From NCBI RefSeq assembly GCF_030028105.1, contig NC_092398.1, forward strand, positions 25,001,649 to 25,065,648: a stretch of DNA of 64,000 bases, given 5' to 3'. Shown one piece after another: positions 1 through 64,000 of this stretch. The notes under the pieces were generated by a model. It made no database searches. It saw only the letters and a program-made list of their open reading frames with translations, and had not been told where the DNA came from. Position 1 is the stretch's first letter; each line of letters opens with the position of its first letter. This DNA is from Mobula birostris. Taxonomy: Eukaryota. Both the position numbers and the translations under genes were made by a program.

Positions 1-129
1 ATCAAAGGTTACGGGGAGTGGGGCTGTCGCGGGGGCGGGGGGGTGGATCAGCCATGATTGAGTGGCAGAGCAGATTTGATGAGCCAAATAACATAATTCT
101 TCCCCCATGTGTTAGGATGTTATGTTATG

Positions 130-870
130 TCCAGCTATTTACCTACTCTAAGATTAATCCAACCCTTCCGTCCTACATAGCCCTCCATTGTTCTATCATC
201 CATTTGCCTGTCCAAGAGTTTCTTAAATGTCCCCAAAGTATGTGTGTCCACTACCACCCCGCTGATGCGTCCCGCGCACCCACCACTCTCTGTGTGAAAA
301 ACCTACCTCTGACATACCCTCTATACTTTCCTCTAATCTCCTTAAAATTATACCCCATCATATTAGGCATTTCCGCCCTGAGATAAAGCCTCTGGCTGTC
401 CACTCGATCGATGCATATTATCGTCTTGCGCACCTCTATCAGGTCACCTTTATCAGGTCCTTTGCTGCGGAGAGAAAAGCCCCAGCTTTCTGAACCTGTC
501 TTCATGCGACATGCTCTCTAATCCAGGCAGCATTCTGGTAAATCTTCTCTGCACCCTCTCTAAATGAAGTGGTCTGAACTAAACACAATGCTTCAAGTGT
601 GATCTAACTGGAGTTCTGTGGATATGAAACATTATCTGATGGATCTGAAACGTAATCCTCCGACTGATGACGGCCAATACTCCTTATGCTTTCTTCACCG
701 TTCTCTCGCCTTGCTACCGACTTTGAGGCATCTATGGGCTCCGTCTCTGTTCCTCCGCACTGCTAAAAGTTCTGACATAAACTCTGCCTTCAAGTTCAAC
801 CTTACAAAGTGAGTTATTTCACACTTTTCTGCGTAACACTCTGAGGTGTCAGAGTTCAGTGAATCAGCGA
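130..870 (-). mobile_element. CR1 3' fragment (equivalents ~27165-27900 and ~62950-63700)
   Basis: The unit-3 version reads VRPHLKYCVQF..LERVQRRFTRMLPGL..MRGDLIEV (ORF 63074-63547). Confidence 0.75.
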
Positions 871-1729
871 TGACAGACTCTTTGGAGAGGGTGCAGAAAA
901 TGGGGCAAGTACGACTCAAGGGTTGAAACGGCTTCTAGATGGGCACGGGATAGAGGTACAGGAGCAGTATGACTTGGTCTGGCAGCATGGGCACGGACCT
1001 CATCTCTCTGGCTGTGAAACTGCAGAGGACCCTGTCACCACCGGGGTCTCATCACAAAGACAACAGCCGTTTACAGTTTACTGTTTACCGTTTACCTCTG
1101 TTGAGCGCTACACCGACATTGAATTATACTTATAAACTTAACTGTGGCAATATTTTGTGTCATGCGCTGTGTATGATGTATATTTTGTATGTTTCCGTGG
1201 TCCCGGGGAGCAATGCTTCGTTTGATCGTATATATGTACCGCCAGATGATAACAAATGTGAACTTGAGAAGGCGAAAGGATAAGTGACGTGTAGAAGTTA
1301 AATATATCATGCACTGCGTGATTGTTGACTGGAAATCGTTGTCATACAGACTCATAGATGGTGATTTAAAGGAACATCTGAAAATATATGGACGGACACA
1401 AACGCAAGCGAAGGCTGGGGTGACAAGTGTATTTACCTATGACAGGATTGTGTTGAAAACTTGGCAGATGAAGGTTAATCCCGAATCAGTGGCCTGCTAC
1501 ACACTGTGCGTGGGGTGAGGTTAAATGCAATCATAAAGTATTTATTGAATGGACTGGATGCTTGGAAATGTTAATGAACAGTCGGAACTTTGGCTGGACC
1601 TCCATGTCTTTCTGAATGTAACATAGCACGGAGAGATGTTGGTAAAGAAGGAGTAAGCATCCTTCTCTTAAATGGCCGTATTTTTAGTGATGTTCAATAA
1701 GTCTTGCAGCACTGCGTGAATGATTGAAC

Positions 1730-2165
1730 GTCGATATCTCAGACTTCCAGTTCATTTTCCCCCTCTATTTTCCATTACTTTAATTCTCCACTCTGCCCCC
1801 ACTTACTTCCTCTCTCTTCTCCCGGCGCATTTCCTCCGCATACTGCCCCGTTCCTCTCTCCTGTGATCCACTCGCTTTTCCGATCTGATCCCTTCGTCTG
1901 CTATTTGTCTTCCACTTATCACCACCTAACATTGCTTCACACCCCTCTGGTATTCACTACTTTAACTGCCACTTTCTAGTCTGTACACATTCTCCTCCGT
2001 CCACCTCATTACTCTGATTTCTTTCCTCTTCCTTTCCAGTTTCGATGAAGGGTTCCGGAAAACTCGACTGTTTATTCATTTATATAGATTCTGCCTGAGC
2101 TAATGACCCCCCACGATTTTGTATGCGCTGCTGAGGATGCTTAGCATCTGCAAAATCTCTTCGCT
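1730..2165 (+). mobile_element. Probable Penelope-like element remnant with a decayed hammerhead-like motif (unit-2 copy ~28765-29200)
   Basis: CT-rich tract followed by ccagtttcgatgaagggttccggaaaactcgactgttt, similar to the CTGATGA-stem-GAAAC motif of Penelope pseudo-LTRs. Confidence 0.45.
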
Positions 2166-2579
2166 GCAGACATACGCACATTTGGACCGTCGTTCATTTG
2201 GTCTTCTAAGCATCACTTAGACAGATTATTGATTAAGCAGAGATTGACCATGGAGACGCACATGAGGAGTTTCAATTAGGGTTATTGTTGGCACCCCAAT
2301 CATGTGCCGAACGGTCTATTCCTGTGCTGGACTCATCTGTATTCATCATTTTCACCCACGTATTTATAAAATTGAGTTAAGTGCGGATTCTTTGATACGA
2401 TTACTGGGCCAGACAGCCCTGTTTCCCATACTTCTTGAGAGACAAACAGAATGATAGAATGCGGCATACAACTGCTGATATGCATTCCGCGACATAGAAG
2501 CTAGTCGTTTTTAAAGGAGCGGGAAGTTGAGGGAGGAAGTTACATTTCAAGACTATATTATTTTTTTTATTTATCGATA

Positions 2580-2760
2580 CAGCAGGGTTGCAGGGGTTCC
2601 CACCAGAACCTTCACGTCTTTGGAATGTGTATGCAACAGAGGCATCTGGAGTAAACCTCCGCCGTCGCCGATAGATCGTACAAAATTCATAGAGACAGCT
2701 GTGGGGACTGAAAGCGCGCCTCAGGCGCTGTGAAGCATTGTGCCAACCACTACGCTACGT
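2580..2760 (-). mobile_element. tRNA-derived V-SINE (HE1-like) fragment in the presumed GPCR 3' UTR (unit-2 copy ~29617-29797)
   Basis: Minus strand gtagcgtagtggttggcacaatgcttcacagcgcc (tRNA-like head) followed by a degenerate ...cacattccaaagacg core. Confidence 0.65.
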
Positions 2761-2792
2761 TTAATTGGTGGACTTAGTTTCCGATTAGCTTG

Positions 2793-4780
2793 TCACACCA
2801 GGCGAGAGAATGGAGATTTCAACACCTCCCGCATCTGCTCCCTGAACTTCTTCTGGGTCAAGGCGTAAAGAGCCGTGTTTGTGCAGCAGCTCAGAAGCTG
2901 CAGCATGTAGCCCAGCTCCCTCATGGTCGAAGGTGGGAACAAGGCATACCTCAGATATGATAAACGAAAAAAATATGATCGTATCCACACAGTATGCACA
3001 ACAAAAACCACCCACAACACGATGAAATTCGCCGACACGACCAACAGTAAAATGAGCGACTTCCTCCGGCTTTGCATCTCCGGGTCTTTGGAGCCATCCC
3101 CATTGCTGTTATTCCGGAGTCTCCTCCGAGATCTGCTCGCCACTACCACGTGTCTGATGGTCAAAGCATTGAGCAGCAGAACGACCACAAACGGGATCAC
3201 AGGCGTCAGAAAGAAGCTGCAAGACTCGACTACTGTCCATGCAACTGAGAACAGAACACCGTCTCTTCCGTGGCAAAACCAAGGGACGTTATTAAACTGG
3301 TAGCGTCCTGAGAGCAAAAAATACCAGAAAATGTTCTTTAAACAGCTCAGGGCGGCCACAGTCCACAGAACAACAGCCGCGGTTCTCTCGGTGCAGTATT
3401 TAGCTTTCAGATTCTGGTAGCGAATAGCCACGAATCGGTCGAAGGTGAACATGACGGTGAACCAGACGGAGCAGTCGTTGACTGTGTAACGTAGGACGGC
3501 GTGGATATTACACACGGGGATGTTCATCAGGAATATAAACGCTCCCCAAAAAACAATAGGAATCTGCCTCAATACCAGGTCAAAGACAACAACGAGAAGA
3601 TCCGCCATTGCCATGGCCATCAAGTAACGAGCGACGCCTTTCGAAAGACCGCACTTTCCCTGGGACAGGACCACAATCGTCAGCACGTTCACTATTGGGA
3701 TTGAAAGAAACACAAGCATGTTTGTGGGCAAGGAATAATGTCAGCACAGTCACAGACAGAAAGTATAGAAACATGTTTTTGAACCCAGAATGGAAGACTG
3801 CAGTTTTCCAGCATCAGCGATGTCTGCAGGTGACGAGGATTATAGCTCAGTGAAGTCGACAAAGAACTGGAAAATAACGTCACAACGCCAAACAACGAAC
3901 AGCTGAGAAAATGTGCTCTCGGATTTCGGTGAAGATGGATTTGAAATAGGGCTCGAAATTGGTCATTGAATTGGAATTGCTTTACTATTACGGAAGTGGC
4001 ATCACAAGGGTACAGGGAAACACGCGTCTCCACAATATGCATACAGATCAATTCTTTACTCAGTGCTTTGAGGCGTGACGTAATATCAGCTCAGGCTCTC
4101 CACTTCTTCTGCCGGTCTTTTAAATTTATACAATATTTCGGAAGCCATCCATTTTATACTGCAGTCCAAATTGGGAGTTCGGTATCTAAAGCTGCAAGGG
4201 AGGCTTACTCAGTTGAAAATTTTAAACGCCAGCTCAGAAGATCTTTATTTAACCTTGATTTTAAAAGGAATTATTTTGTCTGCTCTTTTCATGTTATTTC
4301 TGTTTGTATTATAAAAGCACATTAAAACTTCGCCTATTTGGAAAGTGCTCTAATTATTATTATTATTATTATTATTGTTGCTGTTTTTGTTGTTGTGATT
4401 GTTGTTGTTTAAAGAAAAAAAACAGGGAGATAAATGTTATTGACCGAGTCTGTCAATGTATTACAGGATCATCATCAAAAGTTCAGTTAGTGAGGACGAT
4501 GGACTGCGTTAACCGGAAAATATCATTAAATTGCAAACTATCAAATCTGTTTACAGGAACCCGTGATCACTGCTTCTCCTTCTCTGGTCAGCAACTTACC
4601 GGGAAATGCAACCAAAGCGAGAAGGGGATAGTAGATGGGCTGAATTGTCCGGAGTAAATACCAGATCCGTCTGTCTGCTTGTATCCAAGGGTCATTCGAA
4701 AAAATATAGGGAGCCAGGCTGAAGACACCCTTCTCTGTCCCTGGAACATTCCATGTTCCTATTTCTCGTTCCTGAACCAT
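2793..4780 (-). CDS. Two-exon rhodopsin-class GPCR, GPR139/GPR142-like, 359 aa; exon 1 4780-4600, exon 2 3691-2793
   Basis: Exon 1 (181 nt, MVQERE...IYYPLLALVAFP) ends CCC G|gtaag. The acceptor is caatag|TG AAC at 3691. The joined CDS is 1080 nt and in frame. It has seven hydrophobic segments, TM2 AMADL, TM3 FDRF, ECL2 PWFC and TM7 NTALY. TM1 IYYPLLALVAFPVNVLTIVVLS resembles GPR139 [22 protein letters not shown] (recalled). No symbol given because one-to-one orthology is not shown. Confidence 0.92.
4353..4390. repeat. (ATT)n/(TTG)n microsatellite in the GPCR intron; length differs in unit 2
   Basis: attattatt... followed by gttgtt. Confidence 0.8.
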
Positions 4781-6184
4781 TGCCCGTCACCGTTCCCAGA
4801 TTCCAGTCGGTGACCGGCGATTCTCACGCTGCACATGTGACAGTTCACGTAAAATTCCACTTTGATATTCGCAGTTCCCCAATTTTTGTCTTCCGCTGTC
4901 GAGCCACTGCGGTCTGTGTGTGACGGAGGTGTTGTTCTCGCTAACACTATGAAACTTAATCGAAAGGAGCAATTTTAAATAGAGCTGCTAATCCCCGAGT
5001 GAGACAACCAGGCTCCATACGGGCTGACGTTAATTAACAAACATCTACGGTTAACCCCTTTGGATCCGGATCGCGGGTGCCAAAGGTAAAACGAATTATT
5101 AAACAGGGTGGTGATGTCTAGGATATATGTCCACCGATCTCGGACATTGGTTCTGCATTATCTTGCAGGAGACAGAATAGCCTGCAAGCACGTACCATTT
5201 GGCTCAGTAACAGCTTCAATCACGACATTATTAAAATATTCAACCCTTCCCCCTGACGATTAGATGGACTCTTGATATTGCAATCTGCCTCACTCTGACT
5301 TTGCAATTTGTTGTTCCCTTGCGCCGCACCTTCTCTGTAACTGCAGCACTTTATTCTGCATTCTGTCATTGTATGACCCGGAAATCAATGCACTGAGGCA
5401 ATCATTCTTTTTTTTTTTGAATGAGGAGTGTGTAAAACAAGGTTGTTTTCTTTTCCCAGCATCGACAAATACAATGAAGTCCCGTGTACCATCAGTGTCC
5501 CACCAGGCAAGATGCTGCGCAGTGTCCTCACCAGGACCAGCAGTATCTAAAACAGTTACTTTCTCCAGACAGTAAGGTTGATCGACACTTATACCGACCA
5601 ACACATTCCACCAGCTCCCTCTACCATCCAGCACCACAACTTTATCATTTCCTATCAGTAAACATGTGAACAGCCCTTAGAGTCACGTTGTAGACATATC
5701 AATCTCTGAATATGAACTATATATGTATTTATATTCATTGTCCTTTTTATTACTGTGCTCTTTCCCCTATTGTGTTTTTTGGCGCTGCAATGGATCCGGA
5801 GTAACAACTGTTTCGTTCTCCTTTGCGCTTGTGTAATGGAAATAATACTGAACAATTCTGAATCTTGAATAATAAACCCATTTACTAATTGAGCACTCTG
5901 CAGTGTGATGGACCAATCGGTTAGAGAGCGGCTTGCAGGTCTGATGAAAGGCTCAGAGGGGATCCTTTCTTTCGACGGGAGGAGGCTGATGGAAACCTTG
6001 CAACTTTGCTCCAGCTAATCTGACGTCACTGCGTCGGCGATGAAGGAGTGGTTCATGTTGTATCGGATGAGTGACAATTCGGAAATTATGCGGTCGAAAT
6101 TGCTTTATTTATGAAAGAGATTTGGACCAAATCTGTATTAAAGTTCAACATATATTAAATCCCGTTTAAACGCCCATCCACTCG

Positions 6185-6640
6185 ACTGAAACAATGACAA
6201 CAAACACAGACTGTTGGAGGAGCTCGGCAGATCAGGCAGCCTATGTGGAAGTGAATAAACAGTGGACGTTTCCGGTCGAGAACTTTCATCTGGACCGAAG
6301 ATGAAGCAGGCACACGCCAGAAGAAATGGTGAGGGAGGGGATAAGAAATACAGACCGGTATGAGATACTTGTAGCCAAGTGAGCGGGTAAATGGGTGGGT
6401 GGGGAAGAGGGATGAAGTAAAGACGTTGTCGTTGATATTTGGAAAAAATAAGAGCAAGAGAAGAAGGAATCTGATAAGAGAGGGGAATAGACCATAGGGG
6501 AAATTGAAGGAGGTGGTCACAAGGGGGAGGTGATCTGCTTGTGAGGGAATGAAGGAAGAGTGGTGTCAGAATGGATAATTGAAGAAAAGGGAAGGGGAGG
6601 GGAGAAAATTATCGGAAAACATTAAAAAATTGACATTTTT
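6185..6640 (-). mobile_element. Second probable Penelope-like remnant, inverted (unit-2 copy ~33222-33677)
   Basis: Minus strand ccagatgaaagttctcgaccggaaacgtccactgtttatt, after a CT-rich tract. Confidence 0.45.
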
Positions 6641-7693
6641 CTTTTTATGCACCTACCATATCAAAAATATTTCCACGATTAAACCGGTTAGTACATCTGA
6701 TGTGCTGCGTTTGGATCACATCGCAGGAAAATATAAGTAAGCCTACCAATATTTCGTCATAACCTGCAACCCAACAGATTGCCCAGAGATTCTCCTCCGC
6801 AATGCTTTGCATCCTCCTGTACAACGGTGACCAGAATTACCCACAGTACTCTACAAGCGGGCAACGTAATGTTATGCACATATCTTCATTATGATGCTAT
6901 AATTTGTGGGTTCAATACCTCACCCTGGGTCCCTTTCACTTTCCAGTTTTACCCTTTATACTCACAGGTACGCCCTGTCCTTCGCCTGTTGATCACTATG
7001 TTAACACTCTCTCACTCGCCGTCTCTTCTTTCTGTTCGACTGCTGCTAGTTGTCGACGAAATGTCTGGATATTATCCCTGCTCTAGTTTATGGGCACAAC
7101 GCTGTGAACCTTCATCGTTATTCGCGCCTGTGTTTCCTTTTCTTACAATTCTCCACCCTCTCTATCCTTACCCTCTCTCCTTGTCCCTGACTCTCACTCT
7201 CTCTCTCTCTCTAGCTGTGCTCCAGACCCCCTTGCTGTGTTGGCATCCATTGTGCGCACACCAGACAGCAGTACAAATGGGGCTCTATGTTGAGGGATGT
7301 GTGCACACAGAACAAACAAGCGCAAAGCGGCGGTGTAGAGAGGACTCAAGTGCACTGGGGACAGTTTTCGGATGTGTCTGTACAGACCGGACCAGTTAAC
7401 GATGAAATTTCTTTTGCCACACCTGCCATTGGAAAACATACTTCCGTGATTAATCCCGTCTGTGCATTTCATCAACTGATGTATTTCCTTCGGGTCACCT
7501 TGCACGGAAGTTACGATCAACCTGTCCAATAGAGAGAGTCGTGGTGTAATAGAAAAGTACAGCACAGGAGAAGACCCTTCGGCCAATCTAGTCTGAGCCG
7601 AACCAATTAAACTTCTACTCCCCTCGACCTACACGCCTATCACAGCCCTCCCTAACCCAGGTATCCGATTATCTATCAAAGCGTCTCTCAGAC

Positions 7694-8851
7694 CAGAGGT
7701 TCGCAACCATCGGGCCGCAGATCGGTACCGGGCCGCAAAGCATGTGCTACCGGGCCGCGAGGAAACCTTTCCTCATTCCCTGTCACGTACTTTTGAGCCA
7801 TTACGCATGCGAGGTCATTAACCGCGCTTCATCCATCTCACCGCGGGAAGGAGATCAATTCCCCGAGCTTGCAAATGACGGCAGGCTGAAAAGTATGTTT
7901 GACATAACATCTCAGCCAGCATTCTAGATCAAAGTCAAGGCTAGATAACCTGAGATAGCCACGAAAGCACTGAAAACGCTGCTTCCATTTCCAAACTATC
8001 TCTGCGAAGCAGGCTTTTCTGCAATGAATGCAACGAAAACTAAATTGCGGAATAGACTGGACATAAGTAACCCCCTTCGAGTACCGCTGTCTCCCATCAC
8101 TCCTCGATAGGACCGTCTCCTTGCAGGGAAACAAGCGCAGGGCTCCCAATGATTCACCGATATTGGCGTGTTGCAATGATTCTATATGTTCATACGGGGA
8201 AAATATGTGTTGTGTGTTTAATATCCAAACGTTACTTAGAATGTTATGATGCTATTGACTTATATAACCACATAACAATTACAGCACAGAAACAAACTAC
8301 CTCTGCCCTTCTCGTCCGTGCTGAACGCTTACCCTCACCTAGTCCCAACGTTCAGCACTCAGCCCACAACCTGTCCTTTCCTGTCCATATATCTATGCAT
8401 TTTTTCTATAAATGATAATATCGAACCTGCCTCTACCACTTCTACTGGAATCTCCTTCAACACTTACTTCAAGCTCCCCTGTCCTCCCCTGATAACTGAT
8501 TTATCACTATATTCATGCGAGGAAAATATGCGCTGTGTGTTTAATATTAAATTCGCCAGATAAACCCTTTTAGAAAGGAAATTGAGTGTATTAGGCACTT
8601 ATTACCGATATTCCGGATGTGGTTCCCCCGCACCGCCGAACAGAATCGCCAAAAGCAATTTGTAGGGGAAAAAATCGTCACGTAAACGCATTCGCACTGG
8701 TGCCCGCACAAGGCTTCATTCTCATTGAAGTCTTTTTCGGGTAAACACAACGTATTTGTCTGCTACTCTTGTCCGTTGCCAATCCTACTCCCCACCACCA
8801 CTCCAGCCCCCCAGTCGGCCGGTCCGCAGTGCAAAAATTTGGGGACCCCTG
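7694..8851 (+). mobile_element. Non-autonomous Charlie-type hAT with a transposase C-terminal remnant and an embedded CR1 3' tail
   Basis: Ends CAGAGGTTCGCAAC / TTTGGGGACCCCTG. YLCEAGFSAMNATKTKLRNRLD at ~8000-8060. CR1 tail on the minus strand at ~8290-8500. No matching TSD found. Confidence 0.8.
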
Positions 8852-9169
8852 ATCGTTTGCAGTGCTTTGCTGTTTGAAAGAAGATTCCAGGAAGTGAGTG
8901 CAAGCTCGAACGACCTTAAAGTGAAACAGTTTAGAGGTGGTGCGCCAGCCAATGATAGACTCCATTTCGCCGATTAAAGCATCGAGGAAGATTGAAATCA
9001 AGGCGAGTGCAGAAAGTGAGTGAGGGTTTAAAACTGACTGCTGTTTGATCGCAGGGACGGATCTCTCTGTTGTCAGATGAGTTGTGTAGTACCTTTCACT
9101 CACTGTTACCGGAGGGTAGGCCTCTGTGCTTCAGTGGTCTCTCTATCTCCATCTCTTGACGTTGGTCAG

Positions 9170-11836
9170 AGGACATAAGCCGGGTAGCTGTGGAATCGAT
9201 ATGGGTAGGGCTGCGTAACACTAAGGGGCAGAAGACGATGGTGGGAGTTGTGTACAGGCCACCTAACAGTAGTAGTGAGGTCGGAGATGGTATTAAACAG
9301 GAAATTAGAAATGTGTGCAATAAAGGAACAGCAGTTACAATGGGTGACTTCAATCTACATGTAGATTGGGTGAACCAAATTGGTAAAGGTGCTGAGGAAG
9401 AGGATTTCTTGGAATGTATGCGGGATGGTTTTTTGAGCCAAAATGTCGAGGAACCAACTGGAGAGCAGGCTATTCTGGACTGGGTTCTGAGCAATGAGGA
9501 AGGGTTAATTAGCAATCTTGTCGTGAGAGGCCCTTTGGGTAAGAGTGACCATAATATGGTGGAATTCTTCATTAAGATGGAGAGTGACATAGTTAATTCA
9601 GAAACAAAGCTTCTGAATTTAAGGAGGGGTAACTTTGAAGGTATGAGACGTGAATTCGCTAAGATAGACTGGCAAATGACACTTAAAGGATTGACGGTGG
9701 ATATGCAATGGCAAGCATTTAAAGGTTGCATGGATGAACTACAACAATTGTTCATCCCAGTTTGGCAAAAGAATAAATCAAGGAAGGTAGTGCACCCGTG
9801 GCTGACAAGAGAAATTAGGATAGTATCAATTCCAAAGAAGAAGCATACAAATTAGCCAGAAAAAGTAGCTCACCTGAGGACTGGGAAAAATTCAGAGTTC
9901 AGCAGAGGAGGACAAAGGGCTTAATTAGGAAGGGGAAAAAAGATTATGAGAGAAAACTGGCAGGGAACATAAAAACTGACTGTAAAAGCTTTTATAGATA
10001 TGCAAAAAGGAAAAGACTGGTAAAGACAAATGTAGGTCCCCTACAGACAGCAACAGGTGAAATGATTATGGGGAGCAAAGACATGGCAGACCAATTGAAT
10101 AATTACTTTGGTTCTGTTTTCACTAAGGAGGACATAAATAATCTTCCAGAAATAGTAGGGGACAGAGGATCTAGTGAGATGGAGGAACTGAGCGAAATAC
10201 ATGTTAGTAGGGAAGTGGTGTGAGGCAAATTGAAGGGATTAAAGGCAGATAAATCCGCAGGGCCAGATGATCTGCATCCCAGAGTGCTTCAGGAATTAGC
10301 CCAAGAAATAGTGGATGCATTAGTGATAATTTTTCAAAACTCTTCAGATTCTGGACTAGTTCTTGAGGATTGGAGGGTGGTTAATGTAACCTCACTTTTT
10401 AAAAAAGCAGGGAGAGAGAAACTGGGGAATTATAGACCGGTTAGCCTAACATCGGTGGTGGGGAAAATGCTAGAGTCAGTTACCAAAGATGAGATAACAG
10501 CACATTTGGAGAGTGGTGAAATCATCGGACAAAGTTAGCATGGATTTGTGAAAGGAAAATCATGTCTGATGAATCTCATAGAATTTTTTGAGGATGTAAC
10601 TAGTAGAGTGGACAGGGGGAGAACCAGTGCATGTGGAATATTTGGATTTTCAAAAGGCTTTTGACAAGGTCCCACACAGGAGATTAGTGTGCAAACTTAA
10701 AGCACACGGTATTGGGGGTAAGGTATTGACGTGGATGGAGAATTGGTTAGCAGACAGGAAGCAAAGAGTGGGAATAAACGGGACCTTTTCAGAATGGCAG
10801 GCGGTGACTAGTGGGTACCGCAAGGCTCAGTGCTCGGACCCCAGTTGTTTACAATATATATTAATGACTTGGATGAGGGAATTAAATGCAGCATCTCCAA
10901 GTTTGCGGATGACACGAAGCTGGGTGGCAGTGTTAGCTGTGAGGAGGATGCTAAGAGAATGCGGAGTGACTTGGATAGGTTGGGTGAGTGGGCAAATTCA
11001 TGGCAGATGCAATTTAATGTGGATAAATGTGAAGTTATCCACTTTGGTGGCAAAAATAGGAAAACAGATTATTATCTGAATGGTGGCCGATTAGGAAAAG
11101 GGGAGGTGCAACGAGACCTGGGTGTCATTATACACCAGTCATTGAAAGTGGGCATGCAGGTACAGCAGGCGGTGAAAAAGGCGAATGGTATGCTGGCATT
11201 TATAGCGAGAGGATTCGAGTACAGTAGCATGGTGGTACTACTGCAGTTGTACAAGGCCTTGGTGAGACCACACCTGGAGTCTTGTGTGCAGTTTTGGTCC
11301 CCTAATCTGAGGAAAGATAACCTTGCCATAGAGGGAGTACAAAGAAGGTTCACCAGATTGATTCTTGGGATGGCAGGACTTTCATATGAAGAAAGACTGG
11401 ATGAACTGGGCTTGTACTCGTTGAAATTTAGAAGATTGAGGAGGTATCTGATTGAAACGTATAAAATCCTAAAGGGATTGGACAGGCTAGATGCAGGAAG
11501 ATTGTTCCCGATGTTGGGGAAGTCCAGAACAAGGGGTCACAGTTTGAGAATAAAGGGGAAGCCTTTTAGGACCGAGATTAGGAAAAACTTCTTCACACAG
11601 AGAGTGGTGAATCTGTGGAATTCTCTGCCACAGGAAACAGTTGAGGCCAGTTCATTGGCTATATTTAAGAGGGAGTGAGATATGGCCCTTGTGGCTACGG
11701 GGATCAGGGGGTATGGAGGGAAGGCTGGGGCGGGTTTCTGAGTTGGATGATCAGCCATGATCATAATAAATGGCGGTGCAGGCTCGAAGGGCCGAATGGC
11801 CTACTCCTGCATTAATTTACTATGTTTCTATGTTTC
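9170..11836 (+). mobile_element. 5'-truncated CR1 LINE (endonuclease + RT pseudogene, 3' UTR, (ctatgttt)n tail)
   Basis: ESIWV..VGVVYRPP..MGDFN..SDHN endonuclease, YRPVSLTS, DFQKAFDKV and KFADDTKL. Stops and frameshifts (e.g. 9853, 10221, 10536) are shared with unit 2. Confidence 0.93.
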
Positions 11837-12228
11837 GATGATATTACTGGGGCTCTGCATTTATGCACTGGACGATGAAGTTGTTCGGTCTTATGATGTT
11901 TATATTCTCTGTTTTCGTCAGTTATTTCTCGTTATTGTGTGGCGTGTTTTGTTACTTCTTTGTGTGAGCGAAAGGAGTTTGGAGTTTGATGTTCTTGTTC
12001 TTGACAGTTTTTTTTGTGCGCGTGTAGGTTTTGATGTTTATCTTTGAATTATTTCCATGCATTTCTTTGTACTGTGGCTATCTGGAGAAGCCAAATCTCA
12101 GAGTTGCACACTGAGTACATAATTTAATAATAAATGAACCTTTGAACGATTTTTGATGCCTGACGGGGCGATTTGTGTATCTCAGAGAATGTTGAGCTCA
12201 TGGGATTATCAGGCACGAGTCTCTAGAG

Positions 12229-13419
12229 CAGGGGTCCCCAATCTATTTTGCACTACGGAGCGGTTTAATATTGACAATAATCTTGCGGACCGGCCGACCG
12301 GGTCGGGGGTGGGTAGGGTTGCCAACATACAAGAGCAGCAGTCAAATACGTTGTGTTCACCCGGAGAAAGATTTCAATAACCATGAAGCCTCGTGCGAGC
12401 ACCAGTGCGCATGCACTTACGTGCAGATGTTTTTTTCCCTACAAATTCCTTTTGGCGATTCTGTTCGGGGCATTTGGGGTTTGTTAACCACGACCGGAAT
12501 ATCGGTAATAACTGCCTAATACACTCAGCTTTCTTTCTAAAAGGGTTTATCTAACGGACTTAATATTAAACACACTGCGCATATTTTCCTCACATGAATA
12601 TAGTGATAAGTCATTTATCAGAGAAGGACAGGGGAGCGTGAAGTAAGTGTTGAACGAACTTCCAGTAGAAGTGGTAGAGGCAGGTTCGATATTATCATTT
12701 AAAGAAAAACTGGAAGGGTGTATGGGTTGGAAAGGGATTGCGGGTTGTGGGCTGAGTGGAGATCGGTGGACTAGGTGAGAGTAGCGTTCAGAGCGGGCTA
12801 GACGGGCAGAAATGGCCTGTTTCCATGCTGTAATTGTTATATGGTTATATAAGTCAACAGCATCATAACATTTTAAGTAACGTTTGGATATTAAACACAC
12901 AGCACATATTTTTCCCGTATAAACATATAAAATCATTGCAACACACCGATATCGCTGAATCAGTGGGAGCCTTGGACTTGATTCCCTGCAAGGAGACGGT
13001 CCTGTCGAGGGGTGATGGGAGACAGCGATACTCGAAGGGGTTTCCTTATGTCCAGTATATTCCGCAATTTAGTTTTCATTGCATTGATTGCAGAAAAGCC
13101 CGCCATCGCAGAGATACTTTGGAAATGGAAGCAGTGTTTTCAGTGCTTTCGTGGCTACCTCAGGATATTTAGCCTTGGCTTTGATCCAGAATGCCGGCAG
13201 AGATGTTATGTCAAACATACTTTATAGTCCGTCGTCATTTGCAAGCTCGGGGAGTTGATCTCCTTCCCGCCATGACACAGACGATGCACGGTTAATGACC
13301 TCGCGTGCGTAATGGCTCAACAGTGCGTGACAGGGAATGAGGAAAGGTTTCCTCGCGGCCCGGTAGCACATGCTTTGCGGCCAGGTATCGGTCCGCGGCC
13401 CGGTGGTTGGGGACCGCTG
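12229..13419 (-). mobile_element. Second, inverted member of the same non-autonomous hAT family (same captured CR1 tail)
   Basis: CAGGGGTCCCCAA at 12229, preceded by the Charlie-like target ctctagag. The internal sequence is the reverse-complement homolog of 7694-8851. Confidence 0.8.
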
Positions 13420-13451
13420 GCCAAAATAAAATTCTAGCGAGTGGAGGGGAA

Positions 13452-13694
13452 TCTGCACGTAAACGCATGTGCACTGGTGCCCGCGCAAGGCTTCATGGAC
13501 ATTGAAGTCTTTCTCGGGGTAAACTCAACGTATTTGAGTGCTATTCTTGTCCGTTGGCAACCCTACTCCCCACAACCACCCGCGCCCCACCCACTCCCCA
13601 CCCCCCCCCCCCCCCGCCGCCCTCGGCCGGTCCGCAAGAATATTGTCAATATTAAACCGGTCCACAGTGCAAAAAAAATGTTTGGGGACCCCTG
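13452..13694 (+). mobile_element. Terminal fragment of a third copy of the same hAT family (unit-2 equivalent ~40488-40722)
   Basis: Homologous to ~8680-8851 and ends TTTGGGGACCCCTG. Confidence 0.7.
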
Positions 13695-15820
13695 CATTCA
13701 TCCCTACTCTTTCTTTCCTCTCTGTCAACCAATTTTCTATCCCTGTCAGTACCCTACCCCCAATAACATTTGCTCTAATTTTGCACACTAACCTCGAAGT
13801 GGCTTTCTGAAAGTCCAGGTACAGTACATCCACTGGCTTTCCCATATCCATTTTTAAAGTTACATTCTCAAAAAAAATCCAGAAGATTAGTCAAGCATCA
13901 TTTCCCTTTCGTAAATCCATGCTGACTCGGACCTATCCTGCCACTGCTATCCAAATATTCCACTTTTACATCTTTTATACTTAATTCCAGTATCTTCCCC
14001 ACCACTGATGTCAGACTAACTGGTCTATAATTGCCTGTTTTCTCTCTCCCTCCTTTCTTAAAAAGTGGGATAACATTAGCTACCCTCCAATCCTTAGGGG
14101 ATGATCCTGAATCTATAGAACATTGGAAAATAATTACCAATGCGTCCAATGTAAAATTAAGTTGCAATGTAAATTGAAAAGCGTGAATACAGGACTGAAG
14201 GTGTCATATCTGAAAGCATGCAGTACACTAGAATAAGGTCGATGAAGTTGTAGCACAGTTAGAGATCGGCAGGTATGATGTTGTAAACATCACGGAATCA
14301 TGGCTGAAAGAAGATCATACCTGGGAGATTAATGTCCAACTGTACACATTGTATAGACAGGACAGGCAGAAAGCCAGAGGAGCCAGTATTCTTCTGTTGG
14401 TAAAAAATGTAATTTAATCATTAGAAATGGTTGACATAGGGTCGGCAGGTGTTGAATCATTGTGGATAGAGCTTAGAAACTGCAAGGGGTATAAAGAGCC
14501 TGATAGGAGTTTTATACAGAAACCCCCAAAAGGATCAAACGGGGTATAGAAAATGCATTCCAAAAGGGTAACCTTACAATAGTCATGGGGGATTATAATA
14601 CGTAGGTAGATTGGGTTGCTGAGGGATTCCAAGGGGGAAATTCCAGAATGCCTATGGGATGGTTTTTTCAGAGCTGCTCGTGGTTGAGCCACGAAAGGAG
14701 AATCTATGGATGTTGTGTACTTGGGTTTTCAGAAGGCCATTGACAAGGTGCCACACGTGAGGCTGCTTGGTAAGCTACGAGCTCATGGTATTACAGGAAA
14801 GATTCTAGCATGGATAAAGCAGTGGCTGACTGGCAGGAGGCAAAGACTAGGAATAAAGGGGGCTTTTCTGGTGGCTGCCGGTAACTACTGGTGTTCCACG
14901 GGGTCTGTGATAGGACCGATTCTTCTTACATTATATGTTAATGATTTGGATGATGGATTTAATAGCTTTGTTGCAACATTGCAGACGATACGCAGATAGG
15001 TGGAGGGGCAGATAGTTTTGCAGAAATATAGAGGCTACAGAAGTACTTAGACATATTAGGAGAATGGACAAAGAGGTGTCAGGTGGAATACAGTGTCGGG
15101 AAGTGTTTGGTCATATACTTCGATAGAAGAAGTGAAAGGGTTGACTCTTTTCCAAGTGCAGAGAAAATACAAAATCTGAGGCACAAAGGGACTTCGGAGT
15201 CCTTGTGCAGGATTCTCTGAAGCTCAATTTGCAGGTTGAGACTGTGGTGAGGAAGTCAAATGCAATATTAGAATTAATTTCAAGAGGACTAGAATATAAA
15301 AGCAAGGATGTAATATTGAGACTTTATAAGGCACTGGTAAGGCTTCACTTTGCGGTGAATCGGTGGATTTCGTTGCCACAGGCGGCTGCGGAGGCCAAGT
15401 CTTTATATATATCTAAGGCAAAGGTTGAAAGTTTCTTGATTGGTCAGGGCATGAAGGGATACGGGGAGAAGGTAGGAGATTGGGACTGAGAGGATAAACA
15501 CATCAGTCATGATAAAATGCCAGGGCAGACTCAACGGGTCAAATGGCCTAATTGTGCTCCTATATTTAGTGGTTTTGTCGTCAATGATTTGCAGAGTGTT
15601 GATGCACTCGAACTGTACCATCGGCTTCAGAGGACGATGGAGTCAGGCGTTTATCGATGGCCTATGCCCAAGTGAGTATGTAAGGTGAGTGAGTAAGGGT
15701 GTCAAAGGTGACAGGGAGAAAGTAGGAAAATCGATTTGATGGGGGCATTAAATCAACCATGATGGGGTGATGGAGCAGGCTCGATGGACTGAATGGCCTA
15801 AACCTGCTCCTCGGTCTTAT
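13695..15820. mobile_element. Cluster of old CR1 fragments in both orientations (unit-2 equivalent ~40723-42850)
   Basis: Minus strand DWRVANVIPLFKKG..NYRPVSLTS (13898-14167). Plus strand endonuclease and RT pieces (14706, 15205). Confidence 0.8.
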
Positions 15821-16058
15821 TCTCACTGAGCAAAAACAGCCTCGTCCCTTCCTTCAGTTTTTTTGGAACCCAACCTTGTTATTCTATTTTTTTCACTTCT
15901 GAGTTGTTTTGAACATTTATACTAATCTTTTTATGTCTTTGCTCCGACCTTCACGTCACAGAAGTCAGTGATGATAAATCTGATTTGAGAATAGTGCAGA
16001 GACGGTTTCCCAGTTTAACCCACATTGATGAATCTCTGTAAGCCTCTCAGCCACTTGC

Positions 16059-16172
16059 CCTTTGACGTGCAGCAGTACAAGATTCCAGTCACCACCATTG
16101 CGCACAGCCCGAGTATCCCCAGGACAGCTCCAACAATCATCAAAGCTTCATTCTCAACCAGTGCGTTGTGTT
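16059..16172 (-). other. Putative transmembrane exon of the MHC-like gene (connecting peptide + TM + start of the tail)
   Basis: Acceptor tttctcctcag|AA. The exon is 114 nt, phase 1-1, and reads (E)HNALVENEALMIVGAVLGILGLCAMVVTGILYCCTSK. The donor is G|gcaagt (GC type); read-through would give GKWLRGLQRFINVG* ending at 16015. It is phase-compatible with the C1 exon donor upstream on the same strand. Confidence 0.7.
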
Positions 16173-16219
16173 CTGAGGAGAAAACGTTGGAGGTTCTGTC
16201 GTTGTGTTAAGTCATGTTT

Positions 16220-16830
16220 CATATCATATCATTAAGTTCAAGATTAATTTATTATCAGAGTACTTACGTATATGTCAACCTATGCAACTCTGAGGTTCAT
16301 TTTCCTGTTGGCATACTGGGCAAGTCTATAGAGTAGTAACTAGAACGGGATCAATGAACGATCAACTTGACTGCAGAAGACAACAAACTGTGCCACTGTG
16401 CTGTGCAATAAATAAATAGCATCAAATAACCAGAAACTGCGATAAAGAGTCCTTAAAGAGAGATCATTGGTTGTAGGAGCATCTTAATGGATGGACAAGT
16501 GAGTGTAATCAAGAGCCCGATGGCTGAGGGGTCGTAACTGATTCTGAAACTGGTGGTGTGAGCCGAGGCTCCTGTACCTTCCACTTGATGGCGGCAGCGA
16601 GAGAAGTGTATGGCCTGGGTGGTGGGGATCTCTGACAAAGAATACTGCTTTCTTACAATGTTGTTTCATGTAGATGTGATCAATGGTTGGGAGGGCTTCA
16701 CCCGTGATGTACTGTACCAAATCCACTATCTTTTGTAGGATTTTCCACTCAAAGGCATTGGTGTTTCCATACCAGTCTGTAATGCAGCCAGTCAATTCAC
16801 ATCTAGAAAAGTTTGTCAACGTTTCAGTGT
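16220..16830 (-). mobile_element. Rex1/Babar LINE 3' fragment (unit-2 equivalent ~43250-43860)
   Basis: GCITDWYGN..LQKIV..LPSSGRYRSL..TTNFRISYDPSAIGLL resembles the Rex/Babar ORF C-terminus. Confidence 0.7.
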
Positions 16831-17066
16831 CAGGTCAAATCTCCAGTGACTTCTAAGGAAGTAGGGACAAGTCTACTTCCTTAAGAGGTGACTTGTTGTG
16901 AGCATCTCCCATGCGAATCATCAAATATTCCCATTGTTCAGGACTACAACAGCTGAAATGCGTGGTCACGGCTATGGATACTTCAGTAAATAACACATTT
17001 CACAACGTATCCCAAAGATACTAAACCTGATTCTGTTTTGTAAAGGCATGTTCAATGTACGAGGAG

Positions 17067-20000
17067 CAGGGGCAGCGCTAAGGTGGTGCTCGCTGGGGCT
17101 ATAGCATCAGCAGAAATTGCAATAGCTCCACCATAGCACCACCAAGAAATTAACTGCAGCTGCTTTGCTTTCTCTGTATAGTTTTTAAAACAGCTTGTTT
17201 CCCCAGTTGATCTAATGAAACAGCACCCCCAATTACCGTAGCAACCACGCAGCAATATAGTTATAAACTCTCTCAGATCCACTCTACACTTCTGCTTATT
17301 CGTTCGTTGTCAATGTCTTGCAGTTGCGTTCCTCAGATCAGTTAAGCTGATCTAAGGTCACTTAAGGTGGTGACGTCACTCACTCTCCCTCACGCGAGAG
17401 ATTGATAGTATACATCCAGGCGCAGATCCGTTGTCTCGCGAGACTAACAGATGCCACACGCGCACACTGTGCTTTTACAAGCGAGCGTGGGCCTGGCACG
17501 TGCATTATTTTGGCCGGCGTGAAAAATTGATCGACTTTTAATCAGAAAACGACCTCATCCAGAGGAATCAGTGGTGTCTCTGCCTGAGCATGTCTTAATT
17601 GAAAGTGACATGCAGAAAGAAGTAAGTGGGGATAAGGACGACAGCAGCTCATCGAAGGAGTCTGTGGGCGAGGTAGAGGAACAAGAAATGGAGCGGGATT
17701 CGGAAGAGAACGTGGATGAAGCTGCTCTTAGTGTGAGTGGAAATACTGTTAGCGGTGATAGCCAGCAGCCTGAGGAAGGACCCCGTCGGCCAGCATTGAA
17801 AAAGTACCCTTCGCACAGTTTGGCAATCACAAAGGAGTATTCGTAGCTGGTTTGACCTGTACTCCTTGCTGGAAAATTCAATCACAAAAGATGTTACATT
17901 CTGCTTCGCCTGCAGACATTTCCTGTGTGGAGGACCTGGGTTTTATTCTGAGTCTACCTTCACTGTCACAGATTACCGCAACTGGCGGAAAGCTACAACA
18001 GCTTTCAAAACCCACCACCTAAGTGCAGCTCATAAGTTGGTTATGGAGGCATGGGGCGAATTCAGATTGAGAAAACAAGACGGTTCAAGATTGGGAAATA
18101 TGCTTGATAAAAGACATGCAAATATTGTCCAAGGAAGTCGTGAGTATATGTGAGCAGTGGTTGAGTCTCTACGCTATACTGCGTGCCAAGGCATTGCCCA
18201 GCGAGGATACCTGGAGAAGGATAGATCTGGCAATACGGGAAACTTTGTCGAGTTGTTCAGTGTAATTGGGAAGTTTGATAAGACTGTAGCTAAAAAGAAG
18301 AATAGAGGACAATCCTGGAAATGCAAAAAACACAAATCGCCATATCCAAAATGAAATTAGGAGTATTATGGCAGATATGGTCGGACGTCAAATAAGTGCA
18401 GAAATCAAGGAGGCGGGATATTTTGCCAGCATGGTGGATGAAAGTAAGGACTTGAGTATAAAGGAGCAAATATCAGTGGTGCTGCGGTATTTGAATAAAG
18501 AAACAGTGCTTGAAGAATTCTTGCACTTCTCTCCAGCAGAAGGGTTGGACGCAGAGTCGCTTCTTAAAAGCATTGAACAGACGCTCGCCTTGTGCGTTAT
18601 TGATAAGAACGCGTGTATAGGTCAGTGTTATGACGGGGCGGCAGTGATGTCCGGGTGCAATAACGGGGTACAAGAGAGGCATTATATATACACTGCCATG
18701 CTCACAGACTTAACCTTGTTTTAGTGGATGCTGTGAGCAATGTACCAGAAGCGGGTGAGTTTTTTGAAACTGTGCAACTGCTTTGCAACTTCTTTTCAAA
18801 CTCTGTTCCCCACGATCTTTTCATGAAGAAACAGAGAGAATTTGAATCAACTGCACAGCCCGTGGAGTTGAAGAAATTGCCAGATACACACTGGGCATGG
18901 CGGTATACAGCTTTGTGGGCTATAAGGAAATCACTCTCCGCCATTCTAGCTACACTACAGGATATTATGGTTCACCAAATGCACCGAAGAAAACGGAGGC
19001 CAGAGCTTTAAATGGACTGATTGACGCGCAGTTTGCTTTACTTCTCTCTCTGTTTGAGGATTTACTCCGAGTCACTAAGTTCATGTCAGACCAACTACAA
19101 TCTCCCAGTTTGGAGCTTTCATCCTCTGTGGACTTGGCTCAGTCTGTTATCGATGCACTCTCAGCAAAGCGGGGAGAGGAATCATGGAGTGAAATTCAGA
19201 CAAGAGCTAGGGACCTGTGCGTCAAGGTCGGTATACAGAGCAGAGCACATGAAAGGAGACGGGCCCAGCCACCCCGCCGCCTACATCATTTTGTTGTTGA
19301 GGGTCAAACTGAACGCACACCTGTCACATCCCATGATGACCTTCGCAGCCACAGTTTCTATCCAGTTATAGACAGACTTCTGACTGAAATGGAAAGACGG
19401 TTCTCAATTGAGACTGGGGGTGTTCTGACTGGACTCTTGGCATTGACTCCTAAACACAAGTTCTTCCTAGACAAGAATTGTCTTTGGCCAATGGCCCAAT
19501 ACTATGGAGTGACTGAAGTGAACCTGACTGCAGAGCTACATCAGGTTCGACGTCTGCTGGAAACAAAACAAAAGGAAGGACAGACAATGAATGACACAGT
19601 GGAATTTCTAGCTCTAATGAGACCCGACGGCGATGCATTTATAGATTTATACAAACTAATCTGCATATCACTGACTCTGCCTGTTACATCTGCCTCATGC
19701 GAACGGAGTTTATTTTGCGTCAGACGCGTCGAAAACTACTTAAGGAGCAGCAGCGGCGATGCTCGGAACAGCAACTTGGCTCTGTTGGCAATAAACAGCC
19801 GGAGGACCAAAGCACTTGACATCCAGAAAATCATTGATGCTTTCGCCACCAATCACAACAACAGACGGATTTTGCTTGTCTGAAAATATTAATGGTGAGT
19901 GCAGTTGATTTTTTCAAAATTTGGGCCATGACTAATGCTGATTATTATTATTATTTTGTGGTGGATACCCCAAAGTCCTTATCTTTCCTGCAGATCCTAA

Positions 20001-20603
20001 AATATTACATTCACTACTATTAAGCCTACTTGTTTTTCCTAGACTTCCAAACGGTGATTCTGTTGATTTGTGTTTTAAATGCAGTAGCCGAGCTAATTGA
20101 GGTGTTGCATGGTCAGAGTACGATTTGTCCAACGCCTAGTAAAGCCTTGCATCTGTTGTTTGCCTTATTTGACTTTAATAACGGTGTATCGTTTGGCATT
20201 GCTGTCTATGTAATGCGATTAGCAGTGGGTTCGTTTTGTCTTTTTCAGTTGAAAATCACGCATTAGACACTGATTGCGGGATTGGTGCGTGATTCACGTT
20301 GTCCGCTGTTGCTCGGATACTGTTTGTTTTCTTTCGTTGTTTATGCTCCGTGTAGCCCAGGTTGTCCTCGATGCCATGTGACACTGGAACAGTTCACTTC
20401 TATATTAGATCTATCAATTGCTTTTGCTTGTGAATCAATAGAGGCATTTACAGTAGGCACATAATGCTTGAAACTGACTTTTTAACGCCACGCGTCTGGC
20501 CTTGCGAATACATATTACCATACAGTGCATCCCTCAGCACCTTTACTGAATCATTCAGCCCCTACGCAGCACCAGCAAGAAAAATTCTCTTGCGCCGTCA
20601 CTG
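17067..20603 (+). mobile_element. hAT DNA transposon, ZMYM1/TTF-zinc-finger type, decayed
   Basis: 8-bp TSD ACGAGGAG at 17059-17066 and 20604-20611. Imperfect TIRs CAGGGGCAGCGC / CAGTGACGGCGC. Transposase fragments lie inside. Confidence 0.92.
17571..19883 (+). pseudogene. hAT transposase, broken by stops and frameshifts
   Basis: FCFACRHF..YRNWRKA (TTF Zn finger), DESKD, GQCYDGAAVMSG, YIHCHAHRLNL (shifted frame) and LPVTSASCERS (dimerization domain) occur across several frames. Confidence 0.9.
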
Positions 20604-20719
20604 ACGAGGAGCATTTGATGGGTCTGGGCCTGTACTCACTGTAGTTTTGAAGAATGAACGGAGATCCTATGAAATATTAGAAGTCCTAGATAGAGTGGAT
20701 AAGGAGAGGATGTTTCCTA

Positions 20720-21886
20720 TACCTGGGCCTTAGCACTCAGATCTGCAGCTGGATTTTCAACTTCCTCACAGACAGAACCCAGGCTGTAAAAATAGAGGAC
20801 AAGCTCTCCTCTACAACCACTCTGAGCACCGGTGCCCCACAAGGCTGTGTACTCAGCACCCTGCTGTACTCACTCTACACCCATGATTGCGTAGCCAAGT
20901 TTCCATCAAACTCAATAGATAAGTTTGCTGATGACACAACAATTGTAGGCCGTATCTCGGGTAATGATGAGCTTGAATACAGAGAGGAAATTAACAACCT
21001 GGTGGCATGGTGCGAAGGCAATAACCTATCCCTCTACGTCAGTAGGACGAAAGAATTGGTTGTTGAATTCGGAAGGAGTAGCGGACCGCCCGACCCAATG
21101 TCCATCCATGGTGCGAAAGTGGAACAGGTCAAAAACTTTAAGCTCCTCGGGGTCAATATCACAAATAACCTGACTTGGTCCAACCAAGCAGAGTTCACTG
21201 CCAGGAAGGCCCACCAGCGCCTGTACTTCCTGAGAAAACTAAAGAAATTTGACCTGTCTCCTAAAACCCTCACTAATTTTTATAGATGCACCGTAGAAAG
21301 CATTCTTCTCGGGTACATCAGAACCCGGTAGGGAAGTTGTCCTGTCCAAGACCGAAAGAAGCTGCAGGAGATCGTGAACACGCCGCAGCGCATCACTCAA
21401 ACCAATCTTCCATCCTTGGACTCACTTTACACCGCACGCTGTCGGAGCAGTACTGCCAGGGTAACAAAGGACACGACCCACCCAGCCAACATACATTTTT
21501 CGTCCTTCTTCCTTCCGGGAGAAGGCTCAGGAGCTTGAAGACTCGTACGCCCAGATTTGCGAACAGCTTCTTTCCAACTGTGATAAGACTGCTGAACAGA
21601 TCCTGACCCGGATCTGGGCCGTACCCTCCAAATATCCGGACCTGCTTCTCGGTTTTTTTTGCACAACCTTACTTGCCATTTTTCTATTTTCTATTTACGA
21701 TTTATAATTTAAATTTTTAATATTTACTCATTTTAACTAGATTTACTATTTTAAATATTGAATATTTTTGATCCAGGGAGTGTGAAGCGCAGAATCAAAT
21801 ATCGCTGTGATGATTTTACGTTCTAGTATCAATTGTTTGGAGACAATAAAGTATAAAGTATAAGTATAAGCAGAAGTGTAAGTATA
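20720..21886 (+). mobile_element. 5'-truncated Rex1/Babar LINE with an (aagtat)n tail, inserted into a CR1 fragment
   Basis: [43 protein letters not shown]. The flanks rejoin as CR1 RMFP-(G)ESRTR. Confidence 0.85.
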
Positions 21887-22611
21887 GGAGGGGAGTCCAG
21901 GACAAGAGAGCACTGCCTTGTCATAGAAAGATGTCCATTTAAAACAGAGATGAGGAGGAATTTCTTTAGCCGGAGGGTGGTGAATGTGCAGAATTTGTTG
22001 AGTTCTGTTCATTTGGGCTATGTAATTATTTAAGACGCATGCGTACTCTCCCAGTTATACGCGTGCACGCGGAAGGAAAAAGAGGAACTGTGGGATGTAA
22101 AGGTGGCAGCCCTTGGGTATTGAACGGAGACATTCAAAGTAAAGTGGTTTAAACAAAAGGAAAATGTGTCTTTGCTGTTTGGCCGTTATCAGTGGTAGCG
22201 GAGGACGGTTACGATCTATCGACCTCTGGGATATGGGCCCTGCGCACTACTGAGCATGTTTGAAGCAGAGGTCGATAGGTTTCTGATTGGAAAGAACATC
22301 AAAGGTTAAGGGGAGAAGTCAGGAGACTGGGGTTAAGAGAGACAATGAATCTGTCACGATTGAATCCCAGAGTAGACTTGATGAGCCAAATGGCCCAATT
22401 CTGCTCCTAGGGTCTATGGTTTTATGGTATATAAGCTGTCTGACTTGATTCTCACAATTGACAGCAGAGAGGATGAGAGAGGTCTTGAGCAGTTGGGTCT
22501 TGCTTCTGGACAGAAACGGGCCACGATGGATTCTGTGTCAAATTGACATCAGTGAGAATACGGTGGTGTTGACGGGGTCAGGCGACATTTCTCCAACTTG
22601 CCCGTTCTTAC

Positions 22612-22891
22612 CTAGAGGTATCATGAGCTTCCCACTGACAGCCTCGTGTTCCATCTGACAGACGTACCCGTGACTGTCTCCATCTAGGGGGCGGACACTC
22701 CTAACTTGAAAGGTTCCATTGCTTTGAGGGACAACGTTGGTCGTGTCTGATCCATTGTCAGTGACTTCCCCGTTTCTGACACAGTGAACTTTAATGTCCC
22801 GGGGAAGAAGTTCTTGGCCGTGCACACCGGATATATTTAGCCCCGTTTCTTCTGAGTCAAGGCTCTGGTATGGGTAGGAGCTGTGAAGGAA
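22612..22891 (-). pseudogene. Ig C1-set exon of an MHC-like gene (class I alpha3 / class II-type membrane-proximal domain), disabled
   Basis: Acceptor ttctccag| at 22891 and phase-1 donor CTA G|gtaag at 22612. The exon is 280 nt; restoring two 1-nt deletions gives 282 nt. It reads VPSQLLPIP..KRG*IYPVCTAKNFFP/RDIKVHCVRNG...TTNVVPQSNGTFQVRSV...YVCQMEHEAVSGKLMIPL, i.e. C..F(Y)P..I.V.W.RNG..NGTFQ..Y.C..EH. Confidence 0.8.
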
Positions 22892-25472
22892 CTGGAGAAC
22901 AGTGTATGGGTTCAAAGTAGCTCAGCTCTCTTGTGACTGGACGGTATGGACAGAACTTCACCCTGTGTCTGACCCCGCGAGTATGTGATAGCACAGTGTA
23001 CAGGGGGCTTCACTCTGCATCTAATAGCTAGTGGGAGCTTGTCCACATTACCACACTCGGCTTTAAGAAAGCCCCCTGTTTAGCCAGGGCATCAAACGGT
23101 ATGGGGAGAAGGCAGGGAAGTGGGGATGACTGGTAGAATTGCATCAGCCTATGATAGAATAGCAGAGCGGACTTGATGGTCCGAATGGCCTGCTTCTGTT
23201 CCTATACCTTATGGTCTTATGGTCACGGGGAGAACATTTGAAGTCAGACATCAAACATACAGACATCAGTGTAAATCGAACCCCGATCAATAATCACAGG
23301 CACGATAGAGCAATTCTGCTATCTGCTACGATAACGTGCAGTCCCTGATTGTGTTAATTAGACAGTTTAGATTAACCTTTGTTTGTAATGTACACTTCTG
23401 CTGCTGAAAAAATTGATTTTGATGGTATTTATACTGATTGAGGCCCTCTGTTAGTCCAGGTTGACCACGGTGTCCTAGCTGTCTGCAAGATACGCAGCAT
23501 GGTACACAACTCAGAGCCGTTGCCGACACAACAGGCTCCCCCACTCTCCATGCTGCTGATAAAGCCAAAGGAATGCCAGAGACTGATACAGTTTCAGCGA
23601 AGGTTTGAGATCAGACTTTTCCTTCTCTTCGATGGGATGCTGACCACAGCTGATGAGCCCCATCTGCCTGAAGCGATTGATTTTAAGGGACCAATAATCC
23701 ACCTTTGCCCTTTCCCCTGTTATTAGAAATGGTTCTGCTGGGCTTAATAGCTAAGCCACATGTGAAGTTCCAGGAGCTAGACTTCGATGTCAGAGGCTAT
23801 TTGAGCTGTGCACCATTGGGAGCTCATTCCAACTACCTTCCCAGGCTTTAACGACCTTAAGGAATTTGTATTTATAAGCTGTGCATCTGTTCCCATGATA
23901 ATAAACTTGAACAAGAGAGAATGAACAGCAGAGGGGGCTATAGGGCAATGCTTACTCCAGACATCTGTCAGGAATGGCAGATGAAGTTCAATTCAGATAA
24001 ATGCAAGGTGTTATATTTTCATGGATCAAACCAAGGCAGGGCATACACAGTGAACAGGCAAGTCCTGGTGAGTGTTGCAGACACTGTTCTCTCTCACCTG
24101 TATGTGTCTGCGACCATGCAGTAACTGTAATGCTCCCGCGCACATAGCCGTTGCTACTGCGCAGCTGAAATTCTCTTTTATATAATGTTAGTATAATTTT
24201 GAAATGATGCCAATATAATTTTGGAATCTATGTTAACATAATTCAGAAATACCCTGCAATTAATTATGTTAATGAATATAGTTTATTAATTTTCTAAATA
24301 GTAAACATACCACACACTTTGAAACATTTTAGAGTTTCAATGCATTTACATTGTCAATATTACAAGTTACAACACTGTTACAAATTGTAACAATGAACAC
24401 AGAATGGAAGGCGGCAGCTCATTGTTAATAAACTGCCGGCCTGCTGAAAGTTGATGCTGTCATATTCATGTTAAAAAAAAAGATTTAAAGTGCCAGGTAG
24501 TTTTCAGAGCAGTGGTTAGTCCACACAGTGGTAAAAATAATTGGAGGGAAGGTCGGTTGTAGAACAGAGAGACCAGGGTGTGTTGGTACATAAAACCATA
24601 AAGTGACGACACGGACAGGGAGGTAAAGAAGGTGTTTGTACACGTGCCGTCATCGGAAGGGCACTGAATACAGGAGTTGGGATGTCACGTTGTAACTGTA
24701 CAAAGACTTCAAAGACAAAGTAACAAAGTACGCATCCTGTAGTGGGCTGGGTTGATCAGACCGAAACTAATCGAGTGTCCGGCAAATGTAATAAGTAAAC
24801 AGATCCGACAAAGAAACTTAAGCCCAATTTATTATCACAAAAATGGAAAGGCACGCAAAATACTCCGTACCAAGTCACAAAGATTCCAGTGCTCACAATT
24901 CTTAGTGACCAGTTGATTGTTGTTGGGAGAACTGCGAACTCCAACTCGCTCGTGAAATCATCCTGGGTCGTAGGCATCGAACGCGGTTTCCAGTCTAAAG
25001 AATCCAGGGAAAATTGTTCCAGTAAACAGGAGATCCACAAACGTAGAGAGAGACACACAGAGACAGACAGATGCCTTGATCTTTTGCCCTCCTGCCATTA
25101 ACCCAGCCTGGTTTCCTTCATTCATTAACGCAGTGTTCAGCATACCCTTAACATAGAACATAGAACATAGAATAGCACAGCACAGTACAGGCCCTTCGGC
25201 ACACAATGTTGTACCGACCCTCAAACCCTGCCTCCTATATAAGCCCCCACCTTAGATTCCTCCATATACCCTTACTAATCAGTTGGACACTGTAATGGTC
25301 AGTCTTTATCCATCAGTCCACCAATGTTTAGGACTTAACGTTCCTTGAAATTACGGACGATTAGTGTATCTTAAATGCCCTGCCTCTTCCCACTTTAAAT
25401 GCCCTGCCCTCAATACCCTATAAACCTTTACGTGCCTAAAGGCTTCTAAATGCCTAACTGCCCTGCTTTTCA

Positions 25473-25473
25473 T

Positions 25474-25506
<33 letters not shown>

Positions 25507-25515
25507 TTCATCATC
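25473..25515. repeat. (CAT)n microsatellite, contracted in unit 2
   Basis: Visible catcatcat run; the unit-2 equivalent near 61280 is short. Confidence 0.9.
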
Positions 25516-28500
25516 AGTCCGATGAGCCCTGAGCCCAGACTCTCGTTTTGTGGCCACTGTCCACGGCTCTCTGGGTAACCGAGACATTTCCTCCAGCCAA
25601 GATAGCGCCGAGTTTCAGTCTCTATCGAGGTTGTGGCTCAGACTGAAACTGATATCGTAGGTTCGTATCAATGTTTTTGGTGACAGAGGGAGGTTTCACT
25701 GGTCAGGTTAGGATTTAGCGACAGGAATGTGGGGCAATTAGAGATCAGGCCAGGTCTAGGGCTTTACTCCACGAGCGAAGGCCACAGATGACGTGAATGA
25801 AGGACTTTCATGGATGGGTGTCCAGTTGGCGAACATGTTGGACAAAGACTAGCTGGTTATCCTCCACACCCTGGGTCAGTCAGTTCGCTATATAAGCAGT
25901 GTGATTGGACGTCGAGGAGGGCTGGTGGCCCCTTAGCTACTCTAGTTGGTGTGTCTGGAGTAGGGCTCTAATGCCATCGATGAGGCCGGAGTACGAGGAC
26001 TGAAGTACAGGGTCCCATCATCATTGTGCCGTGCGGTCATGGACTGAAGGTCGATCGCGAGTCTGGAAATTGAGACCCGATGGCCTCCGACGCTGGGTCA
26101 CCAACAGCCCCAGCCAGCCGGCCTTTCCTGGGTTTGGAGGACGGTCTGTGTGTGCGGGCGTGCGTGGCGGGTCAGCGGGTGAGAGGGAGGTACAAGGTTT
26201 CCTTTGCTGTTGTTCTGCTGAATGTGGTGGGCAAGCTACGTCGGCGTCAGAATGTGTGGCAAGACTGGCGGGCTGCACCCAACACAGCCTACTGGTTGTT
26301 TCGATGCACACACACAATATATCAATCAGTCCGAATCTGGCGCCGTGGGACCCACTTCTGGAGCGAGCTGAGATTAAGATCTCAGAAGCCGCTCTTGGAG
26401 TCTTCGGGAACTGCTACGCTGTGGGAGACGGTAGCGATGATGTGAAGGCGCAGCGAGGGAAGGGCACTGCCGGGGCGGGTGGGGAATGGTACCGAGGGAT
26501 TGCGGCACTGCGAGAAGAGCGGGGAAATATGGCACTGCTGAGCTTTGTCAGGAACGCCACTCTGATGCAGTCTTCTAGAGTAGACGCTGCAGGTTCACAT
26601 CAGCAAGTCAGGAAACAGTTGTATAAAACTTTGGAATGGGTGCACTTGGTTTAACTGTGTGCAGTTCTGACCATTCCATTACAGGAAAGATGCGGAGGAG
26701 TGGAGTTTACAGAGAAAATAGAACACATCACAGCACAGAACAGGCCGTTCGGCCCGCAATGGAATTTGGAAGGTTCGGGGGTGGAATCTCATTGAAACCT
26801 TTCAAATGTTGAAAGGCCTAGACAGAGTATATGTGGGAAGGATGTGTCCCATGGTAGGGGAAGTCTAGGACAAGAGGGCACAGCCTCAGGATAGAGGGGC
26901 ATCCATTTAAAACAGAGATGTGCAGAAATTTCTTTAGCCAGAGTCTGGAGAATTTGTCGAATCTGTCAGCTGTGGAGGCCAGGTCGTTGGGTGGATTTAA
27001 GGAAGAGCTTGATAGGTTCTTTACTGGACACAGCATCAAAGGTTACGGGGAGTGGGGCTGTCGCGGGGGGGGGGGGGTGGATCAGCCATGATTGAGTGGC
27101 AGAGCAGATTTGATGAGCCAAATAACATAATTCTTCCCCCATGTGTTAGGATGTTATGTTATGTCCAGCTATTTACCTACTCTAAGATTAATCCAACCCT
27201 TCCGTCCTACATAGCCCTCCATTGTTCTATCATCCATTTGCCTGTCCAAGAGTTTCTTAAATGTCCCCAAAGTATGTGTGTCCACTACCACCCCGCTGAT
27301 GCGTCCCGCGCACCCACCACTCTCTGTGTGAAAAACCTACCTCTGACATACCCTCTATACTTTCCTCTAATCGCCTTAAAATTATACCCCATCATATTAG
27401 GCATTTCCGCCCTGAGATAAAGCCTCTGGCTGTCCACTCGATCGATGCATATTATCGCCTTGCGCACCTCTATCAGGTCACCTTTATCAGGTCCTTTGCT
27501 GCGGAGAGAAAAGCCCCAGCTTTCTGAACCTGTCTTCATGCGACATGCTCTCTAATCCAGGCAGCATTCTGGTAAATCTTCTCTGCACCCTCTCTAAATG
27601 AAGTGGTCTGAACTAAACACAATGCTTCAAGTGTGATCTAACTGGAGTTCTGTGGATATGAAACATTATCTGATGGATCTGAAACGTAATCCTCCGACTG
27701 ATGACGGCCAATACTCCTTATGCTTTCTTCACCGTTCTCTCGCCTTGCTACCGACTTTGAGGCATCTATGGGCTCCGTCTCTGTTCCTCCGCACTGCTAA
27801 AAGTTCTGACATAAACTCTGCCTTCAAGTTCAACCTTACAAAGTGAGTTATTTCACACTTTTCTGCGTAACACTCTGAGGTGTCAGAGTTCAGTGAATCA
27901 GCGATGACAGACTCTTTGGAGAGGGTGCAGAAAATGGGGCAAGTACGACTCAAGGGTTGAAACGGCTTCTAGATGGGCACGGGATAGAGGTACAGGAGCA
28001 GTATGACTTGGTCTGGCAGCATGGGCACGGACCTCATCTCTCTGGCTGTGAAACTGCAGAGGACCCTGCCACCACCGGGGTCTCATCACAAAGACAACAG
28101 CCGTTTACAGTTTACTGTTTACCGTTTACCTCTGTTGAGCGCTACACCGACATTGAATTATACTTATAAACTTAACTGTGGCAATATTTTGTGTCATGCG
28201 CTGTGTATGATGTATATTTTGTATGTTTCCGTGGTCCCGGGGAGCAATGCTTCGTTTGATCGTATATATGTACCGCCAGATGATAACAAATGTGAACTTG
28301 AGAAGGAGAAAGGATAAGTGACGTGTAGAAGTTAAATATATCATGCACTGCGTGATTGTTGACTGGAAATCGTTGTCATACAGACTCATAGATGGTGATT
28401 TAAAGGAACATCTGAAAATATATGGACGGACACAAACGCAAGCGAAGGCTGGGGTGACAAGTGTATTTACCTATGACAGGATTGTGTTGAAAACTTGGCA

Positions 28501-29829
28501 GATGAAGGTTAATCCCGAATCAGTGGCCTGCTACACACTGTGCGTGGGGTGAGGTTAAATGCAATCATAAAGTATTTATTGAATGGACTGGATGCTTGGA
28601 AGTGTTAATGAACAGTCGGAACTTTGGCTGGACCTCCATGTCTTTCTGAATGTAACATGGCACGGAGAGATGTTGGTAAAGAAGGAGTAAGCATCCTTCT
28701 CTTAAATGGTCGTATTTTTAGTGATGTTCAGTAAGTCTTGCAGCAACTGCGTGAATGATTGAACGTCGATATCTCCGACTTCCAGTTCATTTTCCCCCTC
28801 TATTTTCCATTACTTTAATTCTCCACTCTGCCCCCACTTACTTCCTCTCTCTTCTCCCGGCGCATTTCCTCCGCATACTGCCCCGTTCCTCTCTCCTGTG
28901 ATCCACTCGCTTTTCCGATCTGATCCCTTCTTCTGCTATTTGTCTTCCACTTATCACCACCTAACATTGCTTCACACCCCTCTGGTATTCACTACTTTAA
29001 CTGCCACGTTCTAGTCTGTACACATTCTCCTCCGTCCACCTCATTACTCTGATTTCTTTCCTCTTCCTTTCCAGTTTCGATGAAGGGTTCCGGAAAACTC
29101 GACTGTTTATTCATTTATATAGATTCTGCCTGAGCTAATGACCCCCCACGATTTTGTATGCGCTGCTGAGGATGCTTAGCATCTGCAAAATCTCTTCGCT
29201 GCAGACATACGCACATTTGGACCGTCGTTCATTTGGTCTTCTAAGCATCACTTAGACAGATTATTGATTAAGCAGAGATTGACCATGGAGACGCACATGA
29301 GGAGTTTCAATTAGGGTTATTGTTGGCACCCCAATCATGTGCCGAACGGTCTATTCCTGTGCTGGACTCATCTGTATTCATCATTTTCACCCACGTATTT
29401 ATAAAATTGAGTTAAGTGCGGATTCTTTGATACGATTACTGGGCCAGACAGCCCTGTTTCCCATACTTCTTGAGAGACAAACAGAATGATAGAATGCGGC
29501 ATACAACTGCTGATATTTATTCCGCGACATAGAAGCTAGTCGTTTTTAAAGGAGCGGGAAGTTGAGGGAGGAAGTTACATTTTAAGACTATATTATTTTT
29601 TTTTTATTTATCGATACAGCAGGGTTGCAGGGGTTCCCACCAGAACCTTCACGTCTTTGGAATGTGTATGCAACAGAGGCATCTGGAGTAAACCTCCGCC
29701 GTCGCCGATAGATCGTACAAAATTCATAGAGACGGCTGTGGGGACTGAAAGCGCGCCTCAGGCGCTGTGAAGCATTGTGCCGACCACTACGCTACGTTTA
29801 ATTGGTGGACTTAGTTTCCGATTAGCTTG

Positions 29830-31819
29830 TCACACCAGGCGAGAGAATGGAGATTTCAACACCTCCCGCATCTGCTCCCTGAACTTCTTCTGGGTCAAGG
29901 CGTAAAGAGCCGTGTTTGTGCAGCAGCTCAGAAGCTGCAGCATGTAGCCCAGCTCCCTCATGGTCGAAGGTGGGAACAAGGCATACCTCAGATATGATAA
30001 ACGAAAAAAATATGATCGTATCCACACAGTATGCACAACAAAAACCACCCACAACACGATGAAATTCGCCGACACGACCAACAGTAAAATGAGCGACTTC
30101 CTCCGGCTTTGCATCTCCGGGTCTTTGGAGCCATCCCCATTGCTGTTATTCCGGAGTCTCCTCCGAGATCTGCTCGCCACTACCACGTGTCTGATGGTCA
30201 AAGCATTGAGCAGCAGAACGACCACAAACGGGATCACAGGCGTCAGAAAGAAGCTGCAAGACTCGACTACTGTCCATGCAACTGAGAACAGAACACCGTC
30301 TCTTCCGTGGCAAAACCAAGGGACGTTATTAAACTGGTAGCGTCCTGAGAGCAAAAAATACCAGAAAATGTTCTTTAAACAGCTCAGGGCGGCCACAGTC
30401 CACAGAACAACAGCCGCGGTTCTCTCGGTGCAGTATTTAGCTTTCAGATTCTGGTAGCGAATAGCCACGAATCGGTCGAAGGTGAACATGACGGTGAACC
30501 AGACGGAGCAGTCGTTGGCTGTGTAACGTAGGACGGCGTGGATATTACACACGGGGATGTTCATCAGGAATATAAACGCTCCCCAAAAAACAATAGGAAT
30601 CTGCCTCAATACCAGGTCAAAGACAACAACGAGAAGATCCGCCATTGCCATAGCCATCAAGTAACGAGCGACGCCTTTCGAAAGACCGCACTTTCCCTGA
30701 GACAGGACCACAATCGTCAGCACGTTCACTATTGGGATTGAAAGAAACACAAGCATGTTTGTGGGCAAGGAATACTGTCAGCACAGTCACAGACAGAAAG
30801 TATAGAAACATGTTTTTGAACGCAGAATGGAAGACTGCGGTTTTACAGCATCAGTGATGCCTGCTGGTGACGAGGATTATAGCTCAGTGAAATCGACAAA
30901 GAACTGGAAAATAACGTCACAACGCCAAACAACGAACAGCTGAGAAAATGTGCTCTCGGATTTCGGTGAAGATGGATTTGAAATAGGGCTCGAAATTGGT
31001 CATTGAATTGGAATTGCTTTACTATTACGGAAGTGGCATCACAAGGGTACAGGGAAACACGCGTCTCCACAATATGCATACAGATCAATTCTTTACTCAG
31101 TGCTTTGAGGCGTGACGTAATATCAGCTCAGGCTCTCCACTTCTTCTGCCGGTCTTTTAAATTTATACAATATTTCGGAAGCCATCCATTTTAAACTGCA
31201 ATCCAAATTGGGAGTTCGGTATCTAAAGCTGCAAGGGAGGCTTACTCAGTTGAAAATTTTAAACGCCAGCTCAGAAGATCTTTATTTAACCTTGATTTTA
31301 AAAGGAATTATTTTGTCTGCTCTTTTCATGTTATTTCTGTTTGTATTATAAAAGCACATTAAAACTTCGCCTATTTGGAAAGTGCTCTAATTATTATTAT
31401 TATTATTTTTATTGTTGCTGTTTTTGTTGTTGTGATTGTTGTTGTTTAAAGAAAAAAAAAACAGGGAGATAAATGTTATTGACCGAGTCTGTCAATGTAT
31501 TACAGGATCATCATCAAAAGTTCAGTTAGTGAGGACGATGGACTGCGTTAACCGGAAAATATCATTAAATTGCAAACTATCAAATCTGTTTACAGGAACC
31601 CGTGATCACTGCTTCTCCTTCTCTGGTCAGCAACTTACCGGGAAATGCAACCAAAGCGAGAAGGGGATAGTAGATGGGCTGAATTGTCCGGAGTAAATAC
31701 CAGATCCGTCTGTCTGCTGGTATCCAAGGGTCATTCGAAAAAATATAGGGAGCCAGGCTGAAGACACCCTTCTCTGTCCCTGGAACATTCCATGTTCCTA
31801 TTTCTCGTTCCTGAACCAT
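29830..31819 (-). CDS. Second copy of the two-exon GPR139-like GPCR, 359 aa; exon 1 31819-31639, exon 2 30728-29830
   Basis: Same splice sites and an intact frame. I counted 4 CDS differences from copy 1: Q>P in the N-terminus (WIQAD/WIPAD), V>A in TM3 (YTVND/YTAND) and 2 synonymous. Confidence 0.92.
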
Positions 31820-34730
31820 TGCCCGTCACCGTTCCCAGATTCCAGTCGGTGACCGGCGATTCTCACGCTGCACATGTGACCGTTCACGTAAAATTCCACT
31901 TTGATGTTCGCAGTTCCCCAATTTTTGTCTTCCGCTGTCGAGCCACTGCGGTCCGTATGTGACGGAGGGGTTGTTCTCGCTAACACTATGAAACTTAATC
32001 GAAAGGAGCAATTTTAAATACAGCTGCTAATCCCCCAGTGAGACAACCAGGCTCCATACGGGCTGACGTTAATTAACATACATCTACGGTTAACCCCTTT
32101 GGATCCGGATCGCGGGTGCCAAAGGTAAAACGAATTATTAAACAGGGTGGTGATGTCTAGGATATATGTCCACCGATCTCGGACATTGGTTCTCCATTAT
32201 CTTGCAGGAGACAGAATAGCCTGCAAGCACGTACCATTTGGCTCAGTAACACCTTCAATCACGACATTATTAAAATATTCAACCCTTCCCCCTGACGATT
32301 AGATGGACTCTTGATATGGCAATCTGCCTCACTCTGACTTTGCAATTTGTTGTTCCCTTGCGCCGCACCTTCTCTGTAACTGCAGCACTTTATTCTGCAT
32401 TCTGTCATTGTATGACCCGGAAATCAATGCACTGAGGCAATCATTCTTTTTTTTTGAATGAGGAGTGTGTAAAACAAGGTTGTTTTCTTTTCCCAGCATC
32501 GACAAATACAATGAAGTCCCGTGTACCATCAGTGTCCCACCAGGCAAGATGCTGCGCAGCGTCCTCACCAGGACCAGCAGTATCTAAAACAGTTACTTTC
32601 TCCAGACAGTAAGGTTGATCGACACTTATACCGACCAACACATTCCACCAGCTCCCTCTACCATCCAACACCACTACTTTATCATTTCCTATCAGTAAAC
32701 ATGTGAACAGCCCTTAGAGTCACGTTGTAGACATATCAATCTCTGAATATGAACTATATATGTATTTATATTCATTGTCCTTTTTATTACTGTGCTCTTT
32801 GCCCTATTGTGTTTTCTGACGCTGCAATGGATCCGGAGTAACAACTGTTTCGTTCTCCTTTGCGCTTGTGTAATGGAAATAATACTGAACAATTCTGAAT
32901 CTTGAATAATAAACCCATTTACTAATTGAGCACTCTGCAGTGTGATGGACCAATCGGTTAGGGAGCGGCTTGCAGGTCTGATGAAAGGCTCAAAGGGGAT
33001 CCTTTCTTTCGACGGGAGGAGGCTGATGGAAACCTTGCAACTTTGCTCCAGCTAATCTGACGTCACTGCGTCGGCGATGAAGGAGTGGATCATGTTGTAT
33101 CGGATGAGTGACAATTCGGAAATTATGCGGTCGAAATTGCTTTATTTATGAAAGGGATTTGGACCAAATCTGTATTAAAGTTCAACATATATTAAATCCC
33201 GTTTAAACGCCCATCCACTCGACTGAAACAATGACAACAAACACAGACTGTTGGAGGAGCTCGGCAGATCAGGCAGCCTATGTGGAAGTGAATAAACAGT
33301 GGACGTTTCCGGTCGAGAACTTTCATCTGGACCGAAGATGAAGCAGGCACACGCCAGAAGAAATGGTGAGGGAGGCGATAAGAAATACAGACCGGTATGA
33401 GATACTTGTAGCCAAGTGAGCGGGTAAATGGGTGGGTGGGGAAGAGGGATGAAGTAAAGACGTTGTAGTTGATATTTGGAAAAAATAAGAGCAAGAGAAG
33501 AAGGAATCTGATAAGAGAGGGGAATAGACCATGGGGGAAATTGAAGGAGGTGGTCACAAGGGGGAGGTGATCTGCTTGTGAGGGAATGAAGGAAGAGTGG
33601 TGTCAGAATGGATAATTGAAGAAAAGGGAAGGGGAGGGGAGAAAATTATCGGAAAACATTAAAAAATTGACATTTTTCTTTTTATGCACCTACCATATCA
33701 AAAATATTTCCACGATTAAACCGGTTAGTACATCTGATGTGCTGCGTTTGGATCACATCGCAGGAAAATATAAGCAAGCCTACCAATATTTCGTCATAAC
33801 CTGCAACCCAACAGATTGCCCAGAGATTCTCCTCCGCAATGCTTTGCATCCTCCTGTACAACGGTGACCAGAATTACCCACAGTACTCTACAAGCGGGCA
33901 ACGTAATGTTATGCACATATCTTCATTATGATGCTGTAATTTGTGGGTTCAATACCTCACCCTGGGTCCCTTTCACTTTCCAGTTTTACTCTTTATACTC
34001 ACAGGTACGCCCTGTCCTTCGCCTGTTGATCACTATGTTAACACTCTCTCACTCGCCGTCTCTTCTTTCTGTTCGACTGCTGCTAGTTGTCGACGAAATG
34101 TCTGGATATTATCCCTGCTCTAGTTTATGGGCACAACGCTGTGAACCTTCATCGTTATTCGCGCCTGTGTTTCCTTTTCTTACAATTCTCCACCCTCTCT
34201 ATCCTTACCCTCTCTCCTTGTCCCTGACTCTCACTCTCTCTCTCTCTCTAGCTGTGCTCCAGACCCCCTTGCTGTGTTGGCATCCATTGTGCGCACACCA
34301 GACAGCAGTACAAATAGGGCTCAATGTTGAGGGATGTGTGCACACAGAACAAACAAGCGCACAGCGGCGGTGTAGAGAGGACTCAAGTGCACTGGGGACA
34401 GTTTTCGGATGTGTCTGGACAGACCGGACCAGTTAACGATGAAATTTCTTTTGCCACACCTGCCATTGGAAAACATACTTCCGTGATTAATCCCGTCTGT
34501 GCATTTCATCAACTGATGTATTTCCTTCGGGTCACCTTGCACGGAAGTTACGATCAACCTGTCCAATAGAGAGAGTCGTGGTGTAATAGAAAAGTACAGC
34601 ACAGGAGAAGACCCTTCGGCCAATCTAGTCTGAGCCGAACCAATTAAACTTCTACTCCCCTCGACCTACACGCCTATCACAGCCCTCCCTAACCCAGGCA
34701 TCCGTTTATCTATCAAAGCGTCTCTCAGAC

Positions 34731-35887
34731 CAGAGGTTCGCAACCATCGGGCCGCAGATCGGTACCGGGCCGCAAAGCATGTGCTACCGGGCCGCGAGGA
34801 AACCTTTCCTCATTCCCTGTCACGTACTTTTGAGCCATTACGCATGCGAGGTCATTAACCGCGCTTCATCCATCTCACCGCGGGAAGGAGATCAATTCCC
34901 CGAGCTTGCAAATGACGGCAGGCTGAAAAGTATGTTTGACATAACATCTCAGCCAACATTCTAGATCAAAGTCAAGGCTAGATAACCTGAGATAGCCACG
35001 AAAGCACTGAAAACGCTGCTTCCATTTCCAAACTATCTCTGCGAAGCAGGTTTTTCTGCAATGAATGCAACGAAAACTAAATTGCGGAATAGACTGGACA
35101 TAAGTAACCCCCTTCGAGTACCGCTGTCTCCCATCACCCCCCGATAGGACCGTCTCCTTGCAGGGAAACAAGCGCAGGGCTCCCAATGATTCACCGATAT
35201 TGGCGTGCTGCAATGATTCTATATGTTCATACGGGGAAAATATGTGTTGTGTGTTTAATATCCAAACGTTACTTAGAATGTTATGATGCTATTGACTTAT
35301 ATAACCACATAACAATTACAGCACAGAAACAAACCACCTCTGCCCTTCTCGTCCGTGCCGAACGCTTACCCTCACCTAGTCCCAACGTTCAGCACTCAAC
35401 CCACAACCTGTCCTTTCCTGTCCATATATCTATGCATTTTTTCTATAAATGATAATATCGAACCTGCCTCTACCACTTCTACTGGAACTCCTTCAACACT
35501 TACTTCAAGCTCCCCTGTCCTCCCCTGATAACTGATTTATCACTATATTCATGCGAGGAAAATATGCGCTGTGTGTTTAATATTAAATTCGCCAGATAAA
35601 CCCTTTTAGAAAGGAAATTGAGTGTATTAGGCACTTATTACCGATATTCCGGATGTGGTTCCCCCGCACCGCCGAACAGAATCGCCAAAAGCAATTTGTA
35701 GGGGAAAAAATCGTCACGTAAACGCATTCGCACTGGTGCCCGCACAAGGCTTCATTCTCATTGAAGTCTTTTTTGGGTAAACACAACGTATTTGTCTGCT
35801 ACTCTTGTCCGTTGCCAATCCTACTCCCCACCACCACTCCAGCCCCCCAGTCGGCCGGTCCGCAGTGCAAAAATTTGGGGACCCCTG
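34731..35887 (+). mobile_element. Unit-2 copy of the non-autonomous Charlie-type hAT
   Basis: Near-identical to 7694-8851. Confidence 0.8.
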
Positions 35888-36205
35888 ATCGTTTGCAGTG
35901 CTTTGCTGTTTGAAAGAAGATTCCAGGAAGTGAGTGCAAGCTCGAACGGCCTTAAAGTGAAACAGTTTAGAGGTGGTGCGCCAGCCAATGATAGACTCCA
36001 TTTCGCCGATTAAAGCATCGAGGAAGATTGAAATCAAGGCGAGTGCAGAAAGTGAGTGAGGGTTTAAAACTGACTGCTGTTTGATCGCAGGGACGGATCT
36101 CTCTGTTGTCAGATGAGTTGTGTAGTACCTTTCACTCACTGTTACCGGAGGGTAGGCCTCTGTGCTTCAGTGGTCTCTCTATCTCTATCTCTTGACGTTG
36201 GTCAG

Positions 36206-38872
36206 AGGACATAAGCCGGGTAGATGTGGAATCGATATGGGTAGGGCTGCGTAACACTAAGGGGCAGAAGACGGTGGTGGGAGTTGTGTACAGGCCACCT
36301 AACAGTAGTAGTGAGGTCGGAGATGGTATTAAACAGGAAATTAGAAATGTGTGCAATAAAGGAACAGCAGTTACAATGGGTGACTTCAATCTACATGTAG
36401 ATTGGGTGAACCAAATTGGTAAAGGTGCTGAGGAAGAGGATTTCTTGGAATGTATGCGGGATGGTTTTTTGAACCAACATGTCGAGGAACCAACTGGAGA
36501 GCAGGCTATTCTGGACTGGGTTCTGAGCAATGAGGAAGGGTTAATTAGCAATCTTGTCGTGAGAGGCCCTTTGGGTAAGAGTGACCATAATATGGTGGAA
36601 TTCTTCATTAAGATGGAGAGTGACATAGTTAATTCAGAAACAAAGCTTCTGAATTTAAAGAGGGGTAACTTTGAAGGTATGAGACGTGAATTCGCTAAGA
36701 TAGACTGGCAAATGACACTTAAAGGATTGACGGTGGATATGCAATGGCAAGCATTTAAAGGTTGCATGGATGAACTACAACAATTGTTCATCCCAGTTTG
36801 GCAAAAGAATAAATCAAGGAAGGTAGTGCACCCGTGGCTGACAAGAGAAATTAGGATAGTATCAATTCCAAAGAAGAAGCATACAAATTAGCCAGAAAAA
36901 GTAGCTCACCTGAGGACTGGGAAAAATTCAGAGTTCAGCAGAGGAGGACAAAGGGCTTAATTAGGAAGGGGAAAAAAGATTATGAGAGAAAACTGGCAGG
37001 GAACATAAAAACTGACTGTAAAAGCTTTTATAGATATGCAAAAAGGAAAAGACTGGTAAAGACAAATGTGGGTCCCCTACAGACAGAAACAGGTGAAATG
37101 ATTATGGGGAGCAAAGACATGGCAGACCAATTGAATAATTACTTTGGTTCTGTTTTCACTAAGGAGGACATAAATAATCTTCCAGAAATAGTAGGGGACA
37201 GAGGATCTAGTGAGATGGAGGAACTGAGCGAAATACATGTTAGTAGGGAAGTGGTGTGAGGCAAATTGAAGAGATTAAAGGCAGATAAATCCGCAGGGCC
37301 AGATGATCTGCATCCCAGAGTGCTTCAGGAATTAGCCCAAGAAATAGTGGATGCATTAGTGATAATTTTTCAAAACTCTTCAGATTCTAGACTAGTTCTT
37401 GAGGATTGGAGGGTGGCTAATGTAACCTCACTTTTTAAAAAAGCAGGGAGAGAGAAACTGGGGAATTATAGACCGGTTAGCCTAACATCGGTGGTGGGGA
37501 AAATGCTAGAGTCAGTTACCAAAGATGAGATAACAGCACATTTGGAGAGTGGTGAAATCATCGGACAAAGTTAGCATGGATTTGTGAAAGGAAAATCATG
37601 TCTGATGAATCTCATAGAATTTTTTGAGGATGTAACTACTAGAGTGGACAGGGGGAGAACCAGTGCATGTGGAATATTTGGATTTTCAAAAGGCTTTTGA
37701 CAAGGTCCCACACAGGAGATTAGTGTGCAAACTTAAAGCACACGGTATTGGGGGTAAGGTATTGACGTGGATGGAGAATTGGTTAGCAGACAGGAAGCAA
37801 AGAGTGGGAATAAACGGGACCTTTTCAGAATGGCAGGCGGTGACTAGTGGGTACCGCAAGGCTCAGTGCTCGGACCCCAGTTGTTTACAATATATATTAA
37901 TGACTTGGATGAGGGAATTAAATGCAGCATCTCCAAGTTTGCGGATGACACGAAGCTGGGTGGCAGTGTTAGCTGTGAGGAGGATGCTAAGAGAATGCGG
38001 AGTGACTTGGATAGGTTGGGTGAGTGGGCAAATTCATGGCAGATGCAATTTAATGTGGATAAATGTGAAGTTATCCACTTTGGTGGCAAAAATAGGAAAA
38101 CAGATTATTATCTGAATGGTGGCCGATTAGGAAAAGGGGAGGTGCAACGAGACCTGGGTGTCATTATACACCAGTCATTGAAAGTGGGCATGCAGGTACA
38201 GCAGGCGGTGAAAAAGGCGAATGGTATGCTGGCATTTATAGTGAGAGGATTCGAGTACAGTAGCATGGTGGTACTTCTGCAGTTATACAAGGCCTTGGTG
38301 AGACCACACCTGGAGTCTTGTGTGCAGTTTTGGTCCCCTAATCTGAGGAAAGATAACCTTGCCATAGAGGGAGTACAAAGAAGGTTCACCAGATTGATTC
38401 TTGGGATGGCAGGACTTTCATATGAAGAAAGACTGGATGAACTGGGCTTGTACTCGTTGAAATTTAGAAGATTGAGGAGGTATCTGATTGAAACGTATAA
38501 AATCCTAAAGGGATTGGACAGGCTAGATGCAGGAAGATTGTTCCCGATGTTGGGGAAGTCCAGAACAAGGGGTCACAGTTTGAGAATAAAGGGGAAGCCT
38601 TTTAGGACCGAGATTAGGAAAAACTTCTTCACACAGAGAGTGGTGAATCTGTGGAATTCTCTGCCACAGGAAACAGTTGAGGCCAGTTCATTGGCTATAT
38701 TTAAGAGGGAGTGAGATATGGCCCTTGTGGCTACGGGGATCAGGGGGTATGGAGGGAAGGCTGGGGCGGGTTTCTGAGTTGGATGATCAGCCATGATCAT
38801 AATAAATGGCGGTGCAGGCTCGAAGGGCCGAATGGCCTACTCCTGCATTAATTTACTATGTTTCTATGTTTC
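36206..38872 (+). mobile_element. Unit-2 copy of the CR1 LINE
   Basis: Same ORF pieces (36226, 37266, 37866) and the same disablements. Confidence 0.93.
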
Positions 38873-39264
38873 GATGATATTACTGGGGCTCTGCATTTAT
38901 GCACTGGACGATGAAGTTGTTCGGTCTTATGATGTTTATATTCTCTGTTTTCGTCAGTTATTTCTCGTTATTGTGTGGCGTGTTTTGTTACTTCTTTGTG
39001 TGAGCGAAAGGAGTTTGGAGTTTGATGTTCTTGTTCTTGACAGTTTTTTTTGTGCGCGTGTAGGTTTTGATGTTTATCTTTGAATTATTTCCATGCATTT
39101 CTTTGTACTGTGGCTATCTGGAGAAGCCAAATCTCAGAGTTGCACACTGAGTACATAATTTAATAATAAATGAACCTTTGAACGATTTTTGATGCCTGAC
39201 GGGGCGATTTGTGTATCTCAGAGAATGTTGAGCTCATGGGATTATCAGGCACGAGTCTCTAGAG

Positions 39265-40455
39265 CAGGGGTCCCCAATCTATTTTGCACTACGGAGCGGT
39301 TTAATATTGACAATAATCTTGCGGACCGGCCGACCGGGTCGGGGGTGGGTAGGGTTGCCAACATACAAGAGCAGCAGTCAAATACGTTGTGTTCACCCGG
39401 AGAAAGATTTCAATAACCATGAAGCCTCGTGCGAGCACCAGTGCGCATGCATTTACGTGCAGATGCTTTTTTCCCTACAAATTCCTTTTGGCGATTCTGT
39501 TCGGGGCATTTGGGGTTTGTTAACCACGACCGGAATATCGGTAATAACTGCCTAATACACTCAACTTTCTTTCTAAAAGGGTTTATCTAACGGACTTAAT
39601 ATTAAACACACTGCGCATATTTTCCTCACATGAATATAGTGATAAGTCATTTATCAGAGAAGGACAGGGGAGCGTGAAGTAAGTGTTGAACGAACTTCCA
39701 GTAGAAGTGGTAGAGGCAGGTTCGATATTATCATTTAAAGAAAAACTGGAAGGGTGTATGGGTTGGAAAGGGATTGCGGGTTGTGGGCTGAGTGGAGATC
39801 GGTGGACTAGGTGAGAGTAGCGTTCAGAGCGGGCTAGACGGGCAGAAATGGCCTGTTTCCATGCTGTAATTGTTATATGGTTATATAAGTCAACAGCATC
39901 ATAACATTTTAAGTAACGTTTGGATATTAAACACACAGCACATATTTTTCCCGTATAAACATATAAAATCATTGCAACACACCGATATCGCTGAATCAGT
40001 GGGAGCCTTGGACTTGATTCCCTGCAAGGAGACGGTCCTGTCGAGGGGTGATGGGAGACAGCGATACTCGAAGGGGTTTCCTTATGTCCAGTATATTCCG
40101 CAATTTAGTTTTCATTGCATTGATTGCAGAAAAGCCCGCCATCGCAGAGATACTTTGGAAATGGAAGCAGTGTTTTCAGTGCTTTCGTGGCTACCTCAGG
40201 ATATTTAGCCTTGGCTTTGATCCAGAATGCCGGCAGAGATGTTATGTCAAACATACTTTATAGTCCGTCGTCATTTGCAAGCTCGGGGAGTTGATCTCCT
40301 TCCCGCCATGACATAGACGATGCACGGTTAATGACCTCGCGTGCGTAATGGCTCAACAGTGCGTGACAGGGAATGAGGAAAGGTTTCCTCGCGGCCCGCC
40401 GGCACATGCTTTGCGGCCAGGTATCGGTCCGCGGCCCGGTGGTTGGGGACCGCTG
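39265..40455 (-). mobile_element. Unit-2 copy of the inverted non-autonomous hAT
   Basis: Offset 27036 from 12229-13419. Confidence 0.8.
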
Positions 40456-43086
40456 GCCAAAATAAAATTCTAGCGAGTGGAGGGGAATCTGCACGTAAAC
40501 GCATGTGCACTGGTGCCCGCGCAAGGCTTCATGGACATTGAAGTCTTTCTCGGGGTAAACTCAACGTATTTGAGTGCTATTCTTGTCCGTTGGCAACCCT
40601 ACTCCCCACAACCACCCGCGCCCCACCCACTCCCCCGCCCCCCGCCGCCGTCGGCCGGTCCGCAAGAATATTGTCAATATTAAACCGGTCCACAGTGCAA
40701 AAAAAATGTTTGGGGACCCCTGCATTCATCCCTACTCTTTTTTTCCTCTCTGTCAACCAATTTTCTATCCCTGTCAGTACCCTACCCCCAATAACATTTG
40801 CTCTAATTTTGCACACGAACCTCGAAGTGGCTTTCTGAAAGTCCAGGTACAGTACATCCACTGGCTTTCCCATATCCATTTTTAAAGTTACATTCTCAAA
40901 AAAAATCCAGAAGATTAGTCAAGCATCATTTCCCTTTCGTAAATCCATGCTGACTCGGACCTATCCTGCCACTGCTATCCAAATATTCCACTTTTACATC
41001 TTTTATACTTAATTCCAGTATCTTCCCCACCACTGATGTCAGACTAACTGGTCTATAATTGCCTGTTTTCTCTCTCCCTCCTTTCTTAAAAAGTGGGATA
41101 ACATTAGCTACCCTCCAATCCTTAGGGGATGATCCTGAATCTATAGAACATTGGAAAATAATTACCAATGCGTCCAGTGTAAAATTAAGTTGCAATGTAA
41201 ATTGAAAAGCGTGAATACAGGACTGAAGGTGTCATATCTGAAAGCATGCAGTACACTAGAATAAGGTCGATGAAGTTGTAGCACAGTTAGAGATCGGCAG
41301 GTATGATGTTGTAAACATCACGGAATCATGGCTGAAAGAAGATCATACCTGGGAGATTAATGTCCAACTGTACACATTGTATAGAAAGGACAGGCAGAAA
41401 GCCAGAGGAGCCAGTATTCTTCTGTTGGTAAAAAATGTAATTTAATCATTAGAAATGGTTGACATAGGGTCGGCAGGTGTTGAATCATTGTGGATAGAGC
41501 TTAGAAACTGCAAGGGGTATAAAGAGCCTGATAGGAGTTTTATACAGAAACCCCCAAAAGGATCAAACGGGGTATAGAAAATGCATTCCAAAAGGGTAAC
41601 CTTACAATAGTCATGGGGGATTATAATACGTAGGTAGATTGGGTTGCTGAGGGATTCCAAGGGGGAAATTCCAGAATGCCTATGGGATGGTTTTTTCAGA
41701 GCTGCTCGTGGTTGAGCCACGAAAGGAGAATCTATGGATGTTGTGTACTTGGGTTTTCAGAAGGCCATTGACAAGGTGCCACACGTGAGGCTGCTTGGTA
41801 AGCTACGAGCTCATGGTATTACAGGAAAGATTCCAGCATGGATAAAGCAGTGGCTGACTGGCAGGAGGCAAAGACTAGGAATAAAGGGGGCTTTTCTGGT
41901 GGCTGCCGGTAACTACTGGTGTTCCACGGGGTCTGTGTTAGGACCGATTCTTCTTACATTATATGTTAATGATTTGGATGATGGATTTAATAGCTTTGTT
42001 GCAACATTGCAGACGATACGCAGATAGGTGGAGGGGCAGATAGTTTTGCAGAAATATAGAGGCTACAGAAGTACTTAGACATATTAGGAGAATGGACAAA
42101 GAGGTGTCAGGTGGAATACAGTGTCGGGAAGTGTTTGGTCATATACTTCGATAGAAGAAGTGAAAGGGTTGACTCTTTTCCAAGTGCAGAGAAAATACAA
42201 AATCTGAGGCACAAAGGGACTTCGGAGTCCTTGTGCAGGATTCTCTGAAGCTCAATTTGCAGGTTGAGACTGTGGTGAGGAAGTCAAATGCAATATTAGA
42301 ATTAATTTCAAGAGGACTAGAATATAAAAGCAAGGATGTAATATTGAGACTTTATAAGGCACTGGTAAGGCTTCACTTTGCGGTGAATCGGTGGATTTCG
42401 TTGCCACAGGCGGCTGCGGAGGCCAAGTCTTTATATATATTTAAGGCAAAGGTTGAAAGTTTCTTGATTGGTCAGGGCATGAAGGGATACGGGGAGAAGG
42501 TAGGAGATTGGGACTGAGAGGATAAACACATCAGTCATGATAAAATGCCAGGGCAGACTCAACGGGTCAAATGGCCTAATTGTGCTCCTATATTTAGTGG
42601 TTTTGTCGTCAATGATTTGCAGAGTGTTGATGCACTCGAACTGTACCATCGGCTTCAGAGGACGATGGAGTCAGGCGTTTATCGATGGCCTATGCCCAAG
42701 TGAGTATGTAAGGTGAGTGAGTAAGGGTGTCAAAGGTGACAGGGAGAAAGTAGGAAAATCGATTTGATGGGGGCATTAAATCAACCATGATGGGGTGATG
42801 GAGCAGGCTCGATGGACTGAATGGCCTAAACCTGCTCCTCGGTCTTATTCTCACTGAGCAAAAACAGCCTCGTCCCTTCCTTCAGTTTTTTTGGAACCCA
42901 ACCTTGTTATTCTATTTTTTTCACTTCTGAGTTGTTTTGAACATTTATACTAATCTTTTTATGTCTTTGCTCCGACCTTCACGTCACAGAAGTCAGTGAT
43001 GATAAATCTGATTTGAGAATAGTGCAGAGACGGTTTCCCAGTTTAACCCACATTGATGAATCTCTGTAAGCCTCTCAGCCACTTGC

Positions 43087-43200
43087 CCTTTGACGTGCAG
43101 CAGTACAAGATTCCAGTCACCACCATTGCGCACAGCCCGAGTATCCCCAGGACAGCTCCAACAATCATCAAAGCTTCATTCTCAACCAGTGCGTTGTGTT
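43087..43200 (-). other. Second copy of the putative TM exon
   Basis: Appears identical to 16059-16172, including the GC donor. Confidence 0.7.
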
Positions 43201-46200
43201 CTGAGGAGAAAACGTTGGAGGTTCTGTCGTTGTGTTAAGTCATGTTTCATATCATATCATTAAGTTCAAGATTAATTTATTATCAGAGTACTTACGTATA
43301 TGTCAACCTATGCAACTCTGAGGTTCATTTTCCTGTTGGCATACTGGGCAAGTCTATAGAGTAGTAACTAGAACGGGATCAATGAACGATCAACTTGACT
43401 GCAGAAGACAACAAACTGTGCCACTGTGCTGTGCAATAAATAAATAGCATCAAATAACCAGAAACTGCGATAAAGAGTCCTTAAAGAGAGATCATTGGTT
43501 GTAGGAGCATCTTAATGGATGGACAAGTGAGTGTAATCAAGAGCCCGATGGCTGAGGGGTCGTAACTGATTCTGAAATTGGTGGTGTGAGTCCCGAGGCT
43601 CCTGTACCTTCCACTTGATGGCGGCAGCGAGAGAAGTGTATGGCCTGGGTGGTGGGGATCTCTGACAAAGAATACTGCTTTCTTACAATGTTGTTTCATG
43701 TAGATGTGATCAATGGTTGGGAGGGCTTCACCCATGATGTACTGTACCAAATCCACTATCTTTTGTAGGATTTTCCACTCAAAGGCATTGGTGTTTCCAT
43801 ACCAGTCTGTAATGCAGCCAGTCAATTCACATCTAGAAAAGTTTGTCAAAGTTTCAGTGTCAGGTCAAATCTCCAGTGACTTCTAAGGAAGTAGGGACAA
43901 GTCTACTTCCTTAAGAGGTGACTTGTTGTGAGCATCTCCCATGCGAATCATCAAATATTCCCATTGTTCAGGACTACAACAGCTGAAATGCGTGGTCACG
44001 GCTATGGATACTTCAGTAAATAACACATTTCACAACGTATCCCAAAGATACTAAACCTGATTCTGTTTTGTAAAGGCATGTTCAATGTACGAGGAGCAGG
44101 GGCAGCGCTAAGGTGGTGCTCGCTGGGGCTATAGCATCAGCAGAAATTGCAATAGCTCCACCATAGCACCACCAAGAAATTAACTGCAGCTGCTTTGCTT
44201 TCTCTGTATAGTTTTTAAAACAGCTTGTTTCCCCAGTTGATCTAATGAAACAGCACCCCCAATTACCGTAGCAACCACGCAGCAATATAGTTATAAACTC
44301 TCTCAGATCCACTCTACACTTCTGCTTATTCGTTCGTTGTCAATGTCTTGCAGTTGCGTTCCTCAGATCAGTTAAGCTGATCTAAGGTCACTTAAGGTGG
44401 TGACGTCACTCACTCTCCCTCACGCGAGAGATTGATAGTATACATCCAGGCGCAGATCCGTTGTCTCGCGAGACTAACAGATGCCACACGCGCACACTGT
44501 GCTTTTACAAGCGAGCGTGGGCCTGGCACGTGCATTATTTTGGCCGGCGTGAAAAATTGATCGACTTTTAATCAGAAAACGACCTCATCCAGAGGAATCA
44601 GTGGTGTCTCTGCCTGAGCATGTCTCAATTGAAAGTGACATGCAGAAAGAAGTAAGTGGGGATGAGGACGACAGCAGCTCATCGAAGGAGTGTGAGGGCG
44701 AAGTAGAGGAACAGGAAATGGAGCGGGATTCGGAAGAGAACGTGGATGAAGCTGCTCTTAGTGTGAGTGGAAATACTGTTAGCGGTGATAGCCAGCAGCC
44801 TGAGGAAAGACCCCGTCGGCCAGCATTGAAAAAGTACCCTTCGCACAGTTTGGCAATCACAAAGGAGTATTCGTAGCTGGTTTGACCTGTACTCCTTGCT
44901 GGAAAATTCAATCACAAAAGATGTTACATTCTGCTTCGCCTGCAGACATTTCCTGTGTGGAGGACCTGGGTTTTATTCTGAGTCTACCTTCACTGTCACA
45001 GATTACCGCAACTGGCGGAAAGCTACAACAGCTTTCAAAACCCACCACCTAAGTGCAGCTCATAAGTTGGCTATGGAGGCATGGGCCGAATTCAGATTGA
45101 GAAAACAAGACGGTTCAAGATTGGGAAATATGCTTGATAAAAGACATGCAAACAATGTCCAAGGAAGTCGTGAGTATATGTGAGCAGTGGTTGAGTCTCT
45201 ACGCTATCCTGCGTGCCAAGGCATTACCCAGCGAGGATACCTGGAGAATGATGGATCTGGCAATAGGGGAAACTTTGTTGAGTCGCTCAGTGTAATTGGG
45301 AAGTTTGATAAGACTGTAGCTAAAAAGAAGAATAGAGGACAATCCTGGAAATGCAAAAAACACCCACCACCATATCCAAAATGAAATTATGAGTATTACG
45401 GCAGATATGGTCGGACGTCAAATAAGTGCAGAAATCAAGGAGGCTGGATATTTTGCCAGCATGGTGGTTGAAAGTAAGGACTTGAGTAAAAAGGAGCAAG
45501 TATCAGTGCTGGTGCGGTATTTGAATAAAGAAACAGTGGTTGAAGAATTCTTGCACTTCTCTCCAGCAGAAGGGTTGGACGCAGAGTCGCTTCTTAAAAG
45601 CATTGAACAGACGCTCGCCCAGTGTGTAATTGATAAGAACGCGTGTATAGGTCAGTGTTATGACGGGGCGGCAGTGATGTCCGGGTGCAATAACGGGGTA
45701 CAAGAGAGGCATTATATATACACTGCCACGCTCACAGACTTAACCTTGGTTTAGTGGATGTTGTGAGCAATGTACCAGAAGCGGGTGAGTTTTTTTGAAA
45801 CTGTGCAGCTGCTTTGCAACTTCTTTTCAAACTCTGTTGCCCACGATCTTTTCATGAAGAAACACAGAGAATTGGAATCAGCTGCACAGCCGTGGAGTTG
45901 AAGAAATTGCCAGATACACACTGGGCATGGCGGTATACAGCTTTGTGGGCTATAAGGAAATCACTCTCCGCCATTCTAGCTACACTACAGGATATTATGG
46001 GTCACCAAATGCACGGAGGAAAACGGAGGCTAGAGCTTTAAGTGGACTGATTGACGCGCAGTTTGCTTTACTTCTCACTCTGTTTGAGGATTTATTTCGA
46101 GTCACTAAGTTCATGTCAGACCAGCTACAATCTCCCAGTTTGGAGCTTTCATCCGCTGTGGACTTGGCTCAGTCTGTTATCGATGCACTCTCAGCAAAAC

Positions 46201-47542
46201 GGAGAGAGGAATCATGGAGTGAAATTCAGACAAGAGCTAGGGACCTGTGCGTCAAGGTCAGTATACAGAGCAGAGCACATGAAAGGAGACGGGCCCAGCC
46301 ACCCCGCCGCCTGCATCATTTTGTTGTTGAGGCCCGAACTGAACGCACACCTGTCACATCCTATGATGACCTTCGCAGCCACTGTTTCTATCCAGTTATA
46401 GACAGACTTCTGACTGAAATGAAAAGACGTTCTCAATTGAGACTGGGGGTGTTCTGACTGGAGTCTTGGCATTGACTCCCAAACATAAGTTCTTCCTAGA
46501 CAAGAATTGTCTTTGGCCAATGGCTCAATACTATGGAGTGACTGAAGTGAACCTGACTGCAGAGCTACATCAGGTTCGACGTCTGCTGGAAACAAAACAA
46601 AAGGAAGGACAGACAATGAATGACACAGTGGAATTTCTAGCTCTAATGAGACCCGACGGCGATGCATTTATAGATCTATACAAACTAATCTGCATATCAC
46701 TGACTCTGCCTGTTACATCTGCCTCATGCGAACGGAGTTTCTCTTGCCTCAGACGCGTCAAAAACTACTTAAGGAACAGCAGCGGCGATGCTCGGAACAG
46801 CAACTTGGTTCTGTTGGCCATAAACAGCCGGAGGACCAAAGCACGTGACATCCAGAAAATCATTGATGCTTTCGCCACCAATCACAACAACAGACGGATT
46901 TTGCTTGTCTGAAAATATTAATGGTGAGTGCAGTTGCTTTTTTAAAAATTTGGGCCAAGACTAATGCTGATTATTATTATTATTTTGTGGTGGATACCTC
47001 ATAATCCTTATGTTTCCTGCAGATCCTAAAATATTACATTCACTGCTATTAAGCCTACTTGTTTTACTTCGACTTCCAAACGGCGATTCTGTTGATTTTT
47101 GTTTTAAATTCGGTAGCCGAACTAATTGAGGTATTCCATGGTCAGGGTACGATTTGTCCAACGCCTCGTCAAGCCTTGCATCTGTCGTTTTCCTTATTTG
47201 ACTTTAATAACGGTGTATCTTTTAGCATTGCTGTCTATGTAATGCGAATAGCAGTGGGTTCGTTTTGTGTTTTCACTTGAAAAGCACGCATTTGACGCTG
47301 ATTGCGGGATTGGTGCGTGATTCACGTTGTCCGCTGTTGCTCGGATACTGTTTGTTTTTTTTGTTTATGCTCCGTGTAGCCCAGGTTGTCCTCGATGCCG
47401 TGTGACACTGTAACAGTTCACTTCCAGATTAGATCTATCAATTGCTTTTGCTTGTGAATCAATAGAGGCATTTACAGTAGGCACATAATGCTTGAAACTG
47501 ACTTTTTAACGCCACGCGTCTGGCCTTGGGAAAACAAATTAT

Positions 47543-47829
47543 TGTAGCGGTGTGCTACACACAGCGCTAGAATAACCACACGGAGTCGGTGAGTTAGAGT
47601 TGCGATGAAATAGATTTATTCAAACTTCGCGGTCTGCTTTTAAAGCCTTCCCATTCCCGCCCGCCCTGGGGCGGGACTGCTGTGGGGAATGCATTTTCCC
47701 AGACCCTTTCTGTGCGCGGGATTTTCCCCCTGCTGGTGAAGGTGGCCTGGCGCCCTTTCTGGTGCCGGCCCTCTGCCTACGCGCGCTGTTGTGAGCCGGT
47801 TCGTGTGCGCTAGAGAGTGGGTCGCCACA
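47543..47829 (-). repeat. 3' LTR (287 bp)
   Basis: tgtagcgg...gtcgccaca. I counted 12 mismatches against the other LTR (~96% identity). Confidence 0.95.
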
Positions 47830-47832
47830 TAA

Positions 47833-47846
47833 CCCCCCCCCACCCC
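47833..47846 (-). promoter_or_regulatory. Polypurine tract
   Basis: G-rich ggggtggggggggg run on the minus strand just before the 3' LTR. Confidence 0.8.
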
Positions 47847-47849
47847 AGA

Positions 47850-50800
47850 ACCGGCGATACCTCCCCCAATGTCCACCGTCTGGGTCAGCCTCTGTTTGGG
47901 AAGTCTGCCCGTGCGCCGAGGTGCCTGAGCCTGGACCGGCTGTGCCAATTCCACATGGGCCGGTTTGAGTCGGTCCACCGTGAAAACCTCCTCTCTCCCC
48001 CCAACGTCTAGCACGAACGTGGACCCGTTGTTCCTGGTCACCTTAAACGGCCCCTCGTAGGGCCGCTGTAGCGGTGCCCGGTGTCCGCCCCGTCGTACAA
48101 AAAGAAACTCACAGTTCTGCAGGTCTTTGGGTACGCAGGTCGGGCTCTGTCCGTGCTGTGAAATGGGGATGGGAGCCAGGTTACCGAGCCTCTCATATAG
48201 TCTGTCCAGGACTGCTGCGGGTTTTTCCTCTTGCCCCCTTGGGGCTGGTATGAACTCTCCTGGGACTACCAGGGGTGCGCCGTACACCAACTCAGCCGAC
48301 GAGGTGTGCAGATCCTCTTTGGGCGCCGTGCGGATTCCGAGCAGGACCCAGAGAAGTTTGTCCACCCAGTTAGGCCCTCCAGGCGGGCCATGAGAGCCGA
48401 CTTCAGGTGACGGTGGAAACGCTCCACTAGTCCGTTCGACTGTGGGTGGTAGGCAGTTGTGTGGTGTAGCTGTGATCCTAAAAGGTTGGCCATAGCCGAC
48501 CACATGCTGGAGGTGAACTGGGCGCCCCTGTCGGAGGTAATGTGGGCCGGTACCCCGAAGCGGGCTACCCAGGTTGTGATCAGTGCTCGGGCGCAGGATT
48601 CGGAGGCGGTGTTGGTGAACGAGACTGCCTCTGGCCATCTGGTGAACCGGTCTATCATAGTTAGGAGATACCGCGCTCCTCGCGACACTGGCAGGGGCCC
48701 CACGATATCCACATGGATGTGGTCGAACCTCCGGCGGGTGAGTTCGAACTGCTACGGCGGAGCCTTGGTGTGCCGCTGCACCTTGGCCGTTTGGCACTGC
48801 ATGCACGTTTTGGCCCATTCCCTGACCTGTTTACGAAGCCCATGCCACACGAACCTGTTGGCGACCAGCCGGATGGTTGTCCTGATGGAGGGGTGCGCTA
48901 AGTTGTGAATGGATTCGAAAACCCGCCGGCGCCAGGCTGCTGGGACGACGGGGCGGGGTTGGCCGGTAGCTACGTCACATAGTAGGGTCCTCTCACCTGG
49001 GCCTACGGGGAGGTCTTGGAGCTGCAAACTGGAGACTGCAGTCCTGTAACTGGGGATCTCAGCGTCTCCCTGCTGTGCCTCTGCCAGCGCTGCATAGTCC
49101 ACCCTCTGGGATAGGGCCTGTATGGTAGGTCTGGATAGTGCGTCTGCCACAACGTTGCCCTTTCCAGAGACATGCCGGATGACCGTCGTGTGCTCGGAGA
49201 TGTAGGACAGATGTCGCTGCTAGCGGGACGACCAGGGGTCGGACACCTTCGTGAACGCAAAGGTAAGCGGTTTGTGGTCTGTGAACGCGGTGAAGGGCCT
49301 AAGAAGTACCTGAAATGCCGGATTGCCAGGTATAGTGCCAATAGCTCCCCGTCGAAAGCACTGTATTTGAGTTCAGGTGGTCGTACGTGTTTGCTGAAGA
49401 ACACCAGGGGTTGCCAGCGACCCTCGATGAGTTGTTCCAGCACTCCACCGACTGCTGTGTTGGATGCGTCCACCGTGAGGGCAGTAGGAACGTCCGTTCT
49501 GGAGTGCACTAGCATCACGGCGTTTGCCAAGACTTCTTTGGTTTTAACGAAAGCGGTTGCGACCTCTTCGGTCCAGGTAATGTCCTTGCCCTTACCCGAC
49601 ATTAGAGTGAACAGGGGGCGCATGGTTCGGGCTGCTGAGGGGAGGAAACGGTGGTAGAAATTCACTATACCCACGAATTCCTGCAAGCTTTTGATTGTGT
49701 TGGGTCGGGGGAAAGTTGCGGACTGCGTCTACCTTGGCGGGCAGCGGTGTTGCCCCGTCTTTAGTAATCCTGTGGCCCAGGAAGTCGATGGTATCGAGTC
49801 CGAACTGGCATTTGGCTGGGTTGATTGCAAGGCCGAATTCGCTCAGGCGGGAGTAGAGCTGGCGGAGGTGGAACAGATGCTCCTGCCGACTACTGCTGGC
49901 TATGAGGATGTCGTCCAAATAGATGAATGCAAAGTCCAGGTCGCGTCCCACTGCGTCCATTAACCGCTGGAAAGTCTGTGCGGCATTCTTTAGACCAAAC
50001 GGCATTCGGAGGAATTCGAAAAGTCCGAACGGGGTGATAAGTGCTATTTTGGGGATGTCGTCCGGATGTACAGGGATTTGATGGTATCCCCGGACGAGGT
50101 CTACCTTGGAAAAGATCCTTGCGCCGTGTAGGTTTGCTGCGAAGTCTTGAATGTGTGGCACAGGGTAGCGGTCTGTCGTTGTAGCCTCGTTCAGCCTGCG
50201 GTAGTCACCGCATGGTCTCCAGCCCCACGTTGCCTTGGGCACCATGTGCAGGGGGGAGGCCCATGGGCTGTCGGACCGTCGTATGATCCCCAATTTCTCC
50301 ATCTTCTTGAACTCCTCCTTCGCCAGTCGGAGCTTGTCCGGGGGAAGCCTTCGAGCACGGGCATGGAGGGGTGGTCCCTGGGTCGGGATGTGGTGCCGTA
50401 CTCCGTGTCTGGGCATGGCTGCCGTGAACTGCGGTGTCAGTACTGATGGGAAATCCGCCAGGACCCTGGTGAATTCATCGTTGGACAGTGTGATGGAGTC
50501 CAGGTGTGGGGCTGGCAACTTTGCTTCACCCAGGGAGAACGTTTGAAAAGTCTTGGTGTGGACGAGTCGCTTCCCTTGCAGGTCGACCAGCAGGCTGTGG
50601 GCTCGCAGAAAATCCGCCCCCAGGAGTGGTTGGGCCACGGAGGCCAGTGTGAAGTCCCACGTGAACCGGCTGGAGCTGAACTGTAGCCGCACCGTGCGGG
50701 TGCCATAGGTTCGTATTGTGCTGCCATTTGCGGCCCTCAGGGTGGGTCCCGGTTCTCTGTTGCGGGTGTCGTAACTCGTTGGAGGTAAAACACTGATCTC

Positions 50801-51542
50801 CGCTCCGGTGTCGACCAAAACTCGGCGTCCCGACTGCTTGTCCCAGACGTACAGGAGGCTGTCCTGATGGCCAGCCGCCGTAGCGATCGGCGGCGGCTGG
50901 GCCTTGGCGTTTCCCGGGAATTTGCAGGGTGGTCTACAGCGGCGGGCCTCTGTGCCCCACCACTGGTGGTAGAAGCACCGTTGTTCATTGGGCTCTGCTG
51001 CCGGGCCTGGTCTGGTCTGCCATTGGGCACGCGGCTCGGTGATCTGTGCGACGGATGCCCCTCTCTCCTTCTTGGCATTCCACAGCACATCTGCTCAGGC
51101 CGCCACCTCCCGGGGGTCGCAGCAGGCGTATGTCCTCGGGCAGTTGCTCTAGGAACGCCTGCTCAAACATGAGGCAGAGTTTGTGTCCTTCAGCCAGGGC
51201 CAGCATTTCGTTCATTAATGCAGATGGCGGCCTGTCTCCCAAACCTTCGAGGTGCATTAAGCAGGCAGCTCGTTCGCGCCCTGAGAGTCCAAAAGTCCTT
51301 ATGAGCAGGGCTTTGAATGCTGTGCATTTGCCGTTCTCCGGAGGCGACTGTATAAACTCCTCAACTTGTGCAGCAGTCTCTTGGTCGAGAGAGCTCAGCA
51401 CGTAGTAGTAACGAGTGGACTCCGAGGTTATCTGCCGAATGCGGAATTGTGCTTCTGCCTGTTCCAACCAATGACGGGGTTTCCGCGGCCAAAAGCCCGG
51501 CAATTGTAACAAAACTGCGTGAAAAAATGCAGCGTCGGTCAT
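47850..51542 (-). pseudogene. Gypsy gag-pol (gag, protease, RT, RNase H, integrase) with several frameshifts and at least one stop
   Basis: ORF pieces 50985-51602, 49592-51088, 49003-49686, 48752-49150, 48266-48712 and 47640-48818 tile the domains in different frames. The gag ATG is at 51542 (MTDAA..LPGFWP). Confidence 0.9.
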
Positions 51543-51566
51543 CTCTGACCCAAATATCGTTTGGGC

Positions 51567-51580
51567 CGTCGGGGTCACCA
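51567..51580 (-). promoter_or_regulatory. Primer-binding site complementary to the tRNA-Trp 3' end
   Basis: Minus-strand TGGTGACCCCGACG lies 2 nt from the LTR end and matches the 3' end of tRNA-Trp(CCA), ...CGUCGGGGUCACCA. Confidence 0.88.
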
Positions 51581-51582
51581 AA

Positions 51583-51869
51583 TGTAGCGGTGTGCTACAC
51601 ACAGCGCTAGGATAACCACACGGAGTCGGTGAGTTAGAGTTGCGATGAAAGAGATTTATTCAAACTTCGCGGCCTGCTTTTAAAGCCTTCCCATTCCCGC
51701 CCTCCCTGGGGCGGGATTGCTGTGGGGAATGCATATTCCCAGACCCTTTCTGCGCGCGGGATTTTCCCCCTGCTGGTGAAGATGGCCTGGCGCCCTTTCT
51801 GGTGCCGGCCCTCCGCCTTCGCGCGCTGTTGTGAGCCGGTTCGTGTGCACTAGAAAGTGGGTCGCCACA
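51583..51869 (-). repeat. 5' LTR (287 bp)
   Basis: Direct repeat of 47543-47829, adjacent to the PBS on the minus strand. Confidence 0.95.
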
Positions 51870-52075
51870 TTACCATACAGTGCATCCCTCAGCACCATTA
51901 CTGAATCATTCAGCCCCGCCGTAGCACCAGCAAGAAAAAATCTCTGGTGCCGTCATTGACGAGGAGCATTTTTTGGGTCTGGGCCTGTACTCACTGGAGT
52001 TTTGAAGAATGAAGGGGGATCCTATGAAATATTGGAAGTCTTAGATAGAGTGGATAAGGAGAGAATGTTTCCTAT

Positions 52076-53226
52076 ACCTGGGCCTTAGCACTCATTCTGC
52101 AGCTGGATCTTCAACTTCCTCACAGACAGAACCCAGGCTGTAAAAATAGAGGACAAGCTCTCCTCTACAATCACTCTGAGCACCGGTGCCCCACAAGGCT
52201 GTGTACTCAGCACCCTGCTATACTCACTCTACACCCATGATTGTGTAGCCAAGTTTCCATCAAACTCAATAGATAAGTTTGCTGATGACACAACAATTGT
52301 AGGCCGTATCTCGGGTAATGATGAGTTTGAATACAGAGAGGAAATTAAGAACCTGGTGGCATGGTGCGAAGACAATAACCTATCCCTCAACGGCAGCAAG
52401 ACGAAAGAATTAGTTGTTGAATTCGGAAGGAGTAGCGGACTGCACGACCCAATTTACATCGGTGGTGCGCAAGTGGAACAGGTCAAAAGCTTTAAGTTCT
52501 TCGAGATCAATATCACAAATAACCTGACTTGGTCCAACCAAGCAGAGTCCACTGCCAAGAAGGCCCACCAGCGCTTTACTTCCTGAGAAAACTAAAGAAA
52601 TTTGGCCTGTCTCCTAAAACCCTCACTAATTTTTATAGATGCACCGTAGAAAGCATTGTTCTAGGGTGCATCACAACCTGGTATGGAAGTTGTCCTGTCC
52701 AAGACCAAAAGAAGCTGCAGAAGATCGTGAACACACCGCAGCGCATCACACAAACCAATCTTTCATCCTTGGACTCACTTTACACCGCACGCTGTCTGAG
52801 CAGTTCTGCCGGGATAATCAAGGACATGACCCACCCAGCCAATACACTTTTTTCGTCCCTGTTCCCTCCGGGAGAAGATTCAGGAGCTTGAAGACTCATA
52901 CGGCTAGATTTGGGAACAGCTTCCTTCCAACTGTGATAAGACTGCTGAACGGATCCTGACCCGGATCTGGGCCGTACCCTCCAAATATCCGGACCTGCCT
53001 CTCGGTTTTTTTGCACTACCTTACTTCCCATTTTTCTATTTTCTATTTATGATTTATAATTTAAATTTTTAATATTTACTCATTTTAACTATTTTTAATA
53101 TTTTAAATATTTAATATTTGTGATCCAGGGAGTGTGAAGCGCAGAATCAAATATCGCTGTGATGGTTTTACGTTCTAGTACCTATTGTTTGGCGACAATA
53201 AAGTATAAAGTATAAGTATAAGTATA
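52076..53226 (+). mobile_element. Unit-2 copy of the Rex1/Babar LINE
   Basis: Same insertion point and tail; more diverged than the first halves of the units. Confidence 0.85.
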
Positions 53227-53951
53227 GGAGGGGAGTCCAGGACAAGAGAGCACTGCCTTATAATAGAAAGGTGTCCATTTAAAACAGAGATGAGGAGGAA
53301 TTTCTTTAGCCGCAGGGTGGTGAATCTGCAGAATTTGTTGAGTTCTGTTCATTCGGGCTCTGTAATTATTTAAGACGCATGCGCACTCTCCCAGTTATGC
53401 GCGTGCACGCGGAAGGAAAAAGAGGAACTGTGGGATGTAAAGGTGGCGGCCCTTGGGTATTGAACGGAGACATTCAAAGTAAAGTGGTTTAAACAAAAGG
53501 AAAATGTGTCTTTGCTGTTTGGCCGTTATCAGTGGTAGCGGAGGACGGTTACGATCTATCGACCTCTGGGATATGGGCCCTGCGCAATATTGAGTATGTT
53601 TGAAGCAGAGGTCGATAGGTTCTTGATTGGAAAGAACATCAAAGGTTACGGGGAGAAGTCAGGAGACTGGGGTTGAGAGAGACAATGAATCTGTCACGAT
53701 GGAATCCCAGAGTAGACTTGATGAGCCAAATGGCCCAATTCTGCTCTTAGGGCTTATGGTTTTATGGTATCTAAGCTGTCTGACTTGATTCTCACAATTG
53801 ACAGCAGAGAGGATGAGAGAAGTCTTGAGCAGTTGGGACTTGCTTCTGGACAGAAACGGGCCACGATGGATTTTCTGTCAAGTTGACATCAGTGAGAATA
53901 CGGTGGTGTTGACGGGGTCAGGCGACATTTCTCCAACTTGCCCGTTCTTAC

Positions 53952-54194
53952 CTAGAGGTATCATGAGCTTCCCACTCACAGCCTCGTGTTCCATCTGACA
54001 CTCCTAACTTGAAAGGTTCCATTGCTTTGAGGGACAACGTTGGTCGTGTCTGATCCATTGTCAGCGACTTTTCCGTTTCTGACCCAATGCACTTTAATGT
54101 CCCGGGGAAGAAGTTCTTGGCCGTGCACACCGGATATATTTAGCCCCGTTTCTTCTGAGTCAAGGCTCTGGTACGGGTAGGAGCTGTGAAGGAA
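53952..54194 (-). pseudogene. Second, further decayed C1-set exon
   Basis: Shares the TAA and both frameshifts with copy 1 and keeps the canonical Trp (HWVRNG). The acceptor is mutated AG>AA (54195). A 37-nt deletion between gaca microhomologies removes the second Cys. Confidence 0.78.
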
Positions 54195-55959
54195 TTGGAG
54201 AACAGTGTATGGGTTCAAAGTAGCTCAGCTCTCTTGTGACTGGACGGTATGGACAGAACTTCACCCTGTGTCTGACCCCGCGAGTATGTGATAGCACAGT
54301 GCAGAGGGGGCTTCACTCTGTGTCTGACCCCAGGAGTGGTAGATTGTGAGATCAAGAGTCCATTTTATCATACGACAGAACCACTTAATACTTTTATAAC
54401 AGCGGGGAGAAGCTGTCCTTAAGCCTGGTGGGGTGTCCTTTCATGCTTTTGTATCTTCTGCCCGATGGGAGAGGGGAGAAGTGAGAATCTCCGGGGGTGG
54501 GTGTGATTTCTCATCATTCTGGCTGCTGTACTCAGGCAGCGAGATGTCTATTGAGGGGAAGCTGCTTTCCGTGATGTGCTGAGATGTGTCCATGGCTCTC
54601 CGCTGTCTCTTGTGGTCACGGGCAGAGCAGTTGCCACAGTGAGCGCCAATGGATCTGGAGAGCGAGCAGAGGACACGTTCTGACCGGCTGATCCGCTATA
54701 CTGCCGGGTACTCTGCACCTCTGGCACGTACCACTGAACGGACCGATCGTGGGCGACACCTCACACATATACAGACAAGCAAATATTAAACTCCACCCTT
54801 CAAAGCCGCCAAGATCTTATATAAGACAATAGGATATAGGACCAGAATCCAACCATTCAGTCGATCGAGTCTGCTCTGCTGTTCCACAATGGCTGATTTA
54901 TTATCCCTCTCAACCTCACTCTGCAGATTTCTCCAAACTTTGTCTTTGCTAATCAAGAGCCGATCAACCTCCACTTTAAATCTCCCCAATGACTAGGCCT
55001 CCACAGCGTTTGTGGCAATGAATTCCACACTTTCACCACTCACTGGCTAAAGAAATTCCTCCTCACCTCTATTCTAAAAGGATGTCCCTCTATTTTGAGG
55101 CTGTGCCCTCTGGTCCTAGTCTCCCCCGTTATAGGAAACGTCCTCTCCACATCCACTCTATCCAGGCCTTTCAATATTTGACAGATTTCACTGAGATCCC
55201 TCCTCATTAATTAAAATCCAGCGAGCTTGAGCCCAGACTATTAAACACTCCTGTGTTAGTGCCTGTGTTGTGAGTAAGAACTGAGCACTCCCCGACTTTC
55301 CCTTTGGCTAGAAGTGTTTAGTTCTATGTCAATGATAGGTTAATTGGGTGAGCAGGAAATTGACAGATGGAGAATAATGGTGGGAAAGTACGTGGTTATC
55401 CATGTCACAGTGAAGAATGGGAAAGTACATTTTTGCAAGATGCCCCAGTACAAGGGACTATTATATGCAACTTGAAAAGTTAGTGTGCAGATACAGTAAG
55501 TAATTACAAAATCTCCCTCACCCCCGGCCCCCACACTTCCCTGGAGAACCACGTCCTGACTAGCAGCATCAACTGGTCCGGGAACTGCACTACCGCAGGT
55601 CACAAGACCCGACATCATGTAGTGAGGGCTGCTGAAGAAATCATCGAGGTCTCCAGTGTGCATTTAATATTTCAATAATATTGGAGTAATCTTGTATATA
55701 TATATATAGTTTGATTAAGTATTCTTGTTCATTTAATTAATTAATTTTTGGTTATATGTTTCTATGTGCAAACGAATCTCAAGATTCTATAATTCATACG
55801 TTCTTTGACAATAAATGCATTTAGAAACTTGAAATGTAGAAGCACGTGAATTATATACGTCATTAAGCGATCACATGATACATGCGGGCCTCGCTTAAAG
55901 TTAGACCCACATCCTTTTGAATTAGTTTAATTAGTTGAGATACAAAGTATAACATCTCA

Positions 55960-56165
55960 GTCTCCCTCTCTTCCTCCCCTACCCTCTCCTCCTCCTCCCC
56001 CTCCCCTCCCCTCTCCCTCCCCTTGCTCTCTCTGTCTACCCGCTCTCCCTTTCCACCACCCTGCTCTCTACCCTCTCTCTCACTCTCTCTCTCTCCACCC
56101 CCCTTCTCTCTTTCTCTCTCCTCCGTCTCTCCTTCTCTCTTTCCCTCTCTCTCTCCCCCCAATCC
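55960..56165. repeat. Polypyrimidine (CT/CCT) low-complexity tract
   Basis: About 200 nt of almost pure C/T. Confidence 0.85.
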
Positions 56166-56579
56166 CCCAACCCCATTCCGGACATATGTCAGAGGTCCTG
56201 CATAACAGTGCTTTCAGCTTTGTCAAAGACCTCTCCCATCCTTCCCGCAATCCCGTTGATCTCCTGCCGTCAGGGAGAATGTACCACTGCAGGAGGACCA
56301 GGACTGACAGGTTGAGTTATAGCTTCTTTCCCCGTGCTGTTAGACTTGTAACACCCTGCTGACACGCAGCATACAGGTACACCCTGTGTGAATCTCCTGG
56401 TCACTTTTCACCTTTAATTACTGGTATTTCACGTACTGATACGACTACTTGTTTCATTATAATACAGCCAGTAACATTACGCTGTCTTCGGTAACGATGC
56501 AGCTCACACCTCATGGCAATCTGTCAGTGTTCAGGACAGGCCACTCGGACCTGTGCTAATATCATTTTCTGACTGTACG

Positions 56580-57125
56580 TTCAGGCCTATGTCAGTCCCA
56601 GCTGTCTAGATACACAAGCCAGGGCAGTACGATCTGGAGAGCAAGTTGCTGCCCATGTGACAAGCTCCCCCTCTCCTCGCATCTGATGAACCCAAAGGAA
56701 CGGCAGAGACCGATACAGTTTGGTACCAGCAGTGTCGCAGGAGTTGCCAGTCAGTGTTGACCTCAATGCCTGAGGGACTCCAGCTCCGGATTTTTCCCTC
56801 GGGATTTACTCCCTAAGACTTCCCCGTGAGTGGGTACGGCCGCAAGGCAGCGAAGGTTTGAGGTCAGACTTTTCCTTTCTCTGAGATGAGATGCCAACCA
56901 CAGCTGGTGAGTTCCATATGCCCAGAGCAATTGGGACTAAGGAATCAGTAATCTGCCTTTGCTCTTTCTCCTGTCAGTAGAAACATTTCCGCCGGGCTTC
57001 GTAGCTAAACCACTCATGAAGGTCAGGAGCTGGACTTGGTTGTCAGAGGCTATTTGAGGTGCACACCATCGGGAGCATCTAATAGCTAGTGGGAGCTTGT
57101 CCACATCACCACACTCGGCTATACC
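56580..57125. repeat. Unclassified interspersed repeat; related copies at ~23425-23860 and ~59230-59770
   Basis: Shared blocks such as aaaggaacggcagagaccgatacagtttgg and gtcagaggctattt occur at three places. Confidence 0.6.
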
Positions 57126-58249
57126 AATCTTAAGTGACTATATGTGTTTTCCATCTTGGTCCCAGAGGAACGATCTTTCATTTAGCTGTATATAGGTGTA
57201 TGGTTGAATGACAGTAAATTTGAACTAGATCAAATAGAACGATGGCCTATATTGTGAGGGACTTGGCATATGGAAGCACAGATGAATGTTTATAAGGATG
57301 TTGGTAAGACCATGCCTGGTGTACTGTGTACAGTTCTGATCTTGGTCCTTAATGCAGAATACGTTTGCAGGGTAAGTTCTGGAGATGAAGAGATTGATAT
57401 ATAAGGGAAGGTATGAACGGGTCGGGTCTACACTTGAGAGAGAGAGAGAGAGAGAGACATCAAGGTTGTGCATACTGTCATCTGTGTAGGTGCAATGAAA
57501 GCCATAGGACATATAACACAGCACAGGCCATTTGGCCCAGAACCTTTTAATCTCCTCCAAGATCAAACTAACCCTCCCTTCCTTCATAGCCCTCTATTTT
57601 TTCTATCATCCATGTGCCTATCTGAGTCTCTTAAATGCGCCTAATGTATCTGCCTCTACCACCCCTGGCAGGGCGTTTTGTGCACGCACCACTCTGTGTA
57701 AAGAACTTGCCTCTGAAGATCCCCTCTCCTTTCCTCCAATCAGCTTAAAATTATGCCTATCTTAGTCAGTTCTGCTCTGGGAAAAAGTCTCTGCCTGTCC
57801 ACTCGATCTATGCCTCTCATCCTCGTTCACTCTGAAGAGGAAATCCCCAGCTCGCTTGACTTATCCTCATTACACATGTCTCCTAGTCCAGGTAGTATCC
57901 TGCTGAATCTCCTCTGCACCCTCTCCTTCCATATCCTTCCTATAATGAGGTGACCAAAGCTGAATACACCTCGAAGAGGACCACCATCTTGCAGTACGGT
58001 TTAGAGCTGGAGAGCTATGTTGGCTGGAGTCTGGGCTTTACGCTTTGGCTCTTGGTAGGGTCAGCCGTGCCATACAGCTCAGAGGATAGAGGCCAGATTC
58101 AGAGTGGTCCACCAGTCCTCCAGGTTCAGGGGGTTCAGCTCAGGGCCAATAAACCTGAATGATCAAACAAAATTGTTATGCAAACAGCAACGAAGAATCC
58201 TTCTACATCTGAGTGTGACAGTATTCCTGAGGATTTGCATGACTGACAG

Positions 58250-58415
58250 CAGTGAAAACTGTGTCAAATCAAATCATCAACAAGTGGGCTGGGCACTGCC
58301 CGTAAACGTCACCACACTTCCGGTGCCAACATAACGTGAGCATGCCTCACTAACCCTAACCTGTACGTCATTGGAATGTGGGAGGAATCTGGAGCACCCA
58401 GAGGAAACATCACCC
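58250..58415 (-). mobile_element. V-SINE fragment
   Basis: Minus strand tttcctctgggtgctccagattcctcccacattccaatgacgtac, the V-SINE core. Confidence 0.6.
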
Positions 58416-58419
58416 AGAG

Positions 58420-59010
58420 GTGATATTGAGGCTCTATAAGGCACTTGTGTGACCACACTTGGAGTATTGCGTGCAGTTTTGGGCTCCTTATCATAGAAAG
58501 GGTATACTGACATTGGAGAGGGTTCAGAGAGGATTCACGAGAATGATTGCAGGAATGAAAGGGTTACTGTATGAGGAACGTCTGGCAGCTCTTGGGCTGT
58601 ATTCCCTGGAGTTCAGCAGAATGAGGGGGGATCTCACAGAAACATTCCAAATGTTAAAAGGCCTGAACAGATTAGATATGGCAAAATTATTTCTCATGGT
58701 AGGGGATTCCAGGACAAGAGGGGACAACTTCAGGATTGACGGACGTCCATTTAGAACTGAGATGTGGAGAAATTACTTTAGTCAGAGGGTGGTAAATCTG
58801 TGGAATTTGTTGCCATGAGCAGCTGTGGAGGCCAAGTCATTGGGTTCATTTAGGGCAGCGATAGATCGGTTCCTGATTAGCCAGGGCATCAAAGGGTATG
58901 GGGAGAAGGCAGGGAAGTGGAGATGACTGGTAGAATTGCATCAGCCCATGATAGAATGGTGGAGCAGACTCGATGTGCTGACTGGCCTACTTCTGTTCCT
59001 ATATCTTATG
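58420..59010 (+). mobile_element. CR1 3' fragment; only its tail survives in unit 1
   Basis: ORF 58459-58818 EYCVQFWAP..LERVQRGFTRMI..MRGDLTETF. Confidence 0.8.
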
Positions 59011-62000
59011 GTTTTACGGTCACGGGGAGAACATTCGAAGTCAGACATCAAACATCCAGACATAAGTGGGAATCAAACCCCGATCAATAATCACTGGCAC
59101 TATAATTCTGCTATCTGCTACGATATCGTGCAGTTCCTGATTATGTTAATTAGACAGTTTAGATTAACTTTTGTTTGTAATGTACACTTCTGCTGCTGAA
59201 AAAATTGATTTTGATGGTATTTATACTGATTGAGGCCCTCTGTTGGTCCAGGTTGACCACGGTGTCCTAACTGTCTACATGATACGCAAGATGGTACACA
59301 ACTCAGAGCAGTACGATACGGTGAGCAAGCCGTTGCTGACACAACAGGCTCCCCCCTCTCCATGCTGCTGATAAAGCCAAAGGAATGCCAGAGACCGATA
59401 CAGTTTGGCACCAGTGGCATCGCAGGAGTTGCTAGTCAGTGTTGAACTCAACATTCGACTGCCTTATCCGGCTCTGGATTTTTCCCTCGGGGTTTACTCC
59501 CAAAGCCTTCCCCATGGAAGGCAGCGGAGGTTTGAGATCAGACTTTTCCTTCTCTTCGATGGAATGCTGACCACAGCTGATGAGCTCCATCTGCCTGAAG
59601 CGGTTGGTTTTAAGGGACCAATAACCCACCTTTGCCCTTTCCCCTGTGCTGGGCTTAATAGCTAAGCCACATGTGAAGTTCCAGGAGCTGGACTTGGACG
59701 TCAGAGGCTATTTCAGCTCTACACCATTGGGAGCCTATTCCCACTACCTTCCCGGGCTTTAACAACCTTAAGGAACTGGTATTTATAAGCTGTGCATGTT
59801 CCCATGACAATAAACTTGAACAAGACAGAATGAACAGCAGAGGGGGCTATAGGGCAATGCTTACTCCAGACATCTGTCAGGAATGGCAGATGAAGTTCAA
59901 TTCAGATAAATGCAAGGTATTCCATTTTCATGGATCAAACCAGGACAGGGCATACACAGTGAACAGGCAAGTCCTGGTGAGTGTTGTAGACATTGTTCCC
60001 TCTCACCTGTATGGGTGTGCGACCATGCAGTAACTGAAATGCTCCCATGCACATAGCCATTGGTACTGCGCAGCTGAAATTCTCTTTTATATAATGTTAA
60101 TATAATTTTGAAATATTGGCACCAGTTTGAAATGATGCCAATGTGATTTTGGAATCTATGTTAATATAATTGAGAAATACCTTGTAATTAACTATGTTAA
60201 TGAATAGAGTATATTAATTTTCTAAATAATAAACATACCACAAACTTTACTTTGAAACGTTTTAGAGTTTCAATGCATTTACATTGTCAATGTTACAAGT
60301 TACAGCACTGTTACAAATTGTAACAACAAACACAGAATGGAAGTCGGTAGCTCATTGTTAATAAACTGCCAGCCTGCTGAATGTTGATGCTGTAATATTC
60401 GTATTAAAAACACATTTAAAGTACCAGGCAGTTTTCAGAGCAATGGTCAGTTCACACGGTGGTAAAAAGAATCAGAGGGAAGGTCAGTTGTAGAACAGAG
60501 AGACCAGGGTGTGTTGGTACATAAAACCTTAATGTGGCGACACAGACAGGGAGGTGAAGAAGGTGTTTGTACACTTGCCGTCATCGGAAGGGCACTGAAT
60601 ACAGGAGTTAGGATGTCATGTTGCAGCTGTACAAAGGCTTCAAAGACAAAGTAACAAAATACGTCTACTGTCGTGGGCTGGGTTGATCAGACCGAAACTA
60701 ATCGAGTGTCCAGGAAATGTAAGAAGTAAACAAGCCTGACAAAGGAACTTAAGTCCAATTTATTATCAGAAAAATAGAAAGGCACAGAAAATACTCTGTA
60801 CCAAGTCACAAAGATTCCAGGGCTCACAACTCTTAGTCACCAGTTGATTGTTGTTGGGAGAACTGCGAACTCCAATTCGCTTGTGAAACCTCCCTGGGTC
60901 GCAGGCATCGATCATGGTTTCCAGTCTAAAGAATCCAGGGCAAGGTGTTCCAGTAAACAGGAGATCCACAAACGTAGAGAGAGAGACACACAGAGACAGA
61001 CAGATGCCTTGATTTTTTGCCCTCCTGCCATTAACCCAGCCTGGTTTCCTTCATTCATTAACACAGTGTTCAGCATACCTTCCTAATCAGTTAGACATTG
61101 TAATGGTCAGTCCTTATCCATCAGTCCACCAAAGTTTAGGACTTAACGTTCCTTGAAATTACAGACGATTAGTGTATCTTAAATGCCCTGCCTCTTCCCA
61201 TTATAAATGCCCTGCCCTAAATACCCTAATATACCTTTACGTGCCTGAATGCCTCTAAATGCCTAACCGCTCTGCTTTTCCAATCCTCATCATCAGTCTG
61301 ATGAGCCCTGAGCCCAGACTCTCGTTTTGTGGCCACTGTCCACGGCTCCCTGGGTAACTGAGCCATTTCCTCCAGCCAAGATGGCGCCGAGCTTCAGTCT
61401 CTATCGAGGTCGTGGCTCAGACTGAAGTTGATTTTTTTGGGTTCATATCAATGTTTTTGGGGACAGAGAGAGGTTTTACTGGTCAGGTTAGGATTTAGCC
61501 ACAGGAATGTGGGGCAATTAGAGGTCAGGCCAGATCTAAGGCTTCGCGCCACAAGCAAAGGCCAGCGATGACGTGGATGAAGGACTTCCATGGATGGGTG
61601 TCCAGTTGGCAAACATGCTGGACAAAGACCAGCTAGTTCTCCTCCACACCCTGGATCAGTCAGTTCACTGTACAAGCAGTGGGATTGGATGTCCAGATGG
61701 GCAGGAAGGATGAAGGCTGGTGACCCCTTAGCTACTCCAGTTGGCGTGTCTGGAGTTCGAGTCTCATGCCATCGATGAGGCCGAGTTCGAGGACTGAAGT
61801 ATCATCATTGTGCCCTGTGGTCAAGGACTGAAGGTCAATCACAAGTCTGGAAATAGACACCCGATAGCCTCCGACACTGGGTCTCCAACAGACGCAGCCA
61901 GCCGGCCTTTCATGGTTTTGGAGGACGGTCTGTGTGTGCACGCGTGCGTGGCGAGTCAGCAGGTGAGAGGGAGGGAAAAGGCTTCTTTTGCTGTTGTGCT

Positions 62001-62826
62001 GCTGAATGTGGTGGGCAAGCTACGTTGGCATCAGAATATGTGGCAACACTGGCGGGGCTGCACCCAACACAGCCTGTTGGTTGTTTCGATACACACACAC
62101 GACATATAAATCAGTCTGAATCTGGGGCCACGGGACCCACTTCTGGAGCGAGCTGAGCTTAAGATCTCGAAAACCACTCTTGAAGTCTTCGGGAATTGCT
62201 ACGCTGTGGGAGAGGGTAGCGATGGTGTGAAGGCGCAGCTTGGGAGGGGCACTGCCGAGGGTCCTCCACACTGAGGGAGGTGGGGAGTGGTGCCGAGGGG
62301 TTGTGGCACTGTGAGAAGGGCAGGAAAATGTGGCACTGCTGAGCTCTATCAGAATCACCACACTGATACAATCTTCTAGAATAGACACTGCAGGTTCGCA
62401 TCAGCAAGTCACGTCACAGTTGTATAAAACTTTGGATGGGATGCATTTGGTTTAACTGTGTGCAGTTCTGCCCATCCCATTACAGGAAGGATGCAGAGGT
62501 TACAGAGAAAATAGAACACATCACAGCACAGAACAGGCCTTTCAGCCCACAATGGAATTTGGAAGGATCGGAGGAGGAATCTCATTGAAACCTTTCAAAT
62601 GTTGAAAGGTCTGGACAGAGTAGATGTGGGAAGGATGTTTCCCATGGTGGGGGAGTCTAGGACAAGAGGGCACAGCCTCAGGATAGAGGGGCATCCATCT
62701 AAAACAGAGATGTGGAGAAATTTCTTTTGCCAGAGGCTGGTGAATTTGTCGAATCTGTTAGCTGTGGAGGCCAGGTCGTTTGGTGCATTTAAGGAAGAGC
62801 TTGATAGGTTCTCTATTGGACACGGC

Positions 62827-64000
62827 ATCAAAGGTTACGGGGAGTAGGGCTGAGTGGGGTGGGGGGCGGATCAGCCATGATTGAATGGTGGAGCAGACAT
62901 GATGGGCCAAATGGCCTAATTCTGCCCCCATGTGTTATGATCTTATATTATGCCCGGCTATTTACCTACTCTAACATCAATCCAACCCTTCCCTCCCACA
63001 TCGCCCTCCATTGTTCTATCATCCATTTGCTTGTCCAAGAGTTTCTTAAATGTCCCCAAAGTATTTGTGTCGACTACCACCCCTGCTGAGTCGTTCCCAC
63101 CACTCTCTGTGTGAAAAACCTACCTCTGACATCCCCTCTATACTTTCCTCTAATCTCCTTAAAATTATACCCCATCATATTAGCCATTTCCGCCCTGAGA
63201 AAAAGCCTCTGGCTGTCCACTCTATCGATGCCTCTTGTCGTCTTGCACACCTCTATCAGGTCACCTCTCATCCTCCTTTGCTGTGGAGAGAAAAGCCCCA
63301 GCTTGCTGAAGCTGTATTCATAAGACATGCTCTCTAATCCAGGCAGCATTCTGGTAAATCTTCTCTGCACCCTCTCTAAATGAAGTGGCCTGAACTGAAC
63401 ACAATACTTCAAGTGTGGTCTAACTGGAGTTCTGTGGAGATGAAACATTATCTCATGGATCTTAAACTCAGTCCTCCGACTGATGACAGCAACACTCCTT
63501 ATGCCCTCTTCTCCATCCTGTCGGATTGCCTGCCAACCTTGAGGCATCTATGGGCTCCGTCTCTGTTCCTCCACACTGCTAAAAGTCCTGACATAAATTC
63601 TGCCTTCAAGTTCAACCTTACGAAGTGAGTCATTTCACACTTTTCTGAGTGGAACTCTGGGGTGTCAGAGTTCAGTGAATCAGCAATGACAGAGGCTTTG
63701 GAGAAGGTGCAGAAGCGGTTCAGCAGAATCCTGCCTGGATTCAGGGCATGGGCGATAAGGAGGGGGTTGGACCAGCTAGCGTGGTTTTCTCTGGAGAGTC
63801 GGAGGACGAGTGGAGACCTGATAGAAGTTTGTAAGATATTGAGAGGCATCGGTAGGGGAGGCAGAGTCTTTCCCATCAGTGTGGAAATGTCAAAGACGGA
63901 AGGACAGGCATTTAAGGTGAAAGGGGGCAGGAGGCAGAGAATGAAGAACAGACGCGGAGCAAATTGTTTTACGCAGAGGTGGGTGTCGGGAACAGGCTGC
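62827..64000. repeat. Start of a third, more diverged repeat unit (truncated by the window end)
   Basis: atcaaaggttacggggagtagggctg at 62827. The same order of CR1 fragments as positions 1-900 follows, with visibly more substitutions. Confidence 0.8.

What the first reader, a model, noticed from the sequence alone, without database searches (positions are those of the whole stretch)
2793..54194. Repeated two-gene module: an orphan GPR139-like GPCR co-duplicated with an MHC-like C1+TM gene
Seen: each unit has, on the same strand and in the same order, a C1-set exon, a TM exon and an intact GPCR. Known: cartilaginous-fish annotations contain many 'GPR139-like' paralogs of unknown function, and sharks have several non-classical MHC class I and W-category lineages. 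In rodents, class Ib M10/M1 molecules partner vomeronasal V2R GPCRs. Inference: this may be a linked receptor/MHC-like pair that expanded as one unit, with the MHC-like partner decayed in these two units. Simple hitch-hiking in a duplicated block is the null explanation.
Basis: partly seen in the sequence, partly recalled or inferred. Interest (0 to 1): 0.75.

Follow-up and report, generated by a model that had tools for sequence, protein, structure and literature searches.

The report
GPCR tandem repeat carrying dead MHC exons
A 27-kb block of ray DNA has been copied head-to-tail; each copy holds one working orphan receptor gene and a broken two-exon leftover of a known "W-category" MHC gene, so the MHC piece is a passenger, not a partner.

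Summary
Each unit of a ~27-kb tandem duplication carries three things on the minus strand, in this order: a C1-set exon, a transmembrane exon and an intact GPCR gene.

Three refinements:
- **The MHC-like piece.** It is a relic of a W-category MHC beta-chain gene (WB, Nds5-like subgroup; Okamura 2021). Only the beta2 and CP/TM exons remain. Leader, beta1, cytoplasmic exons and a WA partner were not found. Both copies share one in-frame stop and one 1-nt frameshift, and each has a private lesion as well. The relic was therefore already dead when these two units diverged.
- **The GPCR.** It keeps 98 of 100 family-conserved residues. It belongs to a very large shark-and-ray family auto-named "probable GPR139", yet it is barely closer to human GPR139 than to muscarinic receptors.
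- **Linkage elsewhere.** WB loci in sawfish, two skates and a catshark show no such GPCR within 10 kb. A skate GPCR locus shows no C1 exon.

A functional receptor/MHC pairing is not supported.

The scan already reached the same reading on the same array 129 kb upstream (s1-145236). This is ordinary: new members of known kinds.

The parts
2793..3691 (-). GPCR exon 2, unit 1 (second half of TM1 through the C-terminus, including the stop codon)
   Evidence: ORF; Pfam 7tm_1 E 2.4e-15; acceptor ...aatag|TG in phase 1; 95% identical to the Mobula hypostoma 'probable GPR139' P0001.
4600..4780 (-). GPCR exon 1, unit 1 (ATG, extracellular N-terminus, first half of TM1)
   Evidence: tblastn with the N-terminus of Hemitrygon P0006: 75% identity over 60 aa, E 1e-27. 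ATG at 4780 and donor G|GTAAGT in phase 1. A skate paralogue shows the same two-exon split at residue 60/61.
16059..16172 (-). Relic W-category beta-chain (WB) exon 4, unit 1: connecting peptide, TM and first cytoplasmic residues; open, phase 1-1, GC donor
   Evidence: Sequence. tblastn to WB proteins: 69% to P0121 (E 5e-14), 74% to P0154, 77% to P0155.
22612..22880 (-). Relic WB exon 3, unit 1 (beta2, C1-set Ig domain), 269 nt. It has an in-frame TAA, a 1-nt frameshift at FFP|RDIK, and the conserved Trp changed to Cys
   Evidence: frames and alignment; Pfam C1-set; 66-71% identical to Pristis WB P0121; best solved-structure matches are MHC class I alpha3, FcRn and CD1.
29830..30728 (-). GPCR exon 2, unit 2
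   Evidence: it differs from unit 1 at three nucleotides (two synonymous; V131A).
31639..31819 (-). GPCR exon 1, unit 2
   Evidence: one difference from unit 1 (Q34P).
43087..43200 (-). Relic WB exon 4 (CP/TM), unit 2
   Evidence: its translation is identical to that of unit 1.
53952..54183 (-). Relic WB exon 3 (beta2 C1-set), unit 2. It has the same stop and frameshift as unit 1, plus a private 37-bp deletion that removes the second Ig cysteine region
1..27034 (.). Tandem unit 1 (27,035-bp period). Its filler is LINE EN/RT fragments at 9190-11678 (+), a hAT transposase ORF at 18897-19883 (+), and inverted 1.1-kb repeats at 7693-8788 and 12313-13420
   Evidence: Self-BLAST; Pfam Exo_endo_phos_2, RVT_1 and Dimer_Tnp_hAT.
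27035..62826 (.). Tandem unit 2, lengthened by an LTR retrotransposon (47543-51874) and about 4.5 kb of extra sequence (54320-58872). A third unit begins near 62827

Best explanation
The window covers two and a bit units of a tandem segmental duplication, with a basic period of 27 kb, in a manta/devil-ray genome. The working cargo of each unit is one intact two-exon gene of 359 aa. It encodes a member of a very large shark-and-ray family of rhodopsin-class GPCRs that annotation pipelines label 'probable GPR139'. Upstream of it on the same strand, among LINE and hAT debris, each unit also carries the beta2 (C1-set) exon and the connecting-peptide/TM exon of a W-category MHC beta-chain (WB) gene. 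This is a relic: it lacks leader, beta1 and cytoplasmic exons, it has no WA partner, and it is broken by a stop and a frameshift common to both units. The inferred history is as follows. A duplication breakpoint, or an earlier deletion, truncated a WB gene lying next to the GPCR, on a chromosome that holds W-category genes. Unequal crossing-over then multiplied the whole block, so the dead exons were copied passively along with the receptor gene. Later exchange between units re-homogenised the GPCR-bearing 17.6 kb to 99.3% identity, while the part holding the C1 exon stayed at 90-97%. What is shown: the anatomy, the lesions, the family assignments and the identity mosaic. What is inferred: the order of events and unequal crossing-over as the mechanism.
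For: - **Repeat architecture and identity steps:**
- **Relic identity:** in 1.8 billion representative proteins the best hits to the C1 piece are elasmobranch proteins of about 295 aa (P0121 71%, P0123 58%, P0129 51%). P0129 is the 'cloudy catshark WB_Nds5L_159K' sequence printed in the SI of Okamura et al. 2021.
- **TM exon:** it continues the same proteins at 69-77% identity.
- **Only two exons:** tblastn with nine WB proteins finds only exons 3 and 4. A C1 HMM finds one C1 exon per unit.
- **Lesions:** both units share the TAA and the 1-nt frameshift. Unit 1 has a private Trp-to-Cys change and unit 2 a private 37-bp deletion.
- **GPCR intact:** exon 1 and its splice sites; four nucleotide differences between copies; 98 of 100 family columns that are at least 95% conserved are kept; a skate paralogue has the same exon split.
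- **No conserved linkage:** WB loci L001-L003 contain no GPCR by tblastn. Annotated WB neighbours are a C1-set gene (both skates and the catshark) or an FtsJ gene (sawfish). The skate GPCR locus L004 has no C1 or WB match.
Against: The linkage test reaches only 10 kb either side, whereas the relic here lies 11-18 kb from the GPCR. DNA of the nearest species' loci (Mobula hypostoma, Hypanus, Hemitrygon) was not retrievable. The ends of the array lie outside the window, so I could not check whether an end unit keeps the missing WB exons or whether any unit has an intact WB. No expression data could be consulted. The TM exon is still open, although 38 codons staying open by chance is unremarkable.
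Confidence: 0.85

Rival explanations
1. Functional receptor/MHC-like pair. A WB-type molecule escorts or partners this GPCR, as M10/M1 class Ib molecules do for V2R receptors in rodents. The pair expanded as a unit, and the partner decayed only in these two copies.
For: The relic and the GPCR share strand and order in both units. W-category molecules have no known function (PMC8713811).
Against: Only two WB exons are present, with no WA partner. The stop and frameshift are shared by both units, so death preceded their divergence. No GPCR lies within 10 kb of intact WB genes in four species, and no C1 exon lies near a skate paralogue. An earlier scan note reports the same dead relic in units 129 kb upstream (s1-145236; that stretch was not re-checked here). 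From general knowledge, M10 genes are not genomically adjacent to V2R genes, so adjacency is not a hallmark of that system.
Confidence: 0.04
2. Exapted relic. The dead WB exons survive because they now serve the GPCR gene, as an upstream non-coding exon, alternative promoter or enhancer, or as a lncRNA.
For: They lie on the same strand upstream of the GPCR. The TM exon keeps good splice signals and an open frame.
Against: The C1 exon diverges between units at about the local neutral rate and has acquired a 37-bp deletion in one unit. The TM exon sits in the recently homogenised segment, so its identity between units says nothing about constraint. No transcript evidence is available.
Confidence: 0.05
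3. Assembly artefact. One locus was falsely duplicated by the assembler.
For: The first 17.6 kb of the two units are 99.3% identical.
Against: The remainder differs by 3-10%. Unit 2 has an LTR retrotransposon, with a short duplicated target sequence, and a 4.5-kb insertion that unit 1 lacks. The relic exons carry different private lesions, and a third, 10%-diverged unit follows.
Confidence: 0.03

Closest known systems
W-category MHC beta chain (WB), Nds5-like subgroup (Okamura et al. 2021, PNAS; PMC8713811)
   Same: The C1 exon is 51-71% identical and the CP/TM exon 52-77% identical to ray and shark WB proteins, including a sequence printed in that paper's SI. It has a class I-like beta2 (best solved-structure matches are class I alpha3, FcRn and CD1). 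It lacks the class II Trp before the TFQ motif. Its TM is Gly-rich. Exon phases 1-1 are the same as in skate WB genes.
   Different: Only exons 3 and 4 remain and the reading frame is broken. There is no leader, beta1 or cytoplasmic exon and no head-to-head WA partner. The intron between the two exons has swollen to 6.4 kb with transposon sequence, against 0.8-2.6 kb in skates and sawfish.
Elasmobranch 'probable G-protein coupled receptor 139' expansion (automatic NCBI names; no description found in the literature searched)
   Same: 59-95% identical to more than 100 annotated members from rays, skates and sharks. It shares the two-exon structure split inside TM1. It keeps 98 of 100 conserved family residues, including the family's DRF and NTxxY versions of the DRY and NPxxY motifs.
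   Different: This is simply a further pair of near-identical tandem copies. The nearest annotated model (Mobula hypostoma P0001) starts at an internal Met and lacks exon 1.
Human GPR139 (solved structures 7VUG and others)
   Same: It is the top solved-structure match, covering the whole 7TM core. Both are rhodopsin-class receptors.
   Different: E is only 1e-6 (32 bits), essentially tied with muscarinic M4 (E 1.4e-6). The name is a best-hit label, not shown orthology.
Rodent V2R-M10/M1 receptor/class Ib MHC partnership
   Same: A GPCR and an MHC-family molecule are considered together.
   Different: In that system the MHC partner is intact and co-expressed. Here it is a two-exon pseudogene, and the adjacency is not seen in the other species examined.

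Membership tests
W-category MHC beta chain (WB) | Sequence groups with published WB sequences rather than with class I, class II or other C1-set proteins | tested here: met
   Top hits are P0121, P0123, P0129 and P0133, and P0129 matches 'cloudy_catshark_WB_Nds5L_159K' in the paper's SI. The hits ranked between these, from teleosts (eel, Ameca, Prochilodus), are 30-40% identical. No tree was built.
W-category MHC beta chain (WB) | Class II-type beta-chain gene: leader, beta1, beta2, CP/TM and cytoplasmic exons | tested here: not met
   Skate and sawfish WB genes show that exon set. In the window only the beta2 and CP/TM exons are detectable.
W-category MHC beta chain (WB) | Class I-like beta2: no Trp at the position where class II beta2 has its invariant Trp (position 61 in Okamura 2021) | tested here: met
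   The exon reads ...SNGTFQV... with Gly before the TFQ motif. The position was mapped through the conserved TFQ motif, not through the paper's own numbering.
W-category MHC beta chain (WB) | Paired head-to-head with a WA (alpha-chain) gene | tested here: not met
   A C1 HMM finds no second C1-set exon in 64 kb. Skate WB loci do have an upstream C1-set gene on the opposite strand.
W-category MHC beta chain (WB) | Open reading frame (functional gene) | tested here: not met
   Both units share a TAA and a 1-nt frameshift, and each has a further private lesion.
Elasmobranch 'probable GPR139' GPCR family | High identity to family members and retention of family-invariant residues | tested here: met
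   2122 proteins at E<=0.001, the best at 95% identity; 98 of 100 conserved columns are kept.
Elasmobranch 'probable GPR139' GPCR family | Two coding exons split within TM1 just before the conserved Asn | tested here: met
   A little skate paralogue has the same split, and the Hemitrygon gene has a matching span.
GPR139 proper (orthologue of the human gene) | Clearly closer to GPR139 than to other rhodopsin-class receptors | tested here: inconclusive
   GPR139 E 1.1e-6 against muscarinic M4 E 1.4e-6. No phylogeny was made.
Receptor/MHC escort pair (V2R-M10 type) | Intact MHC-family partner | tested here: not met
Receptor/MHC escort pair (V2R-M10 type) | Co-expression and physical association | not testable with these tools
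   No expression or interaction data are available here.

The most novel reading that the evidence does not exclude
The adjacency may not be wholly accidental. Members of this very large, undescribed shark-and-ray GPCR family may be preferentially embedded in immune-receptor regions; here that is a W-category MHC neighbourhood, and elsewhere in this genome, according to unchecked scan notes, it is beside TCR-beta V segments. That would hint at shared chromatin or regulatory control, or at an immune-related role for the family, with the dead WB exons marking where this array was born.
Probability: 0.07. Interest if true: 0.6.

Novelty: new member of a known kind. Interest (0 to 1): 0.22.

Why it matters
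As a candidate receptor/MHC partnership it does not stand up, so it need not be pursued on that ground. Three things are left:
- **A case study in misleading synteny.** Tandem amplification carries pseudogene fragments along and so creates an apparent "module".
- **A corrected gene model.** The GPCR has two exons and 359 aa. The automatic model in the sister species starts at an internal Met and lacks exon 1.
- **Another data point on the GPCR family.** Sharks and rays hold a very large family that is conserved in its core. I found no description of it in the literature searched. That family is the more interesting open question.

Tried and rejected
- **Missing WB exons.** I searched the window for leader, beta1 and cytoplasmic exons with nine WB proteins at a permissive threshold (E up to 10 with the first nine queries; E up to 1e-3 with the second set). 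Only noise came back, for example a 5-residue LHPTV match at E about 1 that lies in the wrong order.
- **A WA or second C1 exon.** A custom HMM found none.
- **A simple YxCxVxH motif scan.** It missed the exon because this copy reads YVCQMEH.
- **Orthologous loci.** Fetching DNA around the Mobula hypostoma, Hypanus and Hemitrygon genes failed because the files were too large; only gene lists came back.
- **Exact-product look-ups.** Look-up of the window's single-exon ORF and of P0133 found nothing on record.
- **A closer intact Mobula WB.** A word-indexed search with P0123 found none.
- **Rfam and tandem-repeat scans.** Both were empty.
- **Literature on the GPCR expansion.** Searches on GPR139 with cartilaginous fish, shark or skate terms, on 'GPR139-like', and on Mobula found no description.
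- **Selection on the GPCR copies.** I considered a dN/dS estimate, but four differences (two synonymous, two not) are too few.
- **Sequencing error as the cause of the C1 lesions.** Rejected, because the same lesions occur in two diverged copies.
Full report
**What is there**

Self-comparison of the window shows a head-to-tail duplication.
- Positions 1-20517 match 27035-47541 at 98.8% identity.
- The units stay colinear but are more diverged further on: 20511-22660 matches 51866-54000 at 93.8%, and 23075-27932 matches 58872-63714 at 88-90%.
- A third unit begins near 62827.
- Unit 1 has a 27,035-bp period. Unit 2 is longer because of an LTR retrotransposon and about 4.5 kb of extra sequence at 54320-58872.
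- The LTR element lies at 47543-51874. It has gag-like DUF7041, protease/RT and RNase H domains, 292-bp LTRs that are 95.5% identical, and a short duplicated target sequence.
- The filler between genes is transposon sequence: a LINE with endonuclease and RT fragments, a hAT transposase, and inverted 1.1-kb repeats.
- There are no N runs, no Rfam matches and no large tandem repeats.

**The GPCR**

They begin only ten residues before the conserved TM1 Asn, which is too short for a full TM1.

- Well-annotated relatives have an N-terminal region ending ...IQxIYYPLLAxVG.. just before that Asn.
- tblastn with those N-termini found the missing exon at 4600-4780 and 31639-31819. It is 75% identical over 60 residues to the Hemitrygon protein P0006, E 1e-27.
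- That exon has an ATG and a G|GTAAGT donor in phase 1. This fits the polypyrimidine-AG acceptor at 3692-3693.
- The spliced product is 359 aa. The two copies differ at four nucleotides, two synonymous and two not (Q34P, V131A).
- A little skate paralogue is split at the same residue. The Hemitrygon gene spans 1.9 kb for 364 aa, which is consistent with the same structure.
- Against 120 relatives, the protein keeps 98 of the 100 columns that are at least 95% conserved. These include the family's DRF and NTxxY forms of the DRY and NPxxY motifs and the TM3/ECL2 cysteines. The gene is therefore intact.

The family is very large. 2122 proteins reached E<=0.001, nearly all named 'probable G-protein coupled receptor 139', from rays, skates and sharks. 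The best is a Mobula hypostoma protein at 95% identity, so the window comes from a close relative. That Mobula model starts at an internal Met and lacks exon 1.

The name is only a best-hit label. Against solved structures, human GPR139 scores E 1.1e-6, level with muscarinic M4 at 1.4e-6. I found no paper describing this expansion.

**The MHC-like exons**

*The C1 exon.* It lies on the minus strand at 22612-22880.
- It has a CAG acceptor and a G|GTAAG donor, both in phase 1.
- It reads APTHTRALTQKKRG-stop-IYPVCTAKNFFP, then shifts frame by one base, then continues RDIKVHCVRNGEV...NGTFQVRSV...YVCQMEHEAVSGKLMIPL.
- It passes Pfam's C1-set threshold.
- Its best solved-structure matches are MHC class I alpha3, FcRn and CD1.

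*Nearest relatives.* A full HMMER pass over 1.8 billion representative proteins returned, as nearest relatives, elasmobranch proteins with a leader, one membrane-distal domain, this C1 domain, a TM and a Ser-rich tail.
- These are the partial Pristis model P0121 (227 aa, 71% identical), Amblyraja P0123 (58%), Scyliorhinus torazame P0129 (51%) and a shark protein, P0133 (46%).
- Their automatic names mix 'class I' and 'class II beta'.
- That mix is typical of the W-category MHC of Okamura et al. 2021, which has class II architecture with class I-type features.
- The paper's supplementary file prints these same sequences as WB_Nds5L. Its 'cloudy catshark WB_Nds5L_159K' is P0129, and great white and bullhead shark WB_Nds5L share the FFPRDIK, CQVEHE, GAVLGILG and DGLTKS motifs.

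- It has a CAG acceptor, 114 nt, phase 1-1 and a GC donor.
- It reads EHNALVENEALMIVGAVLGILGLCAMVVTGILYCCTSK.
- It continues the same WB proteins at 69-77% identity, E 5e-14. The two exons are therefore exons 3 and 4 of a WB gene.

**The relic is dead**

- **Exons are missing.** Skate and sawfish WB genes have leader, beta1, beta2, CP/TM and cytoplasmic exons within 10-13 kb. In the window, nine WB proteins detect only beta2 and CP/TM. A C1 HMM built from the hits finds exactly one C1 exon per unit, so there is no WA partner either.
- **The frame is broken.** Both units share the TAA and the 1-nt frameshift. Unit 1 has also lost the conserved Ig Trp (now Cys). Unit 2 has a 37-bp deletion that removes the second-cysteine region.

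**Timing**

The identity profile between units, per 1-kb bin, is as follows:

| Segment of unit 1 | Identity to unit 2 | Contents |
|---|---|---|
| 1 to about 17.6 kb | about 99.3% | GPCR, LINE, TM exon |
| 18-20.5 kb | about 96% | hAT ORF |
| 20.5-23 kb | 93-97% | C1 exon |
| 23-28 kb | about 90% | unit 3's start is also about 10% diverged from units 1 and 2 |

- The array is therefore not a single recent event. Older units have been partly re-homogenised by unequal exchange or conversion, with a breakpoint inside the hAT element. This agrees with note s1-146389.
- The shared lesions of the C1 exon lie in the older segment. The relic was therefore already broken when these units separated, unless conversion spread the lesions between them. 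It has been copied as dead weight.

**Is the linkage conserved?**

- DNA around intact or near-intact WB genes in Pristis, Amblyraja and Leucoraja (10 kb each side) contains no match to the GPCR.
- Their annotated neighbours are another C1-set gene upstream on the opposite strand, the expected WA (both skates), or an FtsJ gene (sawfish).
- The catshark WB is flanked by C1-set genes.
- Gene lists around three ray GPCRs show no neighbour within 10 kb.
- A 26-kb skate GPCR locus has no WB or C1 match.
- Caveats: the flanks are shorter than the 11-18 kb separation seen here, and DNA from the nearest species could not be fetched.

**Earlier scan notes (leads only)**

- The same array was examined 129 kb upstream (s1-145236), with the same verdict: dead W-category exons riding as passengers. 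The array would then span at least about 190 kb.
- Intact W-category genes are reported 316 kb and 3.6-3.9 Mb beyond this window on the same chromosome (s1-145064 and others). That would give a ready source for the truncated WB.
- I did not verify those stretches.

**Verdict**

- Both components are new members of known kinds: a W-category pseudogene fragment, and further copies of an annotated GPCR family that I found no description of.
- The only wider point is that this GPCR family is very large and unstudied, and that unchecked notes place it near immune loci in this genome.

Noticed in passing
window 4600-4780 and 31639-31819 (-): The nearest annotated protein (Mobula hypostoma 'probable GPR139', P0001) starts at an internal Met and lacks the 60-codon first exon found here. 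Several other family models carry spurious N-termini; P0029, for example, begins with transposon-like residues. Automatic models of this family are often wrong at the 5' end.
   Followed up: partly
window 2793-3691 (-), and the family alignment: Across 120 shark and ray relatives the family conserves DRF instead of DRY, and N-T-x-x-Y instead of NPxxY in TM7 (no proline). It also has an invariant SCCTNT motif and a basic RxRxRLR stretch in intracellular loop 3. This is an unusual signature for a rhodopsin-class receptor family with thousands of members.
   Followed up: no
window 17600-18050: Identity between units changes abruptly, from about 1 mismatch per 300 bp to about 1 per 25 bp, inside the hAT element. 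This is a likely breakpoint of unequal crossing-over or gene conversion.
   Followed up: yes
window 47543-51874 (-): An LTR retrotransposon is present only in unit 2. It has long open gag-like (DUF7041), protease/RT and RNase H ORFs and 292-bp LTRs that are 95.5% identical. That is about the same age as the divergence of the surrounding segment.
   Followed up: partly
window 18897-19883 (+) versus 45927-46457 (+): The hAT transposase C-terminal ORF is open for 328 codons in unit 1 but cut to 176 codons in unit 2.
   Followed up: no
window 7693-8788 and 12313-13420: Inverted 1.1-kb repeats, 86-87% identical, flank the LINE EN/RT fragment in each unit. They may be two copies of another transposon in opposite orientation.
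   Followed up: no
window 54320-58872: About 4.5 kb is present in unit 2 but not in unit 1, directly upstream (minus-strand sense) of the relic C1 exon. It contains a LINE-tail-like ORF at 55040-55207 (-).
   Followed up: no
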